Shown here piece after piece: positions 1-64,000 of a stretch of 64,000 nt of DNA. The DNA lies in contig CBHWCZ010000007.1 in NCBI GenBank assembly GCA_966112355.1, positions 22,752 to 86,751 on the forward strand, read 5' to 3'. The translations under genes were made by a program, and so were the position numbers. Numbering within the stretch: the stretch's first letter is position 1; each line of letters opens with the position of its first letter. Source of the DNA: an uncultured Polaromonas sp. GTDB lineage: Bacteria > Pseudomonadota > Gammaproteobacteria > Burkholderiales > Burkholderiaceae_C. The notes under the pieces are model-generated. The model worked only from the letters and a program-made list of their open reading frames with translations, ran no database searches and was not told the DNA's origin.

Positions 1-264
1 GTGCAGGCCGCCCTGACCGGCCAGGGCGTGGTGCTCGCGCGCCTGCCGCTGATTGCCGAGAGCTTGGCGTCAGGCGACCTGATGGAGCCTCTGCCCGATC
101 TGCGCATGGACTCGCCCATGGCCTACTGGCTCATCCTAGGCCCGCGCAGCGCCGCACGCCCCGAACTGCAGGCCTTCTGCACCTGGCTGCAAGACCAGGC
201 CGCCCAGACCCGCCGGGCTATCGGCGATATGCCTGATCCGGACACGCTGGATTCGCTGGATTGA
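1..264 (+). CDS. LysR-family regulator (GcvA-like), C-terminal part, truncated by window edge
   Basis: AALTGQGVVLARLPLIAESLASGDL...YWLI resembles the end of a LysR substrate-binding domain. Confidence 0.8.
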   Translation: MQAALTGQGVVLARLPLIAESLASGDLMEPLPDLRMDSPMAYWLILGPRSAARPELQAFCTWLQDQAAQTRRAIGDMPDPDTLDSLD

Positions 265-269
265 GCCCC

Positions 270-578
270 GGCTTCGACAGAGCCTGTCCTGAGCCTGTCG
301 AAGGGCTCAGCCCGAATAGCATTCAGCAAGCCGAGCGATAGAGACAGGCAGGTATTCAAGCCAGCAGAGCCGCGGGACTGGCTTCGCCAGACCGCAGGCG
401 GACGGCCCCTGAGGGGCATCCTTCGACAGGCTCAGGACGAACGGAATTGAGCGAGCAAGCGGCAAACGCAGGCGGGTATTCAGGCCAGCGGAGCCGTGGA
501 ACCGGCTTTGCCGGGCCACAGGCGGACGGCCCCCTCGGGGGGCAGCGACCCACACGAAGTGGGGGAGCGTGGGGGCCC
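270..578. repeat. Composite REP-like palindromic repeat cluster
   Basis: Perfect 17-bp inverted repeat cctgagcctgtcgaagg (288-304) / ccttcgacaggctcagg (420-436); two related ~72-bp units at 345-416 and 469-540; lies between convergent genes. Confidence 0.85.
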
Positions 579-579
579 T

Positions 580-1218
580 CTATACAGGCCAGACCACCCC
601 TTTGTCATTGAGGATGGCATCCAGCGGAATATCATGCGGCTCTGGGTCCATGTCAGGCAGCCAGCCCTGGCTGAAACCGACGCCCACCGTGAAAGGCCGC
701 GGCTGCAGGGTGGCCAGCGTGCGGTCATAAAAACCGCCGCCGTAGCCCAGCCGGTAACCACCGGGCCCATAACCCACACAGGGCACAAAGAGCAGCGTGG
801 GCACGATGGCCTCGGTGTCCTTGGGTTTGGGAATGCCGTAGGCATCTTCTTCCATCGGGCAGCCCGGGTACCAGGCATGGAATGTGAGCGTCTTGTGCAG
901 CTTGTTCACCACCGGCAGCCCGATCTTGCGCGGCGAGCGCGCCGCAATGCTTTCGGTCGCCAGTTGTGCTTGCTGCACCTCCGCCAGTGCCGGGCTGGAT
1001 GAGACATCCTGGCTCAGGATCGCGTCTTCCTGCCAGCGGTACAGCGCGGGCAATGGATCGAACTCACCCTTGATGGGCCAATAGGCGCCGATCACCTCAT
1101 GGGTGCTGCCCACCAGCCAGATGCGCATCACGCGCTGCAGCAGATCAGCCCGCTCCAGACGGTCGGGCATGTTCAGGCGTTCTTCCACCAAAGCTTTGCG
1201 GGTACTTAATTTGTCCAT
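580..1218 (-). CDS. ygfA: 5-formyltetrahydrofolate cyclo-ligase
   Basis: YWPIKGEFD, VPCVG and GYRLGYGGGFYDRTL motifs. Confidence 0.93.
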   Translation of the reverse strand: MDKLSTRKALVEERLNMPDRLERADLLQRVMRIWLVGSTHEVIGAYWPIKGEFDPLPALYRWQEDAILSQDVSSSPALAEVQQAQLATESIAARSPRKIGLPVVNKLHKTLTFHAWYPGCPMEEDAYGIPKPKDTEAIVPTLLFVPCVGYGPGGYRLGYGGGFYDRTLATLQPRPFTVGVGFSQGWLPDMDPEPHDIPLDAILNDKGVVWPV

Positions 1219-1227
1219 AATGTCCCG

Positions 1228-3372
1228 ATGCTATCCACATTTCGTTTCAGCCCCACGGCCAGGCCTGCGCGTCAGCCCGTGGTGCTGGCACTGGCAGCAC
1301 TGCTGCTGTGCCACACGCTGGCGCCCGTCGCCTCCGCACAGACCCCACCGTCCGCCAACCCAGCCAACCCGTCCGCTGCCGACAACGTGATTGTCGAGAT
1401 GAACAAGGCCTTCAAGCGCGGCGACCGGGCCCGGCTGGCGCAGTTGCTGCCGCAGGCCCGCGGTCATGCGCTGGAGCCGTGGGCGGCCTACTGGGAGTTG
1501 CGCACACGCCTCGGCGAAGCCAGCGCGCAGGAGGTGCAGGACTACATGGCCCGTTATGCCGGCACCTACCAGGAGGACCGCCTGCGCAACGACTGGCTGC
1601 AACTGCTGGGCCAGCGCCGCGACTGGGCCGGCTTTGCTGCCGAATACCCCAGGTTTCGCATGAACGACGACAAGGAAGTGCGCTGCTACGCCTTGCTGGT
1701 CGAGCACCTGAAGAACCCGGCGCAAGACCCGCAACTCGCCGCCGAGGTGAAGAAGAACTGGCTGGCACAGCGCGAGGCCGACGACGGCTGCACCGCTGCC
1801 GCCGAACGCCTGGTGGGCACCAAAAACCTCACCGAACAGGATGCCTGGCAAAAAGCGCGTCTGGCCACCGAAGCCAACCGGCCGCGCGCCGCACGCGATG
1901 CGGTGCAGATCGTGGCACCGGAGGCGGTGGGCCTGGTGACCGATCTCCACACCAGCCCGGCCAAATTCCTGACCGAAAAACAACTCGCCATCCGCAAGGT
2001 GCGCAAGGAAATCGTGACGCTGGCGATCATCAAGCTGGCCAGCATGGACATTGAAGGCGCCGCCTTCCAGATGGAGAACAAATGGGGCATCCAGCTGACG
2101 CCCGAAGAACGCAACTGGGTCTGGGGTGTGATCGGCAAGCAGGCCGCCACGCGCCTGGGCGCCTTGCCGGCGGGTGATGCCTTGCGCTACTTTGCCAAGG
2201 TCAGCAAGGACACCGACCTCACCGACGAGATGCTGGCCTGGAAAACCCGCGCCGCCTTGCGCGCCGGCAACCAGCCGCAATGGCCGCTGGTGCTGTCGGC
2301 CGTGAACGCCATGAGCGACGAGGCCCGCAAGGACCCGACCTGGGCCTACTGGAAGGCGCGCGCGCTGCTGGCCACTGCGCCACCAGACAGCGCCGTGCGC
2401 CCGCCAGCGACTGCCACCGCCGGCACCGCAGCCGCGGCCGCACCCACCATCACGATCGCGCCACAGCGCGCCGAGGCTTTGGCGCTGCTGCAGTCGTTTG
2501 CCTCGGTCCGGGGGTTTTATGAGCAGCTCGCCCTGGAAGAGCTAGGCCAGAAAATCACCGTGCCGGCACGCCCTGCCGCGCTCACACCCGAAGAAAAAGA
2601 GACCGCGCGCCTGAACCCCGGTCTGAACCGTGCGGCCTACGCCATGGCGCTGGGCCTGCGCAGCGAAGGCGTGCGCGAATGGAACTACAGCACCAACCTG
2701 CACCAGCGCGGCGGCATGGGCGACCGCGAACTGCTCGCCGCCGCGCAGTTCGCCTGCGACCGGCAGATCTGGGACCGCTGCATCAACACCAGCGAGCGCA
2801 CCAAAAGCGAGACCGATTTCGAGCAGCGCTTTCCCACGCCGTTCCGCGAGACCGTGGTCAAACGCAGCCAGAGCATCAGCCTGGACCCGGCCTATGTGTA
2901 CGGCCTGATCCGCCAGGAAAGCCGCTTCATCATGGATGCACGCTCCGGTGTCGGCGCCTCCGGCCTGATGCAGGTCATGCCGGCCACCGCGCGCTGGACA
3001 GCCAAAAAAATCGGCCTGGACGGCTTCACCATCGAGCAGCTCAACGACCGCGACACCAACATCGCCATCGGCACTGCCTACCTCAAGCTCGCGCTCGACG
3101 ACCTCGGAGGCTCCATGCCCATGGCCGCTGCCGCCTACAACGCCGGGCCGGGCCGGCCGCGCATCTGGCGCAATGGCCCGGTGCTGGACGCCGCCATCTG
3201 GGCCGAGAACGTGCCCTTCACCGAAACGCGCGACTATGTGAAGAAGGTGTTGTCCAACACCACCAATTACGCCGCCCTGCTGACGGGCCAGCCGCAATCG
3301 CTCAAGGCGAGGCTGGGCACCGTCGGGCCGCGCGATGCCTCACTGCCGGAGGCTAACAAAGACCTGCCCTGA
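1228..3372 (+). CDS. slt: Soluble lytic murein transglycosylase (Slt70-like)
   Basis: Signal peptide; IRQESRF, GASGLMQVMPAT, AAYNAGPG and ETRDYVKKV motifs. Confidence 0.93.
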   Translation: MLSTFRFSPTARPARQPVVLALAALLLCHTLAPVASAQTPPSANPANPSAADNVIVEMNKAFKRGDRARLAQLLPQARGHALEPWAAYWELRTRLGEASAQEVQDYMARYAGTYQEDRLRNDWLQLLGQRRDWAGFAAEYPRFRMNDDKEVRCYALLVEHLKNPAQDPQLAAEVKKNWLAQREADDGCTAAAERLVGTKNLTEQDAWQKARLATEANRPRAARDAVQIVAPEAVGLVTDLHTSPAKFLTEKQLAIRKVRKEIVTLAIIKLASMDIEGAAFQMENKWGIQLTPEERNWVWGVIGKQAATRLGALPAGDALRYFAKVSKDTDLTDEMLAWKTRAALRAGNQPQWPLVLSAVNAMSDEARKDPTWAYWKARALLATAPPDSAVRPPATATAGTAAAAAPTITIAPQRAEALALLQSFASVRGFYEQLALEELGQKITVPARPAALTPEEKETARLNPGLNRAAYAMALGLRSEGVREWNYSTNLHQRGGMGDRELLAAAQFACDRQIWDRCINTSERTKSETDFEQRFPTPFRETVVKRSQSISLDPAYVYGLIRQESRFIMDARSGVGASGLMQVMPATARWTAKKIGLDGFTIEQLNDRDTNIAIGTAYLKLALDDLGGSMPMAAAAYNAGPGRPRIWRNGPVLDAAIWAENVPFTETRDYVKKVLSNTTNYAALLTGQPQSLKARLGTVGPRDASLPEANKDLP

Positions 3373-3400
3373 ACTGCGGGCCGATGAGCGCACCCAGGCC

Positions 3401-4491
3401 TCAGGCGGCCGCAGCGGCTTTCTGGATTTCGCTGCGCTGTAAAAACGGTTGTGATTGCGCTTCCGATTGCTTCAGATGCCGCGCCTGCCGCTCCGCACGC
3501 GCCGTGCCGGGCGCTGACGGGGCGGCTGTCCGGCTGGCATCCAGCAGTGCGGCCAGGCAAGCGGGCCGGGCCCGCGCACCGCTGGCCACATAGTCGGCCA
3601 GCAGCGCGCCGCGGACTTCCTCTGCCGGCAAACTGCGCGCCACGGTCAGGTGCTCGAACAGCAGGTCCACCAGTTTTTCCAGTGCAAACTCGTGCGTCTT
3701 GCCCGTGGTGTGCCAGAGCCAGTCGCTGAAGTTCAGAAAATGCTCGAAGGCCGAGCCTGGTCCCAACAGCAGACGCAAGCTCGCCGCGAAGCGGCCGGAA
3801 TTGGCCACCAGATCCCAGTAGCGCGCAAAGCGCTGGATGCGCTGCATCGTGGCGAAATCCACCGTGGAGTTCTGCAGAATAGTGTAGGGCGTCTGCGGGT
3901 CATAGACCATGGCGAACTCGGCAGTATGGCGCGCGATCGGCGTGCCGCGCAGGCGCTTGAGGATGCCGAACTGGATCTCGTGCGGCGCCAGCGCATGCAG
4001 GCGGTCAAAGCCCTCGGCAAAACTCGCCAGCGTTTCACCGGGCAGCCCGAAGATCAGGTCGGCATGCACATGGGCCTGGCTTTCGGTGACCAGCCAGCGC
4101 AGGTTGTCGGCGGTCTTGACGTTGTCCTGGCGCCGCGAGATGCGCTGCTGCACCTCGGGGTTGAAGCTCTGGATGCCGACTTCAAACTGCAGCGAGCCCG
4201 CAGGAAACTGTGCGATCAGGGCCTTGAGCCGGTCGGGCAGGCTGTCGGGCACCACCTCGAAATGCACAAACAGCTCCGGCGGCAGGCCCGCGCGGTCGCC
4301 CCCGGCCTGGAGTTTGTCCAGGAAGAACTGCAGGATGCGCACCGAAAAATCGACCTTGAGGTTGAAGGTGCGGTCGACAAACTTGAAGTTGCGCGCGCCG
4401 CGTTCATACAGCAGCGCCATCTCGGCCATGAAGCGGTCGAGCTCGAAGGCCCAGGCGGTCTTGTCGAGCGCACTGAGGCAGAACTCGCACT
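3401..4491 (-). pseudogene. 3' part of interrupted B12-binding radical SAM gene
   Basis: Begins at (K)CEFCLSALDKTAW and continues FKFVDRTFN, FEVGIQSFN, DLIFGLPGE. Joined to 36980-37520 it gives a 1632-nt in-frame ORF (543 aa) with GCPFKCEFC restored. Confidence 0.95.
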
Positions 4492-4497
4492 CAAAGC
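4492..4497. other. 6-bp footprint/coupling sequence caaagc at the element's left junction
   Basis: Six bases that belong neither to the reconstituted host gene nor to the terminal inverted repeat. Confidence 0.85.
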
Positions 4498-4509
4498 TTA
4501 TGTTGAATT
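4498..4509 (+). repeat. Left terminal inverted repeat ttatgttgaatt
   Basis: 11/12 match to the reverse complement of 36968-36979 (ttatgtggaatt). Confidence 0.85.
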
Positions 4510-4685
4510 TTTTTGTTCACATTTATGCCACTACTCCTGTTTTTATTTTTCACGCAGAGCTTTAGTCAATTTCTGCTGTTCATGAACACAATTCCAGACT
4601 GCGATACAGCGGTCAGAGACTCGTGATCGCGTGCATGTTCCGTCCTACAGCATGGACAGGCAGTGAGATTTTGCTATTGCTATGA

Positions 4686-5087
4686 CTAATGACGAGCCGC
4701 GAGCGCTAACTGCTCAAGAAGGCTCTCTTCGTCGTCTCCGCCAATTCCCGTGATGCGAGTCACGATCTCACGTTCGACCGCCCATTGATAGACCCGCAAT
4801 AAGTCCCATAGTGCACTCTCGCTAACTGTCATCTCGTCTTTTTTTGTTCTTGGCTTGGCTGAACCAAGAACTAAACACATGACCAGCATCATGGGCGCAG
4901 CGATCGACGGCGCCGGTTCTACGTCATCCCCCTCTTCAAGCGAGCGAAGGTCGCGCGCAACAGATAAAAGCATGGGCTCTGTCAATGAGGCTGGAAGGGC
5001 ACCTTGCCTCCATTTCTTCTGGCGTAAAAAGTTAGATAGCTGCGCTAGGTCAGTTGGCTGCGTAGGGCGAAGAGTGCTCAGGCTCAC
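4686..5087 (-). CDS. Hypothetical protein (~133 aa)
   Basis: Open frame; GGAG RBS 7 nt before GTG at 5087; divergent from the XRE gene. Confidence 0.6.
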   Translation of the reverse strand: MSLSTLRPTQPTDLAQLSNFLRQKKWRQGALPASLTEPMLLSVARDLRSLEEGDDVEPAPSIAAPMMLVMCLVLGSAKPRTKKDEMTVSESALWDLLRVYQWAVEREIVTRITGIGGDDEESLLEQLALAARH

Positions 5088-5170
5088 TATGTTCTCCGGT
5101 AGATGTAGGAACTGCACTTTGCACCATAAAAGCGGGTGCATAAAGTAGTCTACAACAGGAAAGTCTGGGC

Positions 5171-5440
5171 ATGAAAAAGCCCCGGAACGAAAGCCTGCTC
5201 AGAGCGTTGGCAGCGGAAATCAAGAGCCTGCGAACCGGGCTCGGTGTTAGCCAGGAGGAAATAGCGCATCGGGCTGGGCTGAACCGCACGTTTGTAGGAA
5301 AACTAGAGGTCGCACAGACCCAGCCGTCCTTGACTGTGTTATTTCAGTTGGCTGATGCTCTTGAAGTGGCCCCTGTGGAGCTTGTTGCTAATATTGCCAA
5401 GCGTACAAAGAAGGAATCGCGGTCAGGGCATCACAGATAG
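5171..5440 (+). CDS. XRE-family HTH regulator
   Basis: IKSLRTGLGVSQEEIAHRAGLNRTFVGKLE...PSLTVLFQLADAL. Confidence 0.9.
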   Translation: MKKPRNESLLRALAAEIKSLRTGLGVSQEEIAHRAGLNRTFVGKLEVAQTQPSLTVLFQLADALEVAPVELVANIAKRTKKESRSGHHR

Positions 5441-5447
5441 AAGAGTG

Positions 5448-5469
5448 GGCCTCCGCGTTGAGGCCTTTT
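5448..5469 (+). terminator. Probable intrinsic terminator
   Basis: ggcctc-cgcgtt-gaggcc followed by tttt, just after the XRE stop. Confidence 0.55.
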
Positions 5470-5598
5470 CGCACATTGCTGCTGCGCAACTAGGACGGCA
5501 AGTTAGGCACTAGAAATCGTGACTCGCCCAATCCGTCATGTTGAACCCAAAAGGCAGCTCCCGAGACAAAGCGGTATTCCAGGAGTTCGAACTGGACG

Positions 5599-5615
5599 CC
5601 CAAAAGCAGACACTG
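5599..5615 (-). repeat. Partial copy (reverse orientation) of the cargo hairpin motif
   Basis: Minus strand reads cagtgtctgcttttggg, like gtctgcttttggcc at 23080; coincides with the intI breakpoint. Confidence 0.6.
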
Positions 5616-5708
5616 GCTATAGTGCAAATAGCGAATTCGCTCGCGCACCTGTTCCAACAAGCGGACAGACTTGAGTTCAGGGGCGCGGGGTTTTATGGAG
5701 CTGTACAT
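5616..5708 (-). pseudogene. intI: Integron integrase N-terminal remnant (31 codons)
   Basis: [20 protein letters not shown] matches the IntI start ([20 protein letters not shown] in IntI1); divergent from an attC array. Confidence 0.85.
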
Positions 5709-5831
5709 AACTGAATATTTGAACTGCATAGTTAGTGGAAGCCCAAGCTGCAAGCCAATCTCAGGGAGTTGTCATGTCTAGAATATCGAACACGAGCCAG
5801 TTTATCGAGCAGGTTTTGCTCTATACATTAC

Positions 5832-5838
5832 GCTAGGT
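5832..5838 (+). other. Candidate attI recombination core (variant GCTAGGT)
   Basis: Between intI remnant and first cassette ORF; one change from GTTAGGY, the complement expected from the first attC inverse core GCCTAAC. Confidence 0.45.
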
Positions 5839-5863
5839 GGTTGCCCTCCGGAAAGGACTTGCC

Positions 5864-6049
5864 ATGTCAGCAAAGCGAAAAGTGAAGGACGCACTGAGTG
5901 CGGTAGAAGACGCATTGCGCGCGTTGCAACGGGCTGCAGCGGTGGCCCCGGGTGAGCCAAACATTACTCGTGCAATTCAAGAGCTTCGTGATGCCGAGGC
6001 ACTTTTGGAGCGGGCTGCTCGAGAGGTCGGTCGCCTCGAGGCCCAGTAG
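5864..6049 (+). CDS. Integron cassette 1: small helical hypothetical protein (61 aa)
   Basis: AAGGA RBS, ATG 5864, stop 10 nt before attC. Confidence 0.7.
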   Translation: MSAKRKVKDALSAVEDALRALQRAAAVAPGEPNITRAIQELRDAEALLERAAREVGRLEAQ

Positions 6050-6059
6050 CCGATGAGTG

Positions 6060-6117
6060 GCCTAACCCATCATTCCAGCAGACTGCATTTGGCAGCCGCT
6101 GAATTCAAACGTTAGAC
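6060..6117 (+). other. attC site 1
   Basis: GCCTAAC ... CAAAC GTTAGAC, 58 bp, internal dyad gcagactgc/gcagccgc. Confidence 0.9.
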
Positions 6118-6122
6118 CCCCG

Positions 6123-7043
6123 ATGTCACTCATCCACGACATACAAGCTGCCGCAATCGCACAGGACTCCGACATCCCGACGCTGCTGCGGATGTGCAAG
6201 CTACTCGCGGCCCGAATCTCACACCAAGATTTCGCGGACTGGGTAGATCGCGAGTTGAACGGCTACCCGAGCATCAACGACTTGCCCGACTATCGCGTAG
6301 TTCGAGTGGACTGCTATGGTTCTTTCATAGGAACATTCGCCCGCGCCGACAAGTTGCAGATTCCGGTATCCGTACTTCCAAAGGAGCTTCAAGAGCAGTT
6401 CCGAAACGCCTATATGGGTAGCAGCGTCAGCGCGTACACGGCGCTCCTTTCAGGTGACAAGTCAGGTAGCGTTCAGGAACCCTGGCCAGTCGCACTTGCC
6501 GTGCACAACGCTTCAAAGCTGACTCCGGACATGCAGTGCGTCTCCGCGTGGAAGGAGATCCCAATAGGTGCGATCGTTCGCCTGATGGACTCAGTAAAGA
6601 CCCGCGTCCTCGGCTTTGCAATCGATCTGGAACGCGAAGCGCCGAACGCCGGTGAGCTGCCGATTGGAAGTCAACCACCTCTAAGCCGCGAAAAAATGAC
6701 ACAAATCTTCAATACCAATATCACGGGCAACGTCGGCAACGTCGCCAACGCCAGTTCTGGGTTCAGCCAGTCGTCCATCCTCGTGGAGCCAGGCAACTGG
6801 CAGTCGCTCCAATCCCGCCTGCTAGAACTTGGGCTCACGGCCGGAGACATCGAGGACCTCAAGGCCGATCTTGAGCGCGCAGCCGCCTTGGGAAGCCAAG
6901 AGGACAAAACGAAGACAGCGAGCACGTGGATCGGCCGCCTCGCCGGCAAGGCTGCTACCGGAGCAGCAGGCGTAGGCATTGAAGTAGCAGCAACGGGCGT
7001 TGCTAAGGCAATTGCCGCCTACCTTGGCCTCGCTGGGGCCTAA
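6123..7043 (+). CDS. Integron cassette 2: AbiTii-domain protein
   Basis: N-terminus LLRMCKLLAARI...WVDRELNGYP...LPDYR resembles AbiTii; stop codon lies inside the attC inverse core. Confidence 0.75.
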   Translation: MSLIHDIQAAAIAQDSDIPTLLRMCKLLAARISHQDFADWVDRELNGYPSINDLPDYRVVRVDCYGSFIGTFARADKLQIPVSVLPKELQEQFRNAYMGSSVSAYTALLSGDKSGSVQEPWPVALAVHNASKLTPDMQCVSAWKEIPIGAIVRLMDSVKTRVLGFAIDLEREAPNAGELPIGSQPPLSREKMTQIFNTNITGNVGNVANASSGFSQSSILVEPGNWQSLQSRLLELGLTAGDIEDLKADLERAAALGSQEDKTKTASTWIGRLAGKAATGAAGVGIEVAATGVAKAIAAYLGLAGA

Positions 7044-7114
7044 CCCTTCGCTCGAGCGGACTGCCACCGGCAAGGCGCTTGGGCGGCGTTAGCCCCGCAC
7101 CTCAAACGTTAGAG
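7038..7114 (+). other. attC site 2 (partly degenerate)
   Basis: GCCTAAC ccttcgctcgagcggac ... ctcaaac GTTAGAG; right arm pairs poorly. Confidence 0.85.
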
Positions 7115-7125
7115 CAGACGAAACC

Positions 7126-7563
7126 ATGCGGCGATTGTTCATCACATATCTACTCGTTCTAGTGTCAGGCGTTGTCCATGCAGTGGGACCGTTTGAAGGT
7201 CATTGGTTATATGCGCAACCCTGTGGGTGGCAGCACGGAGCCGAGCTTCGCCTACTGCAAACTGGTAGCGTCGTCAAAGGCTCTTGGAGCGACGGTCACC
7301 GTGTCAAAGTGTGGGGCGGCGAATTGCAAGGCAACGTTAGGGGAGGCAAGCTTTTCATCCGCTTTTGCAGTGATGGTGCGTGGGGAGACGAGTCGCACGT
7401 CTGCCCAGAACTCGGGTCTGAGTCAGCCTACTTCGTGCGTCAAGGGGAGGCTTTGGTTTGGTACACCAAGAAGGAAGAAGCGTTCGGGGAATACGTTACG
7501 TTGCATCGAATCGCGAAGGGGAAGCACTTACCCAAGGACAACAAGTGTCCGAACGAGGAATAG
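7126..7563 (+). CDS. Integron cassette 3: secreted hypothetical protein
   Basis: Signal-peptide-like N-terminus, 4 Cys; ORF fills the space between two attC sites. Confidence 0.8.
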   Translation: MRRLFITYLLVLVSGVVHAVGPFEGHWLYAQPCGWQHGAELRLLQTGSVVKGSWSDGHRVKVWGGELQGNVRGGKLFIRFCSDGAWGDESHVCPELGSESAYFVRQGEALVWYTKKEEAFGEYVTLHRIAKGKHLPKDNKCPNEE

Positions 7564-7630
7564 CTCTAACTTCTCCATCGAGTGGAGACGCAGGGCATGT
7601 CACGCGTAGCCCTGATTTCAACTGTTAGCC
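7564..7630 (+). other. attC site 3
   Basis: CTCTAAC (exact complement of the cassette-start core GTTAGAG) ... cagggc/gccctg stem ... GTTAGCC. Confidence 0.88.
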
Positions 7631-7683
7631 AGTTGAAATCCGCCCTACGCGAAATTTGGTTACCTGATATCGGTCGTTCGCCA

Positions 7684-7715
7684 ATGTCAGCTTCTGGCCC
7701 GATAGCGGCTGTCGA
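7684..7715 (+). repeat. Cargo hairpin motif copy H1
   Basis: atgtcagcttctggcccgatagcggctgtcga. Confidence 0.8.
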
Positions 7716-7734
7716 GACAAAGCGGAAATCCAAG

Positions 7735-7766
7735 TGTCTGAACTGGCCGCCATAAAGCAGACATTC
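7735..7766 (+). repeat. Cargo hairpin motif, diverged copy H1b
   Basis: tgtctg-aactggccgccataaag-cagacattc. Confidence 0.55.
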
Positions 7767-8147
7767 ACCAACGCTTGTCGACAACTCTGATGCCGGGCTC
7801 AGATACAACATATGTGGTCGCTCAAGTTTGACGTTTGAACGACTATGGCGAAAAACAGCTTGGGCGTCGCCGAAGCGCGCGAAAGAACCGGTGCCCAGAT
7901 CAATGACGGTTCTCGGTACGCCATCAAACAATTCAAGGTAGCTGTTGCCATCGCTCCCAGTCGTTCCTGAACCACCCAAGCCGAACGCCACCAGTTCCAG
8001 TGATGCAGCGCTTGAAGTTTGAGCCGGATTCCCGGGAGCTAAAGGTGCTGGCGGCCCCGCAATGGCAAGAGTCGCTATCGCAGCGTGACAGCCAGCTTTA
8101 TCAGCGTCTTGCGGGCGGCCCTGATCTCACGCCGTTCTGGCCAACTC

Positions 8148-8489
8148 TCACTTCGTTTGCTCGTTGCCGTAGGTCTTGGCCAGGTAATCCACGATCAGCG
8201 GAATGTCCGCATCGTCCACCGGCGCCTTGAATACAGTTTTCATGCGTTTGACCATGGCCTCCCAATATGGGCGTGCCGCTGTCGGTGGCTGGTACTGCAT
8301 GTATTCGGCCGAATGACAAGCCGCACAGATGGCCTGTGCCTTGGCGTAACCCGGCAGGCTGCTGGGCTTGAGCTGCACACCATCAGGTGGCAGGTCGATG
8401 GACTTGGACCCGGCATGGGCCAGGGCGGAGCCGGCCAGAAGCGCGGCCGTGATCAGGATTTTGTGTGCCAGTAGGTGGGACATGCGCAT
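8148..8489 (-). CDS. sorB: Sulfite dehydrogenase cytochrome c subunit
   Basis: Signal peptide, CAACH heme motif, YWEAMVKRM...FKAP; directly downstream of sorA with RBS. Confidence 0.85.
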   Translation of the reverse strand: MRMSHLLAHKILITAALLAGSALAHAGSKSIDLPPDGVQLKPSSLPGYAKAQAICAACHSAEYMQYQPPTAARPYWEAMVKRMKTVFKAPVDDADIPLIVDYLAKTYGNEQTK

Positions 8490-8494
8490 GCTCC

Positions 8495-9724
8495 TTAAAC
8501 AGCGGTGACTTTGACGGACTCGACCACATTGCGCATGTAGCCGGCGGGCTGCCACAGGGCCTCCATCGGCTGGCTTTGGCCCGAGCGGTTCCAGGCGCGT
8601 ACGCGCAAATCGTGGCTGCCTTTTTCTGGGGTGAAGGCGAAGGTGAACTCGCGAAAGGAGTAGCGACCCATGTCAGCACCCAGCCTGGCGCTGCGCCAAC
8701 TCTGACCACCGTCAGTGGAGTAAGCCACTTCTCGAACACCTTGCCCGCCATCAAAGGCGATGCCACGCACCACGGCCTGCTCGCCCGCCCGCACCCGACC
8801 ACCGTTTTGGACCGAAGTGATGAAGGAGCGCACATTGAATCGCCCAATAGGCCGCGTCGCTGCGGGTGCTGTCCCCGGCTCGACACAGGCACAGTCGTTG
8901 TCTGGAATGCGGTAGGCCGGCTTCATCCAGAAGCCCTCGAAGCTCTGGTCCACCACCTCGATTTCCGACAGGTGCTTGACCCAGTAGGTGCCGTAGTAGC
9001 CGGGCACGATCAACTTGACCGGATAGCCGTTGAGCAGCGGAATGTCTGCACCATTCATCTGGTAGGCGATCATCACTTCGCCATCCATCGCGTGGTTCAC
9101 ATCGATCGACTTGACGAAGTCGCCACCGCCAAACAGGGCCTGATCGAGGCCGTTGAAGGTCACCTCGCGCGCACTGTTCTTGAGCTCGGCGCGGGCCAGC
9201 ACATCCTTGAGCGCGACCCCCACCCAGCGCGCATTGCCCATAGCACCGTTGGAAAGCTGACCACCAGTGACGCGCGGCGAGAAATGGCCGCGGCTGTTGC
9301 CGGAGCACTGATTGACTGCCAGGTACTCGACGGGTTTGAACTGCGTCTTGAGATCGGCCAGAGTCAACTCGTAGGGCTTGCCCGCCGCGTTGCCACCAAT
9401 CTTGATTACATGCTTGTCCGCGTCAATCGTGGTGGGAATGCCGGCATTGTGATAGCGCACGAAGAAGGCGTCATTGGGCGTGATCAGGCCATCGTTGAAC
9501 ACCTCGAACGGCGTTTCCAGTTGTGGCGGCCGCGAGGTCAGCACAATCAGCGGGCGCTTTTCCGGGTAGGCAACCAGATTGCGCTTGCCGTTGACGAAAG
9601 GCAGCTCGACAACGGTGCCTTGCGCGAAAGCACTTCGACCGAAGGCTGCTGCGGCAAGGGCACCAGCGCCTCCGGCGAGAAGCCTGCGGCGCAGCAGGTG
9701 CTTGTTCTTGTGGCCGTCTGTCAT
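8495..9724 (-). CDS. sorA: Molybdopterin sulfite dehydrogenase, Tat-exported
   Basis: RRRLL Tat signal; RPPQLETP, NDAFFVRYH, QCSGNSR, NGYPVKLIVPGYYG. Confidence 0.9.
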   Translation of the reverse strand: MTDGHKNKHLLRRRLLAGGAGALAAAAFGRSAFAQGTVVELPFVNGKRNLVAYPEKRPLIVLTSRPPQLETPFEVFNDGLITPNDAFFVRYHNAGIPTTIDADKHVIKIGGNAAGKPYELTLADLKTQFKPVEYLAVNQCSGNSRGHFSPRVTGGQLSNGAMGNARWVGVALKDVLARAELKNSAREVTFNGLDQALFGGGDFVKSIDVNHAMDGEVMIAYQMNGADIPLLNGYPVKLIVPGYYGTYWVKHLSEIEVVDQSFEGFWMKPAYRIPDNDCACVEPGTAPAATRPIGRFNVRSFITSVQNGGRVRAGEQAVVRGIAFDGGQGVREVAYSTDGGQSWRSARLGADMGRYSFREFTFAFTPEKGSHDLRVRAWNRSGQSQPMEALWQPAGYMRNVVESVKVTAV

Positions 9725-9769
9725 GATTGTCTCCTTGTGGTTGGTGAAGTGAAAGTGGTTGGCAAAACG

Positions 9770-10372
9770 CTAACGGGGCGACTGGGCAGTCGCTACTGGT
9801 GAAAACGTGGCTTGAGCGACCGATAGCGCATGCTTTTTTTGCGCCACCAAGACCAGCGGCTTGCCGTCACGTGACGTCACCACCTGCCAGTACACATTGC
9901 CCCACCAGCCGTGGTCTTCGCTGAGCTTCACCGGCTGGTCAAAGGCGAACACGGTCACCATGCCGCCTTTTTCAAAAAAAGTGGTCAGGTGATAGACCAA
10001 ATGGCCTTCAATATCGCAAGGCCGCATCAGTTGCGGAAAGCCGGGAAGAGTCTGGGATTGGCCCAGCCCCAGATGCTCCAGGATTTTCCGGCCCTCCATG
10101 AAGTTGCCGCGCAGGGTTCGCTCGTAGTACTCGTGCTCAATCGCGCCGCGCACCAGCTCCGGAGGCCGCATCGCGAACACGGCACCCACGCCGGTGCCCA
10201 GCAGCAGCAAACCTGCTATCCCGCGCTGCACAGCAGGCCGTAATAGCCATCGGCTTTGGCGGAACAGACTGGCGGGCGGTTGACCCGGCGCGTAGGCCAG
10301 CGCCAATTCGGCGCGGGCGCGGAGATCAAATTCGTTGTCTTCGAAGGGCTTCAACTCGTTTGTTTCTTTCAT
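9770..10372 (-). CDS. Putative anti-sigma factor (single transmembrane helix)
   Basis: Follows an ECF sigma gene by 2 nt; hydrophobic segment IAGLLLLGTGVGAVFA. Confidence 0.55.
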   Translation of the reverse strand: MKETNELKPFEDNEFDLRARAELALAYAPGQPPASLFRQSRWLLRPAVQRGIAGLLLLGTGVGAVFAMRPPELVRGAIEHEYYERTLRGNFMEGRKILEHLGLGQSQTLPGFPQLMRPCDIEGHLVYHLTTFFEKGGMVTVFAFDQPVKLSEDHGWWGNVYWQVVTSRDGKPLVLVAQKKHALSVAQATFSPVATAQSPR

Positions 10373-10374
10373 GG

Positions 10375-10947
10375 TCAGGAGTCCTGGTTTCTGCGCAGCA
10401 CCGTGACCTTGCTGTCCTCGGCATAGTCCCCAGGCGCCTGCAGGTCTGTGGATCTCACCGGTATCATGGCCGCTTTCAGCGCATCGCGCGCCCGCGCCAA
10501 GCGCGACAGAACCGTGCCGGGTGCTACTTCCAGCGCCTCCGCCATCAGGGCGGTGGGCATGTCGTCAAAGTAATAGAGCACCAGCACTTCGCGGTGTATG
10601 GGCGCGATTTTTTGCAAGGCGCGCACCACATCTAGACGGTCGTCAATGCCGGACTCCGGCGCGGCGCGTGAGGCTGTATCCATAGCCAGCGCGTCGTTGT
10701 CATCCAGACAGAGCAGGCCGGGTGCCATGTGGCGCAGCGCGCTGCGGCGCATGATCTGGAACAGCCAGGCGCGGGCGAGTTCAGGTTCCCGTAGCTGGTT
10801 GCGGTATTTCCACGCGCTGGTGAAACAGTCCTGCACCACATCCTCGGCCACGGCGCGTGAGCCACTCATGGCCCAGGCGCTGCGCATCAGGAAGCGGTAG
10901 TGGTCACGCACCCATTGGTTGTAGCGGGACTCGGCAGTTTCGAACAT
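10375..10947 (-). CDS. ECF RNA polymerase sigma factor
   Basis: AEDVVQDCF, RAWLFQI, GTVLSRLARAR. Confidence 0.92.
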   Translation of the reverse strand: MFETAESRYNQWVRDHYRFLMRSAWAMSGSRAVAEDVVQDCFTSAWKYRNQLREPELARAWLFQIMRRSALRHMAPGLLCLDDNDALAMDTASRAAPESGIDDRLDVVRALQKIAPIHREVLVLYYFDDMPTALMAEALEVAPGTVLSRLARARDALKAAMIPVRSTDLQAPGDYAEDSKVTVLRRNQDS

Positions 10948-11032
10948 GCGTATAAGAGCAGTAGTTCAGGGCGCTCATTCCATTCCCCTGATAAATAGTC
11001 ACAGGGGTTTACCCGCAGACCCAGAGGCGTGG

Positions 11033-11407
11033 TCAGCCACCGCCCCGGACCGCCCCCAGTGCCGGATAACCACCTGGCTCTGGGTTGGGCCCGTGTCGTA
11101 AGACCGCCATGCGCCCGCGCATCGCAGCGATTTCCACGGTCTGGCTGGCAATGATGTCCTCGGCAATCTGACGCACCAGCGGGTCGCGTCCGTGTATCAG
11201 CACCAGCCGCGCCATGTCCACCGCCCCCTCGTGGTGGGGAATCATCATCGCCAGAAAGTCTGCATCCGGGTTGCCGGTGTAGCCCGGCCCGTGCATGTCC
11301 TGCATCATGCGGGCCATGCCGGTGTCCATGTCGACTTCAAAGCGACTGGCCGGAGGCGGGTGACCTCCCGCCAACCCTTGTGCGTGGTGGTTACTGTGGT
11401 CGGTCAT
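11033..11407 (-). CDS. DUF305 / CopM-like metal-binding protein
   Basis: DADFLAMMIPHHEGAVDMA ... IIASQTVEI; ATGA overlap with the upstream gene. Confidence 0.85.
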   Translation of the reverse strand: MTDHSNHHAQGLAGGHPPPASRFEVDMDTGMARMMQDMHGPGYTGNPDADFLAMMIPHHEGAVDMARLVLIHGRDPLVRQIAEDIIASQTVEIAAMRGRMAVLRHGPNPEPGGYPALGAVRGGG

Positions 11408-12819
11408 GCAGTCTGCCCATTGCTGCCGGGCCGGACATAGACCAGGTTGATGCTCTTCTTGTTGCGCAATTCGCCTGACGGCAGTTTGAGTGCGCCCAGC
11501 GGAATCTGGGTGATGAGTTTGGGCTCCAGCGGTGATGACACATCGAATGCGGAGCACACCACCTGCCCTGCGTTGGGGGTTCCGGGCAGTTCGTCCTGTT
11601 CATGCGCCACGTAGAGCAGGTTGTTGGCCGGGTTGGTCCAGATTCCATGGGCCTCGCGGCCACCGGTGTAGACCATGCCCACGACCTTTTGCTGAGCCAC
11701 GGGGACCGAGCGGTCGATGATGGCCAGGCGGCTGGAGGCAGCGCCGTTCGGGCCACCGTCGTCGACGCGCGCCAGACTCATGTAGGTCACCTGGCCACGG
11801 GCATTGTCCACAAACTCCAGGTGGTTGGGGCGTGCCAGTTCACCCAGGGCAATCGTGCTCAACACAGCACCCGGGTCTTTGACCGACACGATCGAGACCG
11901 CATCAGCCAGCTTGTGCGACAGCCACATCTGGTTGCCGTCCGGCGAGAGTTTTTGGAACGGCGTGAAGGCAGGTTTGTCCTGACTGCTCAGGTCCACAAG
12001 GCGCAAGCGTTTCGGGCGTGAATGGCCTTTCGCGTCGGCGTTGACCTGCAGGATCTCGAGCTGTGCGGTTTTCTGGCTGATGACAAAGGCCAGCGCGCCG
12101 TCTTTGGAAAACCAGACCTGGGCCGGGCCGTTGAGCGTGGGGATGTACGCGCGAACAGCTAGCGCGGGGATGCCGGTCGGACTGGTCAGCTGCTGGGTGG
12201 CCTGCGCCACGTCGATGATGGCGATGCGGTCCTCACCGCGGAGGGTGACCCATAACTCCTTGCCGTTACGGGTAAAGGTCGGCTCATGCGGCTCACGTCC
12301 CAGCAAGATGCCACTGGACAACCGCTCCGGGTTGGTGGTGGCGCCAGCCTGTGGATTGGCCACATTGCCCACCACGCGCCGGTTCACCGCGTCAATCAGG
12401 TAAATGTTGCTGCTGCCGCGGCCCGAGGTGGCCAGCAGTGTGCCGTCCGGGTTGGGCACTGCGCCGTGGGCGTCAATGCAGCCGTGGTACAGGGGCTTGT
12501 GAATCATGGCGGCATGGGTGGGCATAACGCCGCCGGTGACAAACCGAAACGGCGGCCGTGCTTCTTCGTCAAAGCTGGTGAGGTTGATGGTGGTGTCCAC
12601 CGTATTGCTGGCAGGATTGATCACGCTGATGGTGTTTGAATCCTCGTTGGTGATGAAGACACGGTCCACCGGTGCGATGTCGGGTCCAGCGGATATTCCC
12701 ATCACTGGTGCAGGTTGCGCTGCAGCTGGTGCCACCGCCCAAGGCGCGGCCGCGACGGCGGGTAGCGCCGCAGCGGCTTTCAGGAAGTCGCGACGCGAGT
12801 CATTGAGAAATTCAGTCAT
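11404..12819 (-). CDS. Tat-exported YncE/YVTN-like beta-propeller protein
   Basis: SRRDFLK Tat motif; VFITNEDSNTISVI; repeated xHE/xHG blades. Confidence 0.8.
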   Translation of the reverse strand: MTEFLNDSRRDFLKAAAALPAVAAAPWAVAPAAAQPAPVMGISAGPDIAPVDRVFITNEDSNTISVINPASNTVDTTINLTSFDEEARPPFRFVTGGVMPTHAAMIHKPLYHGCIDAHGAVPNPDGTLLATSGRGSSNIYLIDAVNRRVVGNVANPQAGATTNPERLSSGILLGREPHEPTFTRNGKELWVTLRGEDRIAIIDVAQATQQLTSPTGIPALAVRAYIPTLNGPAQVWFSKDGALAFVISQKTAQLEILQVNADAKGHSRPKRLRLVDLSSQDKPAFTPFQKLSPDGNQMWLSHKLADAVSIVSVKDPGAVLSTIALGELARPNHLEFVDNARGQVTYMSLARVDDGGPNGAASSRLAIIDRSVPVAQQKVVGMVYTGGREAHGIWTNPANNLLYVAHEQDELPGTPNAGQVVCSAFDVSSPLEPKLITQIPLGALKLPSGELRNKKSINLVYVRPGSNGQTA

Positions 12820-12963
12820 GAGTTCTTTCGAAAGTTGAAAAATGGAGTTGCAAAAGTGCTGGCAAAGTACGCTCTGGCGTAAACCGGCTGCAAGGTCAGC
12901 CGCCCTCGTGATTCGCGCCAATGATGGTCTGATTAATTCGATGAATTGGGCGCGGTCACGCAG

Positions 12964-13815
12964 TCAGCGCGGCGTGTCGAGCTGTCGGTAGACCTCGCCG
13001 GACACCCGCGCCAGTTCGGCCTTGTCGGCGTCGGCCGAAATCGCATAGCCGAAGGGACCATTGACCCAGTAGAAAACATTGACGCCGCCTTCCCGGGCAA
13101 AGCGGAAGGCTGTTTCCTGATTCTTCTGGCCTGGCGCTGTAGCGCTCACACCACTGACCTCATTTGAGACATACAGCGTCAGCTTGGCGCCGGCGTTGTC
13201 GTGGTACATGAACTGCGCGACCGGCCCGTTGTCGCCCGGCAACAACCGGCCACCGTCGAGGGCGTAGCCCAGCGTCTGCAGATGGGGCGGTTTCATGGTC
13301 GCACCCATGCGCTTGGACAGCCAGGCCACCAGTTGGTCTTCATGGTCGGCGCTGACTTCAACGGGCCGCCGTACGTCAGGGCTGTAGACCGCATGGGCAA
13401 TCGCCGCGCGCTGCGCAAACCCTGTGGCCGACGCGACGGCGATGGCGCTGGGCGTGCGCTGGGCCACCATGCCAGCACCTGGCTCGGAGCCCAGACCGCC
13501 GCGCAGGCCCCAGCCTGCGGCGCCACTGACCACGGCAATCGCGATGCCAGCGGCCATGCGCTGCAGATACCAGGGCGTGCGTGGCCTGGCAGCCTGCCGG
13601 ATCCGCAGCGGCAGCGATTCTTCGAGCACTGGATTGAAGAGTGCGCGCAGTTCGCGCTTTTGGGTCAGATAGCTTTCGACGCGTTGCGCCTCTTCGGGGC
13701 GACGGGCCAGATACGCTTCGATCTCGCGCTGACGCTCCGGCGTGAGTTGACGATCCACGTAAGCGTGCAATTCAGCTTCGGTGACGGGTGTTGGGGGAGG
13801 TGTGACTGGGTTCAT
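12964..13815 (-). CDS. Transmembrane anti-sigma factor (RsiW-like)
   Basis: ELHAYVDRQL, AHAVYSPDVRRPVEV, LVAWLSKR, GGRLLP. Confidence 0.88.
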   Translation of the reverse strand: MNPVTPPPTPVTEAELHAYVDRQLTPERQREIEAYLARRPEEAQRVESYLTQKRELRALFNPVLEESLPLRIRQAARPRTPWYLQRMAAGIAIAVVSGAAGWGLRGGLGSEPGAGMVAQRTPSAIAVASATGFAQRAAIAHAVYSPDVRRPVEVSADHEDQLVAWLSKRMGATMKPPHLQTLGYALDGGRLLPGDNGPVAQFMYHDNAGAKLTLYVSNEVSGVSATAPGQKNQETAFRFAREGGVNVFYWVNGPFGYAISADADKAELARVSGEVYRQLDTPR

Positions 13816-13825
13816 GACGGTCTGT

Positions 13826-14350
13826 TCATTTAACGACTTTGAGTCGAACGGGATCATGTTGGCCTTCCATGAGAGAACGCAAGCGCTCACGACCACGCGA
13901 GAGGCGCGACATGACCGAGCCGATGGGGATACCCAGGGCAGCGGCCACTTCGGCGTAACTCATGTCTTCCAGCGCGATCAGCAAAATGATCTCCCTTTGC
14001 TCTACCGGCAGCTTCTCCAGAGCGGCCTGCAAATCCATGACGGCAAGGCTCTCACCCTGGGTCGCTGCGACCGGCAATTCGGGGGTGTCGTCATCGAGGA
14101 CCACGGTGTGCAGCTTGGGCCTGCGGACACCGTCCACGTGCAGGTTATGCATCATGCCGAACAACCACGCCCGCATATCCGAGACACCTCGCCACAGCGC
14201 CGATTTGGCCAGTGCCCGCTCCAGCGTGTCTTGCACCAGGTCATCGGCGTCCTCGCGGTTGCCCACCAGCGCCCGCGCGTAACGGCGCAGGCGCGGCACC
14301 CAGGTCAGCAGGTGGTCGTCACCGTTCTCGTCGTAGAGGTCGTTTTGCAA
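13826..14350 (-). CDS. ECF RNA polymerase sigma factor
   Basis: LRRYARAL, ADDLVQDTLERA, GSVMSRLSRGR. Confidence 0.92.
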   Translation of the reverse strand: MQNDLYDENGDDHLLTWVPRLRRYARALVGNREDADDLVQDTLERALAKSALWRGVSDMRAWLFGMMHNLHVDGVRRPKLHTVVLDDDTPELPVAATQGESLAVMDLQAALEKLPVEQREIILLIALEDMSYAEVAAALGIPIGSVMSRLSRGRERLRSLMEGQHDPVRLKVVK

Positions 14351-14390
14351 ACTGCCGCCTGGTTATTTTGCCGGTCTGAACGTCAACCCA

Positions 14391-14786
14391 TCATTCCTTG
14401 ATGATGTGCCAGACGTCCTTGAAGTTGTCGCCGGTGCGGTCACCCGCTTTCTGGTCAGCTTTGTAGAAGTACAGTGGCTTACCTTTGTAGGCGAGCTGGC
14501 GCGCGCCATCGTCGCGCGTCACGACACTGTAATCGCCAAAGGGCTGATCGGTGGTTGCCATCAGGGGCGGCCACAGGCCGGCGCAGGGACCATTGCAAAC
14601 GCTTTTGCCGCTGCCGGCCTTGTCGTTGTCAAAGGTGTAGAGCGTCATGCCATTGGATGCCACCAGCGCACCGCCAGACATTTTGGCGGGTGCATCGGCC
14701 GCAACGGCAGATATGCTGACAACCATGGAGGCCGCGCTGATGGCAAGGGTTGCCAGAAAAAGCGGGATTTTCATACTGTTCTCCAA
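14391..14786 (-). CDS. Secreted repeat protein (COG4315/Lipoprotein_15-like)
   Basis: GMTLYTFDND, CNGPCAGLWPP, KPLYFY..D. Confidence 0.85.
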   Translation of the reverse strand: MENSMKIPLFLATLAISAASMVVSISAVAADAPAKMSGGALVASNGMTLYTFDNDKAGSGKSVCNGPCAGLWPPLMATTDQPFGDYSVVTRDDGARQLAYKGKPLYFYKADQKAGDRTGDNFKDVWHIIKE

Positions 14787-14810
14787 TGAGTGTGTGTGGC
14801 GGGTTGGCGA

Positions 14811-15245
14811 TCAGTACGCGGCAACTGACAGCTTGGGATCAATCTGCCAGGTTTCGCTGACGATCTTGCCCAGTCGGAAGGTCAGCACGTAGCGAACCTT
14901 GATGGGGGCCTTGCCTTCGAACTGTACGTTGGCAGACACTGTCGAGCCGCTGGTGTTGGCAGACTCTTCCAGCTTGTCGACGCTGACTTTCAGCGGACCC
15001 TGCGACTTGGTGAACTTTTCCCACACGCCGCGAATCGCGTCCGGACTGGCGTAAGTGCCGTCCAGCGGACCACCCACCCAGTTGAACTGGGCCTGGTCCG
15101 CGTAGCCGCGCATGACGATGGACAAATCGCCCGAGCCGATGGCCTGGAAGTGGGTCTTGGCGTCATCGGCCGGGGCAGCCATGGCACCGGTGGCGGTAAA
15201 CAGCACAGCGGCGGCGCAAGCGGTAAGGGAAAGGGTTTTGAACAT
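14811..15245 (-). CDS. Secreted SnoaL/NTF2-like protein
   Basis: Signal peptide; HFQAIGSGDL...WVGGPLDGTY...ETWQI. Confidence 0.7.
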   Translation of the reverse strand: MFKTLSLTACAAAVLFTATGAMAAPADDAKTHFQAIGSGDLSIVMRGYADQAQFNWVGGPLDGTYASPDAIRGVWEKFTKSQGPLKVSVDKLEESANTSGSTVSANVQFEGKAPIKVRYVLTFRLGKIVSETWQIDPKLSVAAY

Positions 15246-15374
15246 GAAAAGCTCCTGGTAAGGTAAGACGAGTGAAGTTGCGGTGAGGCTTGAACTTGGT
15301 CGCAGCAGCCAATTGCTGCTGTCATGGAGGTAGACGGTTCGCAATGCCGGTTTATTCCAGAAGCCTGAAAATAA

Positions 15375-16532
15375 TTAACCAATCAGAGCAAACACCCACC
15401 GGTTGATCAGCGCACCGCCCACCACCAGCCAAGTGAAGAGGGTCAGCGCCAGCAAGAGAGGCTTGACGCCGGCTTTGCGTATGGAGGATATGTGGGTGGC
15501 AAGACCCAGCGCTGCCATCGCCATGGCCAGCAAACCGGTGTCGACCTCGGTCGTTACAGCCACGACACTTGGCGGCAGCAGGTTCAACGAGTTGAACAGC
15601 ACCACACCGACAAAGGCAAAGGCGAACCAGGGCACAGCCAGCTTGGGCTGGATGAGCGCCCCAAGACGTACAGTGTGCTCATGGGCAGCTGGTGCCGGGG
15701 CCATTCGCACGGTGCGCCTGGCGTCGTCCCGCGCCAGCCAGGCCGATAGCATGATGAGAAAGGGCGCCAGCATCATCACGCGCACCATCTTGGCGATGAC
15801 AGCCGTGTCGGCCGCGTGGGGGCCTACCGAGCGCGCTGCAGCCACCACCTGGGCCACCTCGTGAATGGTGGAGCCGACATAGATGCCGAAGCCGTCAGCG
15901 CCGCCCGGAACCAGCTGCCACTGGCGATTGAGCTCAAACAGCAGCGGGTACAAGAAGATGGCGATGGTGCCGAACACCACCACGGTGGCCACGGCGACCG
16001 TGACCTGTTCGGCGCGCGCTTTCACCACCGGCTCAGCGGCCATCACGGCAGCAGCGCCGCAAATCGAGCTGCCGGCACCAATCAACATCACCGTCTTGCG
16101 ATCCATGCCGAGGCAGCGGATGCCAATGACGCATGCCAGCGCAAACGTCGAACCCAGGACCAACGCATCGGTGGCCACGCCCGCCAGGCCGACGTGGCCA
16201 ATATCCTGCACCGTAAGCCGCAAGCCGTACAGCACCACACCCAGGCGCAGCAGGTTTTGTTTGGAAAAGTTGACCCCGGCGCCGCTCACTCTGGCCACAC
16301 GCGGATAAGCCGTGTTGCCGACCAGCATGCCCAGCACGATGGCGAGTGTCAGGGCGCTGAACCCGTGGTCCTGCAGCCAGCCGATGCGGCTCAGCGCGAT
16401 CGCGGCCGCAGCCAGAGCACCGCTAATTACCAGGCCAGGCAGCAGGCGCAGCAATGGGTCCATCGCATTCCTGACGGCCCGGCCAGACGCAGGGGCTTCG
16501 AAGGAAGGTCGGGAGGGTGCGGCGGTGGTCAT
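15375..16532 (-). CDS. yeiH: YeiH-family membrane exporter
   Basis: LLRLGVVLYG, GSSICGAAAV, GSTIHEVAQV, KMVRVMML; divergent LysR partner. Confidence 0.9.
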   Translation of the reverse strand: MTTAAPSRPSFEAPASGRAVRNAMDPLLRLLPGLVISGALAAAAIALSRIGWLQDHGFSALTLAIVLGMLVGNTAYPRVARVSGAGVNFSKQNLLRLGVVLYGLRLTVQDIGHVGLAGVATDALVLGSTFALACVIGIRCLGMDRKTVMLIGAGSSICGAAAVMAAEPVVKARAEQVTVAVATVVVFGTIAIFLYPLLFELNRQWQLVPGGADGFGIYVGSTIHEVAQVVAAARSVGPHAADTAVIAKMVRVMMLAPFLIMLSAWLARDDARRTVRMAPAPAAHEHTVRLGALIQPKLAVPWFAFAFVGVVLFNSLNLLPPSVVAVTTEVDTGLLAMAMAALGLATHISSIRKAGVKPLLLALTLFTWLVVGGALINRWVFALIG

Positions 16533-16659
16533 GGTGTTCTCCATCAGGTTCGGTTCGTCAGGGTCGAATGTAGAGTTCTGTAATCTATCCGTCCAACAGC
16601 TTGTTTGAGTAACATATAGCTGTTTAATCAATATACAAAGCACGCAGGGGAACTCGACC

Positions 16660-17586
16660 ATGGATGTACTGCGCCTGACATTGCGTCAACTGCAAATTTT
16701 TGTGGCGGTGGCCCAAACCGGCAGCACGACGGCAGCCAGCACGCAAATTGCCCTGTCGCAGTCGGCGACCAGCGCGGCCGTCAAGGAGCTGGAGCGTCTG
16801 CTGTCGCTCCACCTGTTCGACAGGGCAGGTAAACGCCTGCTGCTCAACGACAACGGACGAGCTCTGCTGCCGCGGGCGCAGGCCCTGCTGGACGGCGCGG
16901 CCGGGATCGAGCAGATGTCCCGTGATGGCATGGCGCAGTCCCAGTCGCTGCGGATTGGCGCTAGCACCACGATTGGTAACTACGTGTTGCCCCGGCTTCT
17001 CAGGCAGTTTCTGCGTGGACGGCACCAAGACATCGCCACCAGTTGGCATTCAAGGATTGCCATAAACAACACTGAAGCGATATGCGACGCAGTGGACCGG
17101 TTCGAACTCGATGTGGGGCTGATAGAAGGCCCCTGCCACCATACGTCACTCATAGTCACCCCATGGATGCAGGACGAGCTGGTGGTGGTGGGGCACCCGA
17201 CTCTTGCGAATAAATCGAAGCAAGGGCGGGTGTCACTGAAAACATTACGCGATTGGGTATGGCTGCTGCGCGAGGCGGGCTCGGGTACCCGAGAGGCGAC
17301 AGACCAATTGCTACTGCCTCATCTCACTTCCTACCGCCACAGCATCGAACTAGGAAGCTCAGAGGCGATTAAGCACTCGGCTGCAGCAGGACTTGGAGCG
17401 GCATGCCTTTCGCGATGGGTCGTAAGCGACATGCTAGAGGCAAAACTCTTGAAGCGTGTCAATACCACGCTGCCGAAAATGACCCGCCAGTGTTATACGG
17501 TGATTCATCGAGGCAAACAACATACGCCAGCGTTACTGGACTTTATCGATCAAGCAACATCGCTTACAAAATCTAGAGGGAAATAG
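16660..17586 (+). CDS. yeiE: LysR regulator, YeiE-like
   Basis: LTLRQLQIF HTH; GASTTIGNY, LREAGSGTR; divergent from yeiH. Confidence 0.8.
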   Translation: MDVLRLTLRQLQIFVAVAQTGSTTAASTQIALSQSATSAAVKELERLLSLHLFDRAGKRLLLNDNGRALLPRAQALLDGAAGIEQMSRDGMAQSQSLRIGASTTIGNYVLPRLLRQFLRGRHQDIATSWHSRIAINNTEAICDAVDRFELDVGLIEGPCHHTSLIVTPWMQDELVVVGHPTLANKSKQGRVSLKTLRDWVWLLREAGSGTREATDQLLLPHLTSYRHSIELGSSEAIKHSAAAGLGAACLSRWVVSDMLEAKLLKRVNTTLPKMTRQCYTVIHRGKQHTPALLDFIDQATSLTKSRGK

Positions 17587-17614
17587 AAATGTTCTGCGAA
17601 AAGTGAAGCGGGGG

Positions 17615-17840
17615 ATGCTTCGTATCCTTGATTCGTGGATCGAGGGACTTCGACTCGGTCCAGTCGCCTATAGAACTCACACCATTCGCAAAACTAAAGC
17701 ATCCTTGATTTACTGTCGAACGAAGAATATTCGACTTGTCCAATCGCTTCTGGGTCATACCAAACTCTAAAACACCGGGCGGTGCCTCGGCATTGAGGTA
17801 GCAGAAGCCTTGTAGCTTTCATAGTAGACAGAGATTTGCC
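17615..17840 (+). pseudogene. Small tyrosine recombinase, C-terminal remnant
   Basis: YRTHTIRKTKASLIYCRTKNIRLVQSLLGHTKL*NTGRCLGIEVAEAL* (HxxR and LGH boxes); stops at 17768 and 17813; catalytic Tyr position reads Cys. Confidence 0.85.
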
Positions 17841-17901
17841 AGATTGAACTTGGCTGCTGGTTGAATGATTTTTGACTTCCAGTTACAGGTCGTTCCGGTG
17901 C

Positions 17902-17928
17902 GTCCGCTTCTGGCCCGGATGCGGAAAC
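17902..17928 (+). repeat. Cargo hairpin motif copy H2
   Basis: gtccgcttctggcccggatgcggaaac, preceded by ggtcgttc. Confidence 0.8.
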
Positions 17929-18069
17929 TTTGTGCTCCGTCACCAGCATGGTGAAGAAGCCCTTCACCCCGGGCGCGCCGATTTTGGGAGGGTGCTGCAT
18001 TTGCCACCAGGTCGATAAAGCCTGTAGAGTCCAAATGCGCAAAGACGCGCCAACATTCAGGAGACTGCC

Positions 18070-18444
18070 ATGTTCAAAAGCGATACCTGCTGCACCTTGG
18101 TGCCCTACTTCGAAGTCGAGGAATCACAACTCGCCGCCTTCAAAGCACTCGGGCCTAAATTTGTCGAGAAGACACGCACGGAAGCGGGATGCGTGCACTA
18201 CGCGTTCTCTTACAGCGGCCACACAGCCCATTGCCGAGAAGGTTATGTCAACGCGGAAGCAGTTCTCGCACATCTCCAAAATGTCGGCGAGCTGCTTGGT
18301 GAGGCGCTCAAGATAGCCAAGATCACTCGACTCGAGGTCCATGCACCAGCAGCAGAGATCGAGAAACTCAAGGGTCCTATGGAGTCATTGAATCCGCAGT
18401 TCTTTGCCCTCGATCCAGGCATCCGACGCAGCAGCGAAGACTAA
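18070..18444 (+). CDS. ABM-domain putative monooxygenase
   Basis: GGAG RBS; TRTEAGCVHYAF ... REGY..AEAVLAH. Confidence 0.8.
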   Translation: MFKSDTCCTLVPYFEVEESQLAAFKALGPKFVEKTRTEAGCVHYAFSYSGHTAHCREGYVNAEAVLAHLQNVGELLGEALKIAKITRLEVHAPAAEIEKLKGPMESLNPQFFALDPGIRRSSED

Positions 18445-18470
18445 CCCATCAGTCCATCGGATCGCCCACG
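18441..18470 (+). other. Left half of an attC-like site (truncated)
   Basis: ctaacccatcagtcca is 15/16 identical to 6062-6077 of attC1 and contains the ORF stop; no matching GTTRRRY follows. Confidence 0.6.
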
Positions 18471-18506
18471 CCAAATCGAAAGGCTCACAAGCGGTCATTT
18501 AACTGC

Positions 18507-18540
18507 GGCCGCTTCTGGCCCGATTACGGCTGCCGAGACA
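18507..18540 (+). repeat. Cargo hairpin motif copy H3
   Basis: ggccgcttctggcccgattacggctgccgagaca; preceded by aagcggtcatt. Confidence 0.8.
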
Positions 18541-18708
18541 TTGCGGACGTTATCCGCTTCAGTAATTTCACATTTTCATCGTCGGTTCCCTTGATTTGGG
18601 CGATGAGGCGGTCCCTCCCGACGGCGATTTCAGCGGCTACAAGCGCACAGTAAACTGAGACGGCCGAATTGCGGCTAATTACAAAAGACAATGAGAAGGA
18701 GACAAGCC

Positions 18709-20094
18709 ATGAAGCGACGATGTTTTGTTGCAGCTGCCGCGCTGCTGCTGGGCGCATGTTCAACCCCGTCGGGGCCGCCCGCAACTCAGTCGGGCCTAGC
18801 CTCGGCCTCGGAGCGGTGGATCGCGACTTGGGCGGCCCCTGCGGTCGCCCGACTCGACCAACCAACGCAGACTCTTTCAGCGGCGGCGCTCGCCTATCCA
18901 TGGGCGCGTGATGTGCCGGCCGCCGTCGATGCGGCGGGAATTGGCTCGCAGCCGCTGCCGGTGGGGGGTATGTCTCCACTCCACTTCAAAGACCAGACCC
19001 TGCGACAAATCGCTCGCGTTTCGGTGGGGGGTACACGCGTGCGTGTCGTGTTATCCAACAGCCTCGGTACCTCGCCACTGCGCATCGGGGCTGCGCAAGT
19101 GGCGCTTAGGGATACAGGGGCCAGCATCGTCGCGGGCTCCAACCGAGTATTAACCTTCGGCGGTATTTCCCAGCCAGTGGTGCCGGCTGGCGCTTTGATG
19201 GTCAGCGATCCGGTGGATCTCGCAGTGAAGGACTTTGGCGACCTGGCGATTGATCTGCACCTGCCAGACGACACGTCCACATGGAAATCTCCGGTAACGG
19301 TTCACCCTGCCTCCTGGCAAGTTAACTATGTATCGTCACAGGGAAACTACATTGGCGCGACGCGCTTCCCAGTGATGGCCACGACGGCCTATCGCCGCAG
19401 CGACGGCCTTGCCTCAGCTTCATCGTTCTTCCTTGCCCGCGTCGAGGTTGTCGCAGCGCCGCCAACAGGCGTGCTGGTAGCGTTTGGCGACTCCATTACC
19501 GATGGCACGCAGTCCGGAATCGATGCGAATCGCCGTTGGCCAGATCTGCTAAATACTCGTCTTCATACAGCTGGCACGAGGCTAAGCGTGGTGAACGGTG
19601 GGATCGGAGGCGGCCGCGTGCTGGAGGATGGCGTCGGACCGAATGCGCTGGCCCGCTTCGACCGGGACGTTCTCGCCCAGCCGGGTGTCACTCATGTCAC
19701 GGTGCTCGAAGGGGTCAACGATATTCGGGCAGGTGGCACCAAACCATCACCGACCGTTGCCGACCTTATTGCCGGGCATCGACAACTGATTGACCGCGCA
19801 CACGCCCGCGGCTTGCGCGTTTTCGGTGGAACGGTACTTCCCTTTGAAGGTGACTCAAACTGGACCCCTGAGGGTGAGGCTAAACGCCAAGCGCTGAACG
19901 ACTGGATTCGTAAGAGTGGCGCCTACGACGCCGTGCTGGACTTCGATCGCGTGGTGCTCGACCCCGCGCGGCCGACTCGTATGCAAGCCGAGTTTGACTC
20001 TGGTGACCACCTGCATCCCGCGCCGGCTGGCTACCGGGCTATGGCCGACAGCATTGATCTGAACCTGTTCCGTCCGGGAGTGCTGGCAAAGTAG
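18709..20094 (+). CDS. SGNH/GDSL hydrolase lipoprotein
   Basis: Lipobox LLGAC; FGDSITDG, NGGIGG, LEGVND, DHLHP. Confidence 0.9.
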   Translation: MKRRCFVAAAALLLGACSTPSGPPATQSGLASASERWIATWAAPAVARLDQPTQTLSAAALAYPWARDVPAAVDAAGIGSQPLPVGGMSPLHFKDQTLRQIARVSVGGTRVRVVLSNSLGTSPLRIGAAQVALRDTGASIVAGSNRVLTFGGISQPVVPAGALMVSDPVDLAVKDFGDLAIDLHLPDDTSTWKSPVTVHPASWQVNYVSSQGNYIGATRFPVMATTAYRRSDGLASASSFFLARVEVVAAPPTGVLVAFGDSITDGTQSGIDANRRWPDLLNTRLHTAGTRLSVVNGGIGGGRVLEDGVGPNALARFDRDVLAQPGVTHVTVLEGVNDIRAGGTKPSPTVADLIAGHRQLIDRAHARGLRVFGGTVLPFEGDSNWTPEGEAKRQALNDWIRKSGAYDAVLDFDRVVLDPARPTRMQAEFDSGDHLHPAPAGYRAMADSIDLNLFRPGVLAK

Positions 20095-20158
20095 TCCAAT
20101 TAATGGGCACGTAGACTTTCGCGAGTCTCGTGCCCAACCCGTTACCGGTCATTCGCGT

Positions 20159-20188
20159 ATGTCGGCTTCTGGCTACGAAAGCGGACAC
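20159..20188 (+). repeat. Cargo hairpin motif copy H4
   Basis: atgtcggcttctggctacgaaagcggacac, preceded by ggtcattcg. Confidence 0.8.
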
Positions 20189-20334
20189 GGGTCAGCGTCA
20201 ATGATTTGATCAGTTTGCGCCAGAAACTAGCCGGCAAGATCAATGGATTAGATGCGCTCTAGACCGGGGCGGGCCTGATCGGCAGTCTTTTGTTTAAAGG
20301 CAATTTCTTGAATACTAGCAGAGGGGTGTAGGCC

Positions 20335-23025
20335 ATGGGGACTGTCGATAGCCAGATTCGTAGCGCTGCAGAGGCGATCTCACGCAATATCCAGATGCTG
20401 GGTGAGCAGCGTGGATTGCTGTCGCAGAACGTTCTTGCTCAAATTCGGAACCTGATTGAAGGAACGCTAGTTCGCCTCCACTCTCGGTCCGCTACCAACG
20501 AGTTCCATTACGATGCGGTCGAGCCAGCATTGGCCTTTGTGAAGGGCATTGCAAAGTTCAGCTACTTGGCGAAATTTCACAAGCTAGTACAGAAGAGCGC
20601 GTCGCACTACACCCTTGACGAGGACGCCTCCGAACGCTTGATGCTCAAGTATTACGAATACCTGCATCGCATGCGGCGCTCACTCCATGACGATTGCGGG
20701 ATGGCCGTACTGGAAAACCTCGAAGATTTCCCAGTAAACCTCGACCCGTCTCTGCGCGAATATCACAAGGCGATCGCGCAGCGAGTCGACAATTCACGTC
20801 TGGCAGGCGATAACGCTTGGAACGCAAGGTACTATATTCACAAGACGCGGCCGTTTTTTGTTGGTGGCCGCATCTACTACGAGGTCACCTGCTACCTTGC
20901 GGTGAACAAGGTCAGCAAATTTGATCGAATCATTGCTTTCACTGACATCGATATCACCGACAACTATGCGGCGATGCTCGTATTGCATCGCGACTCAATT
21001 CAGGTGCTTGATCGTTCTATGCCGATCACGATCATACAGGCGTGGTCAGTGTCAGTGCGGCCATGCGAGTTCGAAAACTTTGCGCGACTTCTTGGCGAGA
21101 CCATATCCGTTCGAACGACCTCCCCTGAGTACCTGAATCTCATGCGCTGGCTGACTGTTAGCGGTGGCAGCTTGGTGGACTTGGTGGAGATGAGCGACGA
21201 CGCATATGCGGCCATGTACCAAGCGCATGCTACAGGCGCTGCGAAGCTGCAGATATTTCCACTGTTGGATAAGTCCCGTCGGATCATCCGCTCCGGGGCC
21301 ACTGGTCAGAACGTGTTGCGCTACGTCTTGCTTCGTTTGTATAACCAGATCATCAAGCAGCTCCACTCTTGGGATGCATGCAACCGCCTCTCAAACCTCA
21401 AACTCACCTGGGGTTGCATTCCTTTCGAAGAGATGCCCTTTTGCACTTCGCTTCCGGGTCATAACCCGCGATTCTGGGATTTGATCGAAAGCTTGGATGC
21501 CACGGGTCGCACACACGAGTTGCTTGCACGCCGTGTCCGTACAAATGTGGAAAGCCACGGGATTCTTTACACCGCAGTCGCCGACCTTAAGCAGTTCGTA
21601 GAGATCCCTGATCTGATCGCCACCTACAACGGGCGCCTTTACTTCAAACACACGCATCGTCACCTCGTGCTTGAGATGGATCATGTGTTCATTCGCGGCT
21701 ATGAGGACCAGACTGTTGAGATCGTCAAAAAGTTGCAGCAATCTGCAGCGTCCAGAATTGATGGGTATACGCAGGCAGTCGAGCGGTGGCTGGGCGATGC
21801 CTCGCGGGGCATTGATGATTTGATCAAACAGGACGCATTGAAGAAGTTGTTCAGTCAATCGCGCGTCGCTCTGATTTACGGGGCCGCAGGTACGGGAAAA
21901 TCCACGATGGTGAACCACATTGCGGACTATTTCAACGACAAGCAGAAACTGTTTCTCGCCCACACTCACCCAGCTGTCGACAATCTCAAACGGAGAGTGA
22001 GCGCGCAGAACTCTGAATTTCGAACGATCAGTAGCCAGACTCGTAGGAAGTCAGTCGGGACAGACTATGACCTTGTAGTCATCGACGAATGCAGCACCGT
22101 CTCGAACTCTGACATGCTGGCGGTCCTTGCCAGCACGTCGTTCAAACTCCTGGTGCTCGTTGGCGACGTCTATCAGATCCAGGCTATTCAGTTTGGCAAC
22201 TGGTTCGGGATCATTCGCTCTTTCATCCCGACTGAATCAGTGTTCGAGCTCACGACCCCTTACAGGGCAAAGAGCGCGTCTCTCGTGTCGTTCTGGGACA
22301 AGGTGAGGCGCATAGAGGACGACATTGCCGAATCAATGGTCAAGAGCCACTACACCACTGTGCTGGACAGGACGCTTTTTGAACCCCTGCGAAATGACGA
22401 AATAATCTTGTGCCTGAATTACGATGGTCTTTATGGCATCAACAACGTCAATCGTTTCTTGCAGAGCGGCAACGACGGGGACGCCACGATATGGCGTACG
22501 CAGACCTACAAGGTCGGTGACCCTGTGCTCTTCAACGAGATCGAGCGATTCCGTCCGGTCATCTATAACAATCTGAAGGGCCGAATCGTCGAGATTCAAG
22601 CGGCAGCAGGGCAGATTCACTTCGATGTTGAATTGGATCGGCCGTTATCAGAGTTCGATGTGGATGGGGACGAGCTTCAGTGGATAGGTGGATCTACCGT
22701 TCGCTTCGCCGTCTACGAGAAGGACGCGAGCGATGAAGATGACGATTCGATCAATACGACCGTGCCTTTTCAAGTCGCGTATGCGGTGTCAATTCACAAG
22801 GCTCAGGGACTTGAGTACGACTCGGTGAAGATTGTTATTACCGATGCGAACGAGGATGCAGTCACTCACAGCATCTTTTACACGGCTATTACGCGAGCGC
22901 GCGAGAGACTGCGAATCTTTTGGACACCCGAGACCCAACAGACGGTGCTCGCTCGTCTTGCGAGGCGCGAAAGCAGAAAAGATGTCCAGCTCCTTGTGAA
23001 ACGAACAGGGCTGACGCCGGTGTGA
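20335..23025 (+). CDS. SF1B (RecD-like) DNA helicase with long N-terminal region
   Basis: GAAGTGKST, IDECS, VGDVYQI, SIHKAQGLEY, YTAITRAR. Confidence 0.88.
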   Translation: MGTVDSQIRSAAEAISRNIQMLGEQRGLLSQNVLAQIRNLIEGTLVRLHSRSATNEFHYDAVEPALAFVKGIAKFSYLAKFHKLVQKSASHYTLDEDASERLMLKYYEYLHRMRRSLHDDCGMAVLENLEDFPVNLDPSLREYHKAIAQRVDNSRLAGDNAWNARYYIHKTRPFFVGGRIYYEVTCYLAVNKVSKFDRIIAFTDIDITDNYAAMLVLHRDSIQVLDRSMPITIIQAWSVSVRPCEFENFARLLGETISVRTTSPEYLNLMRWLTVSGGSLVDLVEMSDDAYAAMYQAHATGAAKLQIFPLLDKSRRIIRSGATGQNVLRYVLLRLYNQIIKQLHSWDACNRLSNLKLTWGCIPFEEMPFCTSLPGHNPRFWDLIESLDATGRTHELLARRVRTNVESHGILYTAVADLKQFVEIPDLIATYNGRLYFKHTHRHLVLEMDHVFIRGYEDQTVEIVKKLQQSAASRIDGYTQAVERWLGDASRGIDDLIKQDALKKLFSQSRVALIYGAAGTGKSTMVNHIADYFNDKQKLFLAHTHPAVDNLKRRVSAQNSEFRTISSQTRRKSVGTDYDLVVIDECSTVSNSDMLAVLASTSFKLLVLVGDVYQIQAIQFGNWFGIIRSFIPTESVFELTTPYRAKSASLVSFWDKVRRIEDDIAESMVKSHYTTVLDRTLFEPLRNDEIILCLNYDGLYGINNVNRFLQSGNDGDATIWRTQTYKVGDPVLFNEIERFRPVIYNNLKGRIVEIQAAAGQIHFDVELDRPLSEFDVDGDELQWIGGSTVRFAVYEKDASDEDDDSINTTVPFQVAYAVSIHKAQGLEYDSVKIVITDANEDAVTHSIFYTAITRARERLRIFWTPETQQTVLARLARRESRKDVQLLVKRTGLTPV

Positions 23026-23079
23026 ACAAAAGGCAGAGGAGTCCAGCTCAGATTTTCCTCAGAGTATCTCGAAGAGGTG

Positions 23080-23106
23080 GTCTGCTTTTGGCCCGATAGC
23101 GGACAC
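23080..23106 (+). repeat. Cargo hairpin motif copy H5
   Basis: gtctgcttttggcccgatagcggacac. Confidence 0.8.
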
Positions 23107-23180
23107 TCTCTGGTTGGCATTTAATAACCGTTGTGCAGCAGTAGCGGCCACCTGGCGAGTCGGGTCGCTTCTGTAGGAAC

Positions 23181-23438
23181 TCAGCGCCGTTTTATCTGCC
23201 GGTTTAATTGATCCAAACTACCAAGTCCCAGCTTCTCCATCGCATCGTCACCGCTTATCTCACCTGCCTCATACAAATCCAGTATCTCCAGGCGTTCATA
23301 GTCCGGGCTGCCAAATTCTCTTCCTACAGGTGCTACGTCGAGCCATGCTTGCTCTTCAGCGGACCACGGCCAGACTTTTCGGTTGAACTGGCCATGACGC
23401 AGCTGGCTAATCCGACGCTTATTCTTTCGGATGCTCAT
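23181..23438 (-). CDS. Small hypothetical protein
   Basis: 85-aa ORF with upstream gagagagcc; plausible composition (WLDVAPVGREFGSPDY). Confidence 0.55.
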   Translation of the reverse strand: MSIRKNKRRISQLRHGQFNRKVWPWSAEEQAWLDVAPVGREFGSPDYERLEILDLYEAGEISGDDAMEKLGLGSLDQLNRQIKRR

Positions 23439-23638
23439 CAGGCTCTCTCTCTTTGCTAGGGGACATATTCGCAGTCAGCTGAGATTTTTACTGACATCCC
23501 TTGGTCCTTGACCAGTTCGACCGCTCAGCGTTGAAGTCAAGACTGAGTTTCCTTCTTGTAACCATACACCGCCTCCAGTTTCATCGACCACCTCAACAAA
23601 GTGTCTATGAAACCGGCATCAACGGAATTTAATCCAAG

Positions 23639-23929
23639 TCAGAGCATCCTCACTCTATCGGCGACCGTAGGAATACTTTCGTATGGCAAGGTGTTGTCTT
23701 CCAGCAGTGCGCGCGCAGCTTCGCGCGGGACCAGCATCACCACCTGCTCGTTTGCGTGAGCGAGGGCCAGTAACGTAACGACAGTGAAATTTTGGTGCCC
23801 ACTGAGCGCTCTGCTTACACTTTGACGAGTCAGACCTGTTCGCGCAGCAAGATCCACATCGCTAGCGATCTTTCGACCGCGGCGAAGACTCTCGGCCAAG
23901 CTTTTTAGGGTATTCATTTGTGAATGCAA
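23639..23929 (-). CDS. XRE-like HTH protein
   Basis: DLAARTGLTRQSVSRALSG...TVVTLLALA. Confidence 0.7.
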   Translation of the reverse strand: MHSQMNTLKSLAESLRRGRKIASDVDLAARTGLTRQSVSRALSGHQNFTVVTLLALAHANEQVVMLVPREAARALLEDNTLPYESIPTVADRVRML

Positions 23930-24077
23930 GTAATGACTCTACTTCGGTGAAAAATAATGTTAATTATATTTAACATTTCTGCGATTTGTTAAATATATTT
24001 GACAAACCAAATGGGCGAGAAAACGTGCTGACCAGCACAGAGATCGCTGCCGAGGAGCCGACACCAGTCACTTACCA

Positions 24078-24110
24078 ATGTCCAGTTCTGGCCCGAAGGC
24101 CGTCGACACA
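24078..24110 (+). repeat. Cargo hairpin motif copy H6
   Basis: atgtccagttctggcccgaaggccgtcgacaca. Confidence 0.7.
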
Positions 24111-24528
24111 AAGACCACCTCCAGGACATTGATCCGACCGGCTGAATGCTGGCTTCGAAGATTACTAATCGACAGGGTCGCAGGCTAACTGAAATGCGGG
24201 GGGAGCCGGAATAGTTTCACTTACCTATGAAACGGTAGGGCACGACGAACTGGGGTGTGATCTTGTGCACGTGCTGCCGTGAGCATCAATTTTTCCTCTG
24301 TTGGTGCTGCCTGTCCTAGGCTACAGGCCAAGAATACTAGGCATCTATGAGCACAGCACCGCCTACCCCCAATTGGTTAGCGATGCTTGCGGGGGAGGTG
24401 CCGCCTCCCGAGCGTCGAGAGCGTATCCATGGCGCGGGAGAGTTGCTCGTCGGGCGCATGGTTCAAACCGATGTGCAGGCGAGTGACACCCTGATCGGAA
24501 GGGCTACGCTTTCAAAACGAACCCTATT

Positions 24529-24687
24529 TTGGAGCCCCTAGACTGCATTGAAAACCGCGATGCCGTTCTCAACGCTGACGGGACCCAGGCGGCCTGGCCA
24601 GCGGCTAGTGTTGTCGTCGGAAATCCTCCGTTTGTAGGCAGCAAGAAGATGAACAGGGAGCTCGGAAAAGAATACTCCGCAACCCTT
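24529..24687 (+). pseudogene. Internal fragment of an MmeI-like (type IIG/IIL) adenine methyltransferase
   Basis: LDCIENRDAV...WPAASVVVGNPPFVGSKKM.RELG.EY (NPPF motif IV); lacks both ends. Confidence 0.75.
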
Positions 24688-24811
24688 AGCGCCGGAAAGT
24701 GGTCGCTCAAACGTCAAATTGCCGCATATTGCTAGACGGGTACGCAGCAATTGCTGTCAGTCACAACTCAGTAAGGACGGTCGCAAGGAGCGCGCATCGG
24801 ATAGCTGAACC

Positions 24812-27790
24812 TCAGAACGTGACTCGCAGCCGCTTGGCGCGCTCTTGGAAGGCCCGCTTACCACCTTCCAGAATCGCGCATACCGTTTCGCGTATCGCCG
24901 ACTCTTCAAGGCCTCCAGACTGGTAATTCATACGCGGCAAGCGCCCGGGTTCATGACTACCGCAACTAGCGACGATTACCTGGTCAGCATCCGTGTTGAC
25001 GACAAGATTGGCGTTGTGCGTGACGATGATGACCTGGCGTCGAAGCTTTGCGCGCTGGAACTCCACAACAAGTTCGTCGTAGATCGACTGGGGATCGAGG
25101 TTTTCTTCGGGCTGGTCCACAATCAGTGGCCGGTCGTCCTGGGCGTCTACCGCCAAATACAAGAGCAACAGCACAATCCCTCGCGTGCCTGGGGACAGAC
25201 GCTCAATCGGGACACCGTCAAACTCCAAACCGTAACCGACAGAGATGTGCTCGGTGCCGAACAACCATGCCGAGACGGAGCGGGCCCACTCTTTGGGCTC
25301 GGCGTGATCTGGACGATGGACGCGAAGGTCCTTGCCGTAGGCAGCTACGAACTGCAGCAATGCTTCGCACGCGGCTGCGGCGTCGCCGGACTGCCAAGCT
25401 TCTAGCAGCGAAACTCCGGCGACCGCCCGAAGGCTACCCTTGCCTTTGAAGGGGCCTGCCGCACGCAGGTCTAGCAGGGCTTCGCCGGCTTCGCACCAAA
25501 CGTTTAGGTCGACATGCCGCCGAACGGTGAATGCCAACTTTGACAGTGAACCTTGCGCCTGCGAAATCTGGGCCTTCAGCGGCTGGTACAGCGCCTCCAG
25601 CGCGGCCTCTTCGTCCACCACGGCCTGGAACACACCGACATATGCTTCACGGCGCTGCTGCCGCAGGGAAGTGATCCTGTCGTCCGCCCCATTTGCCCGG
25701 CCGATCTCGGCGTCCATCTTGGCAAGTCCGATTTTTGCCGTGGACACCCGATCACTGATTAGCTTGAATCGCCGTGCGTTCTGTGCATCCAAGCCTATCA
25801 ATTGGCGTAGGCGGCCTAGTTCTCGCTCCAGCAGAGTCAAGGGATGTTTGGATAGGTCATCGGCTTCAGCAATCAGTGGCACGTTCGGGTCGGCCTGGGC
25901 ATCGTGCGCGGTCGTCGAGGCGTCACCTTCTAGGGTGCGCAGAGTCCGACGGATTTCTTGTTCAAGCTGGGTAAGGATCACGTCCACATCGCCAGCGAAT
26001 ACCAAGCGGAACCTCGCCCATTCGCCGACTGGCAACTCGGCTTCCTCGCGCTCCGTCTGCATTCTTTCAAGCATATCCGGCAGTACCCGCTCCCGCAAAT
26101 TTTTGACGTCGGCTGTCAGATGACGTAGAGCCTCCAGCCGGACCTTTGCCTTAAGTACTTGTGAGCGTTTAGTGTCGACTGCTTGCGATACAGCATCATG
26201 GCGCATGGCGCGGTCTGTATCCCCCTTAGGCATAAGCGCCTTCATGTCAGCCTCATCGTTCTGGAGGGCCTTCAACTTTTCGGTGCGGTCCTTTATCAGT
26301 GAGGCCAGCCCATCTTTCCTCGCTTGCTCGGCGGCCATGGCCTGTGACGCCCGCGAGATGGCATCGACCTGACGGACGCGGCTGGTCCTTGCGCCTTCCA
26401 GCCGGATTGCCAGCAACTCTTCGAACGAAGTGGCGTCCAGCCGATCTGCTTCCGAGTGCGCGTCGAAAACGACGCGCTCGATTTCCCGGAGCAACGGATC
26501 TTCCAAGCCCTCAGCTGAGCACAGTTGGTCCACGAATTGCTGGGACAGATATTGCACCTGTGGCGCGTCGACAAGATCCTCCATTTCCAAGCCCGAGAAG
26601 GAGTTTGAGGTCGTGTCCCCCGACTCCCAAAGCAGCTTAGCTTCGGACCCATTCAAATGGTCCGCGGCACGACGCAGAAAGGACTTATCGCTGAGGTGGG
26701 CGTAGACCGCGCAGCCACCCATTGCGATGAAATCAGCGAGAGCCGTCTTGCCCGATCCACGCGCGCCGATAATGGCGATGAGGCCAGGGTTCAACTCAAT
26801 GGACGAGGGCGACATCCATGGCGCTTGGCTCACGGTGACCGAGCGGATGACATTGCTAGGCAGAGCGCCTCTCGGTGGCTCAGCACCGATGAAGACGCGG
26901 CCTTCCGGGTTCATGCAGGCCTGGCGTAGGGTTTCGAAGCTCGAAGCGCCTTTGAGCCAGCAGTACCTATTCAGCGCAGGCTTGCCGACCTTCTCGTATC
27001 CATGTGCATCAGAGCCGTGCAAGCAAGGCTTAGGCCCACCCCATTTTGCATTCAGCTCTGCCAGTGAAACAGCGCCTTTGCCTTGGTAGAAGGCCGCTTG
27101 CTTGGGGTTACCACTGAAGATTATGTGGGCGAAGCCTTCGATGTTAGTGCGCGTTGCAGAAAATGACGACGACTCGTCGCGCAGCCCCGATGTGCCGTCG
27201 CGTTCACCAGCAGCGACCGCAATCAGACAATTGCTGCGGAGCCAGTCGCTCCCCTCCCAAGTCTGACGCAGATCCTCGAAGTCGATCTTGAACTGGTTAA
27301 CCCCTGCCGTAAGCGCTGCGCCGTTGTCGACAATGGACGGATCATGCGCGCGTCCGAGCCGGATTAGTTCCGACCGCTCACAACGGAACTCATCGCGCAG
27401 GTAACGAAATTTGAATCCGGCCATTAAGCGCCGGATGCGCTCCATATGGTCGTCTGCCTCAGGCGAGAACAGGAGATGGGCATTGATGGCCGCGTTGCTG
27501 GAGGTGCCGATCGATAGCCGGATCTCAACGTTGGGCAACAGCAGTTCAACGCCAGGCAGGCGGCCCCCTGCCTGCACAGCCAGGGCCGTTTCGTAAGTGT
27601 CGATAAGGAAGTAATCAGTGATGCCCAATACCTTGATCGCCGGTTCATGCTGGTTGACTCGATTACAAAAATCTGCCCATGGATCGTCTCCCGAAAATTG
27701 ATCGTTCATCGCGGTACCGGGAGCATGGATATGGGGATCCCAGCGCTGCCACAACGAGCCGCGGGTCTTGTCCGATGCGACGTCTTTCAT
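24812..27790 (-). CDS. PHP-domain + ABC/SMC-type ATPase (TrlF/Ppl-like)
   Basis: WDPHIHAPG, GITDYF, GSDAH; Walker A GARGSGKT; coiled coil; LSPG signature, VDQPEENLD, VTHNAN. Confidence 0.85.
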   Translation of the reverse strand: MKDVASDKTRGSLWQRWDPHIHAPGTAMNDQFSGDDPWADFCNRVNQHEPAIKVLGITDYFLIDTYETALAVQAGGRLPGVELLLPNVEIRLSIGTSSNAAINAHLLFSPEADDHMERIRRLMAGFKFRYLRDEFRCERSELIRLGRAHDPSIVDNGAALTAGVNQFKIDFEDLRQTWEGSDWLRSNCLIAVAAGERDGTSGLRDESSSFSATRTNIEGFAHIIFSGNPKQAAFYQGKGAVSLAELNAKWGGPKPCLHGSDAHGYEKVGKPALNRYCWLKGASSFETLRQACMNPEGRVFIGAEPPRGALPSNVIRSVTVSQAPWMSPSSIELNPGLIAIIGARGSGKTALADFIAMGGCAVYAHLSDKSFLRRAADHLNGSEAKLLWESGDTTSNSFSGLEMEDLVDAPQVQYLSQQFVDQLCSAEGLEDPLLREIERVVFDAHSEADRLDATSFEELLAIRLEGARTSRVRQVDAISRASQAMAAEQARKDGLASLIKDRTEKLKALQNDEADMKALMPKGDTDRAMRHDAVSQAVDTKRSQVLKAKVRLEALRHLTADVKNLRERVLPDMLERMQTEREEAELPVGEWARFRLVFAGDVDVILTQLEQEIRRTLRTLEGDASTTAHDAQADPNVPLIAEADDLSKHPLTLLERELGRLRQLIGLDAQNARRFKLISDRVSTAKIGLAKMDAEIGRANGADDRITSLRQQRREAYVGVFQAVVDEEAALEALYQPLKAQISQAQGSLSKLAFTVRRHVDLNVWCEAGEALLDLRAAGPFKGKGSLRAVAGVSLLEAWQSGDAAAACEALLQFVAAYGKDLRVHRPDHAEPKEWARSVSAWLFGTEHISVGYGLEFDGVPIERLSPGTRGIVLLLLYLAVDAQDDRPLIVDQPEENLDPQSIYDELVVEFQRAKLRRQVIIVTHNANLVVNTDADQVIVASCGSHEPGRLPRMNYQSGGLEESAIRETVCAILEGGKRAFQERAKRLRVTF

Positions 27791-27822
27791 CTTCCACTCC
27801 TCTTCTCTCGACGTATGACCAC

Positions 27823-28452
27823 TCACCAGACCCCTTCAATCGACGGGGCACAAATGACTAGTTTCTTGGGTGTACCTTGGTTGCCACCTAGGGCCAGTTC
27901 CTTCAAGGCCGATGGAGGACGGCGGTACCAAGTAAGGCAGACATTTACAAGGTCAATCGAGCCAGCCGATTGAGAATCAATCAACGACTCAGCAAGCGCA
28001 GAGTCATGCTCAAGGTAGAAGTCCCCGACTCGCTCTAGATCGTTGATGCTGGCCTTCTGTTCGGCCAATGGCTTCTGAAGCATCCGCCTCGGCACGTTTA
28101 GCGGGTGCCCGTCTTCCGTGATAGCCATGCCCATGATGGGCGCCATGAAGTCAACCAGCCAGCCTTGGCACTCCACCCACGCGTGAAACGCCCGCCTGTC
28201 ACTTTCAGGCCCGTTCCCAATACGTCCATACATGGCAACGCTTGCGCTTTTATCGTCAACCATCATCCCCATGAATCCAGCGCTGATCGTAGCGTGGAGC
28301 TTGTAATGCTGCCGAAGGATCAACGTCCCTGCGATAGTGAAAAAAATACAGGCTCGATGGGTACGTGCAACTTCGCTGGCCTCAAGTACGCTGTAGATGA
28401 CTTGATAAATGCGCTGATAGACCGGCAGCGGGATCAGTGGGTGAGCCTTCAT
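27823..28452 (-). CDS. DUF2026-like protein
   Basis: LIPLPVYQRIY...ACIFF...AFHAWVEC..WLVDFMAP. Confidence 0.6.
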   Translation of the reverse strand: MKAHPLIPLPVYQRIYQVIYSVLEASEVARTHRACIFFTIAGTLILRQHYKLHATISAGFMGMMVDDKSASVAMYGRIGNGPESDRRAFHAWVECQGWLVDFMAPIMGMAITEDGHPLNVPRRMLQKPLAEQKASINDLERVGDFYLEHDSALAESLIDSQSAGSIDLVNVCLTWYRRPPSALKELALGGNQGTPKKLVICAPSIEGVW

Positions 28453-28679
28453 GCTGTTACTTTACACGGCACCCTCATATTGCATCCCTGTTCAACTACG
28501 AAGTTGTGGCTGAAGGACACCCGGTCAGGAGCGAGATTTCAGCAATCTACCTTGAGTAAGCTCGTATCGCGAGGTCAATCGCTCGTAATGGCTGAGGTTA
28601 TCTAGTACCGAATCCGGAGATCAGACCACTGGATGTCTTTAAGGAAGCCGGTTTTGATCCAGGGTTCGATAATGCGTGG

Positions 28680-30317
28680 ATGGTTTCCTCTCACGTCCCT
28701 GCTATTGTCCTGACCACCCTCAACGCAAAGTACATCCACGCCTCGCTTGGCCTGCGCTATCTCTTGGCCAACATGGGGGCGCTGAAGCGGCAAACCGTGC
28801 TGCGGGAGTTCACCATCGCGCGAAGGGCATCTGAGGTGGCGGCTGAGTTGCTGGCGACGCTGGGTGAGCCGCTGTCGGGGACTGTGCAGGTCATCGGGTT
28901 TGGCGTCTATATTTGGAACGTGACCCAAACAACCGAAGTGGTGCGCTTGCTCAAGAACCAGCGACCAGGGGTCAAAGTGGTGCTAGGTGGGCCCGAGGTC
29001 AGCCATGAACTGGGCGAGCAGGAGATTGTCAGCCTGGTCGACCATGTGATTACAGGCTGGGGTGATGTGAGTTTTCCGAAACTGTGCCGCGCGCTCTTGC
29101 AAGGGCCGCAACCGCTGATGAAAATCATCAAGGGTGAAGAGCCGCCGCTCGACGACATCGTACTGCCCTACGCCGAGTACACCGATACCGATCTGGCGCA
29201 CCGCCTGCTCTACGTCGAAGCGTCGCGCGGGTGTCCTTTTAAGTGCTCGTTTTGCCTAAGCTCACTCGACAAGACCGCTTGGGCGTTTGATTTGGACGCT
29301 TTTCTGGCCGAGATGGCGGGGTTGTACCAGCGCGGTGCGCGGAATTTCAAGTTTGTCGACCGTACGTTCAACCTTAAGATTGATGCCTCGGTGCGCATTC
29401 TGCAGTTTTTTCTGGATCGGATGACAGACGATTTGTTCGTGCATTTTGAAGTCGTGCCTGACCACTTACCAGATCGACTCAAAACTATGATTGCGCAGTT
29501 CCCCCCAGGAGTGCTTCAGTTTGAAGTGGGCGTGCAAAGCTTTAATACTACGGTTCAGCAACGCATCTCGCGCAAGCAGGACAACGACAAAACCGCGCTG
29601 AATTTGCGCTGGCTGGTGCAAGAGTCCAACGCGCATTTGCACACCGACTTGCTGTTTGGCCTGCCGGGCGAGTCGTTGGAGAGTTTTGCAGCGGGCTTTG
29701 ACCGCCTGCACGCCTTGCGGCCGCACGAAATTCAATTGGGGATTTTGAAGCGTCTGCGCGGCACGCCGATTGCCCGCCTCACCGCGGCATACGGCATGGT
29801 TTATGACCCCGAGCCGCCCTACACCGTACTGCAGACCGGTGCCGTGGACGCGGATACGATGAAGCGTTTTACGCGCTTCTCGCGCTACTGGGATCTGGTC
29901 GCCAATTCAGGGCGTTTCACGCAGACGCTGAACTTATTGCTGGGAGTCGGCGCCGAGACTTGCGCCGATGAACCTGCCGATGGGGACGTCACCCCAGCCA
30001 GCGTGGTGCCAGCATCGCCGTTTTACGCGTTCATGGGTTTTGCCGACTGGCTCTGGCAAAGCACCACCAAAACCAGTGGGCTGACGCCCGAAGCGCTGGT
30101 GGATGCTCTGTGTGACTACCTGATCGGTCCGTGTGCTTTGCCTTTGGACCAAGTTCAACGCGCCTTGCTGGCCGACTATGTGGCGAGTGGCGCCCGGTCC
30201 AACCCGCATGCTCTCAAAGGCCTGTTGCCCAAACGCGAAGCTCCCCAATTGCGTGGCGTCAAAACGCTGGCGAATCGCCAGGTGCTACATCAGGCTGTTC
30301 GTCAGACTGCGGACTGA
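28680..30317 (+). CDS. Intact B12-binding radical SAM protein (545 aa), element-borne homolog of the interrupted host gene
   Basis: TLNAKYIHASLGLR, GGPEVS, EASRGCPFKCSFC, FKFVDRTFN, DLLFGLPGE; colinear with both host halves. Confidence 0.95.
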   Translation: MVSSHVPAIVLTTLNAKYIHASLGLRYLLANMGALKRQTVLREFTIARRASEVAAELLATLGEPLSGTVQVIGFGVYIWNVTQTTEVVRLLKNQRPGVKVVLGGPEVSHELGEQEIVSLVDHVITGWGDVSFPKLCRALLQGPQPLMKIIKGEEPPLDDIVLPYAEYTDTDLAHRLLYVEASRGCPFKCSFCLSSLDKTAWAFDLDAFLAEMAGLYQRGARNFKFVDRTFNLKIDASVRILQFFLDRMTDDLFVHFEVVPDHLPDRLKTMIAQFPPGVLQFEVGVQSFNTTVQQRISRKQDNDKTALNLRWLVQESNAHLHTDLLFGLPGESLESFAAGFDRLHALRPHEIQLGILKRLRGTPIARLTAAYGMVYDPEPPYTVLQTGAVDADTMKRFTRFSRYWDLVANSGRFTQTLNLLLGVGAETCADEPADGDVTPASVVPASPFYAFMGFADWLWQSTTKTSGLTPEALVDALCDYLIGPCALPLDQVQRALLADYVASGARSNPHALKGLLPKREAPQLRGVKTLANRQVLHQAVRQTAD

Positions 30318-30375
30318 ATCATTAACGCCACCTTCTAGCTTTTCGAAAATTTCAGGGACGATCGAGGGGAGACCA

Positions 30376-31287
30376 TTACTCCTTGTCCTTCCGGGCAGAA
30401 TGAATGCTCGTCACCTTCGCTCTATCGACCTTCCCGGCCTTGGTGGGGATTTTCTTCAGTAGTTCCTCGGTAGGCACCCAGATGGCTTTCGTGCGCTTCA
30501 TGACATCGGCAGGAATCTGGTGGGTCGACTTACCTTTATGGGTCGCGTCGATGATTTGGTAATCGAATCCAAGATCGACGTAGGGCTGTACGTCCTGGAC
30601 AGTCGCAAAGACGTTGGCGACCACCACGTACTCGCCATCGGCCAGCGCCTTCCGTGTCTGCTCTAGGCACCATGCGTGAGCCTGCGGCAGCTTTGTTTCG
30701 TCAAAGGCATAACCGTCTTCTGCCTGGAAGAACTGATCCGATTCGAAATGCTGGTACCCGTCTTCACGGTAGCCGTTGGCCTTGGTGCTCTTTCCGCTGC
30801 CAGGCAGTCCTCGAATCAGGACTAGGCGAGGTAATGCCGCTTCCTTTTGCGGTAGATGAACCACTTTTTCAAACTCGACTACCAGTTTGCGCAACTGAGA
30901 GGCTTCCGCCGCATCTCGCCGCGCATTCACTTCGGCCTTTCGGCGGGCGAGCACATGATCCGCCATCTTGGTTTCCAGAAGGCGCTTTTCTGCTTTGACG
31001 GTAGCCAGGTCCGCGCGCAGGTTTTCGATGAGCTGGGTGTAAGTGGTGGGCAGCGCCTTCTTACCCCCTTGCGCGAGTTTGACGGCCTCGCGCACCATGG
31101 GGTAGCGACAATCCTCCAATGCGATCAGCGTCCTGCTGCGGCCGGCTTCACGTGCAACGCTGACGGTATTGACCTTTAGCTTGCCAGCCTTGGCACTGGC
31201 TTTGAGTATTTTGTTCTGCGGCTTGCCCTCTACCAACCGGTGAAGGGCTTCGAGGAAGTCCTGCTCAATGGGGTCAGGCTGGGGCAT
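30376..31287 (-). CDS. Recombination auxiliary (TnpC/Srap-like) domain fused to a P-loop kinase (AAA_33-like)
   Basis: N-terminal VAREAGRSRTLI HTH plus coiled coil; C-terminal LVLIRGLPGSGKST...ESDQFF...AHAWC; overlaps the intB-like gene. Confidence 0.75.
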   Translation of the reverse strand: MPQPDPIEQDFLEALHRLVEGKPQNKILKASAKAGKLKVNTVSVAREAGRSRTLIALEDCRYPMVREAVKLAQGGKKALPTTYTQLIENLRADLATVKAEKRLLETKMADHVLARRKAEVNARRDAAEASQLRKLVVEFEKVVHLPQKEAALPRLVLIRGLPGSGKSTKANGYREDGYQHFESDQFFQAEDGYAFDETKLPQAHAWCLEQTRKALADGEYVVVANVFATVQDVQPYVDLGFDYQIIDATHKGKSTHQIPADVMKRTKAIWVPTEELLKKIPTKAGKVDRAKVTSIHSARKDKE

Positions 31288-33475
31288 GCTCAGCCTCCAA
31301 CGTCTGTTCGATCTGTCGGTCCAGTTGCACCACCTTAACGCCGATCTTCTTGAGCAGCTTGCCGGCCTGCTCGGCGCGCTCCTTGATCACCTTATAGCCA
31401 CTGACATCACCGCTGCGCTCCGCCCGTTTGTACGCCAGCCAGTTGTCCAAGTACCTTGCTGCCCAGAAGTCCGCGTGCCGGGCATCGAGTACAAAGCAGC
31501 CGCAGCCAGCGCACAGCGACGGTTGGCGCGTGCGGGTATTGGGTTGCTTACGCAGGAGCAACGACGTGCCAGCCTCGTCCTGGCAACGCATCTCATGGGT
31601 CCTCAGAGGCATGCAGGCACCGTGAGGTGAGAAGAAGATCGGTAGTTGCGCGTGCTCGCAAAACTTCACGACTTCCTTGTACGCATCGCTCGTCGGCAGT
31701 CCCTTGACCTGCTCAGCCAGTTTCTGCGTCGCCTGCTCCAGTTCCTCACCCATCCTGCCCGCAAGCGGGTTGCAGCCCAGCACGTTTTCGAGAATCATCA
31801 GGTTGCGGGCCTGGGTCGCCACCGACTCCATATCATTGAGTAGACTCATGTTGCTCCCGATGTAACCGCTGTCCGTCATAGCCATCGACATGTGATGAAA
31901 CTGCAACTGGATAGCAGGCATTAAGCTTGGGTCAACGGCGAACATAAACTGCGCCCAACTCTTTCGTAGCATGTGACTTTTGAAGACGTGCCCCTTGGAC
32001 TCGCGCCACTCGATAAGGTCGTTGTCCTTGATCTTGTGCCGTGACTCTTTCGGCAAACCCGACAGATCGACCCAACGTTCAATGAAACGCTTCATGCTGA
32101 GGAGCATCTTGTCGGAAGTCAACTCCCCTAGCCCGGTGGTTTTGACTGGCAAGACTATTCCGCCGTGCATCCCCAGAAGCAAGCGGGTCGTCTTGGCGTG
32201 CTCATGCCAAGGCTCATACAAGCGGTTAAGTAGGCGCAGGGCGCGCACGGGAAGCGGTTCATCCATGGAACCTTTCGGCCGCATACCCAGCACCCAGTCC
32301 ATCTCTCTAGGCAAGCCGGTTTCCGTTTTGGACAAGACTGTGCGAATCACGAACAATTCATAGAGGCCGGATGCCGAGACCTCGATCCGGACCCCCCTGG
32401 GCAACCCGCTCTCCGCATCGAACCCCGCTTCGATGCCCATCAGCTCACTGATGCGCATACCCGACATCCCTTGGATGCACAAGGCGTAGGCATCGCGCAC
32501 GGCTTCGAACAGTTGGCGCACTCGCGCCAGTGAACCATTTTGGTCTTCACTCGCATAGTTCCCGTCCAATGGCGCATGCCAGGGCTGAGATTCACCGGGC
32601 AGGTTCCTGAAGGAGAAGTCAGCAAGGAAGCGGTTGTGACGCCTCGCCCTTGCCGAACTGCCAACCCCGGCCGTTATCTTGCGAATACCTGTTTTGCTTC
32701 GTCTTTCTTCTATGTCGACTTTCGTGCCTGCGAGCGGGTCATCTAGATACCCCAGCAGGGCGATCACGTCTTCTGCCGGCCCACCCATCCACCAGGTTAC
32801 CTTGTTGAAGAGCGGTATTGCGACCTCATCAGGCAAAGGCGGAATCCAGCCCACAGCTTTGGTCGCCAACGCATCCGCGTAGTAATGTAGGCTGTGCTCG
32901 CGGAACGGGTCTTGATTGAGGGTGGGTACACCCCACCTCGTCAGCAAACGTCGCTCCGACCAGAGCTTTGGAATGATTACAAGTGCATGTTTGACTTGAC
33001 TAGTTGTAATTTCGTCTACGTCTGAACGCTCTGCGATGTAGCGCGGCAGGTCTTCGAGATAACCCTCCACATCCAGCTCATTCGGAGTTTGCATACCGCG
33101 CATTGCCATCCACGACAGGAGCCACCTAAGTCCCAGCTGGTAACTCACCATTGACCCAGCTGCCGGTACGACGCCGTTCGCTGGAGCGAGCGTGATAAGC
33201 GCAACAAGTTTTTTGGCCCACGTCAGCCGAAGTGCATGACGGGTGTCGGTGAGCCTGCTGCCGTCGCTGAGTTCCATGCCCCAGTTCACTTTGGCCTTTG
33301 TACTGCGTTGTCCAGGGGTGGTAGGCACCCACATCCAAACCGTATCCTCTCCCTTACTCAGCGGCGTGACCTGGAACGTGGCGAACTCTGCTGGGGTCAT
33401 TTCGCAGAGAGGTCGATGGCCGTTCGGCTTTTCCTGCTTTGGGACCTCATTATCGAGGGCGGAGGTCGGTTTCAT
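31274..33475 (-). CDS. Large tyrosine recombinase (IntB-like)
   Basis: GMRISEL (R), SHMLRK (HxxR), FHH, MTDSGY; Cys-rich C-terminus. Confidence 0.85.
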   Translation of the reverse strand: MKPTSALDNEVPKQEKPNGHRPLCEMTPAEFATFQVTPLSKGEDTVWMWVPTTPGQRSTKAKVNWGMELSDGSRLTDTRHALRLTWAKKLVALITLAPANGVVPAAGSMVSYQLGLRWLLSWMAMRGMQTPNELDVEGYLEDLPRYIAERSDVDEITTSQVKHALVIIPKLWSERRLLTRWGVPTLNQDPFREHSLHYYADALATKAVGWIPPLPDEVAIPLFNKVTWWMGGPAEDVIALLGYLDDPLAGTKVDIEERRSKTGIRKITAGVGSSARARRHNRFLADFSFRNLPGESQPWHAPLDGNYASEDQNGSLARVRQLFEAVRDAYALCIQGMSGMRISELMGIEAGFDAESGLPRGVRIEVSASGLYELFVIRTVLSKTETGLPREMDWVLGMRPKGSMDEPLPVRALRLLNRLYEPWHEHAKTTRLLLGMHGGIVLPVKTTGLGELTSDKMLLSMKRFIERWVDLSGLPKESRHKIKDNDLIEWRESKGHVFKSHMLRKSWAQFMFAVDPSLMPAIQLQFHHMSMAMTDSGYIGSNMSLLNDMESVATQARNLMILENVLGCNPLAGRMGEELEQATQKLAEQVKGLPTSDAYKEVVKFCEHAQLPIFFSPHGACMPLRTHEMRCQDEAGTSLLLRKQPNTRTRQPSLCAGCGCFVLDARHADFWAARYLDNWLAYKRAERSGDVSGYKVIKERAEQAGKLLKKIGVKVVQLDRQIEQTLEAEHAPA

Positions 33476-33487
33476 AGTTGCTCCTCA

Positions 33488-35536
33488 TTAGCCGATATCG
33501 GGCAGTTCAACGGTGAGTTTGCGTGACTCTTGAAGGACCTGAGGCGGAACGTTCGCCAGTAGACCGTCCAAGGCGGCGACTACGGGTGCCCAGCGATCCT
33601 TCCACACGGGGGCAGTCACTCGTATCATGCTACGGTAGATGGCACGCCGTAGCGCCTCATAGAGCATGACGTTGCTAGGATTGACTGGGCGTGCAGCAGA
33701 CAACGGGCAGTCGGGGCATTCGCCATAGGCGCTGCAAAGACGACCCTGCTTTTGATTGGGGCGCGGCGAATCAAACGGGTCTAGGCAAATCCAGCCAGGC
33801 GTTGCGCACCCTTTGCTCTCCCACTCACTGTGTTTGCGCGGATCAATCTTGCCTTCTGAGTCCAGCCAACGCTCCCTCACCAGCATAGTCTCGCCGGTGG
33901 CTTCCTTCAGCATTCGTTTCACTAGGTCGCTGGTGTAATGCGTCCAAGTGGTGACGCGGCTGGCATGGTTTCCTACCTGGCGCGCAGCCTCAAGATCGCC
34001 GCGATTGAAGAGTTGCACGTAGTCCAACATCGTCGCTCGGATCGTTTTGAGTGTAAAACTAGGAAGATTGTTGTCTTTGATGAATTTGGCAATAGCGTCC
34101 GACCAAGTCTTATCCCCCACTGCATCGTAGGTGTCGCCTCCAAAACCCTTTGCCCGCTTCATCCGATTTTTCTGGACATACAAAAAAATACGGTCGCCGT
34201 ACCTCTCTGGCTCAATCACAAATGGACGGATTCGCGAAGTTATGGCGATGAGTAGATCGAGGACCATATTGAGGCTCACCTGATTGACGCCGCCACCTTC
34301 AGGGTCCAACAGCCGTACGAGTTGTCGCCTAGCGCGCGGCTTATCGCCGGTAATTTTTGTCAAGCGAGATTCGGTTGCGTCGGACGCTTCCGCTTCCATT
34401 GATGTGTCAACCTCGTCAGCCTCTTGCGTTACGTCAAACTGCACCGCTCGCCGCCCGTTGCTCAACGGGTCAACATTGCGATCTATGTCTTTCCAATTCA
34501 GGGTAAGGATCGTGTTTGAGTTGAATACGGTTGATATGGCGATGCTCAGAACCAGCGGCACTAGTTCGCGCGCGCTCGGATAGAAGTAGCGAGTCATCTT
34601 CCCAGTACTGATACCATATTTAATCGTGTATCCGAGTAAAGCATTGTCTGCATTGATTACAGTTTGGTCGGGAATCACGCCTGGGTAGCGCTGATCAATA
34701 AGCGCAATGGCTACTGCGAGATTAGATTCCTCAACCACCGTTACGTTTCGTGTTCGAGGACTTTTTACAAGCACAGCGCCGTTGCGGCGCAATTCTCGCC
34801 CGCGCATCAGAATACTTTGGCCTTTTTCCCAATCCTCGCGCAGGGCTAGAACCTCTTTCTCGACGGCAGATATGACCGCGAGCAATTGGTCGAACTGCAG
34901 CACCTCTGTGGGTTCCACCTTGCGTTGTGCTCCACGAGGTCCACTCGGCACCAAATCAATCAAGCTCGGCATTTTAGATGCGCCAAGTGCTCCGCGTAGC
35001 GCATTGAGTTTCGAGCCGATGGTCATAGGCAGATATGCGCTTCCATCTGCTTTTCGCCTCTGACTTAACCAAGTATTGAATCCAGTAAAAATCTGTTCGT
35101 CCAAATCCGCCGGACGCAGGTTGGTGTACCCGCGCTCACCGAGAAACGCAAACCAAGAACCGCGCAGGTTTTGAGCGAAACCAATTCGGGACATGGTCCT
35201 GTAGTTCTTAATCGCCTTGAGTAACGCCTCAGCAAAGAAATCCGTCAGCCCCGGAAACGCCAGCAAGAAGCTTAGATCGAGTCGGTCGGGCTCTCCTCCG
35301 CCCTTCTTAGGGAAGATGGCAGTGAGCGTCGGCTTGCCGCCAGCTGTGCCATGTTCGATTCGTGTGGAGGGGAGGTTTTGGACGTTGGCTTGCTCAGCAT
35401 TTCGTCGACGAGCCGCTTCAAACACTTGCCGCGCGCGCTTGTTGCGGATTTTTTTGTTGGGCGGTGACTCCGGTAAGACACGTCCAGCGTTACCCGCATT
35501 CAGATCCATTGAGTCATCCATCAATCCCTCACCCAA
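33488..35536 (-). CDS. Degenerate tyrosine-recombinase-fold protein (SE CDS2-like)
   Basis: LKTIRAT, GNH, TTWTHY retained, but first catalytic Arg (FNSNTI) and HxxR His are replaced. Confidence 0.7.
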   Translation of the reverse strand: MGEGLMDDSMDLNAGNAGRVLPESPPNKKIRNKRARQVFEAARRRNAEQANVQNLPSTRIEHGTAGGKPTLTAIFPKKGGGEPDRLDLSFLLAFPGLTDFFAEALLKAIKNYRTMSRIGFAQNLRGSWFAFLGERGYTNLRPADLDEQIFTGFNTWLSQRRKADGSAYLPMTIGSKLNALRGALGASKMPSLIDLVPSGPRGAQRKVEPTEVLQFDQLLAVISAVEKEVLALREDWEKGQSILMRGRELRRNGAVLVKSPRTRNVTVVEESNLAVAIALIDQRYPGVIPDQTVINADNALLGYTIKYGISTGKMTRYFYPSARELVPLVLSIAISTVFNSNTILTLNWKDIDRNVDPLSNGRRAVQFDVTQEADEVDTSMEAEASDATESRLTKITGDKPRARRQLVRLLDPEGGGVNQVSLNMVLDLLIAITSRIRPFVIEPERYGDRIFLYVQKNRMKRAKGFGGDTYDAVGDKTWSDAIAKFIKDNNLPSFTLKTIRATMLDYVQLFNRGDLEAARQVGNHASRVTTWTHYTSDLVKRMLKEATGETMLVRERWLDSEGKIDPRKHSEWESKGCATPGWICLDPFDSPRPNQKQGRLCSAYGECPDCPLSAARPVNPSNVMLYEALRRAIYRSMIRVTAPVWKDRWAPVVAALDGLLANVPPQVLQESRKLTVELPDIG

Positions 35537-36796
35537 TCAATTTTGCAAACCGAGCAGCCTGCGGATGTCCATCACACCTTGCTTCTCACCGAAGATGGAG
35601 ACATGCGCCAGATAAGTGTCCGTGGTGACTTTCAGGCTCTTATGTCCCAGTTTGATCTGCACGATCTTCCAAGGCTCAGTTTTCCCCTGAGACTTTTCAG
35701 CGTGATAAGTCAGCACGGCGCAGTTGTGCCTAAGGTCATGGAATGAGTGAGCAGGGACTGTCTTGACATGCTTCTTACCGGTCTCAACGTCTTCCATATC
35801 AATCCGCTCAGTGATACCGCATTTCATGCATGCCAGGGCGAACATCTTCTGGATGGCGGAGCCCGTAATCCGCTTGCCTGCACTCTTGCTGGCGGCATGA
35901 CCAAGAAATAGGGCAGTGGTAGCCTTGACTCCCCGTTTCTTTCCCTCGCGCTCGCTTGATGCGCGCTCTCCGTTGATGTACGTCTGAATGGCAAGGACAA
36001 GCCAGCCTGGTGCGGCCACCTTGCGCGTGACCTTCATCTTGCCTTCTACGATCAAGGGGAAGTCCATGAGTTGTTCATGTGGCTCCACGATGATGTTCAA
36101 AAATTGAAGCGTCGTAAGCGTTGTCACATCGCCAAGTCTGGTACCTGCGACATAGCCCAGGTCACAGATAAGGCGATTACGTACTTGCCGCTTATCTTGT
36201 GTGGTTTGAACCGTGGGACCGACGTGCTCCAGTAGCTTACGCAATTGCTTTACCTGCAGCGGCCTGATTACATCCTTTCGCCCCACCTTTTTGAGCAGTG
36301 GGTCCTTTTCCTTTACACGCCCCCCCGTGGGGCGCGTGTGTGCAAGAGCGTCGTCATCGATGCGCCGATTGTCAACCAGTCGTTCCTCAATTGAAGCACC
36401 TATATCCCGGTGATACCAACCCTCGGCGCGCGCAAAGTCATAGAACCTGCGCACCGCAGTCAATTTACGGTTGATTGTTTTGTCATCGCTTGCCGCCTCG
36501 GAATAGTCGTCTGCGAATTGGTGCCTGTCTGACTCTGTCGCGGCGTGCCAGTCGATCTCTTTTAACTGACACCATTGAAACCAACTCAACAGGTCATATC
36601 CAGCGGCCGCCCAGGTGTGTGGACTTGGAGTACCGCCGACACTCACAAACTTTTGATGAAGAAAGATTGTCGGCTCTGAAAAGAGATCGACCTGATCTTT
36701 GAAATATTGGAATATCAAGGGTTGTTGTGGCACAACCAACTCTGCTCGATCACGGGCCTTAACCAGTCGTAAGTCTGCAGTTAAAAAATTGTTCAC
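35537..36796 (-). CDS. Tyrosine recombinase (IntA-like)
   Basis: AGTRLGDV, HDLRH, LGH, TTDTY: full catalytic set; 183 bp from the element end. Confidence 0.93.
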   Translation of the reverse strand: MNNFLTADLRLVKARDRAELVVPQQPLIFQYFKDQVDLFSEPTIFLHQKFVSVGGTPSPHTWAAAGYDLLSWFQWCQLKEIDWHAATESDRHQFADDYSEAASDDKTINRKLTAVRRFYDFARAEGWYHRDIGASIEERLVDNRRIDDDALAHTRPTGGRVKEKDPLLKKVGRKDVIRPLQVKQLRKLLEHVGPTVQTTQDKRQVRNRLICDLGYVAGTRLGDVTTLTTLQFLNIIVEPHEQLMDFPLIVEGKMKVTRKVAAPGWLVLAIQTYINGERASSEREGKKRGVKATTALFLGHAASKSAGKRITGSAIQKMFALACMKCGITERIDMEDVETGKKHVKTVPAHSFHDLRHNCAVLTYHAEKSQGKTEPWKIVQIKLGHKSLKVTTDTYLAHVSIFGEKQGVMDIRRLLGLQN

Positions 36797-36967
36797 GGCA
36801 TTGCTTTCACACCATCAGTAGGATGAACATAATTTATCACCGACCACTCTAATATCCATTTAAATAATGGATTTATTAAATTCCATGAACATTTTGACAA
36901 AACCTTACATTTCCGTAGATTCCAAAAAAATGAGGCGTCGAATGAGTCTTTTGTTCTGCTGCAGGGG

Positions 36968-36979
36968 AATTCCACATAA
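36968..36979 (-). repeat. Right terminal inverted repeat
   Basis: aattccacataa, directly abutting host sequence tgaaggggcagcc. Confidence 0.85.
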
Positions 36980-37520
36980 TGAAGGGGCAGCCGCGCGAGG
37001 CTTCCACATACAGCAGCCGCTTGGCGAGGTCCTCGTCGGTGTACTCGCGGTAAGGCAGGGCCAGCGCCTCCAGCGGGGGCTGCTCGCCGGCAATGATTTT
37101 CATCAGCGGCTGCGGCCCATCGAGCAAGGCGCGGCAGAGTTTCGGAAAGCTCACGTCGCCCCAGCCGGTGACCACATGGTCGGCCAGGCGGCAGATGTCC
37201 TGCTCGTTCGTTTCATGGCTGACTTCAGGGCCGCCCAGCACCACCTTGATGCCGGGGCGCAACGCCTTGAGCAGACGCACCACTTGCGTGGTTTCCACCA
37301 CGTTCCAGATGTAGACGCCGAGGCCGATGACTTCGGGCGACAGCGCCAGCAGTTCCTCGACGATCTGCGCGGGCTTCTGCTGGATCACAAACTCGCGCAG
37401 CGTGGTCTGCGCGCGCAGGCCCGGCCCGCCATGCTCATCCATGTTCGCCGCGAGGCAGCGCAGCCCCAGGGAGGCATGAATGTATTTGGCATTCAGGGTG
37501 GCAAGGACAATGCGGGACAT
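36980..37520 (-). pseudogene. 5' part of interrupted B12-binding radical SAM gene
   Basis: MSRIVLATLNAKYIHASLGLR...LLYVEASRGCPF, then homology breaks at the element end. Confidence 0.95.
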
Positions 37521-37709
37521 GACGGCATTATCGGAGCAGGGTGTAATAAAGTCGCGGGGAGACAGACTAAGCTGTATCCCGCCTGTCGGATCGCAAGCGC
37601 ACGGAGCCTCTGGGGCGATGGAGGATCAACTCCTTCACTCCGGCGCCAACCACAAGAACCCCCTGGAATCCCCCTGGAACTATTGCACCGGCCACCTGCT
37701 CACACCACC

Positions 37710-39929
37710 ATGTCTTTGATTCGCGCGCTTTCTTCTGCTCTCCCGTCATCCCTTGTTGCAGGTCTGGCCGCCACGATGTTCGCAGCCCTGGCAAGCCTTC
37801 CGGCCGGGGTTCTGGCCCAGGCGCCGTCTTCCGCCTCCTTCAATGTGCTCGGCAAAAGCAGCGCCCCAGCCAGCACCATCGTGACCACCGATCAGGTGCG
37901 TGCCGAACTGCTGGCGTGGGCGCCCGAAGGTGTCGAGCCGGGCAAACCGGTCTGGGTCGGTCTGCAACTGACGCACCAGCCCGAGTGGCACACCTACTGG
38001 AAGAATTCCGGCGACTCGGGTCTGCCCACGCAACTCGAGTGGAAACTGCCTGCCGGCATCAGCGCCGGCGACATCGCCTGGCCGACACCGAAAAAAATCT
38101 CCATCGGCACACTGGCCAACTACGGCTACGAAAACACCGTGCTGCTGCCGGTGCCGCTGACGGTGGCCTCCGGCTTTTCAGGCACGCAGGTGGCGGTGCA
38201 GCTCAAGGCCGTGTGGCTGGTCTGCCGCAAGGAATGCATTCCGCAGGAGGGTGAATTCACCCTCAGCCTGCCGGTGAAGGGCTCCACCGCCATCCACCGT
38301 GCGCTGTTCGAGGCCACCTTCGAGGCCACGCCAAAGTCACTGCCCGCAGGCGCCAGCCAGGTGGCTGTGAACGGCAAGTCCATCGAGGTGTCGCTGGCTG
38401 GCTTGCCGGCCGCCGCGCAGGGCAAGACATTGGCGCTTTACCCCGAAACCAACGGCGTGACCGAGCCCGCCGGCACCTGGCAACAGGCCTGGAAGGGTGA
38501 TGTGTGGACAGCGCAGGTGCCCTTGTCGGCGCAGCGCACCGAGAGCCCGGCCAGCATGCCGCTGGTGGTGGCCCTCAGCAACGCGGCCTGGCGTATCGAG
38601 GCGCCTGTCAAAGGCACTTGGCCGGCCGTCGCACCGGCCGCCACCTTGCCGCCGGCGCTGGAAACCGCGCTGCGCGCCAATGCCTCCGCGGGCGCCCTTC
38701 CGGTTCAGAACACAGCCCCGCCCCTGGGTCTGCTGGCAGCGCTGTTGGGCGCCCTGCTGGGTGGCATGGTCCTCAACCTGATGCCGTGCGTCTTCCCGGT
38801 GCTGGCGTTGAAGGTGGTGAGCTTTGTGCACGTGAAGGACCAGCGCGCCCGCATGGCCAACGGGCTGGCCTACACGGTGGGCGTGGTGGTGTCCTTCCTG
38901 GCCCTGGGCGCCCTGCTGCTGGGCCTGCGTGCCGCAGGCGACCAGCTGGGCTGGGGCTTCCAGCTGCAAAGCCCGGCGGTGGTGGCGACGCTGGCCGCGC
39001 TGTTCACGCTGCTGGGGCTCAACCTCGCGGGCGTCTTTGAATTCGGCAATCTGTTGCCCGGCAAGCTGGCCGGTCTGCAGGCTAAAAACCCCACCACCAA
39101 TTCTTTTCTCTCGGGTGTGCTGGCCACGGCGATTGCGTCGCCCTGCACGGCGCCGTTCATGGGTGCCTCGCTCGGCTACGCCATCGGACTGCCCGCCGCA
39201 CAGGCACTGGCGGTGTTTGGCGCCATCGGCGTCGGCATGGCCTTGCCTTACCTCGCCGCAAGCGCCGTGCCCGCCGTGGCCCGCGCCCTGCCGCGCCCAG
39301 GTGCCTGGATGGTGACCTTCAAACAGTTGATGGCCTTCCCGATGTTCGCCACCGTGGTGTGGCTGGTGTGGGTGCTGGGCCAGCAGAGCGGCATTGACGG
39401 CGCGGCTGCGTTGCTGGCGCTGCTGGTGCTGATGGCGCTGGTGATCTGGACTTTCAGTCTGCGCGGCACGGCACGCGTGCTGCTGGCGGCGCTGTCCATC
39501 GCCGCCCTGGCCTTGTCGCTCTGGTCCATCGGCCCGAACATCACGAAAGAAGCCACCGGCAACGGGCTGGCCAGCGCACCGCAGCCCGGTGAGCGCTGGC
39601 AGGCCTGGGAGCCGGGCCGCGTGGACCAGCTCGCCGCCGAGGGCCGCAGCGTGTTTGTCGACTTCACCGCCGCCTGGTGTGTGACCTGCCAGTACAACAA
39701 GAAGACGACGCTGTCCAACGCTTCGGTGCTTGCCGACATCGACGCCAAGAAGGTGACACTGCTGCGCGCCGACTGGACGCGGCGCGACCCGGCCGTGACG
39801 GCAGCGCTCGCGCAGCTCGGCCGCAGCGGGGTGCCGGTGTACGTGATCTACAAGCCGGGCAGCGCGCCGGTGGTACTGTCGGAGGTGTTGTCTGTCGATG
39901 ACGTGCGGGCCGAACTGGCCAAGCTGTAG
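37710..39929 (+). CDS. dsbD: DsbD-family protein-disulfide reductase
   Basis: WHTYWKNSGDSG, CRKEC, NLMPCVFPVL, SPCTAP, PRPGAW, thioredoxin AAWCVTC. Confidence 0.9.
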   Translation: MSLIRALSSALPSSLVAGLAATMFAALASLPAGVLAQAPSSASFNVLGKSSAPASTIVTTDQVRAELLAWAPEGVEPGKPVWVGLQLTHQPEWHTYWKNSGDSGLPTQLEWKLPAGISAGDIAWPTPKKISIGTLANYGYENTVLLPVPLTVASGFSGTQVAVQLKAVWLVCRKECIPQEGEFTLSLPVKGSTAIHRALFEATFEATPKSLPAGASQVAVNGKSIEVSLAGLPAAAQGKTLALYPETNGVTEPAGTWQQAWKGDVWTAQVPLSAQRTESPASMPLVVALSNAAWRIEAPVKGTWPAVAPAATLPPALETALRANASAGALPVQNTAPPLGLLAALLGALLGGMVLNLMPCVFPVLALKVVSFVHVKDQRARMANGLAYTVGVVVSFLALGALLLGLRAAGDQLGWGFQLQSPAVVATLAALFTLLGLNLAGVFEFGNLLPGKLAGLQAKNPTTNSFLSGVLATAIASPCTAPFMGASLGYAIGLPAAQALAVFGAIGVGMALPYLAASAVPAVARALPRPGAWMVTFKQLMAFPMFATVVWLVWVLGQQSGIDGAAALLALLVLMALVIWTFSLRGTARVLLAALSIAALALSLWSIGPNITKEATGNGLASAPQPGERWQAWEPGRVDQLAAEGRSVFVDFTAAWCVTCQYNKKTTLSNASVLADIDAKKVTLLRADWTRRDPAVTAALAQLGRSGVPVYVIYKPGSAPVVLSEVLSVDDVRAELAKL

Positions 39930-39989
39930 CCATTCCCGGCACATCCGACAAACCAGCGCCAGCGCAACCCTTCAAACCGGTCACCCCCC

Positions 39990-40421
39990 ATGAGCAGCCT
40001 GCCCGTCCTCGAACGCATCCCGCACATCCTCCAGCACTGCCGCACCATTGCCGTGGTGGGCCTGTCCGCCAAGCCGCACCGCGCCAGTTTTGACGTGGCC
40101 CGCCACATGCAGGCCAGTGGCTACCGCATCATTCCGGTCAACCCCAACGAGACGGAAGTGCTGGGCGAAAAAGCCTATGCCACGCTGACCGATGCGGCAC
40201 GGCATGAAAACATCGACCTGGTGAACTGCTTTCGCAACAGCGAGGACATCCCGCCCATCGTCGACGAGGCGATTGCCGTCGGCGCGAAGGCAGTGTGGAT
40301 GCAGCTCGGCATTGCCCATCACGACGCGGCGGCCAAGGCCGAAGCCGCCGGCCTGCTGGTGGTGCAGGACCACTGCCTCAAGATTGACCACCGGGTGATG
40401 CGGGCGCAGGGTCTGGTCTAG
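39990..40421 (+). CDS. CoA-binding protein (YccU-like)
   Basis: IAVVGLS.KPHRAS, IIPVNP, VWMQLG. Confidence 0.9.
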   Translation: MSSLPVLERIPHILQHCRTIAVVGLSAKPHRASFDVARHMQASGYRIIPVNPNETEVLGEKAYATLTDAARHENIDLVNCFRNSEDIPPIVDEAIAVGAKAVWMQLGIAHHDAAAKAEAAGLLVVQDHCLKIDHRVMRAQGLV

Positions 40422-40483
40422 ACCCCCCGCGGCCCGCGGGAAAGCCATGGTTGCAGCCCCCGCACGACACGCCACAATAACGC

Positions 40484-41290
40484 ATGCCTTTGCGCCCGAG
40501 CCCGACGCCATCGTCACCCCTGGACACCCCCCGGCGCCGCGCATTGAAGGCCACGGGCTGGTCCGCCGTCAGGAGGATGTGCCTCGCAGCGGCGTCGCTG
40601 GCGCTGCTGTCGGCCTGTGCCAGCCCGCCCGCCAACCCCAGGGGCGAGGTCAACACCGCACCCATGTCGTCGGGTGAGATCGCACAATCGGACATCAACC
40701 GCATGGCCACCCTGGGCATGCGCGAGAACCTCGACAGCCTGCTGCGGCTGGCTGACAAGCTCTACCGGCGCAACCCCGCCGAATGGCGCAAAAGCGGCAG
40801 CAACAGCCGGGAAGCGGCCCTGGTGCAACTGCGCACGGCAGTGGATCAGCGCACGCCCTGGAGCGATCTTCAGGGCCGGCGCGACATCGCCGCGCTGTCG
40901 CTGGCACTGGGCCCGGACTTCAGGGGCGACCGTGTGGCGGCATTCATCTACGCCAGTGCCGACATGGTGGTCACGGCGCACGGCGGCAGGACGAACTTCT
41001 ACCTGACGGACGCGCTCGACGCACAGTACATCTACAACGCCGCCCGCAACATCGAGATCGCCGTGTGGATGCTGTCCAACCGGCGCAACGCGGCCAACCA
41101 GCCGCTGCTGCTGGCAGACGAGATCAGCGAACGGGAGCGCAACCTCAGCTTCGAGCGCGAGTTCGGCAAGATCATCGGCCGGCTGGACCTGCTGTCGCAG
41201 GTGCTGACCGAAAAATACCGCCGCGCCGTCATCACCTATGTGCAGAACCTGCTGGGCGGCGCCTTTCTTCAGTTCCTTCCGGTCAGATAG
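40484..41290 (+). CDS. Conserved hypothetical lipoprotein
   Basis: Lipobox LSAC; KLYRRNP.EW; start uncertain. Confidence 0.7.
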   Translation: MPLRPSPTPSSPLDTPRRRALKATGWSAVRRMCLAAASLALLSACASPPANPRGEVNTAPMSSGEIAQSDINRMATLGMRENLDSLLRLADKLYRRNPAEWRKSGSNSREAALVQLRTAVDQRTPWSDLQGRRDIAALSLALGPDFRGDRVAAFIYASADMVVTAHGGRTNFYLTDALDAQYIYNAARNIEIAVWMLSNRRNAANQPLLLADEISERERNLSFEREFGKIIGRLDLLSQVLTEKYRRAVITYVQNLLGGAFLQFLPVR

Positions 41291-41292
41291 CT

Positions 41293-41473
41293 CACCCCCT
41301 TCTCGGCTCACTGCGTGTAGCCGGATCCCCCCTTCCAGGGGGCGACAGCTGCGGCCCGGCAAAGCCGGTTCCGCGCTGCCTGTGACCCACCCCCTTCTCG
41401 GCTCACTGCGTGTAGCCGGATCCCCCCTTGCAGGGGGCGACAGCTGCGGCCCGGCAAAGCCGGTTCCGCGCTG
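41293..41473. repeat. Two tandem 86-bp REP-like units (period 95 bp)
   Basis: 41293-41378 and 41388-41473 differ at one base; share ggcccggcaaagccggttcc with 480-540 and the priA insert. Confidence 0.92.
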
Positions 41474-41527
41474 TCACTGATCCGGGCAGGTAAGCTGCAG
41501 TGAAAAGAGTCGCTGACCAGACACAAT

Positions 41528-42892
41528 ATGCATATCACGCCCCGTTTCCCGGAAGCTTTCATGCCCGACAACTATCTGCCCGAAGTCAGAAACCAGTACG
41601 AAGCCCTGCCTTACCCGCCCTGCAACCCGGAAGACGACCACAAGCGTCTGGTGCTCACCTGGCTGGAAGATCTGCCGATGATCAACCACTACTGCTTTGC
41701 CGGAAAGCAGTCGTTCCGCCACGGCTTTCGCGCGCTGGTGGCCGGTGGCGGCACCGGCGACGCGACGATTTTCCTGGCCGAGCAGTTGCGCGCGCTGAAG
41801 GCCGACGACGCGCAGGTGGTGCACCTCGACATGAGCGAGGCCAGCATTGCACTGGCCCGGCGCCGCGCCGAAATCCGCGGCCTCACCAACATCACCTGGG
41901 TGCACGACTCGCTGCTCAACCTGCCGGCGCGGGCCGCTGAACTGGGACGCTTCGACTACATCAACTGCAGCGGCGTGCTGCACCACCTGGCCGATCCGGA
42001 CCTGGGCCTGAAGGCCTTGCTGAGCGTGCTCAGGACCGATGGTCTATGCCCCGGCGCCATCGGCCTGATGGTCTACGCCACACTGGGCCGCCTCGGGGTG
42101 TACCAGATGCAGACGCTCATGCGCATGGTCAACGACCACCTCGGTGAAGCACCTTTGGACATCCCCCGAAAAATCGCCAACACCCGGGACCTGCTGGCCA
42201 GCCTGCCGCCCAGCAACTGGTTTGTGCGGAGCGAGGACCTGCACCACGACCACAAGATGGGCGACGCCGGCATTTACGACCTGCTGCTGCATTCCCAGGA
42301 CCGCGCCTACACCGTGGGCGAGCTCTATGACTGGTTCGGCGGCCATGGCCTGCACCTGAACTTCAGCGATGTGCAGCGCGGCCGCGCACCCTACCTGCCG
42401 CACATGGTGCTGGGCCACAAGCCGCCCGCCATGGCGCCGGCGCTGCGCAAGCTGCCGCTGCGCCAGCAGCATGAGATGGCTGAACTGATGATTGGCAACC
42501 TGATCACCCATTCGCTCTACCTCACGCAGAACGCGGCCTGCACTGCACCGTATGGCGATGCGCAATACATCCCCTTTTTCTACCACGAGCCGCTCACCGG
42601 CGAGCTGGCCGCGCAGGTGTTCGGCAGCAACCGCGGCCAGCCCTTTGTATTGCGTCACCAGCATTCGGGTGTGTCGCTCACCGTGAACCCGGGGCGCTAC
42701 GGCCCGCAGTTGCTGAGGCTGATCGACGGCCAGAAGAGCTTTGGCGAAATCTTCGATGCCTTCCGCGCCGCGTGGCAGGGCAAGGCCGCGGCGCCGGACA
42801 ACGCGACGCTGTTTGCCGACTTCGCCGAATGCTATGAGACCCTCAATGCGCTGGAGAGGCTGCTGCTGCGGCATCCGGACGCCGCCCGCTGA
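41528..42892 (+). CDS. Class I SAM-dependent methyltransferase
   Basis: QYEALPYP, LVAGGGTG, DYINCSGVLHHL, LLLHSQDRAY; start may be 41561. Confidence 0.85.
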   Translation: MHITPRFPEAFMPDNYLPEVRNQYEALPYPPCNPEDDHKRLVLTWLEDLPMINHYCFAGKQSFRHGFRALVAGGGTGDATIFLAEQLRALKADDAQVVHLDMSEASIALARRRAEIRGLTNITWVHDSLLNLPARAAELGRFDYINCSGVLHHLADPDLGLKALLSVLRTDGLCPGAIGLMVYATLGRLGVYQMQTLMRMVNDHLGEAPLDIPRKIANTRDLLASLPPSNWFVRSEDLHHDHKMGDAGIYDLLLHSQDRAYTVGELYDWFGGHGLHLNFSDVQRGRAPYLPHMVLGHKPPAMAPALRKLPLRQQHEMAELMIGNLITHSLYLTQNAACTAPYGDAQYIPFFYHEPLTGELAAQVFGSNRGQPFVLRHQHSGVSLTVNPGRYGPQLLRLIDGQKSFGEIFDAFRAAWQGKAAAPDNATLFADFAECYETLNALERLLLRHPDAAR

Positions 42893-42947
42893 AGAGCCGC
42901 TCACTCGCTGCTATGCTGTTTCCGTCACCCTGAACTCCTGACCCAAC

Positions 42948-44066
42948 ATGTTTGCACCCCTCCAAAACGACACCTTTCTCCGCGCCTGCCTGCGCCAGGC
43001 CACTGACCACACCCCCGTCTGGCTGATGCGCCAGGCCGGCCGCTACCTCCCAGAATACCGTGCCACCCGGGCCAAGGCCGGCAGCTTCATGGGGCTGGCC
43101 ACCAACACCGACTACGCCACCGAAGTCACGCTGCAGCCATTGGAGCGCTACCCGCTGGACGCGGCCATCCTGTTCAGCGACATCCTCACCGTGCCCGACG
43201 CCATGGGCCTGGGCCTGTCGTTTGCGCTCGGCGAAGGCCCCAAGTTCGCCACCGCCGTGCGCGACGAAGCCGCCGTGGCCAGGCTCGAAGTGCCCGACAT
43301 GAACAAGCTGCGCTACGTGTTTGATGCCGTCACGTCGATCCGCAAGGCGCTCAATGGCCGGGTGCCGCTGATCGGCTTTTCGGGCAGCCCCTGGACGCTG
43401 GCCTGCTACATGGTCGAAGGCGCCGGCTCGGACGACTACCGCCTGGTCAAGACCATGATGTACCAGCGGCCCGACCTGATGCATCGCATGCTGGCCGTCA
43501 ATGCCGACGCGGTGGCCGCCTACCTGAACGCCCAGATCGAGGCTGGCGCACAGGCGGTGATGATCTTTGACAGCTGGGGCGGTGTGATGGCTGATGCAGC
43601 CTTCCATACCTTCAGCCTCGCCTATACCCGGCGCGTGCTGGCCCAGCTCAAGCGCGAGCATGACGGCGTGAAGATTCCGCGGCTGGTCTTCACCAAGGGC
43701 GGCGGCCAGTGGCTGGAGAGCATGGCCCCGCTGGACTGCGAGGTGCTGGGTCTGGACTGGACCGTGAACCTGGCGCAGGCCCGCGCCCGTGTGGGCGAGG
43801 ACAGCCCTGAAGGCAAGCCCGGCAAGGCCCTGCAGGGCAACCTGGACCCCAACGTGCTGTTTGCCGGAGCCGGGCAAATCGAAGCCGAGGTAGTGCAACT
43901 GCTGGAGAGCTTTGGCACGCCCCACACCGACTTGACGCGGACCGGAGCGACCCATATTTTCAACCTCGGCCATGGCATCAGCCAGCACACGCCGCCCGAG
44001 AGTGTCGATACCCTGGTGCGCGCAGTACACGCTCACTCTCGCAAGATGCGCGCAGCCGGGCGCTGA
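42948..44066 (+). CDS. hemE: Uroporphyrinogen decarboxylase
   Basis: [32 protein letters not shown]. Confidence 0.97.
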
Positions 44067-44151
44067 CCAGCTTCCGAGCCATTGACGTCAAGGCCTGATG
44101 ACATCTGTTTTGTGCTGCTACTAGCACAAATCAGCAGTTGGGCGAACGGAC

Positions 44152-44391
44152 TTATGCACAAAATTTGTGCTGCGCTGCAGTAGGCCTGCAGACCTGCGGC
44201 GCCTTGTGCTATGAAAGCCATAGCGCTCCTAAGTTGTTGATTTATATAGGATCCTTCAATTGCTTTTTTTACGGGCAGTTTAGGCAAAGCCTTGATTTAC
44301 AAGGCCTCGTGACGCGCCCCGGTCAAACTATCAACAAAGTTATCCACAGAAAATCTGGACATCTCTAAAGCGGTGAAAAATCAACGACTTA
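44152..44391. promoter_or_regulatory. Cluster of DnaA boxes and IHF consensus sites
   Basis: TTATGCACA 44152-44160 and TTATCCACA 44340-44348; WATCAANNNNTTR at 44230-44242 (-), 44285-44297 (-) and 44379-44391 (+); AT-rich. Confidence 0.75.
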
Positions 44392-44443
44392 GCGCATTCT
44401 TTGTATGTAATTTTGAAGAACTAAATACAACTGATTACATCGG

Positions 44444-46690
44444 ATGACCTTCTGGCACCAGATCGTGGTGGCCACGCCGGCACACAGTGCCGTGGCGGGG
44501 CCGCTGACCTACAAAAGTGGGCAGGCACTCGCGCCGGGTGCGTTGGTACGCGTGCCGCTCGGCAAGCGCGAGGTGCTGGGGGTCGTCTGGAGCAATCTGG
44601 CGGACAGTGGCGACCTGCCCGAAGCCCAGGCCCGCGCCATTGCCGGCGTGCTGGAAGGCCTGCCCCCCCTCACGGCCACCTGGCGCCAGCTGGTCAGCTT
44701 CACCGCCAGCTACTACCAGCGCTCGCTGGGCGAGGTGGCGTTGGCCGCCCTGCCGCCGCAGCTACGCGATCTGAGCAGCGAGCAGTTGGCGCGGCGACTG
44801 AAGCGGCCCGTGGCCGACACCAGCTACGCCCCCGACAGCGCAGTGGACGCCCGCCTCGCCGTGGCGCTGAGCACCGAGCAGGCGAAGGCGCTGGCTGAGT
44901 TTGCCGCCGACAGCCGGCCTGCGCTGCTGTTTGGCGCCACCGGCAGCGGCAAGACCGAGGTCTACCTGCGCGCCGCCGCACAAGTACTGGACGACGACCC
45001 GCTGGCCCAGGTGCTGGTGATGGTGCCGGAAATCAACCTCACACCCCAGTTGCAGCAGCGCTTCGAGGCCCGCTTTGCGCACCTCGGCAAGGAAAGGGTG
45101 GTGGCCCTGCACAGCGGGCTCACGCCGGCACAGCGCCTCAAGAGCTGGCTGTCCGCGCACACCGGCCACGCCCGGCTGGTGCTGGGAACCCGCATGGCGG
45201 TGCTGGCGCCCCTGCCGCGCCTGCGGCTGATCGTGGTGGATGAAGAGCACGACCCCAGCTACAAGCAGCAGGAGGGCGCCCGCTACTCGGCACGCGACCT
45301 GGCGGTGTACCGCAGCAAACTGGAAACGGAAGACGCCGCCGCCCCCTGCCGCGTGCTGCTGGGCTCGGCCACGCCGTCGCTGGAGAGCTGGCAGGCCACC
45401 CTCGCCGGCCGCTACCAGCGCCTCACCTTGAATGACCGGATAGATGGAGCCCCCACGCTTGTCGCTTCGCGTACTGCGCTGCCCCCCGAGGGGGCCGCCC
45501 GCCTGTGGCCCGGCAAAGCCGGTTCCACGGCTCAAGCTGATGGAATACCGGCCCCCACGCTTGTCGCTTCGCCTGCTGCGCTGCCTGTGAAGGGGGAGCT
45601 ACCACTCGTCAGGCGCGTGGACATGAACCATCAGCCCAAGCACTGCACCATCGCGCCGCCCCTGCTCGACGCCATCGCCCAGCGCGTGGCGCGCGGGGAG
45701 CAGTCGCTGATCTTTCTCAACCGGCGCGGTTATGCCCCGGTGCTGGCCTGCCACGACTGCGGCTGGAAAAGCGAGTGCCCGCACTGCAGCGCCTTCCGGG
45801 TGTTCCACAAGATCGACCGCACGCTGCGTTGCCACCACTGCGGCTACACCGAGCGCGTGCCGCGCGCCTGCCCCAGCTGCGGCAACATCGACATCGCGCC
45901 GGTCGGGCGTGGCACCGAACGGCTGGAGGAACACCTGGCCGAGCTGCTGGCTGGCGTAGAGCGCCCGGGCGGCGGCACCGTGCGCATTGCGCGCATCGAC
46001 GCCGACAGCACGCGCCTCAAAGGCTCGCTCGAATCGCAGCTGGCCAGCGTACATGCCGGCGAGGTGGATGTGCTGGTCGGCACGCAGATGATCGCCAAGG
46101 GCCACGACTTTCGCCACATCACGCTGGTCGCTGCCATCAACCCGGACGGCGCACTGTTTTCCAGCGACTTCCGCGCGCCCGAGCGTCTGTTCAGCCTGTT
46201 GATGCAGGCAGGCGGTCGCGCCGGGCGCGATGCGCGCCACAGTGCCGCCAGCGAAATGTGGGTGCAGACCTTCCACCCCACGCACCCGCTGTTCGAGTGC
46301 CTGAAAAAACACGACTACCCGGGCTTTGCCACCCAGCAGCTGGAAGAAAGGCAGGCCGCGGGCATGTCGCCTTTCGGCTTCTCGGCATTGATCCGCGCCG
46401 AGGCCCGGTCGCAGGATGTCGCCCAGGGCTTTCTCAACGCGGCGGCGGCAGCAGCCAGCGCGCAGCAGATCACGGCCCACGATCAGGTCAGTGCCTACCC
46501 GGCGGTGCCGATGACGATACAGCGCGTGGCCAACATCGAACGGGCGCAGATGCTGGTGGAGAGTCCGTCGCGCAAAGCCTTGCAGCATTTTCTGGCCGCC
46601 TGGCAGCCGCTGCTTTTCGAGACCCGCGCGCAGCCAGAGCACAAGAGCCTGGTCCGCTGGGCGATTGATGTGGACCCGATTGCGATCTGA
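44444..46690 (+). CDS. priA: Primosomal protein N'
   Basis: GATGSGKTEVY, VDEEHD, GSATPSLES, four CxxC pairs, GTQMIAKGHD, WAIDVDP. Confidence 0.97.
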   Translation: MTFWHQIVVATPAHSAVAGPLTYKSGQALAPGALVRVPLGKREVLGVVWSNLADSGDLPEAQARAIAGVLEGLPPLTATWRQLVSFTASYYQRSLGEVALAALPPQLRDLSSEQLARRLKRPVADTSYAPDSAVDARLAVALSTEQAKALAEFAADSRPALLFGATGSGKTEVYLRAAAQVLDDDPLAQVLVMVPEINLTPQLQQRFEARFAHLGKERVVALHSGLTPAQRLKSWLSAHTGHARLVLGTRMAVLAPLPRLRLIVVDEEHDPSYKQQEGARYSARDLAVYRSKLETEDAAAPCRVLLGSATPSLESWQATLAGRYQRLTLNDRIDGAPTLVASRTALPPEGAARLWPGKAGSTAQADGIPAPTLVASPAALPVKGELPLVRRVDMNHQPKHCTIAPPLLDAIAQRVARGEQSLIFLNRRGYAPVLACHDCGWKSECPHCSAFRVFHKIDRTLRCHHCGYTERVPRACPSCGNIDIAPVGRGTERLEEHLAELLAGVERPGGGTVRIARIDADSTRLKGSLESQLASVHAGEVDVLVGTQMIAKGHDFRHITLVAAINPDGALFSSDFRAPERLFSLLMQAGGRAGRDARHSAASEMWVQTFHPTHPLFECLKKHDYPGFATQQLEERQAAGMSPFGFSALIRAEARSQDVAQGFLNAAAAAASAQQITAHDQVSAYPAVPMTIQRVANIERAQMLVESPSRKALQHFLAAWQPLLFETRAQPEHKSLVRWAIDVDPIAI
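45443..45596 (+). repeat. REP-like element inserted in frame in priA
   Basis: 45481-45533 is 52/53 identical to the reverse complement of 491-543; 22-bp direct repeats at 45449 and 45551, 102 bp apart. Confidence 0.9.
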
Positions 46691-46723
46691 CAGCGGCCTC
46701 GCCTCGGTGCACGCACATACCCG

Positions 46724-47233
46724 TCACGTCTCCGGTCGCTCATCCCCGGTTGGCATCGCCGCCGTATCGGGAACGCCCAGCCTGCCAGCAGCTGTCTGAC
46801 GCCGGCCCGAGACCGGCTCCAGGCGCCCCGCCCGTCCCAGCCCGAAAGCCGGCATGTTCACGTACACGCTCTCATAGCGGCCGGCAGACACGGCATAGGT
46901 TTCATGCCAGATGCCCACCGAACCATCCGTGCCGATGGCCCGGTTGAAGGCACGCCACGCGGGCAGGTGCGCGGCGTCGCGTTGGCGCGCGTACGCCAGC
47001 AACTGGTCCATCGAACGCCAGTACTGCACCAGCAGCGAGGTACGGCCAAACCAGGTTTCGGCGTGGATCAGGCCCAGCTCCGGCTGCCGGTGCAGTTCAC
47101 GCAGCATCGGGCCCATTGCCTGCGCGACCGGCAGCCACTTGTGCAGCCTCCAGAAGTGATTGATGCGCATGCCGATCAGGAAGACGACAAAGTCGCCCTC
47201 AAGTGTGGCCGTGAGACGTTCTGGCCGGACCAT
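46724..47233 (-). CDS. DUF4188 protein
   Basis: VVFLIGMRIN, LVQYWRS, VGIWHETY, YESVYVNMP.FGL. Confidence 0.85.
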   Translation of the reverse strand: MVRPERLTATLEGDFVVFLIGMRINHFWRLHKWLPVAQAMGPMLRELHRQPELGLIHAETWFGRTSLLVQYWRSMDQLLAYARQRDAAHLPAWRAFNRAIGTDGSVGIWHETYAVSAGRYESVYVNMPAFGLGRAGRLEPVSGRRQTAAGRLGVPDTAAMPTGDERPET

Positions 47234-47237
47234 GGGC

Positions 47238-47609
47238 TCAGGCTGGTTCGGTGTGGCACACCGCTTCAATGTTGTGCCCGTCCGGGCCGATGACGAACGC
47301 GCCGTAGTAGTTCGGGTGGTAGGCCGCCCGCACGCCGGGTGCGCCGTTGTCCTGGCCACCCGCCGCCAGCGCGGCCGCATGGAAGGCACGGACCTGTTCA
47401 CGCGTGGCCGCTGCAAACGCGAGATGAATGGGCCCCGGCGCCGGCCCGAAGGCACCGAACCAGAACTGGCCCTTGCCGTCCCGGCCCATCATGGCCCAGC
47501 CCTCCCCTTCGCCCACCACGCCGATCCCGAGCGGGGCCAGCGCGGCCAGGTAGAAGGATTTGCTCCTTGGAAATTCACTGACATGGAAACCGACGTGATC
47601 CAGAATCAT
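47238..47609 (-). CDS. VOC/glyoxalase family protein
   Basis: LDHVGF, HLAFAA, DNGAPG.R..YH..YYGAFV..PDGHNIEAV. Confidence 0.92.
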   Translation of the reverse strand: MILDHVGFHVSEFPRSKSFYLAALAPLGIGVVGEGEGWAMMGRDGKGQFWFGAFGPAPGPIHLAFAAATREQVRAFHAAALAAGGQDNGAPGVRAAYHPNYYGAFVIGPDGHNIEAVCHTEPA

Positions 47610-47666
47610 GTGCACTCCGCCAAAGACCGGCCTTGTCCGGGGCAACATGATGACCCGGGGCCGGAC

Positions 47667-48620
47667 TCAGGTCAACAGTGCCACCGCTGCGGAAAAGCTG
47701 AAAAAGGCCAGCACCGTCGACAGCAGGATGATGCGGGCGATGCGCCCGTTGTCAGCGCCGAAGCGCTCGGCCAGCAGGGCCACATTGCTGGCGCTGGGCA
47801 AGGCGGCGACCAGCACGATCACCGTGAGGGCGAAAGGCTGGATCGGCGCCCCGAGGGCCATGGCGCCCAGCCCGGCCGCGCCCACCAGCACGGGGTGCAG
47901 CACCAGCTTCATCAGCGCCACGGGGACATAGTCCTTCAGCGGCGTGGGCTGCTGGTTGTTCATCTGCGAACGCGCCAGCACCGCGCCGATGGTGAACAGG
48001 GCCACCGGTGAGGCGGCGTCGGCCAGCAAACCCACGGTCTGCACCACCGGGCCGGGCAGCACCAGCCCGAAACCGGACGACAGGCCGCCCAGCACAATCG
48101 CCCACGGCATGGGGTTCAGCGCCACACCCTTGAGCGCGTGGGCGGCGGCGACCTCGGCACCATGGACGTCGGCGGAATCGAGGCGCGAAAGCGCTATGCA
48201 CAGGGAACTGGTGATCAGCAGGTCCACCACGATGGTCACGATGGCCGGACCGGCCGCCGGAGCGCCCAACAAGGCCACCAGCAAGGGCACCCCCATGAAG
48301 CCGGTGTTGGGAAACGAGGCTACCAGCGCACCGAAGGAGGCGTCATTCCAGCCGATGCGGCCCTTGCGCGTGAAGGTGATCGTGAGCGCCACCATGACCA
48401 GCGCGCACAGCAGGTAGACGGCGGCGAGGCTGAAGTCCAGCAACTGGGCGATCGGCGTGCTGGCACCAAAGCGGTAGAGCATGCAGGGCAGCGCGAAGTA
48501 CAGCACAAAGGTGTTGAGCCCCGGGATGGCGAGCTGCGGCAGCCAGGCCCGGCGTGCAGCGACATAGCCACACAGCACCAGCGCGAAGAAAGGGAAGGTG
48601 ACCAGAAGAATGGATAGCAC
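47667..48620 (-). CDS. AEC family transporter
   Basis: FALPCMLY, FPNTGFMGVP, ALPSASN; many hydrophobic helices. Confidence 0.9.
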   Translation of the reverse strand: MLSILLVTFPFFALVLCGYVAARRAWLPQLAIPGLNTFVLYFALPCMLYRFGASTPIAQLLDFSLAAVYLLCALVMVALTITFTRKGRIGWNDASFGALVASFPNTGFMGVPLLVALLGAPAAGPAIVTIVVDLLITSSLCIALSRLDSADVHGAEVAAAHALKGVALNPMPWAIVLGGLSSGFGLVLPGPVVQTVGLLADAASPVALFTIGAVLARSQMNNQQPTPLKDYVPVALMKLVLHPVLVGAAGLGAMALGAPIQPFALTVIVLVAALPSASNVALLAERFGADNGRIARIILLSTVLAFFSFSAAVALLT

Positions 48621-48634
48621 GGGATGATGGGGTG

Positions 48635-50188
48635 TTAAAAGAGCATGAGAAACGCAGCCAGCGGCACAACCGCCAAAGGCAGCGGCGACAGGGTTTTCAG
48701 CTTCTCGATGTTGTCGGGTGCCATGGGCTCTTTGGTCACCATGATGCCGGCTTCACAACCATGCTCGTGAGCCAGCCTTGCTGCTTTGAGAACGTCCTTG
48801 TCCTGCACTTCGTTGCGGTATTTCACCTCTACGCCAATGCGGGTGGAACCCAAATCCACAATGAAGTCGAGTTCATCGTTGTTGCGCCGCCAGTAACCCA
48901 GTTCGACCAAGCCCGGCCAGCGCCTGAGGTGGTTGGCGACCACATTCTCTGCATAAGAACCCATGAGCGTCGGGTCGGCCACCATCTGCTCCTGGCTCAA
49001 CTTCATCACCGCATTGCGTACCGCCAAGTCCACCAGATAGGTTTTGAAGTTGCCTGCTTTGGGCGTTGACTTGGTGCTGGTGTGCTTGTGCAGTCGCCAG
49101 ACCAGATCGGTTGCCTCAAGCAGCGGAAAGTAATTCTCAATCGTGCTGCGTGCCAGTGCGATTTCACTGCTGAGTTGAGACAGGTTGGTCTCGCGACCAG
49201 GGTCTTTAAGCAAACCCAAATAAAAGCGTCGCAGCATCTCGGGTTTGCGGAATTCGGCAGCTACCAGTAAGTCTTCGAAGATGACGCGTTCGACCTGGTT
49301 CTGGTAGAGATACTCTTGTTTGGCGAGAAGCGTAGGGAGATTCCAAACCTCGGGGAAACCGCCTTCAAACAAGTAGTCTTCAACTTTCGATACGGATCTA
49401 ATAGCGGAATACGAGTCTTCGGTGGAAAAAAAGACAGCTGCATCAGACAAAACATCGACCATCTCAGTCGGGGCTGTTCCGTGCCTACGAAGATCGTTCC
49501 CAAGCGTTCGCCAAATTTTCCCCAACTCAATTGATCCAGCCTGATAGTGAATAAATTCCTTATCGTTAAAAATCCACTTTGATGTCTCACTGACTATTTT
49601 TGTCGGGCCTAGCGAACTCCATTCACGGTAACTAAACGGCAATACATGAAAATCTTTTACCCGCCCCAACAAGCTCTCTCGTGACTTCTTGAAGATGGGC
49701 GCACTCGCCGAACCCGACACCACAAAACGCACGGGTGTCTTCAAGTCATAGAACTTTTTGAGATACAGCTCCCAACGCGGAAAGCGCTGAATCTCGTCAA
49801 GAAAGAGATAAGTCACTCCGCCCTTGGAAGCCTCAACCGCCGTGGCGACCAGCTCATTGAAAAATTTGTCCTGGTTGAAGCCAGGAATTTCGAGGCCCGG
49901 GTCTTGCATCGAAAAATAAACAATGCGACTGGCCTGCGCCTGGGGGTCCGGCGCGTCCTTGATCAGCTGCTTAATGCACTGCTGAAGCAAGGTGCTCTTG
50001 CCCACACGGCGCGGGCCGGTGACCGAAACCATTTGCGGAAGCTGTTTGACGTCAGCATAAAGCTCGTCAAATACATCGCGCCGAAGCTCCGGAAGCCCGA
50101 CAAACGCCTGCTCGAGATCACCCCACCACAGGTTGTATGCCTGTAGGATGGCATGCTTGGCGAAAAGACTGGATGCAATCTCAGGCAT
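48635..50188 (-). CDS. AAA_14 ATPase with DUF4143 domain
   Basis: GPRRVGKST, FLDEIQ, VSGSAS, GGFPE, ELDFIV..GVEVKY; visibly lower GC than neighbours. Confidence 0.88.
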   Translation of the reverse strand: MPEIASSLFAKHAILQAYNLWWGDLEQAFVGLPELRRDVFDELYADVKQLPQMVSVTGPRRVGKSTLLQQCIKQLIKDAPDPQAQASRIVYFSMQDPGLEIPGFNQDKFFNELVATAVEASKGGVTYLFLDEIQRFPRWELYLKKFYDLKTPVRFVVSGSASAPIFKKSRESLLGRVKDFHVLPFSYREWSSLGPTKIVSETSKWIFNDKEFIHYQAGSIELGKIWRTLGNDLRRHGTAPTEMVDVLSDAAVFFSTEDSYSAIRSVSKVEDYLFEGGFPEVWNLPTLLAKQEYLYQNQVERVIFEDLLVAAEFRKPEMLRRFYLGLLKDPGRETNLSQLSSEIALARSTIENYFPLLEATDLVWRLHKHTSTKSTPKAGNFKTYLVDLAVRNAVMKLSQEQMVADPTLMGSYAENVVANHLRRWPGLVELGYWRRNNDELDFIVDLGSTRIGVEVKYRNEVQDKDVLKAARLAHEHGCEAGIMVTKEPMAPDNIEKLKTLSPLPLAVVPLAAFLMLF

Positions 50189-50343
50189 GGCAAAAATTAT
50201 GCATATTTGATGTTATAAAGTCAAATATTCATATTTGCTACCTTTTTCCTCGCAGCCTTGCTCGACGCATCCAACATGACTAGCAGCCTGCTAGTTACCG
50301 CACTTCGTCCTCTCCCACCGCATTCCTCGCGAATTCACCTTCC

Positions 50344-52434
50344 ATGTCCGCAGGCCTGAATCCCGCCCAACAAGAAGCCGTCAATTACCTGCATGGTCCC
50401 TGCCTCGTGCTGGCGGGCGCTGGCTCGGGCAAGACGCGCGTCATCACGCACAAGATCGGCAGGCTGATCCATTCGGGCATGAAGCCCGAGGAGATTGCCG
50501 CCATCACCTTCACCAACAAGGCCGCCGCCGAGATGCGCGAGCGGGCCAAGGGGCTGATCGGCAAACCGGCCAGGGGCGTGCTGATCTGCACCTTCCATGC
50601 GCTCGGCGTGCGCATGCTGCGGCAGGATGGCGCCGCGCTGGGTCTCAAACCCCAGTTCTCGATTCTCGACAGCGACGACGTCACCAGCATCCTCAAGGAC
50701 GCGGGCGGCACCACCGACGCGGCCACGGCGCGCCAGTGGCAATGGACCATCAGCCTCTGGAAGAACATGGGGCTCAACGCTGCCCAGGCCGAGGCGCAGG
50801 CCAGCGGCGACGAGGACAAACTGATCGCCCGCATCATGGGCCGCTATGAAGAGCGCCTGACCGCCTACCAGAGCGTGGACTTCGACGACCTGATCGGCCT
50901 GCCGCTCAAACTGCTGCAGGAGCACGCGGCCGTGCGCGAAAAATGGCAGGAGTCGCTTGGCCACGTGCTGGTCGATGAATACCAGGACACCAACGCCACC
51001 CAGTACGAGGTGCTCAAGCTGCTGGTGGGCGCGCGCGGCCGCTTCACGGCGGTGGGCGACGACGACCAGTCCATCTACGGCTGGCGCGGCGCCACGCTGG
51101 ACAACCTCAAGAAGCTGCCGCAGGACTATCCACGGCTCAAGGTGGTGAAGCTGGAGCAGAACTACCGCTCCACCAGCGCCATCCTGCGGGCGGCCAACAA
51201 CGTGATCGGCCCCAACCCCAAGCTCTTTCCCAAGACCCTGTTCAGCGAACTCGGCGAAGGCGAGCCGGTGCGGGTGGTCGATTGCGACAGCGAGGAACAC
51301 GAGGCCGAGCGCGTGGTGGCGCGCATCCAGAGCCTGCGCGCCGAAGGCACGCTGCAGGCCGAGGGCCACCAGCACCGCGAGTGGAAGGATTTCTGCGTGC
51401 TGTACCGGGCCAACCACCAGGCCAAGCCGTTTGAAAAAGCCCTGCGCAAGGCCAACATCCCTTACAAGGTGTCGGGTGGCCAGAGTTTCTTTGACCGCGC
51501 CGAGATCAAGGACCTGTGCAGCTGGATGCGCCTTTTGGTCAACAACGACGATGACCCGGCATTCCTGCGCGCGGTGACCACGCCCAAGCGCGGCATCGGC
51601 CACACCACGCTGGGCGCACTGGGCACCTTTGCCACCCAGTACAAGCTCAGCCTGTTCGAGTCGCTCTTCAGCAACTCGCTGGGCTCGATGCTGCCGGCGA
51701 AAGCCGTGGGCTCGCTGCAGGAGTTCGGCCGCTACCTCAATGACCTGGAATACCGCGCCAAGCGCACGGTAGGGGCCGAGGACGCGCGCGCGTTTCTGAA
51801 CGACTGGCTCAAGGACATCGACTACGAAAAGCACCTGTATGACGGCGAAGAGAGCGAAAAGCTCGCCGCCTCGCGCTGGACCAACGTGATGGATTTTTGC
51901 GACTGGGTGGCGCAGCGCTGCGGCGGCCAGATCGACGACACCTCGGGCGCCGTGATCGCCGCCGAAACCAAAACCATGCTGGAGGTGGTGCAGACCATTG
52001 CGCTGCTCTCCACCATCAGCGAGCGCGAGGGCGACCAGAACGTGGTGACGCTCTCCACCCTGCACGCGGCCAAGGGCCTGGAGTGGCCGCACGTGGTGCT
52101 GGCCGGCGTGAACGAGGGCCTGCTTCCCTTCAAGCTCGAACAGGACGACGGCGTGAACACCGACAGCATCGCGCTGCGCCTGCAGGAAGAACGCCGGCTG
52201 ATGTACGTGGGCATCACGCGCGCCCAGCGCACGCTGGCGGTGAACTGGCTGCGCAAGCGCAAGAAGGGCCGCGACATGATCCCCGGTGCGCCCAGCCGCT
52301 TCATTGCCGAGATGGCACTCGACAAGGCCACGGTGCGCGAGGACCCGCGCGAAAAGCTCAAGGCCCTGCGCGCCGAGTTCGCCCGGAAATCAGCCGAAGG
52401 CCTGGCCGCGGCGGCGGCTTCGGAAGCGCGTTAG
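50344..52434 (+). CDS. rep: Rep/UvrD family DNA helicase
   Basis: LNPAQQEAV, AGAGSGKTRVITHK, DEYQDTN, LEQNYRS, EERRLMYVGITRA. Confidence 0.9.
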   Translation: MSAGLNPAQQEAVNYLHGPCLVLAGAGSGKTRVITHKIGRLIHSGMKPEEIAAITFTNKAAAEMRERAKGLIGKPARGVLICTFHALGVRMLRQDGAALGLKPQFSILDSDDVTSILKDAGGTTDAATARQWQWTISLWKNMGLNAAQAEAQASGDEDKLIARIMGRYEERLTAYQSVDFDDLIGLPLKLLQEHAAVREKWQESLGHVLVDEYQDTNATQYEVLKLLVGARGRFTAVGDDDQSIYGWRGATLDNLKKLPQDYPRLKVVKLEQNYRSTSAILRAANNVIGPNPKLFPKTLFSELGEGEPVRVVDCDSEEHEAERVVARIQSLRAEGTLQAEGHQHREWKDFCVLYRANHQAKPFEKALRKANIPYKVSGGQSFFDRAEIKDLCSWMRLLVNNDDDPAFLRAVTTPKRGIGHTTLGALGTFATQYKLSLFESLFSNSLGSMLPAKAVGSLQEFGRYLNDLEYRAKRTVGAEDARAFLNDWLKDIDYEKHLYDGEESEKLAASRWTNVMDFCDWVAQRCGGQIDDTSGAVIAAETKTMLEVVQTIALLSTISEREGDQNVVTLSTLHAAKGLEWPHVVLAGVNEGLLPFKLEQDDGVNTDSIALRLQEERRLMYVGITRAQRTLAVNWLRKRKKGRDMIPGAPSRFIAEMALDKATVREDPREKLKALRAEFARKSAEGLAAAAASEAR

Positions 52435-52468
52435 CAAGCGCTCGCACTGCCGCCGGTCGTTTGCAGCA

Positions 52469-53284
52469 TCAGACGCCCAGCCATTTCCCGATGCCCACCA
52501 GGGCGCCCTGGTCGAACTCCACGAAGCCGGGAACGTTGAGGGCCTCCAGGCGCTTCTTGCCTTCGGCAGACTGCTCCAGTCCCACAAAGTAGTTGGTAAG
52601 TTGCGCCCGCTGCGCGTCGCTGAGCTTGTTGCTGGCAATCATGTGCTTGATGGGCACCGGCTTGCTGACGCCCAGGATCTTGCCGCCCTTGTCCTGCCAG
52701 TCCTTTGCCACCGCCTTGGAAGCGGTCACACCGGAGGCCACCATGCCGTGCTCGACCATGAAGGGTACGGCGTCCTGCAGCTTCACGTACGTGGTTTCGG
52801 GAATCTGCGCACCGACGGCGTCGCGCATCGTGGCCCGCATGATGACCGAGGTGATGGAGTCCTCATCGGGGGAGCCCACTTTCTGGCCCTTGAGGTCTGC
52901 CAGCGTCTTCAGCGGGGAGTCGCTGCGCACCAGGAACGAGGCGCGGTATTCCGTGAAGCCCTTGGTCAGTGCAATCAGGCTGTAGCCGCTCTTGCTCATC
53001 GCACGGATGGAGTGGTGGGCGGGGTGCACATAGGCCATCTCGTAGCGCTGCTCGGCCAGGCCCGCGGCCAGTTCCTTGTAGTCACTGACTGGCTGCACCT
53101 TGACCGGCCGCTTCAGGAGCTTGCTCAGGTCCTCCGAGAGTTCCTTGAAGCGCTCCATGGTGGCGCCTGGATTGACGCGGTAGGTCACGCCTTCGTTCAC
53201 CGCAAAAATCATGGGGCCCTGAGCCCAGGCCTGGCCGAATCCGGCCACAAGTAAAAGGCAGACGATCTGTCGACGAATGTTCAT
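52469..53284 (-). CDS. Phosphate/phosphonate-type ABC substrate-binding protein (orphan)
   Basis: Signal peptide; AYVHPAH, KTLADLKG, VSKPVP; no adjacent permease or ATPase. Confidence 0.8.
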   Translation of the reverse strand: MNIRRQIVCLLLVAGFGQAWAQGPMIFAVNEGVTYRVNPGATMERFKELSEDLSKLLKRPVKVQPVSDYKELAAGLAEQRYEMAYVHPAHHSIRAMSKSGYSLIALTKGFTEYRASFLVRSDSPLKTLADLKGQKVGSPDEDSITSVIMRATMRDAVGAQIPETTYVKLQDAVPFMVEHGMVASGVTASKAVAKDWQDKGGKILGVSKPVPIKHMIASNKLSDAQRAQLTNYFVGLEQSAEGKKRLEALNVPGFVEFDQGALVGIGKWLGV

Positions 53285-53468
53285 GAGGGTCTTTCAAAAT
53301 AGATCATTGCCAGCTGCAACGTATGCTTAGTATGCTGGTTACATGCGGTTACAAAACACCGGATTTACCCATGTTTACTTTCGAATGACAACAGGGAGGG
53401 CACATCCGTGCGATAGTTCTCGCCGGTAGAGATTTCTGTCGTTTTTCCACACTGTCGGTCGTCTGGTT

Positions 53469-54074
53469 ATGCACCTGCCCGGGCCGCAAGGCCACCGACT
53501 GTGGCAGCCAACCCGCCGTTTTCCACCCATGCCGTCCCGCCTTCGCCCCACTTTTCGCCTGCTTTTTCGCCCCATGGCCCTGGCAGCCGTTTACCTGGGT
53601 GTGGTGCTGACCTCGGTCCTGCCACCCGCCCTCCACGCCCAGACGCCAGCCCCCGCCCGCACCACCAGATGCCCAGCCGCATCGGCCATGAAGGCCGAGC
53701 AGCTCTTCGGCCGGTGGGCCGTCCGCTTTTCCAATCCGCCCGCCGGCCTGCCGGCCCAGGCCACGATGCTGCTGGAGCGGCACGCGGAGTTCTCCGACAG
53801 TCTGGCCGGCGTGGTGAACCGCGATCTGGGTGCGGCCGCCGGCGCCAAGGCCATCGCCGGCCATGCAGCCAAGGCGATGCTGGCAGGCGATCTGGAGGGC
53901 GGCATGCTGTTGCTGGATGAATCATCAGACAACGTCAGCATCACCGGCACCTGGAACGGCGAGATGGTGGAAGGCTCCTGCGGCAAGGCCTTCAAGGGCA
54001 CCTGGAAAGACACCAGCAGCAGCGCGCCAGACAATGCGCCGGACGTGCCCTTCACCCTGACACGCCTGCAATAA
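53469..54074 (+). CDS. Hypothetical secreted protein
   Basis: Signal-like segment; LERHAEFSDSLAG, LDES.D..SITGTW; start uncertain (~53529). Confidence 0.65.
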   Translation: MHLPGPQGHRLWQPTRRFPPMPSRLRPTFRLLFRPMALAAVYLGVVLTSVLPPALHAQTPAPARTTRCPAASAMKAEQLFGRWAVRFSNPPAGLPAQATMLLERHAEFSDSLAGVVNRDLGAAAGAKAIAGHAAKAMLAGDLEGGMLLLDESSDNVSITGTWNGEMVEGSCGKAFKGTWKDTSSSAPDNAPDVPFTLTRLQ

Positions 54075-54262
54075 CCCTGAATCGCCCTGAGCCGCGCCAG
54101 GCGCGCATGGCCCGTCCACGGGCACACAGGCGGCCTATGCCTACAGCTTTTCGGACAGACCGGGTATAGGCTGGAAGGCATGCGTTTTGATGCTTTTTTT
54201 GACTGCCTTTTTGAATGCCTCTTTGGATGCTTGTTCACCGTCATGCCTGAAGCCTGAGCCGC

Positions 54263-55570
54263 ATGTTTGAACCGGATTCCTTCACACTGGGCTGCATCCT
54301 GACAGGACTGCTGCTGATCGGCATGACAGCGGGCAGCTCCTTCATCGCCCGCCTGCCGCTGAGTTCGGCCATGCTGTATCTGGTGGCAGGCATCGCCATG
54401 GGGCCCTGGGGGCTGGGGCTGGTGAAGCTGGATGCGCTGAAAAACACCTTGCTGCTGGAGCGGCTGACCGAGGTCGCGGTGCTGATCTCGCTCTTCACCG
54501 TCGGCATGAAGCTGGAGCTTCCCTTCACCCATCTGCGCTGGCGCATCCCGGTGCAGCTGGCCACGGTGTCCATGCTGGTCACGGTGGTGACCATCACCGC
54601 GATCGGCCTCTGGGCGCTGGATCTGCCGCTGGGCGCTGCGGTGCTGCTCGGTGCCATCCTGGCACCGACCGACCCGGTACTGGCCTCGGACGTGCAGGTG
54701 ACCAACCCTGGCGACCGCGATCGCCTGCGCTTCGGCCTGACCGGCGAAGGCGGGCTGAACGACGGCACCGCATTTCCGCTGGTCCTGCTGGGCATGGGGC
54801 TGCTGGGTCTGCATGAGCTGGGTACAGGCGGCTGGCGCTGGTGGGCCGTCGACGTGCTGTGGGCCGTGGCCGGCGGGCTGGGGCTGGGCTACCTGCTGGG
54901 CAACCTTGTCGGCCGAGCCATCGTGTACCTGCGCATGCGCCACCTGGAGGCGCTGCGCTCCGACGAATTCATTGCCCTCGGCCTGATTGCCCTGACCTAT
55001 GGCCTGGCTCTGTGGAGCCAGACCTACGGCTTTCTGGCCGTGTTCGCCGCAGGCCTGGCGCTCAGGCGTATCGACGAGCCCCGCCAAGGGCCGGCGCCAG
55101 ACAAATCGCACGAGGGCTTGAGCCCGGAAGAAGAGGCGGCATCGGGCGCCGAGGCTCCCGCCCACATGATGGAGGCCGTGCAGCGCTTCAACAGCCAGCT
55201 CGAAAGCTTTGTCGAAGTGGCGATGGTGACGGCGATCGGCGTGCTGATCGCCACCGTCAGGTTCCGCAGCGAAGTGCTGTGGCTCATTCCGCTGCTGTTT
55301 CTGCTGGTGCGGCCACTGGCAGTCTATGCCGGCCTGCTCGGCACCCCGGTGGCGGGTACCCAGCGGCAATTGATGGCCTGGTTCGGCATTCGCGGCATCG
55401 GGTCCCTGTATTACCTGCTGTACGCCATCAACCATGGCATGGAGCCCGCGCTGGCGCAGCGGCTGCTGTCCATCACGCTGGCGGTCATCGTCGCCTCCAT
55501 CGTGGTCCACGGGATTTCGGTGACGCCCTTGATGAACCGCTACGAGCAGCGCAAGAAATCACGCCGCTGA
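54263..55570 (+). CDS. CPA1/NhaP-type cation:proton antiporter
   Basis: LAPTDPVLA, EGGLNDG, WFGIRGIGSLYY. Confidence 0.92.
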   Translation: MFEPDSFTLGCILTGLLLIGMTAGSSFIARLPLSSAMLYLVAGIAMGPWGLGLVKLDALKNTLLLERLTEVAVLISLFTVGMKLELPFTHLRWRIPVQLATVSMLVTVVTITAIGLWALDLPLGAAVLLGAILAPTDPVLASDVQVTNPGDRDRLRFGLTGEGGLNDGTAFPLVLLGMGLLGLHELGTGGWRWWAVDVLWAVAGGLGLGYLLGNLVGRAIVYLRMRHLEALRSDEFIALGLIALTYGLALWSQTYGFLAVFAAGLALRRIDEPRQGPAPDKSHEGLSPEEEAASGAEAPAHMMEAVQRFNSQLESFVEVAMVTAIGVLIATVRFRSEVLWLIPLLFLLVRPLAVYAGLLGTPVAGTQRQLMAWFGIRGIGSLYYLLYAINHGMEPALAQRLLSITLAVIVASIVVHGISVTPLMNRYEQRKKSRR

Positions 55571-55595
55571 GCCCACAGCTCCGAAGCCACCGGAC

Positions 55596-55631
55596 AAAAC
55601 AAAACCCCAGCCGTTGGGAAGGGCTGGGGTT
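55596..55631 (-). terminator. Intrinsic terminator
   Basis: aaccccagcc/ggctggggtt stem with a T-rich tail on the minus strand. Confidence 0.65.
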
Positions 55632-55706
55632 GGCGGCGGCAGGTCACGACCCGCATGGCGCGGGGCCGCAGGAGCCGGCCTTGGCATCCTGCCGCAGGGC
55701 TGGCAC

Positions 55707-55994
55707 TTACTGGGCGGTTTTCACCACCTCGGCGGCCGCTTGCGGCGCTGTGCCGGGCTTGTCGGCGCGCGGGGCGGCAAGTGTCTGCTGGGCCGTGGCG
55801 CCGTTGTAGGCAGAGGTGGGGGCAGCACCTTCGCGCTGCGCCTGCAACACCTCGGCCTTGACTTCAGCGCGCGTCTTCGTGGACGGCGCCTGCATCTGGT
55901 CGAACAGATAGGAGTTGAAGATCTGGGCATTGGCAGCGACAGAAGTCAGTGCGGCGGCGGTCAGGACGGTGGCAGCGATCAGTTTCGATTTCAT
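55707..55994 (-). CDS. Small secreted protein (DUF4148-like)
   Basis: Signal peptide; STKTRAEVKAEVLQAQREG. Confidence 0.75.
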   Translation of the reverse strand: MKSKLIAATVLTAAALTSVAANAQIFNSYLFDQMQAPSTKTRAEVKAEVLQAQREGAAPTSAYNGATAQQTLAAPRADKPGTAPQAAAEVVKTAQ

Positions 55995-56212
55995 GATGGA
56001 TTTCCTCTCAAGGTTGAATGGATATTCCGGGCATGGCGGACTCATGTTTCCGTCTGTCCAGCCTCGGTGAGTCGCCTTTTGCCGGACTCTCCGGCGGTTT
56101 CGGCTCATCGATGGATGTACTTTATTCCTTCGAAATCAATCAAAAAACAGCTTATTCAACAATACATTACTGCTGAATCAGCAATAATTGAATGTCACTT
56201 TGAAAGAACGGC

Positions 56213-57166
56213 ATGGACCGACTCCAATCAATGCGGGTGTTTCAGCAGGTGGTGGACGACGGCAGCTTTGCCGCAGCGGCGCGCCGCCTCGACATGTCTG
56301 CAGCCGTGGTGACGCGGCTGGTGGGCGACCTCGAGGAGCATCTCGGCGTGCGCCTGCTGCAGCGCACCACCCGGCGCCTGGCACTCACCGATGCGGGTGA
56401 AGCCTACCTCTCGCGCGTACGCCACATCCTCAACGACATCGAAGACGCCCACGCGGCCGCGCAGGCGCATGCTCAGGAGATGTCAGGTGTGATCCGCATC
56501 CTCACGCCGCCCATCTTCGGCGTGCACGTGCTGGGCCCGCTGGTGGCCGAGTTCGGCCGGCGCTACCCGAATGTGGTGCTCGACATCCATGTGGACTCCC
56601 CCACCGTGCCGCCGGTGGAAGACTATGACCTGACCCTGCTGGGCGCCACCGAAGCATTTGACGCCAACATCATCGCGCGGCCCATCGTGTCGTCCAACGG
56701 CATCCTTTGCGCCTCGCCCGACTACCTGCGCCGCCACGGCACACCGCAGGCGCCCGATGACCTGGCGGCGCACCGCTGCCTGCGCATCAAGCTGCCGGCC
56801 AACCGCTCCCGCGTCTGGCGCCTTGTGAACCCCGAAGAAGCAATGCGTGAGATCGAAATACCCGTGGAGCCGGCCATGCTGGTCAACCACTCCGACACGC
56901 TGATACGCGCCGGCGTGGACGGCGCCGGCATCATCAGCCAGTCCATCGACCTGGTGGCCAGCCACCTCCAGAGTGGCGAGCTGCAGCGGGTGCTCTCACC
57001 GTGGATCACCGGCACGAACACGCTCTACGCTGCACTGCCCAGCCGCAAGTTCATTCCGACGCGCACCAGCGTGTTCCTCGAGTTCATGACGGAGTTCACG
57101 CGGCGGGTGATCAAAAAAATGGATTCGGCGAAAAGCCGGCAGGAAACCCGGCGTGCCGGGGACTGA
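56213..57166 (+). CDS. LysR regulator (CrgA/DmlR-like)
   Basis: MDRLQSMRVF, LGVRLLQRTTRRLALTDAGEAY. Confidence 0.92.
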   Translation: MDRLQSMRVFQQVVDDGSFAAAARRLDMSAAVVTRLVGDLEEHLGVRLLQRTTRRLALTDAGEAYLSRVRHILNDIEDAHAAAQAHAQEMSGVIRILTPPIFGVHVLGPLVAEFGRRYPNVVLDIHVDSPTVPPVEDYDLTLLGATEAFDANIIARPIVSSNGILCASPDYLRRHGTPQAPDDLAAHRCLRIKLPANRSRVWRLVNPEEAMREIEIPVEPAMLVNHSDTLIRAGVDGAGIISQSIDLVASHLQSGELQRVLSPWITGTNTLYAALPSRKFIPTRTSVFLEFMTEFTRRVIKKMDSAKSRQETRRAGD

Positions 57167-57191
57167 ATCGCCCCGGGTTTGAACTGACACC
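57164..57191 (+). mobile_element. IS3-family-like terminal repeat remnant
   Basis: tgaatcgccccgggttt...gacacc resembles IS3-family ends (TGAAYYGCCCCGG); no transposase follows. Confidence 0.5.
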
Positions 57192-57717
57192 AAGAAGCTG
57201 GGGCGCATCGTCAGACCCAGTCACCGTGTGACGGGCAACCGGCGCGATAGCGTAGAAGGTGCGGGCTGGGAAATGCTGTTCGTGGCCGTCGATGACCATG
57301 CCCGCATCGCCTTTACCGATCTTCACGCCGGCGAGAAGACCGCCAATGCAGTGCAGTTCCTGTGCGACGCGCGCACGCCTACTATGCAAGCTTGGGGGTG
57401 CGCATCCAGCGCTTGCTCACCGACAACGGCTCGGCTTTCCGTTCACGAGACTTTGCACAGGCCTGCCAGGCTCTGGGCATCAAGCACAGATTTACGCGCC
57501 CCTACCCCCCAAACCCATGGCAGGGCCGAGCGCTTCATCCAATCGGCTCTGCGCGAGTGGGCCTATGGTTTCACTTACCAGAACTCCAGCGAACGCATGA
57601 CCGCTCTGGACTACTGGAATCATCACTGCAACCGGCACCGGCCCCACCAAGGCATCGGTGGCGTCGCTCCCCTGTCCAGACTCAATCGGTCAAGAAACAA
57701 CCTCTTGACTCTTCACA
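57186..57717 (+). mobile_element. IS481-family element, 3' fragment, frameshifted
   Basis: DTKKLGRI.RP.HRVTGNRR, VAVDDHARIAF, TDNGSAF, AERFIQSALREWAY; ends in ...ACA followed by TCTAG. Confidence 0.88.
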
Positions 57718-57799
57718 TCTAGCGCGGATGTTTTTGGTCCAGTGGTGGTTGATAGGGCCGGCCGGCAGGTCCGCCAGTCTCTCGGGTGCCGCCGTGATG

Positions 57800-58018
57800 C
57801 GGATGGGTCTGCTCCGCCGCATACGGAAAGCGCACCACCGCGTCGCTGTTGGGCTGCACCTACACCCAGCGCGGGTGGTCCAGGCTGGCGGCCAGGGCAG
57901 TGACCGCCAAGCCGGGTATGGCCATCGGCATGTGGCCTGCAGGCCAGCCCCGCGCCGGTGCGATGTTGACGGTAGGGATCAGCCGGCTCTGCGGCACGGG
58001 CAAGGTCGGGTTGGCACC
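57800..58018 (-). pseudogene. Sorbosone dehydrogenase (PQQ sugar dehydrogenase) family remnant
   Basis: GANPTLP...LIPTVNIAPARGWP...LDHPRWV* then, after an apparent deletion, DAVVRFPY. Confidence 0.6.
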
Positions 58019-58219
58019 ATGCCCCCGGAAGGCTGCAAGACGGTGGTATCGCCACACCCGGACAAGGTCGCCGCCAGGGGGCCAGCACACCCCATGACCG
58101 ACGACACCCCATGGAGAACCACACCGAAGACAACGCGCAAGACATGCCCAACCCCTCCACCGGGCCCGCAAGAGCGCAGGCCATGGCCTGACTCTGCCTG
58201 CCCGGCGCGCCCGGCGCTG

Positions 58220-58678
58220 TCAGCCGGGCAGCAGGGGCAAATCGGCTCGCTTGAGGGTGCGCAGCACAAAGCTGGACTTGCTGTGGCGGATGCCCTTGAT
58301 CTTGTAGAGCCGCTCGCGGAGCAGCCGCTCATAGTCCTTGGTGTCCTTCACCGCAATGCGCAACAGGTAGTCGTACTCGCCAGACACCAGCCAGGCCTCG
58401 ATCACCTCGGGAATGGCGGCCAGGGTTTCACCGAATTTTTCCAGCGTGTTGTCGGAATGGCTGTCGAGCGTGACCTGCACCAGCACCGTGTCACCCAGGC
58501 CCAGCGCCTGCGCATTGAGGCGCACCGTGTAACCCTCGATCACACCGGCCTCTTCCATCTTCTTGATGCGCCCCCAGCAGGGCGACGGGCTCAGGCCCAC
58601 AGCCTGGCCGATCTCCTGCAGGCTGGTGCGCGCATCGGCCTGCAAGACCTGAAGGATTTTTCGGTCCAGATTATCCAT
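58220..58678 (-). CDS. Lrp/AsnC family regulator
   Basis: LDRKILQVLQADAR, GLSPSPCWGRIKKMEEAGVIEGY, SGEYDYLL. Confidence 0.93.
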   Translation of the reverse strand: MDNLDRKILQVLQADARTSLQEIGQAVGLSPSPCWGRIKKMEEAGVIEGYTVRLNAQALGLGDTVLVQVTLDSHSDNTLEKFGETLAAIPEVIEAWLVSGEYDYLLRIAVKDTKDYERLLRERLYKIKGIRHSKSSFVLRTLKRADLPLLPG

Positions 58679-58823
58679 GCAGACAATTTATCTGAATTAC
58701 CTGATTTATTGGAATATTTATCTTAAATATGTCTGTAAAACAGGAAATCAGGCAAATTATTCGGCCCAAGCTCAGCGATACTTTGGCCATGACAGCGGAC
58801 TTACCGGTCCGACTGACAAGACA

Positions 58824-58865
58824 AAGCCCCCAACAGGTTACCGCTTGTTGGGGGCTTGGTTTTTT
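58824..58865 (+). terminator. Strong hairpin with U-tract
   Basis: 12-bp stem aagcccccaaca/tgttgggggctt followed by ggtttttt. Confidence 0.7.
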
Positions 58866-58994
58866 GGGGTTGCAGAGCGAGGCGGTCAACTCGCGCTGAC
58901 ATGCTGTCTGCGGGAAGCGGGGCATGCATGAGCACCGAGACGTTAGGCCTCACAATTGCAAATTCAGGTCCCTAATAACTTAGATTAAATTCAA

Positions 58995-59468
58995 ATGCTC
59001 AGAATCATCCTCCTCTGCACTTTTCTTCTATCGGCTTGCGCTACCGGAACGGTAACTTCGCTCGCGGAAAGAAAGCTTGAAGGACCTAAGGTTATAGCGC
59101 TCGATGCGCCCCGTACGCCTTGGATGTTAGAAATTGAAACGCGCCTTCGTAAGGCAGGATTTCAAGTGCTCAGATGGTCCAGCACCTCCCGCGTGAGAGA
59201 GCAAACTTCAGAAACTCGCACAGAGGAATTTCGGAAATCTGCCGCTCGATATGTTCTCGTCGTAGACGGCTATGCACCGCTTGATAAGATGAGACGATGT
59301 TTTGCTGGTGGATATAACTTCGACTATCTACAAGTCGAACTTGTTGACACTCAGAACAATGAAACTGTGCTTAACGTCAGCGGATCGGGCTACTCGGAAA
59401 ATTGCCCCCCGGCATCAGGAACTATTTTTTCTGATATCACAAACGCATTGAATAACGCTTGGAAGTAA
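58995..59468 (+). CDS. Hypothetical lipoprotein, low GC
   Basis: Lipobox LSAC; clean 157-aa ORF with AT-rich codon usage. Confidence 0.8.
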   Translation: MLRIILLCTFLLSACATGTVTSLAERKLEGPKVIALDAPRTPWMLEIETRLRKAGFQVLRWSSTSRVREQTSETRTEEFRKSAARYVLVVDGYAPLDKMRRCFAGGYNFDYLQVELVDTQNNETVLNVSGSGYSENCPPASGTIFSDITNALNNAWK

Positions 59469-59606
59469 AGGCTTCGCCTACCTCGTGAAGCGGTGATGCT
59501 CGGCCCTTGCCCCGGCGGCTCGCCCATAGAAAACTATCAAGACTAGATCCGTGGCGGGCGGTCCGTTTTTGAGTCACAGGTCTGGTGTCATGCCGACTCT
59601 CGGTGC

Positions 59607-60434
59607 TCAATCAGCTAGCGTATTCCCAGGCAGCCGGTCCATCTCGACAAGCAAGCCAGCCAAGCTGCGGCCTGCAGCCGAAAGCACCGCACGGCCCTTG
59701 TCTGCCGTGGCAGCAGCCGCATTACCCACCGCGCCCTGCGGGTTGTAGTCCTGCATCTGCCAGCCCAGCTTGGCGCTGCGGCCATCGCCGAGGATACTGA
59801 ATTTCTTGGAACGGTCTTCGGACGACGAATGAAAGTTCTGCGCCTGGCCCATGTCCACCTGCTCAGGTTTCAACGCCAGCATCATTGACGTTTCGATCTC
59901 GCCGGCGTGGATGCCGAAGCGGTGTTCGTGGTCGCTGAACAGGCCGCTCAGTGATTTGCCGTTCTCGTCCAGCAGCGGCAAATTGAACGAACTGGCGCTG
60001 TACACCAGCATGCCGAGCCGGGCACGTAAATCACGCGCCACCACATCCAGCAGACCCACCTGCCCACCATGCGAATTGAGCAGCAGCAGCTTTTTGACGC
60101 CACTGGCCGCCACCGACTCCGCGAGTTCCGTCCACAGGCGAATCACCGTTTCAGCTTTCAGCGTGAGCGTGCCGGCAAAGCGTGTGTGCTCCGGGCTCAG
60201 GCCGACGGACTGGGTGGGCAGGAACAGCACCGGCTGGCTGGCGGGCAGGTGCGGCAGTGCCGCGGCGATCACGCCATCGACCAGCGTGGCGTCCACATTG
60301 AGCGGCAGGTGCGGGCCGTGCTGTTCAATCGCCGCCACCGGGAGCACCGCGATGCAGCGCGCCAGATCGAGCCTGGCGAAGTCCGGGCTTTTGAGGTCGG
60401 ACCAGAAACGGAGTGGGATCGTGGGGTTGGGCAT
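59607..60434 (-). CDS. Creatininase family protein
   Basis: LPVAAIEQHGPHLPL.VD, NSHGG, HAGEIETS. Confidence 0.92.
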   Translation of the reverse strand: MPNPTIPLRFWSDLKSPDFARLDLARCIAVLPVAAIEQHGPHLPLNVDATLVDGVIAAALPHLPASQPVLFLPTQSVGLSPEHTRFAGTLTLKAETVIRLWTELAESVAASGVKKLLLLNSHGGQVGLLDVVARDLRARLGMLVYSASSFNLPLLDENGKSLSGLFSDHEHRFGIHAGEIETSMMLALKPEQVDMGQAQNFHSSSEDRSKKFSILGDGRSAKLGWQMQDYNPQGAVGNAAAATADKGRAVLSAAGRSLAGLLVEMDRLPGNTLAD

Positions 60435-60550
60435 GAGGGTATTTTGAGGCTGTTTTGTGTCGGATGGGAGTGGAGAGTTGGTGAGGTGGAGACCGGGACT
60501 CGCCCCAGCCTCAGAACCCAGAAAATCCCCAAGTCAATATGGCAGCAACC

Positions 60551-61561
60551 TTAACCACCGACCTGCAACCGGAAAGCCGGTCGCCTCTCCCCCACCAACA
60601 CCCCCCGTGCATTGACAATGCTCGCTGCCCGCCAGGGCTTGAGCGCCTCGCGCTGCGCGTCGTCCAGCCAGCCCAGCTGGTCCAGCACTTCCACGGTGGC
60701 CGCATGCAGCGCCACCTTGTTGGCATCGAGAATCTTCAGTGCCACCGCCTCGCCGCGGCTTTTGCTGCCCACCACCTGCACGCCGTCGGCACCGATCTTG
60801 GTGACCCAGTCGCCGCGGCCTGCGCGCATGAAGGCCAGGTCGTTGCGGCCGGTGCCGGACACCAGGTCGGGGTGGGCGGTCATGGCCTCGCCGAGGGCCG
60901 AGAAGCTCTCGCCGAACTCGGCGTCGCGGCTACCGCTGGCCAGGCGCGCGTAACCATGGGCGAGCCTGGACAGGGGCAGGGCATAGTTGGGCGCCGAGCA
61001 ACCGTCGATGCCCATCGTCAGGTCGCCGGCCTCCATGCCCACCGCACGGGCCACGTCGCGGCGAATGGCCTGCTGCAGCGGGTGCTCTGGCGCGATGTAG
61101 TCGTCCAGACTCAGGCCGTGCTGCACGCAATAGGCCAGAAAGCCGGCATGCTTGCCGCTGCAGTTGTTGTGGCGTTCGTCGAACACGGCGCCTGCTGGCG
61201 GTGCCGTTTCTGTCTGGGCAAAAATCATCGGCACATGGCAGCCGCAGCGCATGGCCCGGTAGCTGAGGCCTGTTTTCTCCAGCATGCCCTGTGCTTCGGC
61301 CACATGCATGTCCTCGCCGTTATGGCTGGCGCACAGCATGGCCAGCTGGCGTGTGCTGAAGCCGAACTGCCGGTGGCCGCCGGCCTCGACAAAAGGCAGC
61401 GCCTGCAGCGCCTTGAGGGTGGAGCGCGAAAACGACAGCCAGTGCGGATGGCCCGCGTGGGCGACGAGCTGGCCGCGGGTGTTCACCACGGCCACAGAAC
61501 CCAGATGCTGGCATTCCAGCGTGCCGCCGCGCGTCAGTTCAATCAGGGGGATGTGTTGCAT
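60551..61561 (-). CDS. L-asparaginase II family protein
   Basis: RSTLKALQA, CASHNGE, NNCSGKHAG, DGCSAP, KIGADGV. Confidence 0.9.
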   Translation of the reverse strand: MQHIPLIELTRGGTLECQHLGSVAVVNTRGQLVAHAGHPHWLSFSRSTLKALQALPFVEAGGHRQFGFSTRQLAMLCASHNGEDMHVAEAQGMLEKTGLSYRAMRCGCHVPMIFAQTETAPPAGAVFDERHNNCSGKHAGFLAYCVQHGLSLDDYIAPEHPLQQAIRRDVARAVGMEAGDLTMGIDGCSAPNYALPLSRLAHGYARLASGSRDAEFGESFSALGEAMTAHPDLVSGTGRNDLAFMRAGRGDWVTKIGADGVQVVGSKSRGEAVALKILDANKVALHAATVEVLDQLGWLDDAQREALKPWRAASIVNARGVLVGERRPAFRLQVGG

Positions 61562-61603
61562 GGGGCGATTGTGGCGCATCCTCCCGGCCACCGACCGCCG
61601 CTC

Positions 61604-63694
61604 TCAGGGCTGCGGGACCGGCAGGCCTTGAATGAAGATTTCCAGCTCGTCGATCGGCAGCGCCTTCGAAAACAGGAAGCCCTGGTAGCAGGTGCAGCCA
61701 TAGCGTGCCAACAGGTCACGCTGCGCCACGGTCTCAACGCCCTCGGCCATCACGGCCAGGCCCAGGCTTTGGGCCAGGCCGATGATGGTGCGGGCAATGG
61801 CTGCATCGTTCGGATCGGTGAGGATGTCCTTCACGAAGGTGCGGTCGATCTTGAGCTGGTCCAGCGGCAGGTACTTCAGGTACGACAGCGCGGAATAGCC
61901 CATGCCGAAATCGTCGATGGACAGCGTCAGGCCGGCTTCTTTCAGTACCCCCATCTTGGCGATCGTCACTTCGATGTTGGTGGCCAGCAGGCTTTCGGTG
62001 AGCTCCAGCTTCAGCCGGTGGGCATTGATGCCTGCGCTCTTGATGGCGGCCATCACCAGCTCCACGAACTCGGGGTGGCGGAACTGGCGCACGCTGACAT
62101 TGACCGCCACGCCGAGCTTGGCGGTTTCGGGCCGCTGGGCCCACAGCGCCAGTTGTGCGCAGGCGGTTTCCAGCACCCATTTGCCCAGCGGCAGGATCAG
62201 TCCGCTCTCCTCGGCTTGTGCGATGAATTCATCGGGAAACACCAGGCCGCGTACGGGATGCCGCCAGCGCAGCAGCGCTTCCACACCGAACATGTGGCCA
62301 TCGTGGCCCACCTGGGGCTGGTAGTACAGCTCAAAGGCGCCGTCCCGCAGGCCCTGTCGCAATTCCAGGTTGAGTGCTGCCCCGGCGGTGGCTGCAGCCT
62401 GCATGCGCGGATCAAAAAAGCAGACCGAGTTGCGACCGGCGGCCTTGGCCTCGTACATGGCCAGGTCGGCCTGCTTGAGCAGGTCGCCGATGTTCTCGCC
62501 CTGCCGCGCGAAGGTGGTGATGCCGATGCTGCAGGTGGCATGGTGGTCGGTGCCGGCGAGGTCGTAGGGCTCGCTCAGGGCTGCGAGGATTTTTTCGCCC
62601 ACCACGCGGGTCCGGGCGGTGGCGACGTCGATGTCGTCACCCTGGTCGTCCAGCATCACAACAAACTCATCGCCGCCGAGCCGCGCCACGGTGTCGGTGT
62701 GCCGCACGCAGGCACTCAGGCGGCCCGCCACCTTCTGCAGCAACAGGTCGCCCTTGGCATGGCCCTGCGTGTCGTTGATCACCTTGAAGTGGTCGAGGTC
62801 GATGAACATCAGTGCACCGACCCTCGGTGGCGCGGCACTTTGCGACAGCGTTGCCTCGAGGCGTTCCATCAGCAACTGGCGGTTGGGCAACTGCGTCAGT
62901 GCGTCGTAGAAGGCCAGCTTCTCGATGTCTTCCTTGGCCACGCGGCGCTCGGTGATGTCGCGGAAGTACACCGCCAGGCCTTCCTCGAACGGGTAGGCAC
63001 GCAGCTCCAGCCACTTGCCGACGCTGGCGTAGAACTCCTCGAACTCCACCGGGTGCCCGTTGCTGAGCGCCATGCGCAGCTCGCGGCGCAGCCGCCCGCC
63101 GGCAATGCCGCTGAGGGTATGCCACAGCGTCTTGCCGAGCAAATCGGTGCTGACCCGGCCCAGCAGCCGTTCGCTTTCGGCGTTCAGGTAGGTGAAGCGG
63201 CCATCGGTGTCCAGCGTCACGAAGGCCTCGGTGATGCTGGCCAGCGTGGTGCTGAGCCGCATGTTCAGGCGCACGGAGGCGGCTTCAGCCTGCTTGCGTT
63301 CCGTCAGGTCCTGCACGACGCCGTGAAGACCCGTCATGTCGCCGTGTTCGTTGCGAACGGCTTCCCCGACGGTGCGAACCCAGATGCGCTGGCCGCTGGC
63401 CACCGCCACCTGCACCTCTTCGTCGAAGGCGTCGCCATACATCAGACAGTCTTGCAACAACTGCTGCATGGTCTCCTGCGCTTCGGGCGCGTAGAGGGTG
63501 AACATCTGATCAAAAGGCGGCGCCGCTGCACCCGCCATGCGGAACAGACTGGCCAGACGCGGCGTCCAGGTGAACTTGTGGTCGGGCAGGTGCAGCGTCC
63601 AGGCGCCGGCGCTGGCTGTGCGTTCCAACAGGCCCTGCAGCGGCGGATGCGGCAGGCCGAGGCTGGCGGGGGAAAGGGGGGGGGCCTGTGTCAC
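61604..63694 (-). CDS. PAS-PAS-GGDEF-EAL c-di-GMP signalling protein
   Basis: YDALTQLPNR, GGDEF, EALLRW, ELTES, DDFGMGYS, EGVE. Confidence 0.95.
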   Translation of the reverse strand: MTQAPPLSPASLGLPHPPLQGLLERTASAGAWTLHLPDHKFTWTPRLASLFRMAGAAAPPFDQMFTLYAPEAQETMQQLLQDCLMYGDAFDEEVQVAVASGQRIWVRTVGEAVRNEHGDMTGLHGVVQDLTERKQAEAASVRLNMRLSTTLASITEAFVTLDTDGRFTYLNAESERLLGRVSTDLLGKTLWHTLSGIAGGRLRRELRMALSNGHPVEFEEFYASVGKWLELRAYPFEEGLAVYFRDITERRVAKEDIEKLAFYDALTQLPNRQLLMERLEATLSQSAAPPRVGALMFIDLDHFKVINDTQGHAKGDLLLQKVAGRLSACVRHTDTVARLGGDEFVVMLDDQGDDIDVATARTRVVGEKILAALSEPYDLAGTDHHATCSIGITTFARQGENIGDLLKQADLAMYEAKAAGRNSVCFFDPRMQAAATAGAALNLELRQGLRDGAFELYYQPQVGHDGHMFGVEALLRWRHPVRGLVFPDEFIAQAEESGLILPLGKWVLETACAQLALWAQRPETAKLGVAVNVSVRQFRHPEFVELVMAAIKSAGINAHRLKLELTESLLATNIEVTIAKMGVLKEAGLTLSIDDFGMGYSALSYLKYLPLDQLKIDRTFVKDILTDPNDAAIARTIIGLAQSLGLAVMAEGVETVAQRDLLARYGCTCYQGFLFSKALPIDELEIFIQGLPVPQP

Positions 63695-63814
63695 AGTGGA
63701 CCCTTGAATGTCATGGGAGGAATCCCGAAAGAGGCGGCAGGCTGCACGGGCGGCCTGCCAAGGGTGAATGGAATCCTGCTGCAGGGGGCCAGTGTGTCGT
63801 GATGATTTCTCGCC

Positions 63815-64000
63815 TTAGGGAGGATGGTGAAGACTGCGTTCCTGGTGGAGTGCGCGGTGCAGTTTTTCGAGGGCGCTCACACTGTCCAGCACGCAGTCGC
63901 GAACCTTGTCGGCGGTGTGGGCCACATCGAATCCGGCGGTCAGTCCGTTGCGCTGCCCCAGCACGGTGGCACACAGGCGTGACTGGATGGCTTCAAATAG
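63815..64000 (-). CDS. Hypothetical protein, C-terminal part, truncated by window edge
   Basis: Open frame LFEAIQSRLC...VLDSVSALEKLHRAL to TAA at 63815. Confidence 0.55.
   Translation of the reverse strand, partial: LFEAIQSRLCATVLGQRNGLTAGFDVAHTADKVRDCVLDSVSALEKLHRALHQERSLHHPP

Follow-up and report, generated by a model that had tools for sequence, protein, structure and literature searches.

A probable SE-like integrative element in Polaromonas that splits a radical SAM gene in its iron-sulfur motif and carries an intact copy of its target

The described elements that come closest to the locus considered here are the SEs. Their terminal repeats are reported to be 13-19 bp long, and their junctions follow a polarity rule, in which the 6 bp of the donor site lie beside motif C' in attR and the 6 bp of attB lie beside motif C in attL (PMC9345347, PMC10214605). 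Characterised SEs leave no empty site behind. SE-6283 and its relatives are inserted in bcp and have their own bcp gene aboard. A PSI-BLAST search by Idola et al. recovered no Tfp or Srap homologs in Betaproteobacteria. Outside the SEs, Tn552-II has a target-gene-like gene aboard, which may rescue the disrupted target (PMC12486829). We will examine an insert that lies in 64 kb of DNA from an uncultured Polaromonas (hereafter the window, meaning this whole stretch) and that has exact boundaries, an empty site, a module with homology to the SE core, a target codon occupied in four genomes and a conserved spare gene. We consider it likely that this insert is a site-specific, non-conjugative integrative element with an SE-like module, carrying an intact paralog of its target, in a Polaromonas chromosome.

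The insert and the gene that it splits are arranged as follows.

4492..36979, minus strand: whole inserted element, 32,488 bp counting the extra hexamer, with boundaries from empty-site contigs and uninterrupted relatives
36980..37520, minus strand: 5' fragment (codons 1-180 and 1 nt) of the resident B12-binding/DUF4080 radical SAM gene
3401..4491, minus strand: 3' fragment of this resident gene, with precomputed Pfam Radical_SAM and DUF4080 matches

When 3401-4491 and 36980-37520 are joined, they give 1632 nt, that is, 543 codons and a stop with 0 internal stops, and the rejoined ORF reads ...SRGCPFKCEFCLS... across the joint. A preliminary description had claimed that a 32.5-kb element splits a radical SAM gene in its Fe-S motif and that the halves 37520-36980 and 4491-3401 rejoin into an intact 543-codon ORF; both claims are confirmed, the first by the agreement of the junctions, the empty-site contigs and the uninterrupted relatives. 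The insertion point lies in the CxxxCxxC iron-sulfur motif codons of the resident DUF4080 gene (TGC CCC TTC A|AG TGC). Read directly on the plus strand, the left junction is ...gaactcgcact(4491)|caaagc(4492-4497)|ttatgttgaatt(4498-4509) and the right junction is ...aattccacataa(36968-36979)|tgaaggggcagcc(36980-). The comparison with relatives that had been proposed finds the gene intact in Polaromonas L001, L002, L003 and L007: the flanks of the element are collinear with these loci across the joint, and the rejoined 120 nt match their uninterrupted genes at 89-94%, with an ungapped joint. The empty site, also proposed as a check, is found in two sequencing runs, where single Logan contigs (1542 nt in run X3 and 636 nt in run X4), ~96-99% identical to the element flanks, pass from 36980 to 4491 without an extra base. 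Thus, the empty site exists in nature, and the boundaries are fixed. In addition, contigs of run X1 span both junctions with 0 differences and one contig of run X2 spans the left junction, which argues against an assembly break, an outcome that the preliminary description had named as a refutation. The GC content of the element (~0.50-0.63) is below that of the flanks (~0.65-0.68).

The two ends carry the following short sequences, none of which has a strand.

36980..36985: host hexamer tgaagg (CCTTCA in gene orientation), adjoining the intA-proximal end and present in empty sites
36968..36979: intA-proximal terminal repeat, motif C, reading inward TTATGTGGAATT
4498..4509: intA-distal terminal repeat, motif C', reading inward TTATGTTGAATT, 11/12 against C
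4492..4497: extra caaagc hexamer (gene orientation GCTTTG), separating C' from host DNA and absent from empty sites
4514..4588: three TGTTCAY motifs at the distal end (starts 4514, 4577 and 4582), within ~90 bp of it
36790..36891: three TGTTCAY motifs at the intA-proximal end, in the last ~190 bp of the element

The terminal inverted repeat (12 nt, 11/12) stands at boundaries that were defined independently, and its chance expectation is ~2e-6. As already noticed at first reading, caaagc is extra on the left only; since it has only 3/6 bases in common with the host tgaagg of the opposite end, there is no true target duplication. We presume that tgaagg is the central 6 bp of attB and that caaagc is a spacer imported from a donor site. 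With the foreign hexamer intA-distal and that of the host intA-proximal, the junctions agree with the SE polarity rule. Two pattern scans for other distal junctions of relatives gave chance matches only, and as no second one was recovered from any relative, caaagc could be a fixed piece of the element end instead of a transferable spacer. TGTTCAY occurs 28 times in the 64 kb, and the two 300-bp bins richest in it lie at the ends of the element; AAAATGTTCAT, from the intA-proximal end, or near variants of it are found at the same distance from that end in most relatives, with exact copies in L017, L019 and L030.

The recombinase module begins 172 bp inside the right end, and comprises four minus-strand ORFs in head-to-tail order (419, 682, 733 and 303 aa), intA being co-directional with the 5' part of the resident gene.

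35537..36796, minus strand: IntA, tyrosine recombinase of 419 aa (Pfam Phage_int_SAM_1 and Phage_integrase)
33488..35536, minus strand: Tfp-like protein of 682 aa with a tyrosine-recombinase fold (hhalign and AlphaFold model)
31274..33475, minus strand: IntB-like large tyrosine recombinase of 733 aa (weak Pfam Phage_integrase match)
30376..31287, minus strand: Srap-like N-terminal part (~residues 1-130) fused to an AAA_33 P-loop kinase-like domain (Pfam AAA_33), with an ORF overlapping intB by 14 nt

IntA and the IntB-like protein are RHRY-type recombinases. For IntA, the R, HxxR, H and Y were identified by eye in the sequence, and the NCBIfam XerC/D-like matches are below cut-off; for the IntB-like protein, the invariant residues are R341, H501, R504, H527/528 and Y538, together with a 4-Cys cluster. 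The Tfp-like protein shows the recombinase fold but an incomplete motif, as an invariant Asn (N339) takes the place of the box-I Arg, and it ends in a C-terminal 4-Cys cluster. Its Pfam search gave no match, and its AlphaFold model (pLDDT 72) is best matched by XerH, XerA and an integron integrase (IntI). With hhalign, it aligns to SE Tfp at 98% probability (E 2e-13, 432 columns) and the IntB-like protein to SE IntB at 99% (E 4e-18, 508 columns), while the match to SE Srap is weak and lies in the HTH region (E 6.5e-4, probability 27%). The 153-aa product of the fourth gene in the pSES189 module shares 40% identity with the Srap-like protein. By blastp against the SE of Pseudomonas aeruginosa pF011, a reference whose srap is the protein used to annotate the Srap orthologs listed in Additional file 3 of the SE paper, the counterparts come in order (IntA 1e-4, Tfp 7e-3, IntB 3e-13, Srap 0.13). 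The intA-tfp-intB-srap order is kept in all 24 of 24 related loci, and in L030 and L033 as well. These alignments indicate that the large proteins of the module are homologous to SE Tfp and IntB, which is a matter of homology and not of SE-cluster membership. Indeed, since Idola et al. found no betaproteobacterial Tfp or Srap, the window element falls outside the SE family by the operational definition of those authors.

What the element shares with SEs is extensive: the gene order at one element end, two large proteins remotely homologous over nearly their full length, a second protein with the recombinase fold that lacks the first catalytic Arg, short imperfect inverted repeats as ends without target duplication, foreign and host 6 bp adjoining the intA-distal and intA-proximal ends respectively, a narrow target choice (few selected locations, with the DUF4080 codon used in four genomes), no transfer genes, and a GC content below that of the host. 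With the SE-6283 group in particular, it shares insertion within a gene and carriage of its own copy of the target. The differences are also clear. SEs have been reported only from Gammaproteobacteria, whereas the group of the window element is found in Beta- and Alphaproteobacteria and in one gammaproteobacterial MAG. Pairwise identity is only ~21-25%, the Srap match is marginal, the fourth protein of this subgroup is fused to AAA_33, the targets are radical SAM iron-sulfur motif codons, and the terminal repeat, at 12 bp, is one base under the reported range. Strand-biased copy-out is an SE feature that the window element may or may not share. The Tn554 family of Firmicutes (Tn554, Tn553/Tn552-II) also shows no duplication and a high target specificity, and 6-7 bp from the donor site are carried to the far end. 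That family, with tnpA, tnpB and tnpC only, is set apart by description, as it has Gram-positive hosts and no counterpart of Tfp, whereas the window has the Tfp-like protein as a third large one; among the plasmid matches of the two large module proteins there were no staphylococcal records.

A search for other inserts at this codon, another of the proposed checks, found three related elements in other genera, so that the same DUF4080 codon is occupied in four genomes of different genera (the window, a Rhodoferax, a betaproteobacterial MAG and a Comamonas MAG). The insertion point shared by the last three is GGCTGCCC(A/T)TT(C/T)A|TTATGTGGAATTCC; TTATGTGGAATTCC is identical in L016-L019, and 13/14 of its bases are seen in L030. 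Twelve more distant relatives are inserted at the same CxxxCxxC offset but in a different radical SAM family, and other members of the family share other fixed insertion sites. These related elements differ in cargo and are spread over several genera.

The cargo of the window element comprises the following features.

28680..30317, plus strand: intact B12-binding/DUF4080 radical SAM gene carried by the element, 545 aa (ORF and Pfam)
24812..28452, minus strand: TrlF-family ATPase (1004 aa; NCBIfam TrlF_fam_ATP at 636 bits, above cut-off) and DUF2026 protein (Pfam DUF2026)
20335..23025, plus strand: SF1 helicase-like protein (PADLOC PDC-S53 at 1327 bits, full length; Pfam AAA_30 and UvrD_C_2)
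8148..20094, no strand: mixed cargo block, detailed below
6123-7043, plus strand: AbiTii-family protein
5171-5440, plus strand: HTH regulator

The element-borne DUF4080 gene (28680-30317) had been overlooked in the preliminary description. Its product is 64% identical to the split resident and has a CPFKCSFC motif of its own. Among the three same-codon relatives, a spare DUF4080 gene is visible in two (Rhodoferax and Comamonas), and the window copy is 91-93% identical to these. The N-terminal ~190 aa are 88-92% alike among the spare copies, whereas they are 69-86% alike among the resident fragments. Otherwise, the cargo consists mainly of anti-phage defence and accessory metabolic genes. The SF1 helicase-like protein matches the candidate defence family PDC-S53, and it also gave partial TraA-helicase matches. 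The mixed block holds a sulfite-oxidase-type molybdoenzyme with a c-type cytochrome-like ORF (CxxCH by eye, no Pfam match), two ECF sigma genes, each with a downstream ORF in anti-sigma position (no family match), and DUF305, lactonase-like, Lipoprotein_15, SnoaL-like, Cons_hypoth698 membrane, LysR regulator and SGNH hydrolase proteins. Searches with Pfam, NCBIfam and PADLOC found no relaxase, T4SS, phage structural or DDE families among the larger ORFs searched, and no Xis or coupling protein families among the ORFs searched. There is no DDE transposase or tRNA at the element ends; the initial view that this is neither a DDE transposon nor a tRNA-targeting phage thus stands.

We propose that the element arrived by tyrosine-recombinase strand exchange over a 6-bp region in the CxxxCxxC codons of the resident DUF4080 gene. 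The six bases of the host would have been kept beside the intA-proximal end, while the six that belong to the joint of the element itself (GCTTTG, gene orientation) would have been deposited beside the distal end, so that nothing is duplicated. The resident gene is broken by the element, which supplies an intact paralog. A circular intermediate and a copy-out that leaves no empty site may complete the cycle.

It is unlikely, but deserves consideration, that the element is instead a GInt (ginABCD, with three integrases; Bardaji et al.), whose attL and attR would have the hexamers as imperfect direct repeats. Both have a four-gene recombination operon at the 5' end (three recombinase-like genes and a small fourth gene) followed by a large variable cargo, and both occupy a specific site close to the 5' half of a gene, from which host transcription runs on into the first integrase. 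Imperfect flanking repeats (here 3/6) are attributed in GInts to 6-nt staggered cuts, attachment-site variants arise, and the broad definition given in that paper extends to Alpha- and Betaproteobacteria; the SE paper, too, lists betaproteobacterial ginC-ginD blocks. GInts are described with 10-17 nt direct repeats and an AT-rich 3' end, not with terminal inverted repeats; in the window, the two hexamers (3/6 identical) are all that can be read as such repeats, and the distal end is AT-rich (aattttttttgttcacatttatg). The first catalytic Arg is missing, however, from the second protein in the window and in SEs, but from the third in GInts. With E. coli Sakai as the sole GInt compared, the 682-aa and 733-aa profiles aligned by hhalign to GinC, and that of the fourth protein to GinD, at probabilities <1%, against 98-99% for the SE counterparts, and blastp against its gin genes gave only the IntA-GinA match, without detectable similarity to GinB, GinC or GinD; neither homologs of these three nor an Arg-less third protein were thus found.

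Tn916 combines one integrase with Xis and a complete set of conjugation genes, and it has a preference for AT-rich bent targets; the window shows none of these traits. Its coupling sequences give a one-sided 6-bp mismatch without duplication. The window resembles it in its non-identical 6-bp sequences at the two junctions, without target duplication, and in the tyrosine recombinase at its end, and the preliminary description had offered Tn916-like and SE-type as joint guesses. The four-gene module and the hexamer polarity favor the second, whereas the first finds no Xis, relaxase, coupling protein or T4SS families in the ORFs searched, and the recombinase belongs to a three-protein set homologous to SE IntA, Tfp and IntB. 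Moreover, the helicase with partial TraA-helicase matches is a full-length PDC-S53 match. A Tn916-like conjugative transposon or ICE, in which the hexamer would be a coupling sequence from staggered Int cuts and excision would yield a heteroduplex joint and an empty site with either hexamer, is therefore very improbable.

We give equally little credit to a regulated intervening element (of the skin in sigK or cyanobacterial nifD/fdxN type), whose precise excision would restore the resident gene. Both resident halves are undecayed and rejoin perfectly, and the codon arithmetic given at first reading is right: replacing the host hexamer by that of the element reads GCRFEC and keeps CxxxCxxC, while leaving it as an insertion gives a Cx5C spacing. 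But an intact copy is aboard, so restoration is unneeded, characterised SEs leave no empty sites, and varied cargo in several genera is more in keeping with horizontal spread than with a fixed developmental switch. That the junctions are an assembly or binning artefact joining unrelated contigs is hardly credible: the source is apparently a mixed sample, run X1 contains the distal region a second time in diverged form, and the element is broken near position 4837 in another assembly, but this reading is already contradicted by independent Logan contigs over both junctions without mismatch, by the same junction sequence in three other assemblies from other genera and by collinear flanks.

Returning to the SE-like integrative element, the consequences of its excision product for the resident gene are probably minor, because characterised SEs leave no empty site and the element has a spare intact copy. 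Carriage of a target copy is already known for SE-6283 (bcp), and the radical SAM case is a variant of it. The window element belongs to an unnamed recombinase-driven group that repeatedly targets the radical SAM iron-sulfur motif, and its spare DUF4080 gene most likely replaces the lost function and, in doing so, ties that function to the retention of the element.

The borders of the 32.5-kb element (4492-36979) can be read directly in the window. At the left junction, the plus strand reads gaactcgcact (ending at 4491), then caaagc (4492-4497) and then ttatgttgaatt (4498-4509), and at the right junction aattccacataa (36968-36979) is followed by tgaaggggcagcc (from 36980). When 3401-4491 and 36980-37520 are rejoined, the minus strand gives a stop-free ORF of 543 codons, with YVEASRGCPFKCEFCLSALDKTAW spanning the joint. 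By comparison with its paralog and with relatives in the databases, the split resident protein comprises B12-binding, Radical_SAM and DUF4080 domains. A search with one genome per species found this gene at 15 loci, the nearest being those of Polaromonas (77-94% protein identity), which identifies the host as a Polaromonas. Gap-free alignments were obtained between the rejoined 120 nt and the uninterrupted Polaromonas genes, in two of which (L002 and L007) GGCTGCCCCTTCAAGTGCGAGTTCTGCCT is identical, and the flanks of the element are collinear with the uninterrupted loci across the joint. The stop-free reading and this gap-free alignment confirm the intact 543-aa gene proposed in the preliminary description.

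That description had also allowed for an assembly break at either junction; in the assembled contigs of public runs, those from run X1 span both junctions with 0 mismatches, and a contig from run X2 spans the left one. Single contigs from runs X3 (a soil metagenome) and X4 pass directly from 36980 to 4491 and are about 96-99% identical to the flanks, so that the empty site exists in close relatives. This fixes the borders at 4491 and 36980, and it means that caaagc, which the empty sites lack, is not host DNA. Beside the right end the host hexamer is tgaagg; it has only 3 of 6 bases in common with the extra hexamer, so there is no target duplication, and the foreign hexamer is, as had been proposed, extra on the left only. 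The 12-nt ends of the element are inverted repeats (11 of 12 matches). The insertion is thus clean, it lies at a fixed codon, and it is polymorphic among near-identical populations.

Several observations were made around this locus. A second, 4.2-kb contig of run X1 matches window 4685-5272 with 83 differences in 588 nt before passing into unlike sequence, so that this sample also contains an element or context that is related to the one described here but distinct from it. A further assembly of the element breaks near 4837, and an exact look-up of the AbiTii protein in the cargo returned a single other assembly of the same element, whose contig ends before the junction. A query for calls truncated by other insertions, made from the resident gene's 3' half, found essentially only full-length genes among its best 120 matches. 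In the complete genome of Polaromonas sp. P2-4 (CP087965.1; L015 6001-7575), the DUF4080 radical SAM gene aligns in four frame-shifted pieces, reflecting either decay or sequencing indel errors.

The right end of the element holds four genes, all on the minus strand.

Recombination module, in order inward from the right end
First gene, minus strand: IntA-type tyrosine recombinase, 419 aa, with Phage_int_SAM_1 and Phage_integrase domains
Second gene, minus strand: Tfp-like protein, 682 aa, without Pfam match
Third gene, minus strand: IntB-like protein, 733 aa, with a weak C-terminal Phage_integrase match
30376-31287, fourth gene, minus strand: Srap-like protein, 303 aa, overlapping the third gene by 14 nt, with AAA_33 in its second half

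In the family of the 733-aa protein, R341, H501, R504, H527/528 and Y538 are invariant, whereas that of the 682-aa protein has an invariant Asn in place of the first Arg. An AlphaFold model of the latter (mean pLDDT 72) most resembles XerH, XerA and an integron integrase, so that the second protein is predicted to have a recombinase fold without the full catalytic set, as in SEs (strand-biased circularizing integrative elements). Searching PDB sequences with the IntB-like profile yielded nothing meaningful. Both large proteins (31274-35536) carry invariant C-terminal four-Cys clusters (C584/C601/C607/C610 and C621/C631/C655/C658), which may be zinc-binding modules; a comparable Cys-rich stretch aligns in the Tfp and IntB of SEs. 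The fusion of the Srap-like protein to an AAA_33 kinase-like part is found in the subgroup of the window, including Curvibacter, Chitinimonas, Thiobacillus and the SCN2 genome, and a stand-alone protein of about 155 aa occurs in a Janthinobacterium/Massilia subgroup and on sphingomonad plasmids (e.g., L033 14090-14563).

Three kinds of known element have to be considered: SEs, which carry intA-tfp-intB-srap (PMC10214605, PMC9345347), GInts, which carry ginABCD (PMC5385486), and Tn554, which carries tnpABC. SEs were described recently and were reported as confined to Gammaproteobacteria. In a translated search of plasmid records, the two large proteins matched mostly alpha- and betaproteobacterial plasmids, together with Pseudomonas aeruginosa megaplasmids. 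The match on P. aeruginosa pF011 is a four-gene block, which we take to be an SE because its last protein, WP_009681707, is the reference named for Srap orthologs in Additional file 3 of the SE paper. The window proteins match their positional counterparts in this block in order, if weakly (IntA 1e-4, Tfp 7e-3, IntB 3e-13, Srap 0.13). With profiles made from relatives, the match became stronger: hhalign aligned the 682-aa protein to Tfp (probability 98%, E 2e-13, 432 columns) and the 733-aa protein to IntB (probability 99%, E 4e-18, 508 columns), and matched the fourth protein to Srap over an HTH-like stretch only (probability 27%). The GInt of E. coli O157 Sakai (ECs_3509-3512), one entry from the GInt list of the SE paper, served as contrast, and in this single comparison nothing beyond IntA to GinA was found. 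Moreover, the protein without the full catalytic set is the third in GInts, whereas it is the second here, as in SEs.

A prophage or a DDE transposon can be dropped, phage structural and transposase families being absent from the element ends, and so can a tRNA-targeting island, as no tRNA lies inside the element or at its borders. Relaxase, T4SS, phage structural and DDE transposase families were all sought among the larger ORFs of the element, and none was found. The sole tRNA call in the window, far from the element, is a 93-nt tRNA-Gln(ttg) reported by ARAGORN at 61737-61829, within long overlapping ORFs (60539-63802, plus strand; 61604-63694, minus strand); its length and setting suggest a false positive. 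The SE-type assignment of the preliminary description is upheld by the collinear module, the Tfp and IntB profile matches and the hexamer polarity: the module is SE-type with intact catalytic residues, and the element is best placed in a sister group of SEs that has no name yet and that occurs in Beta- and Alphaproteobacteria.

This group is widespread. Four further genomes carry close IntA relatives (76-84% identity). For the 682-aa protein, databases list some 99 clusters of related sequences, every one unnamed or hypothetical and, where an organism is given, from a betaproteobacterium. An alignment scan with the 733-aa protein returned 24 loci, which belong to Burkholderiales, Thiobacillus, Azospirillum, sphingomonad plasmids and a single gammaproteobacterial MAG, with the same gene order at each locus whose contig is long enough. 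Relatives are also present in the complete genomes of Curvibacter sp. AEP1-3 (CP015698) and Janthinobacterium lividum (CM132674). Wherever the flanking ORF is readable, the interrupted host gene has its 5' part directed into intA. The module of Sphingobium yanoikuyae pSES189 (L027), in an element whose cargo includes several TIR-domain proteins, recurs with 100% protein identity in L054-L056 (a Pseudorhizobium MAG, Novosphingobium silvae and N. panipatense), which points to recent spread.

Targets of the elements
DUF4080 radical SAM gene: 4 cases (the window and three relatives)
PA0069-type radical SAM gene (...NPYRGCEH/GCxYC, the slash marking the cut): 12 cases (30-62% identity to the 733-aa protein of the window)
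HNH-like gene: 2 cases
ComEC-like gene: 1 case
Ferritin-like/DUF455-type gene: 1 case
No assigned gene: 6 cases

Other inserts at the codon used in the window, which the preliminary description had proposed to look for, occur in Rhodoferax sp. U11-2br (NZ_JAHFZF010000039.1), a betaproteobacterial MAG and a Comamonas MAG (CAMELV010000007.1), where the junction reads GGCTGCCCATTCA/TTATGTGGAATTCC or GGCTGCCCTTTTA/TTATGTGGAATTCC. Over the 28 junctions surveyed, 16 of the 22 insertions with a nameable target share one offset within the codons for CxxxCxxC, in two radical SAM families that are unrelated to each other; counted from the start of the first Cys codon, the cut comes after 10 nt in both (TGC CCN TTY A/ and TGC GAR CAY G/). 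The element at L049 has the same end sequence as that of the window (TTATGTGGAATTCC), yet it sits inside a PA0069-type gene. In both targets, a non-conserved central stretch has CGN GGC TGC on its left and TGC NNN TWY TGC on its right, a codon pattern that is shared because the protein motif RGCxxxCx(F/Y)C imposes it. This is good evidence, though not proof, that the DNA of the motif is what the elements recognize. We hold it possible, at somewhat less than an even chance, that this SE-like clade recognizes the radical SAM cluster-motif DNA (CGN GGC TGC, 7 nt, cut, NN TGC NNN TWY TGC) and hence jumps from PA0069-type to DUF4080-type genes, keeping the cut offset and gaining an intact copy of the new target each time. 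The HNH-like genes of Limnohabitans (L019 9818) and Curvibacter AEP1-3 (L030 8512, in an element riddled with IS21-type insertions) are entered right after ...KLF(I/V)RDRN; these proteins presumably continue xCxYCG, which would again put the cut 2 nt before a Cys codon.

The element also carries an intact DUF4080 radical SAM gene of its own, which the preliminary description had not noted (28680-30317; 545 aa, 64% identical to the split resident, motif CPFKCSFC). The spare genes of the Rhodoferax and Comamonas elements are 91-93% identical to it, and the third contig, from the betaproteobacterial MAG, ends too early to show whether it has one. Over the first ~190 residues, spare copies agree with one another at 88-92%, the resident fragments of the four hosts at 69-86%, and spare with resident at 72-77%; the spare copies being more alike than the residents, the gene travels with the element, and it is conserved. 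An intact copy of the broken gene is visible in at least 4 of the 16 radical SAM-targeting elements, and an intact PA0069-type gene lies inside L046 and L047, which target that gene, and inside L042, whose target is unnamed. Carrying a copy of the target gene is a design already known: the Tn554-related Tn552-II carries a "target-gene-like" gene (PMC12486829). Within the spare gene, the corresponding site has several synonymous differences, but its left half nearly equals the site used in the Comamonas host, so we do not claim that it was mutated to insertion immunity. The spare protein has a partial match to PADLOC PDC-M51A (E 5e-27), which may simply reflect the similarity common to radical SAM proteins.

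In characterized SEs, the donor 6 bp by the intA-proximal end travel in the circle and are then placed by the intA-distal end, while the central 6 bp of the target end up beside the intA-proximal end (PMC10214605, PMC9345347). Here, in gene orientation, the host CCTTCA adjoins the intA-proximal end and the foreign GCTTTG the distal one, so the polarity fits this rule. As GCTTTG is incompatible with the codons at this target (CNTTYA), we infer that, if the SE rule holds, the previous location of the element was a different kind of site. The suggestion that CxxxCxxC would survive (as GCRFEC) if caaagc took the place of tgaagg is right as codon arithmetic; it would be of consequence only upon an excision that leaves an empty site, which characterized SEs do not produce. 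A circular form would be made by exchange between attL (intA side) and attR (distal side), perhaps through strand-biased copy-out as in SEs, and integration would be an exchange across a 6-bp region in which a match is not required. Read-through from the host promoter may add to intA expression, as shown for GInts (PMC5385486), and the spare gene would substitute for the broken resident.

TGTTCAY occurs 28 times in the window, and no other 300-bp bins of the 64 kb hold it as densely as those at the two element ends: three copies lie in the ~90 bp nearest the distal end and three in the ~190 bp nearest the intA-proximal end. In most relatives, AAAATGTTCAT or something close to it lies at an equal distance from the end. 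Both are candidate arm-type binding sites. To see if the hexamer varies, distal (attR) junctions of related elements were sought in genome and metagenome contigs with the pattern C' (the distal terminal repeat), 4-8 nt and the downstream Cys codons, which gave chance matches only, in unrelated taxa; the retrieved loci likewise held no convincing match to the reverse complement of the end of their respective elements. One distal-end candidate, in L034, was rejected, as its subterminal sequence is not related and the gene does not resume with its 3' half behind it.

The remaining cargo serves largely defence and accessory metabolism.

Cargo of the element
TrlF-family ATPase and DUF2026 partner
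Helicase, full-length match to the defence candidate PDC-S53
AbiTii protein and HTH regulator
Block including a molybdoenzyme of the sulfite-oxidase type, two ECF sigma genes and a LysR regulator, among others

Each of the two ECF sigma genes precedes an ORF in anti-sigma position. The Rhodoferax element (L038 16349-20097) encodes a SIR2_2 protein and a ~747-aa partner, and the pair recurs in a metagenome island (L066 10001-13752; SIR2_2 90% identical) by a resolvase and a P4-type integrase; this defence pair is thus common to different island types. A walk along the Rhodoferax contig via a cargo protein reached an unrelated P4-type island, not more of the element. In the right host flank of the window, GC dips at 49001-50000 (0.50) and 59001-60000 (0.55), against ~0.65 otherwise, may be other small acquired segments.

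The Beta- and Alphaproteobacterial module, collinear with that of SEs and remotely homologous to it, widens the range of an unusual three-protein recombination machinery, and its divergent sequences help to sort out the essential parts. The most interesting aspect is the family-wide landing in a radical SAM iron-sulfur motif with a spare copy on board, which suggests a strategy of landing in the most conserved DNA of a genome, repaying the damage with the spare and making the host depend on the element. If the motif DNA is indeed recognized, genomic islands would have, in the catalytic signature of an enzyme superfamily, a landing pad that is portable and independent of the host. In Burkholderiales genomes, split radical SAM genes flag defence-rich islands, and the recombinase set may supply site-specific integration tools with a predictable and widely conserved target.

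Follow-up and report, generated by a model that had tools for sequence, protein, structure and literature searches.

The window analysed here, a 64,000-nt stretch of DNA from an uncultured Polaromonas sp., holds near its left end the beginning of an integron integrase gene (intI), a complete attI with a short leader ORF, and three cassettes that are directed away from intI. The features of this part are listed below, with attC scores taken from a covariance model.

5616-5708, minus strand: fragment A, the stub of intI; it spans codons 1-31 of the integron integrase gene, and its last residues are ...RYLHYS
5709-5838, plus strand: attI region, crossover core GCTAGGT at 5832-5838; position 5833 is C here and T in relatives
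5774-5836, plus strand: leader ORF of 20 codons, MSRISNTSQFIEQVLLYTLR followed by the stop; SD-like GGGAG upstream, TAG stop within the attI core
5833-6111, plus strand: cassette 1, from the attI core to the G of the attC1 R' box; ORF 5864-6049 for a helical protein of 61 aa
6060-6117, plus strand: attC1, canonical, matched over its full length (48.4 bits, E 4e-9)
6112-7108, plus strand: cassette 2; ORF 6123-7043 for a 306-aa abortive-infection protein of the AbiTii family
7038-7114, plus strand: attC2, canonical, matched over its full length (51.1 bits, E 1e-9)
7109-7624, plus strand: cassette 3; ORF 7126-7563 for a 145-aa protein with an N-terminal signal-peptide-like segment
7564-7630, plus strand: third site, defective; R'' CTCTAAC and R' GTTAGCC present, L boxes unpaired
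7603-7651, no strand: inverted repeat of 22 nt (19 of 22 complementary), found by a repeat search, with the R' box of the third site at its centre

The stub matches positions 8-30 of the 337-position NCBIfam model NF011946, "integron integrase" (E 4.5e-6). In tblastn searches it is 73% identical to IntI1 over residues 9-30 and 72% identical to the intact relative L009 over residues 6-34 (E 4.7e-9). The original prediction, that the first 31 codons of an IntI-like gene are present, is thus borne out, and its question of whether so short a peptide would match integron integrases is answered in the affirmative by the NCBIfam hit. The homology to integrases ends precisely at 5616.

Next to the start of intI lies an attI, from which the cassettes run the opposite way. 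The segment 5615-5837 (about 224 nt) aligns to the intI-attI region of an intact relative with an E value of 8.7e-30. The relatives of this attI are found in Rhodoferax, Polaromonas, Hylemonella and Burkholderiales MAGs (loci L007-L019) and on the Polaromonas plasmid pH1NP1 (L001). A 20-mer within attI, GAGCAGGTTTTGCTCTATAC, is common to the 13 genome loci and the plasmid, and the core ATTAC-G(T/C)TAG is common to the 14 loci. Downstream of the conserved ...CTCTATACATTAC, the crossover triplet is GTT in 13 of the 14 relatives and GCT in the window, so the core had been read exactly when it was described as GCTAGGT instead of GTT. We do not take the GCT core as evidence of a dead attI, because in the class 1 system the recombination of attI1-GCT with wild-type attC is unaffected (PMC2811028). 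An attI is recognised specifically by its own integrase (PMC2811028).

An equivalent leader ORF starting with ATG is present in 11 of the 14 relatives, and the T>C change at the attI core is synonymous in this ORF (CGT>CGC). The attI1 site of class 1 integrons carries the leader peptide ORF-11, which is likewise a short ORF inside attI with its own ribosome-binding site and an end at the cassette junction. However, the two sequences are unrelated, and in the window the attI core itself supplies the TAG stop. From this arrangement, the leader ORF could couple translation into the first cassette. No sigma-70-like promoter (Pc) was detected upstream of the cassettes in a simple sigma-70 consensus scan of 5400-7900.

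The attC sites were scored with a home-made covariance model, distinct from that of IntegronFinder, which was built with covariation support from 11 independent sites, all from outside the window. It recovers 10 attC of the relatives that were not used in training and has almost no hits in 118 kb of unrelated sequence. With this model, attC1 and attC2 are supported with exactly the ends that had been predicted for them. Both have R''/R' boxes and complementary L''/L' boxes, a bottom-strand hairpin and extrahelical bases. The bottom-strand hairpin of attC1 has an energy of -12.4 kcal/mol (z -3.15) and a bulged G in its 3' arm. For attC2 the fold energy alone is unremarkable (z -0.33), and the layout is that of the attC of L009, the two sites sharing an identical L'-GTTAGC-CAAAC-GTTAG arrangement. 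Local pairing would be best if attC2 ended at the internal GTTAGCC (7088-7094). We rejected this end: GTTAGC at 7088-7093 is part of the L' box, as it is in the attC of the relatives, the model ends at 7114, and the cores of cassette 3 match.

The third site is different. It had been predicted as an attC at 7564-7630, and the observation that the start core of cassette 3, GTTAGAG (7108-7114), is the exact reverse complement of its inverse core, CTCTAAC (7564-7570), is correct. The site itself was not detected by the model in the window at E<=10, and a local search gives a 7-bit match that covers the R boxes only and lies on the wrong strand. Its L boxes are non-complementary, and there is no plus-strand match to the model. 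In the unconstrained minimum-energy fold R'' and R' are unpaired, and two local hairpins form instead. The 5' and 3' halves each resemble halves of the attC of this family, yet they are not complementary to one another. No close homologue of the site occurs among 60 fetched loci. The array ends with this damaged site. Thus, of the three cassettes each with an attC that were first described, two are clean and one has a damaged end, as the third site fails the attC model.

The protein of cassette 1 has a weak match to DUF7273 only. Its gene is also called in one metagenome contig, and a Variovorax homologue has no attC at its locus. The protein of cassette 2 is assigned by Pfam PF18864 (E 6e-47) and by the PADLOC AbiTii model (E 4.6e-41), so that, of the two cassettes that could be excised cleanly, one carries a gene against phages, AbiTii, which fits the role of integron cassettes as a reservoir of defence genes. 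The cassette 3 protein has no match in Pfam, NCBIfam or PADLOC. When the locus was compared with plasmids by BLAST, class 1 integrons were matched solely at attC1, which is 85% identical over 55 nt to the attC of the aacA34 cassette in a class 1 integron of plasmid pEC732_IMP14. The two cassettes are alike in their attC and differ in gene, attI and integrase. This match shows that the type of attC1 circulates in clinical class 1 arrays. The locus itself is not a class 1 integron: the stub is 73% identical to IntI1 over 22 aa only, and the attI belongs to the Comamonadaceae lineage.

Clusters of attC sites that are devoid of an integron integrase are known as CALIN (Cury et al. 2016, PMC4889954). 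Here, two attC sites supported by the covariance model (48.4 and 51.1 bits, E ~1e-9) lie 920 nt apart on the plus strand with no intI within 4 kb. In tblastn searches with IntI1 and the integrases of three relatives, no complete intI turned up anywhere in the 64-kb window; the sole matches were the stub at 5708-5616 (codons 1-31) and a piece of about 50 codons at 18060-17917. We therefore consider it highly probable that the locus is a CALIN-type integron remnant, namely the front end of a chromosomal-type integron of Comamonadaceae without its integrase. Like other CALIN, it is a small array with at least two model-supported attC on one strand, cassettes that are not resistance genes and no nearby intI. 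In 95% of CALIN no recognisable intI pseudogene is found nearby (PMC4889954), whereas the window has kept the 5' end of intI and the complete attI, which makes the origin from a full integron directly visible. A different origin that is documented for CALIN is off-target insertion of cassettes by an integrase at a secondary, non-att site (PMC4889954), in which case the locus would never have been a full integron. This is very improbable here: directly upstream, in the canonical divergent layout, stand codons 1-31 of intI and a bona fide attI that is conserved in 14 relatives, and this homology already refutes the off-target reading.

The second intI fragment bears on how the integrase was lost. 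It lies beside a further cassette, and copies of a short interspersed repeat accompany both intI pieces. These features are as follows.

5500-5612, plus strand: repeat copy c1, abutting the intI break; its 59-nt core is 80% identical to c2, and 114 nt are identical at 68%
7653-7763, plus strand: repeat copy c2, left boundary of a sorAB-LysR module
17871-17924, plus strand: repeat copy c3, which abuts fragment B and bounds the sorAB-LysR module on the right
17917-18060, minus strand: intI fragment B; residues 58-85 of the relative's IntI are secure, 35-57 are degenerate
18061-18555, plus strand: ABM cassette, quinol-monooxygenase-like, with ORF 18070-18444 and a degenerate attC-like site
18439-18555, plus strand: attC-like site of the ABM cassette, 117 nt (14.3 bits, E 0.48), which includes repeat copy c4

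Fragment B (61% identity, E 1.2e-5 in tblastn) corresponds to about codons 32-82. It lies 12.3 kb to the right of the stub in the same orientation, directly against the ABM cassette. The R''-L'' of the attC-like site of this cassette, GACTAACCCATCAGTCCATCGG, resembles that of attC1, and an 87%-identical ABM homologue elsewhere is a true cassette with an attC of 49 bits. Fragment B starts about where the stub stops. When the two are joined, they give a colinear match to the IntI N-terminal profile of 71.9 bits, compared with 41.5 and 23.1 bits separately. Since the second fragment begins about where the first ends, the gene may well have been split by a rearrangement at codon 31/32, in one recombination event, rather than trimmed. 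The permuted order of A and B is the outcome expected if a 12.45-kb circle and the island that carries the array had recombined once within intI, by a Campbell-type crossover. Both pieces abut copies of the interspersed repeat, which also bounds the sorAB-LysR module between them. Thus, the view that this CALIN arose by truncation of intI holds as far as the class is concerned, given at least two model-supported attC and no intI, but with a second fragment 12.3 kb to the right, intI was probably not simply trimmed.

The split model has weak points, in that residues 35-57 of IntI are barely recognisable in B and the exact right end of B depends on spacing and one profile alignment. The split junctions share just G|G and indicate no known recombinase. 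No unsplit form of intI occurs in the contigs of public runs, and a search of metagenomes for an insert-free island, in which c1 would adjoin the ABM cassette, gave no match. Alternatively, the window would hold remnants of two independent integrons, one represented by A and cassettes 1-3 and the other by B and the ABM cassette. Deletions beside the repeats would have truncated each separately, and the end of A and the start of B would agree by coincidence. Such a history would account for the greater divergence of B from the relatives (61%, against 72% for A) and for residues 35-57 of B not being recognisably IntI; the attC-like site after ABM is also of another type than attC1-3, and truncation or loss of intI is common in this attI lineage, in which only one or two of 13 loci have the full gene. 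However, A stops at residue 34 of the relative's IntI and B continues with residues 35-57 by spacing and 58-85 securely, the two forming one colinear match of 71.9 bits in a shared orientation, and for independent breaks the chance of lying no more than about 5 codons apart in a gene of 340 codons is only a few per cent. We consider separate truncation somewhat unlikely and tentatively retain the splitting of a single intI.

The repeats occur in seven copies, c1-c7, with a core hairpin, GTCnGCTTCTGGCCCGAnAGCGGAC, and long forms of about 110 nt. The module between c2 and c3 is also present in other contexts, where homology ends at the repeats: in relative L049 homology with the window begins inside c2, and in L059 and L060 it ends at 17915, right before fragment B. 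Several identities for the repeat were rejected. The 59-nt direct repeat (5554-5612 and 7705-7763) does not represent the ends of a transposon or MITE, since it is direct and not inverted, has no target duplication and belongs to seven same-strand copies spread over 20 kb. Its mismatches have no codon periodicity, as would be expected of coding sequence, and it has neither the covariation of a structured RNA nor a match in Rfam. The region around c2 (7631-7800) has no BLAST match in plasmids. Nor is the core specific to integrons, because 28 unrelated metagenome contigs contain the hairpin, between flanks that are likewise unrelated and without attC, and all 13 attI relatives lack it. It is conceivable, though quite unlikely, that the repeats are active and delimit exchangeable cargo modules, with c1, c2 and c4 perhaps being decayed long attC, and that through them the island captured a piece of integron, cut inside intI, as a 12.45-kb circle. 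If true, cassette arrays and adjacent chromosomal genes could in this way pass from island to island without IntI.

The whole locus is cargo of a larger element, which is delimited as follows.

4498-36980, no strand: genomic island of 32,483 bp, GInt-type by architecture, with the integron remnant as cargo and an AT-rich end at 4498-4685
30376-36796, minus strand: ginABCD-like operon for a 419-aa tyrosine recombinase, recombinase-like proteins of 682 and 733 aa, and a fourth gene product of 303 aa

The GC content is 0.572 in the island, 0.643 in its flanks and 0.415 in the AT-rich end. The island interrupts a B12-binding radical-SAM gene (3401-4497 and 36981-37520, both on the minus strand) at CPF|ECEFC in the CxxxCxxC motif, and it carries a full-length paralogue of this gene. 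The first gin-like gene product has integrase matches in Pfam, NCBIfam and PHROG; the second and third have catalytic motifs of the HxxR / ...H..Y type, and their homologues are annotated as site-specific integrases. In the fourth product, the N-terminal 130 aa correspond to the small protein encoded by the fourth gene of a homologous operon. A Sphingobium plasmid has four genes in the same layout, and its genes 3 and 4 are 36-40% identical to those of the window.

In GInt elements, a ginABCD operon of three tyrosine recombinases and a small fourth gene lies at one end, and the flanks are imperfect direct repeats of 10-11 nt, attL and attR (PMC5385486). The island in the window resembles these elements (Bardaji et al. 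2017, PMC5385486) in its layout, with cargo between a terminal operon of three tyrosine-recombinase-like genes plus a fourth gene and a short AT-rich end on the opposite side, and in its probably site-specific insertion into a gene. It differs from published GInt in its radical-SAM target, the paralogue aboard, the fusion of the fourth gene to an ATPase/kinase-like domain, and flanking repeats of 2-3 nt instead of 10-11 nt, the junctions ...gcactcAAAgctt... and ...ataatGAAgggg... sharing only (A/G)AA. Judged by its architecture, the island fits the GInt type. The island, whose cargo includes the integron remnant, inserted into the CxxxCxxC motif, and we suggest that it would move through a circular intermediate by means of its own ginABCD-like recombinases. 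The proposal that the array was made mobile by a different recombinase system agrees with its position inside a low-GC island of 32.5 kb that splits a gene and has a ginABCD-like operon, while mobility of the island itself is suggested by its architecture.

Because IntI has been lost, the array cannot rearrange itself and is inert cargo of the GInt-type island. It had also been proposed that a resident integrase could excise the cassettes in trans. Judged by the sites, this is plausible for cassette 2, as a canonical attC stands on either side of it (attC1 x attC2), and perhaps applies to cassette 1 (attI x attC1), where use of attI needs the cognate integrase; for cassette 3 it is unlikely because this cassette ends in a defective site. 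A stronger version of this idea is that a complete intI elsewhere in the genome still shuffles the cassettes and that the locus is a satellite array in active use, not a relic. About half of CALIN elements sit in genomes that encode IntI (PMC4889954), and attC1, attC2 and attI are still in good condition. Nevertheless, we regard active use as unlikely: the 64-kb window has no complete intI, the terminal site is damaged, recognition of an attI is specific to its own integrase, and no excision or rearrangement joints occur in those contigs of public runs that hold the locus, in which rare variants are lost.

We favor an inert relic, which is of an ordinary genomic kind, well preserved, and leaves current understanding unchanged. 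For most attC clusters without an integrase the origin cannot be traced, while the window documents the passage from a complete integron through loss of intI to a CALIN, and a relic that would now be passed on by recombinases of another kind, those of a GInt-type island. The new points are the second piece of intI 12.3 kb to the right beside another cassette, and the position of both breaks against interspersed repeat copies. The integrons of the related Comamonadaceae share with the window the same attI, leader ORF and attC family (GCCTAAC...CAAACGTTAG), and differ from it in the crossover triplet, which is GCT in the window. Since this attI lineage mostly lacks intI, with one or two intact genes in 13 genomes, our comparison suggests that decapitated arrays are the common state in these betaproteobacteria. 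The breaks differ between loci: in pH1NP1, intI is interrupted by a 264-bp element with inverted ends, whereas in the window it is cut at codon 31 by other sequence.

The decapitated integron of the window is real and was well described in the original prediction, and its interpretation is corrected here on three points: intI appears to have been split and not trimmed, attI is probably not disabled by its GCT core, and the third attC site is defective. A full intI was not found in the 64-kb window by tblastn with IntI1 and three relatives. Two pieces of intI are present, and a short reading frame lies in the adjoining attI:

5708-5616, minus strand: intI stub (fragment A), codons 1-31, from NCBIfam, IntI1 and L009 matches
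5774-5836, plus strand: 20-codon leader ORF inside attI, with a Shine-Dalgarno-like sequence upstream and a TAG stop that is part of the attI core
17917-18060, minus strand: intI fragment B, residues about 35-85, from tblastn for 18000-17917 and from spacing for the remainder

The start and the 31 codons of the IntI-like gene had been predicted correctly. Its peptide matches the NCBIfam integron-integrase model (positions 8-30 of 337, E 4.5e-6), residues 9-30 of IntI1 (73% identity), and residues 6-34 of the intact integrase of the related locus L009 (72% identity, E 4.7e-9). Similarity to IntI stops exactly at 5616, after HYS, and the in-frame sequence beyond is unrelated. Fragment B reads MQHPPKIGAPGVKGFFTMLVTEHKVSAS where a relative has MRHPSTMGAPEVEAFLTMLATERRVSAS (61% identity, E 1.2e-5). 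By spacing, it would reach about 18060, the residue right after the stub. When joined, A and B form one colinear domain on the IntI N-terminal profile, scoring 71.9 bits vs 41.5 and 23.1 bits apart. The locus had been predicted to be a CALIN formed by truncating intI. It is a CALIN, an attC cluster without an integron integrase, as defined previously (PMC4889954), but with B colinear with A we tentatively read the loss of intI as a split. A rival reading, plausible but less likely, is that A and B are of separate origin and represent two independent integron remnants. The distance from the stub to fragment B is 12.3 kb, both have the same orientation, and B directly adjoins the beginning of a quinol-monooxygenase-like (ABM) gene. 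In metagenome contigs, a homologue of this gene (87% identity) is a bona fide cassette whose attC scores 49 bits, and the window gene retains an R''-L'' half, GACTAACCCATCAGTCCATCGG, together with a weak full-site covariance-model match (14.3 bits). The ABM cassette of those contigs (L052, 824-1303) is canonical, and a PIN/HicB pair comes after it.

Returning to the split, the order expected in an integron is B-A, whereas in the window it is A, then 12.3 kb, then B, with orientation unchanged. The simplest one-event route to the observed order would be recombination of a circular DNA with the island through one crossover within intI, and this is what we propose. The circular DNA would have carried B-A-attI-cassettes-sorAB...LysR contiguously. 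The letters at the two break junctions are ACTG/GCTA and TCAG/GAGA. At 17603-17770 on the plus strand, between the LysR gene and the repeat copy c3, lies the remnant C-terminus (55 aa, ...HTIRKTKAS...LLGHTKL, then a stop) of another tyrosine recombinase.

Each fragment abuts the 3' end of a copy of an interspersed repeat. The array is flanked by a 59-nt direct repeat that is part of this seven-copy family, all on the same strand and all inside the island. The copies, of 25-110 nt, are as follows:

5500-5612: c1
7653-7763: c2
17871-17924: c3
18492-18547: c4
20137-20184: c5
23080-23102: c6
24060-24174: c7

The repeat core is a hairpin, GTCnGCTTCTGGCCCGAnAGCGGAC, which is also present in unrelated metagenome contigs; the family has no Rfam match and shows no covariation. 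Copies are placed 3' of plus-strand ORFs and at the edges of modules common to other islands. The homology of L049, a locus sharing island cargo, begins inside c2 (7716-16573, 89%), and the integron piece is absent there. That of L059/L060 (15375-17915) stops at c3, exactly at the start of B. L049 (587-790 and following) is itself a related island, in a comM (Mg-chelatase-like) gene and not in a radical-SAM gene, and it shares the HTH/133-aa gene pair and the sorAB-LysR module with the window island.

A 20-mer of attI, GAGCAGGTTTTGCTCTATAC, taken from the interval that separates the stub from the first ORF, has matches at 13 loci when one genome per species is searched. All are in Burkholderiales (Rhodoferax, Polaromonas, Hylemonella and MAGs), and BLAST added the Polaromonas plasmid pH1NP1. 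Window positions 5615-5837 align with the intI 5' end and attI of L009 (E 8.7e-30). The conserved ...CTCTATACATTAC is followed by GTT (mostly GTTAGGC) in 13 of the 14 relatives and by GCTAGGT in the window, exactly as predicted. Since GCT in a class 1 attI1 left the frequency of recombination with wild-type attC unaltered (PMC2811028), the GCT core is, by analogy, no proof of a dead attI and should not be disabling. The T>C change is synonymous within the 20-codon ORF, whose ATG-started equivalent occurs in 11 of the 14 relatives. In principle this ORF is like ORF-11 of class 1 attI1, a short ORF with a ribosome-binding site inside attI.

To score the attC sites, we searched the whole window, filters off, with a covariance model of 11 sites from outside it: nine from relatives plus two from a class 1 integron (aacA34 and blaIMP-14). 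The imposed R-box/L-box pairs are backed by covariation in this set (79% of cells paired, 10 pairs with double changes), at a value reached by 0 of 500 shuffles. The model also detected ten non-training attC sites in relatives and gave almost no matches on 118 kb of unrelated metagenome DNA. An attC had been predicted after each of the three ORFs, and two of these were recovered at full length with exactly the predicted ends:

7038-7114: attC2, 51.1 bits, E 1e-9
6060-6117: attC1, 48.4 bits, E 4e-9

The next best match in the window is at background level (14.6 bits, E 0.4). The bottom strand of attC1 folds into a classical hairpin in which a G is bulged (z -3.15), and the site is 85% identical to the aacA34 attC. 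The third site (7564-7630) was missed in the whole-window search, and a local search matched just its R boxes, at 7 bits and on the wrong strand. Its 5' half, TTCTCCATCGAGTGGAGAC, and 3' half, CCCTGATTTCAACTGTTAGCC, are each attC-half-like for the family and mutually non-complementary; instead, 7603-7624 and 7630-7651 are complementary across the R' box (19/22). The start core of cassette 3, GTTAGAG, and the R'' of this site, CTCTAAC, are exact complements, as had been noticed. We read the site as a damaged terminal one.

Cassette 1 encodes a helical protein of 61 aa, and the product of cassette 2 belongs to the AbiTii family of abortive-infection proteins (Pfam E 6e-47, PADLOC E 4.6e-41). The cassette 3 product, of 145 aa, has a signal-peptide-like N-terminus and no family match. 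Upstream of the cassettes, a scan found no promoter fitting the sigma-70 consensus, and contigs of the public runs that contain the locus showed no excision joints.

Among the 13 genomes with this attI, a full intI is found in L009 and probably also in L015. Truncated intI occurs in L008, L013 and pH1NP1, and at least seven genomes of the lineage have attI and cassettes without any intI. With intI kept in only one or two of 13 loci, decapitation appears to be common in this lineage. The window locus does not belong to the class 1 integrons and is among the minority of CALIN that still show their origin. In pH1NP1 (L001, 3646-3909), an intI of the same lineage is interrupted by a 264-bp element, seemingly a MITE-like insertion, whose inverted ends start GGGGTC(G/A)CTTCAGAAAACGG and resemble Tn3-family inverted repeats. 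Plasmid 1 of Polaromonas JS666 (L002, 5002-5628) has two strong attC sites and no annotated intI, and is another CALIN.

The carrier is a low-GC island that interrupts a B12-binding radical-SAM/DUF4080 gene at CPF/ECEFC, inside the CxxxCxxC iron-sulfur motif:

4498-36980: island, 32,483 bp, GC 0.572 vs 0.643 in the flanks
3401-4497 and 36981-37520, minus strand: halves of the radical-SAM gene
28680-30317, plus strand: full-length paralogue of that gene (61-68% aa identity), beside the gin-like operon on the opposite strand
30376-31287, minus strand: operon gene 4, overlapping gene 3 by 14 nt, as in its Sphingobium plasmid homologue

The paralogue may serve the island as its own substitute for the gene that it disrupts, or may be a target gene picked up in a previous host. 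At the right end are four co-oriented genes. Gene 1 is a clear tyrosine recombinase; genes 2 and 3 encode large proteins with recombinase-type C-terminal motifs, and homologues of these proteins on plasmids carry the annotation site-specific integrase. Over its N-terminal 130 aa, gene 4 matches the small gene that stands fourth in the same operon of a Sphingobium plasmid, and the window copy carries an added ATPase/kinase-like domain (AAA_33, PHROG ATPase). The opposite end of the island is AT-rich (GC 0.415). This layout is the one published for GInts, islands run by a ginABCD operon (PMC5385486), and the island is a putative GInt.

The AT-rich end holds a divergent gene pair that stays together in other islands too, where it may face either way. 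The product of 4686-5141 (minus strand) is a 133-151-aa protein without a known family, with 67 homologues, mostly from Comamonadaceae metagenomes, and that of 5171-5440 (plus strand) is an XRE-type HTH regulator. Further defence-type cargo lies at 20335-23025 (plus strand), 24812-27826 and 27823-28452 (both minus strand). It includes a helicase with a full-length match to the PADLOC candidate system PDC-S53 (1327 bits), and a 1004-aa AAA_21/SMC-like ATPase with a Ppl-like C-terminus and an adjacent DUF2026 gene.

What the first reader, a model, noticed from the sequence alone, without database searches (positions are those of the whole stretch)
7684..24110. Same-orientation short hairpin sites delimit the cargo modules: a possible second, non-integron cassette system
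Seen: a motif of about GTCCGCT-TCTGGCCCGAT-AGCGGAC recurs at 7684, 17902, 18507, 20159, 23080 and 24078, with a diverged copy at 7735. GCTTCTGGCCCG is exact in three copies, and several are preceded by GGTCRTTC. All are intergenic, all face the same way, and they bracket self-contained units: sulfite/ECF block, ABM gene, SGNH gene, helicase, two small genes. Half copies sit where genes are broken: the intI truncation (5599-5615), after the half attC (18489) and after the methyltransferase fragment (24696). I noticed no full copy in the backbone. Inference: these are recombination sites or scars of a system that captures DNA segments and stacks them as cassettes. I know of no named system for it.
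Basis: partly seen in the sequence, partly recalled or inferred. Interest (0 to 1): 0.85.

Follow-up and report, generated by a model that had tools for sequence, protein, structure and literature searches.

The report
Cassette array of a small tyrosine recombinase
The repeated motif is real and most likely marks the recombination sites of an apparently undescribed gene-cassette system, separate from integrons, that is run by a small 207-residue tyrosine recombinase whose dead remnant lies inside this array.

Summary
The motif is real. Seven same-strand copies lie at 5519-24130, all intergenic, and none elsewhere in the 64 kb. The composite pattern GGTCRTTY-N10-GCTTCTGGC matches 4 times against 0.05 expected.

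The conserved part is not a hairpin. Stem pairing across 17 family sites equals the shuffled control. What is conserved is an asymmetric left half, (GTTACC)GGTCATTCGC-N8-GnCnGCTT-CTGGCCC, followed by a variable right half.

In other metagenomes the same modules (ABM, SGNH, small genes) sit in other contexts, and the helicase module is absent. Left and right halves reassort 0-3 nt after CTGGC(CC).

Window 17609-17839, just upstream of copy 17888, is a pseudogene of a 207-aa tyrosine recombinase ("int207"). In six independent contig lineages the intact gene is followed 40-50 nt after its stop by the same site. Identical int207 genes on six contigs diverge exactly after CTGGCCC, and all four upstream/downstream flank combinations occur.

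int207 reaches no curated family cut-off and is not IntI. The sites lack attC boxes. About 1.3 Gb of contigs from the source sample hold only three contigs with a copy at least 80% like the 7672 copy, so the motif is not REP-like.

Best reading: a non-integron cassette platform, frozen here. No experiment supports it yet, and I found no description in the literature I could search.

The parts
5519..5612 (+). Degenerate long-form site: left half with GTTGAACCC at 5540-5548 in place of the conserved run, then right-half type B1 and an inverted second arm. Its 3' end abuts the truncated intI.
   Evidence: (repeat family D5: 80% identity over 59 nt to 7705-7763). This copy is not recovered by the leave-one-out profile.
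5549..7700 (+). Unit K1. Contains the intI remnant (38 codons, minus strand, about 5729 to 5616), attI, and three classic integron cassettes with attC sites at 6061-6115, 7039-7113 and 7566-7630.
   Evidence: sequence. (intI remnant matches the integron-integrase model, E 7.8e-6). (AbiTii).
7659..7766 (+). Long-form site: GTTACC at 7659, GGTCGTTCGC at 7672, conserved run GCTTCTGGCCC at 7690-7700, right half B1 at 7701-7733, inverted second arm at 7734-7766.
7701..17916 (+). Unit K2 (10.2 kb). Contains a molybdopterin oxidoreductase, two ECF sigma factor/anti-sigma pairs, a TAT-signal lactonase-like protein, a YeiH-type membrane protein, a LysR regulator, and then the int207 pseudogene with its site.
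17609..17839 (+). Pseudogene of the 207-aa tyrosine recombinase int207. Only residues 132-207 remain, with four in-frame stops.
   Evidence: 72% nt identity to L096. (translation). (alignment with five intact loci). (tblastn: 68% identity, E 1.6e-23).
17882..17926 (+). Site proximal to int207: GTTACA, GGTCGTTC, conserved run at 17906-17916. Junction after 17916.
   Evidence: Junctions in runs X3 and X6 at 17916/17917.
17917..18521 (+). Unit K3: ABM-fold gene (18070-18444) with the left half of an integron attC (18438-18465), followed by its site.
   Evidence: (repeat family D7).
18493..18547 (+). Site with right half B1. Conserved run at 18511-18521.
   Evidence: (repeat family D6). Breakpoints at 18511, 18524 and 18546 and at 18525/18531.
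18522..20173 (+). Unit K4: SGNH/GDSL hydrolase (18691-20094).
   Evidence: Found in other contexts in X3-X6 and L099. Found without the left half-site in L085 and L097.
20141..20199 (+). Site with right half B2 (TACGAAAGCGGACACGGGTCAGCGTCA). Conserved run at 20165-20173.
   Evidence: Breakpoints at 20144 and 20186 and at 20173.
20174..23094 (+). Unit K5: one gene, an 896-aa SF1 helicase that matches the PADLOC candidate defence protein PDC-S53 end to end.
   Evidence: 1327 bits, residues 1-892 against model positions 1-895 of 900. Zero depth at 20192-23083 in X3-X6.
23080..23106 (+). Truncated site: no GGTCRTTC box, conserved run GCTTTTGGCCC at 23084-23094.
23095..24094 (+). Unit K6: two small minus-strand genes, 23181-23438 and the HTH gene 23639-23929.
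   Evidence: Occurs in other contexts in X4-X6.
24066..24130 (+). Last site: diverged left half (AGTCACTT...AGTTCTGGCCC, run at 24084-24094) plus a B1-like right half.
   Evidence: (repeat family D2).

Best explanation
The motif copies are the recombination sites of a cassette system that is distinct from the integron. Its recombinase is a small tyrosine recombinase of 207 aa, called int207 here. It has a catalytic domain only and an intact R-K-H-R-H-Y set of catalytic residues.

Each mobile unit ends with a conserved left half-site, (GTTACC)-GGTCATTCGC-N8-GnCnGCTT-CTGGCCC. Strand exchange takes place in or at the right edge of CTGGCCC. As a result, everything to the right of that point belongs to the next unit. 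The right side varies: type B1 is GAtAGCGGCTGTCGAsGACAAAGCGG, type B2 is GAAAGCGG..GGTCA, and some junctions have unrelated sequence.

Units of 0.6 to 10 kb are therefore stacked head to tail in one orientation. The int207 gene, together with its own site, is itself one such unit of about 830 bp.

In this window the array holds at least six units, from 5549 to 24094. It sits in the cargo of a GInt-like island and has swallowed a piece of an integron. Its recombinase is a pseudogene, so the array is probably frozen unless int207 is supplied in trans.

Shown: the site family, its rarity and co-orientation, the breakpoint positions, and the linkage of the site to int207.

Inferred: that int207 catalyses the exchange, that units pass through circular intermediates, and the exact cleavage positions.
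For: Statistics and co-orientation of the copies.

Module presence and absence, with junctions at the site, in independent runs. L099, whose SGNH protein is 99% identical and whose DNA is 98.8% identical, ends ...GTCGGCTTCTGGCCC|TATTGTG.

The int207 pseudogene lies directly upstream of site 17888 and is colinear with intact int207+site loci.

Intact int207 is followed by the site in L096, L100-107, L110, L112, L115-120 and L121.

L100 has four same-orientation sites that bracket a GreA-like gene, int207 and a two-gene module, with defence-type genes next to the array.

An identical int207 protein (P0203) occurs on six contigs. They share sequence up to ...CAACTGGCCC and then split into two downstream sequences. 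There are also two upstream contexts, and all four combinations occur.

L100 and L112 differ before CTGGCCC and are near-identical from AAATTGACATTTTGG onward.

The catalytic residues are invariant in 15 family members.
Against: No experiment exists, and no circular junction has been seen. The runs were available only as contigs, which drop rare forms.

Metagenome assemblies can make chimeras at an 830-bp repeat. The four-combination pattern could therefore overstate reassortment.

Breakpoints are also seen at the left edge of the site (20144) and at the right edges of B1/B2 (18546, 20186). I read these as the ends of conserved site sequence, not as crossovers.

In L115-L120 the two upstream flanks diverge just before the int promoter, not right after a CTGGCCC-like run.

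int207 lacks a core-binding domain, so it is unclear how it would read a site of 40-75 bp.

Homologues at 65-73% identity (Telluria, Acidovorax, Caballeronia, P. aeruginosa pPUV-7) have no site, or a site in the inverted orientation.

The structure model was too poor to use (pLDDT 42.6).
Confidence: 0.65

Rival explanations
1. Only the int207 unit is mobile. It behaves as an IS-like element of about 830 bp driven by a tyrosine recombinase, with a preferred target. The other copies are solo ends or scars left by repeated insertion and decay. The modules between them are ordinary flanking DNA and are not mobilised.
For: The int unit has sharp borders in many contexts. Many family members are truncated or fused ORFs. 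L110 carries extra int fragments and a site next to int-flank sequence but without int.
Against: SGNH, ABM and the small-gene units carry no int remnant apart from GTTACC. They nevertheless move between contexts together with their own left half-site. The helicase unit is missing precisely between two sites. Sites L100:3706 and L100:10257 have no adjacent int sequence.
Confidence: 0.15
2. The motif is a small non-autonomous repeat, a MITE or REPIN-like palindromic element. It landed in intergenic DNA and now only seeds illegitimate or short-homology rearrangements.
For: The long forms (5519-5612, 7659-7766) contain two inverted arms and fold as one long hairpin (-19.5 kcal/mol, z -1.6). Perfect hairpins GTCCGCTTCTGGCCCGAAAGCGGAC occur singly in Massilia, Pseudoduganella, Peristeroidobacter and other genera.
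Against: The motif is very rare in the source sample and absent from the backbone. No target duplications and no RAYT or transposase are present. All seven copies face the same way. Junctions cluster within 3 nt of one position. The copies share at most 12-14 nt of exact identity, which is too little for homologous exchange.
Confidence: 0.08
3. The copies are unusual or decayed attC sites, and the whole stretch is one integron cassette array handled by IntI.
For: An integron remnant and classic attC sites lie in the same array. The ABM unit carries an attC left half that stops where site 18493 begins.
Against: There are no RYYYAAC...GTTRRRY boxes. Stem pairing is no better than chance. Units reach 10 kb and contain genes on both strands. 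The sites are tied to int207, which scores 23 bits against an integron-integrase cut-off of 265.
Confidence: 0.03
4. The motif is a cis-regulatory or RNA element, such as a terminator, insulator or small RNA, that happens to sit between operons.
For: The position is intergenic, and some copies have a stem-loop.
Against: There is no Rfam match at either the gathering or the E-value threshold. Fold z-scores are weak. There is no covariation and no T-run. This reading does not explain the breakpoints or the linkage to int207.
Confidence: 0.04

Closest known systems
Integrons (IntI, attI, attC cassettes)
   Same: A tyrosine recombinase plus a head-to-tail, one-orientation array of units. Each unit carries its recombination site at its 3' end. 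The crossover position is fixed, so the right side of each site belongs to the next unit. Units also occur 'trapped' at non-canonical junctions. The cargo includes defence genes.
   Different: The recombinase is not IntI: it has no IntI-specific insertion and no N-terminal domain, and it scores 23 bits against a cut-off of 265. The sites have no R''/R' boxes and no conserved folded structure. The recombinase gene points the same way as the array and is itself bounded by sites. Units reach 10 kb and hold several genes on both strands.
pdif modules of Acinetobacter plasmids (XerC/XerD-dependent)
   Same: Discrete gene modules bounded by short recombination sites and found in many contexts.
   Different: pdif sites are 28-bp 11-6-11 dif mimics in alternating orientation and are handled by the host Xer proteins. 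The sites here are asymmetric, 40-75 bp, all in one orientation, and come with a dedicated small recombinase.
Shufflon (Rci recombinase and its sfx sites)
   Same: An asymmetric tyrosine-recombinase site in which only one arm plus the central spacer is conserved.
   Different: Rci is 384 aa and only inverts segments inside one gene. Here the sites are direct repeats between whole gene units.
Site-specific tandem accretion (CIMEs, composite SCC islands)
   Same: Arrays of elements separated by repeated att sites. Most elements lack their own recombinase and depend on one supplied in cis or in trans.
   Different: Those elements target one chromosomal attB and use large integrases or serine recombinases. 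Here units can be a single 0.6-kb gene, and the array travels inside other mobile elements.
REP/REPIN elements with RAYT
   Same: Short palindromic extragenic repeats. The long forms here are inverted doublets.
   Different: REPINs are abundant and dispersed. This motif is rare, clustered, co-oriented and has no RAYT.

Membership tests
Integron | Recombinase is an IntI-type integrase that reaches the curated integron-integrase models | tested here: not met
   int207 scores 23.2 bits (cut-off 265) and 21.9 bits (cut-off 435). A real intI remnant does exist at about 5616-5729, but it belongs to the classic attC cassettes.
Integron | attC site: RYYYAAC ... GTTRRRY boxes with a conserved imperfect hairpin | tested here: not met
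   The motif copies have no such boxes. 47.9% of stem cells are paired against 48.6% in shuffles. Classic attC sites are present separately at 6061-6115, 7039-7113 and 7566-7630.
Integron | Units reassort at one fixed crossover position in the site | tested here: met
   Junctions fall 0-3 nt after CTGGC(CC) at 17916/17917, 18524, 7702 and 20173, and in L115-L120 and L100/L112. This is the same behaviour as an integron, but it does not make the system a member of the family.
Tyrosine recombinase superfamily (PF00589), for int207 | Catalytic domain with the R-K-H-R-H-Y residues | tested here: met
   PF00589 is recorded for all listed family members. R58, K86, H155, R158, H181 and Y190 are invariant in 15 sequences. 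The best solved-structure relative is XerD, matching the C-terminal part only (E 1e-4).
REP/REPIN-RAYT | Many copies dispersed in extragenic DNA of the genome, with a linked RAYT gene | tested here: not met
   No copy in the backbone of the window. Three contigs in about 1.3 Gb of contigs from the source sample. No HUH-type gene among the genes scanned in the window.
pdif / Xer modules | 28-bp XerC-spacer-XerD sites in alternating orientation | tested here: not met
   All sites are in one orientation and have no 11-6-11 dif-like layout.
MITE | Terminal inverted repeats plus target-site duplication, and empty versus filled sites | tested here: inconclusive
   The long forms have inverted arms. 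No duplication is visible in the sequence. No empty-site pair was found in the loci fetched.
IS200/IS605 or IS91 ends | Linked HUH transposase (TnpA) or TnpB | tested here: not met
   None was found among the genes scanned in the window or in the precomputed Pfam labels of the int207 loci.
Any Rfam RNA family | Match to a curated covariance model | tested here: not met
   No match at the gathering threshold over the whole window. Nothing on the motif at E<=5.
GInt (the island that carries the array, not the motif itself) | Three consecutive integrase genes at one end, cargo, a short AT-rich far end, insertion into a gene | tested here: met
   Three large ORFs sit at one end: 35537-36796 (Phage_integrase), 33488-35536 (no hit) and 31274-33475 (weak Phage_integrase). 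The B12 radical-SAM gene is split into 3401-4429 and 36876-37520. An AT-rich end lies at about 4490-4680. The definition is from PMC5385486. Homology to GinA/B/C was not tested directly.

The most novel reading that the evidence does not exclude
int207 and its asymmetric sites form a second, independently evolved gene-capture platform that is widespread in soil and freshwater Proteobacteria. The int207 family has more than 8000 proteins at E<=1e-10, more than 1000 clusters at 50% identity with E<=1e-30, and homologues on 449 plasmid records. In this reading the platform stocks and reshuffles single genes and small operons, defence genes among them, and can ride inside other mobile elements such as GInts and integrons.
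Probability: 0.45. Interest if true: 0.85.

Novelty: new variant of a known kind. Interest (0 to 1): 0.78.

Why it matters
Integrons are the textbook case, and in practice the only well-studied one, of a dedicated platform that captures promoter-less or small gene units by site-specific recombination. A second platform with an unrelated site and a minimal recombinase made of a catalytic domain alone would matter in four ways:
- It would show that this strategy evolved more than once.
- It would explain part of the mosaic structure of defence islands and island cargo in environmental Proteobacteria.
- It would give annotators a new marker (int207 plus the site profile) for delimiting mobile units.
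- It would offer a very small recombinase with a roughly 40-bp asymmetric site as a possible tool.

It also raises a mechanistic question. It is unclear how a tyrosine recombinase without a core-binding domain reads such a site.

Tried and rejected
- Rfam, at gathering and permissive thresholds: nothing.
- blastn of the long form against plasmids: no match.
- Whole-collection pattern scans. In genome contigs, 64 single hits, mostly chance matches inside genes, about 15 lone intergenic hairpins, and none with the 5' box. In metagenome contigs, 18 hits, of which only L072 looks related.
- attC reading: no R''/R' boxes, rejected.
- IS200/IS605 and IS91 readings (TTAC or GTTC next to a subterminal hairpin): dropped because no HUH gene is present.
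- P1 palindrome (GGTCATTCG·CGAATGACC) as the crossover point: rejected, because similarity between contexts changes at CTGGCCC and not at the centre of the palindrome.
- Circular-permutation argument from L099. The B2 right half lies upstream of SGNH there and downstream of SGNH in the window. This is suggestive only, since B2 is a shared right-half type.
- Structure prediction of int207: pLDDT 42.6, so no fold search was run.
- Plasmid homologues at about 70% identity: no such sites, so the site family is specific to the int207 subfamily of the fetched loci (88-99.5% identical to P0135; plasmid results).
- Five literature searches: no description found.


Full report
**Setting.** The window has a backbone of about 66% GC and an island at about 4490-36960 with 52-63% GC. 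The island splits a B12-binding radical-SAM gene. The C-terminal part is at 3401-4429 and the N-terminal part at 36876-37520, both on the minus strand. One end of the island carries three large consecutive ORFs at 35537-36796, 33488-35536 and 31274-33475; two of them have Phage_integrase hits, one of these only weak. The other end is AT-rich. This is the tripartite layout described for GInts (PMC5385486).

Inside the cargo is an integron remnant. It has 38 codons of intI on the minus strand, whose residues 16-38 match the integron-integrase model at E 7.8e-6. To its right are three cassettes with classic attC sites at 6061-6115, 7039-7113 and 7566-7630.

A profile of the seven copies finds nothing else in the 64 kb at E<1. 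Six of the seven are recovered when left out of the profile.

Two copies, 5519-5612 and 7659-7766, are long forms of about 100 nt. They share 80% identity over 59 nt and contain a second, inverted arm. The claimed half copy at 24696 is not supported.

**It is not a hairpin family.** Fold z-scores are weak. On an alignment of 17 family sites from the window and eight other loci, the proposed 7-bp stem is paired in 47.9% of cells. Shuffled controls give 48.6%.

What is conserved is an asymmetric left half: an optional GTTACC, then GGTCATTCGC, eight variable bases, GnCnGCTT and CTGGCCC. The right half falls into types. B1 is GAtAGCGGCTGTCGAsGACAAAGCGG..TCCAG, B2 is GAAAGCGG..GGTCA.G.TC.A, and some junctions have unrelated sequence.

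**It is not a dispersed repeat and not a known RNA.** Rfam gives nothing. I laid all contigs of the source sample (about 1.3 Gb of contigs) on the 7672 copy at 80% likeness or more. Only three contigs matched: the copy itself, the 18493 copy, and one other contig of 6567 nt with two same-orientation copies 6069 nt apart.

Pattern scans of 185,579 species genomes and of JGI metagenomes returned almost only chance hits, plus lone intergenic hairpins without the 5' box.

**Do module borders coincide with the motif?** Public runs X3-X6 hold parts of this stretch in other contexts.
- The helicase unit, 20192-23083, has zero depth in all four runs. Its neighbours (ABM, SGNH, small genes) are present.
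- Contigs leave the window sequence at 17916 (X3), 17917 (X6), 18524 (X6) and 7702 (X6).
- L099, which carries the SGNH unit at 98.8% DNA identity, leaves it at 20173...GTCGGCTTCTGGCCC|TATTGTG.
- All of these junctions lie 0-3 nt after CTGGC(CC).
- One X6 contig joins 17917 directly to 23627 through a B1-type right half.
- Other alignment ends, at 18511, 18546, 20144 and 20186, sit at the edges of conserved site sequence, where a different copy of the site takes over.
- The loose end before 20144 in X5 reads ...GACGGAAATTTGA, which is the last codons of a recombinase gene.

More distant SGNH relatives (84% nt identity; L085, L096, L097) share 18525/18531-20122/20136. That is the unit with its B1 start but without a canonical left half-site upstream. 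This is as expected for a unit trapped at a non-canonical junction.

**The recombinase.** L096 and L097 have integrase fragments next to SGNH. Window 17621-17838 is 72% identical in DNA to the L096 fragment. Read in frame, window 17609-17839 gives ...YRTHTIRKTKASLIYCRTKNIRLVQSLLGHTKL*..LGIEVAEAL*LS**TEI. This is the last 76 residues of a tyrosine recombinase with four stops (tblastn: 68% identity, E 1.6e-23).

Details of the family:
- The full-length family is 207 aa with PF00589 only. The 120 listed hits are 87-98% identical to the 125-aa L096 fragment used as query, and more than 8000 hits reach E<=1e-10.
- There are 1011 clusters at 50% identity with E<=1e-30, many of them truncated or fused.
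- Homologues at 73% identity or less occur on 449 plasmid records.
- R58, K86, H155, R158, H181 and Y190 are invariant.
- No curated NCBIfam model is reached. The scores are Xer-type 57-64 bits, integron integrase 23 bits (cut-off 265) and Fim-type invertase 19.5 bits (cut-off 222). Only the catalytic-domain part of those models aligns.
- The nearest solved structure is XerD at E 1e-4.

**Linkage of recombinase and site.** In every close int207 locus fetched, the gene is followed 40-50 nt after its stop by ..TGGCTGCCAGTTACC-GGTCATTCGC-N8-...TGGCCC. These loci are L096, L100-L107, L110, L112/L113, L115-L120 and L121/L122. The window pseudogene plus site 17888 is colinear with five of them.

L100 carries four same-orientation sites at 3706, 4411, 5162 and 10257. 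They bracket a GreA-like gene, int207 and a two-gene module, and defence-type genes (DUF2326, MC6/MC8, CTD12) lie next to the array. L112 sits in a Pycsar/CBASS-like island.

The L100 and L112 sequences differ before CTGGCCC and are near-identical from AAATTGACATTTTGG onward.

The clearest case is the identical int207 protein P0203 on six JGI contigs. All share ...AGTCACTCGCGAATACCCGCAACTGGCCC. They then split into ATCACAGTCAAAG (L115, L117, L120) or GAAGCGGGTCAAGC (L116, L118, L119). Upstream they split just before the int promoter region into two contexts. All four upstream/downstream combinations occur.

**Interpretation.** The simplest account is a site-specific cassette system. Units end in the conserved left half-site. 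Exchange occurs in or at the edge of CTGGCCC. Units stack in one orientation, and int207 with its own site is itself a unit.

The window then reads as follows:
- K1, 5549-7700: the captured integron piece.
- K2, 7701-17916: a 10.2-kb metabolic and regulatory block ending in the dead int207 and its site.
- K3, 17917-18521: the ABM gene, still carrying half an attC.
- K4, 18522-20173: the SGNH hydrolase.
- K5, 20174-23094: one gene that matches the PADLOC candidate defence protein PDC-S53 end to end.
- K6, 23095-24094: two small genes.

Because the only int207 copy here is a pseudogene, and several sites are degenerate (5519, 23080, 24066), the array is probably frozen.

**What remains inferred.** It is inferred that int207 is the catalyst, that circles are intermediates, and where the strands are cut.

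Caveats:
- Metagenome assemblers can build chimeras across an 830-bp repeat.
- The public runs were available only as contigs, so rare excision products could not be seen.
- The int207 structure model was unusable (pLDDT 42.6).
- More distant homologues lack the site (Acidovorax, Caballeronia) or carry a related sequence in the opposite orientation (P. aeruginosa pPUV-7; Telluria).

**Rivals.**
- Only the int unit moves and the rest are scars. This is contradicted by int-less units that travel with their own half-site.
- A MITE or REPIN-like repeat. This is contradicted by rarity, co-orientation and clustered junctions.
- A variant attC handled by IntI. There are no boxes and no structure, and the linked recombinase is the wrong one.
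- An RNA or terminator element. There is no support for this.

**Novelty.** Five full-text searches found no description. The system works like an integron but fails the tests for integron membership. I file it as a new variant of a known kind, namely recombinase-driven cassette platforms. There is a substantial chance that it deserves to be called a new platform in its own right.

Noticed in passing
window 4490-36960: The whole low-GC island looks like a GInt. Three consecutive large ORFs sit at the right end, two of them with Phage_integrase hits (one weak). There is cargo and an AT-rich left end. The island is inserted inside a B12-binding radical-SAM gene, whose halves are at 3401-4429 and 36876-37520.
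   Followed up: partly
window 28680-30317: The island carries its own full-length B12-binding radical-SAM/DUF4080 gene (545 aa) of the same architecture as the gene it disrupts. It may be a replacement copy of the target gene.
   Followed up: no
window 5616-7630: Integron remnant: intI reduced to 38 codons, then three cassettes with classic attC sites. The cassettes are a 70-aa ORF, an AbiTii abortive-infection protein (6123-7043) and a 145-aa ORF with no family hit.
   Followed up: partly
window 18438-18492: The ABM gene is followed by the left half of an integron attC (GACTAACCCATCAGTCC...). It stops exactly where the R' box should be and where the new site begins (..CACAAGCG|GTCATTT). An integron cassette seems to have been taken over by the second system.
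   Followed up: partly
window 24812-28452: A TrlF-family AAA-like ATPase (1004 aa, 636 bits; C-terminal end like the anti-phage protein Ppl) lies next to a DUF2026 gene. This is probably another defence module in the island cargo.
   Followed up: no
window 24560-24720: Fragment of an N6-adenine methyltransferase (..VVVGNPPFVGSKK..). It ends in GGTCGCTCAAACGTCAAAT, which resembles the 3' end of the local attC sites (CTCAAACGTTAGAC). A similar 12-mer, GTGGTCGCTCAA, occurs at about 7816.
   Followed up: no
L020, L022, L028, L036, L048, L050, L057, L059 (genome-contig hits): Lone intergenic palindromes, mostly perfect, of the form (AT)GTCCGCTTCTGGCCCGAAAGCGGAC(AT) occur in Peristeroidobacter, Massilia, Telluria, Pseudomonas profundi, Pseudoduganella, Pseudolabrys and others. 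In Telluria aromaticivorans (L028) one lies about 60 nt after a 65%-identical int207 homologue, but in the inverted orientation.
   Followed up: partly
L109 (P. aeruginosa plasmid pPUV-7, NZ_MT732185.1): A 70%-identical int207 homologue lies a few kb from an efflux outer-membrane channel gene (tbtM) and from a run of site-specific integrase genes that resembles a GInt end. This echoes the int207-inside-GInt arrangement of the window.
   Followed up: no
(int207 family): Many family members are 125-127-aa ORFs that start at residue 82-83 (MQQKT..). Others are fusions or fragments. This suggests frequent 5' truncation of the recombinase gene, as seen in L096 and in the window.
   Followed up: no
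window 61737-61829: ARAGORN reports a tRNA-Gln (anticodon ttg) that is 93 nt long, well above the usual length of about 75 nt.
   Followed up: no
run X1, contig of 6567 nt: The source sample holds another contig with two same-orientation copies of the site 6069 nt apart, at the same depth as the window sequence. This may be a second array or unit in the same genome.
   Followed up: no
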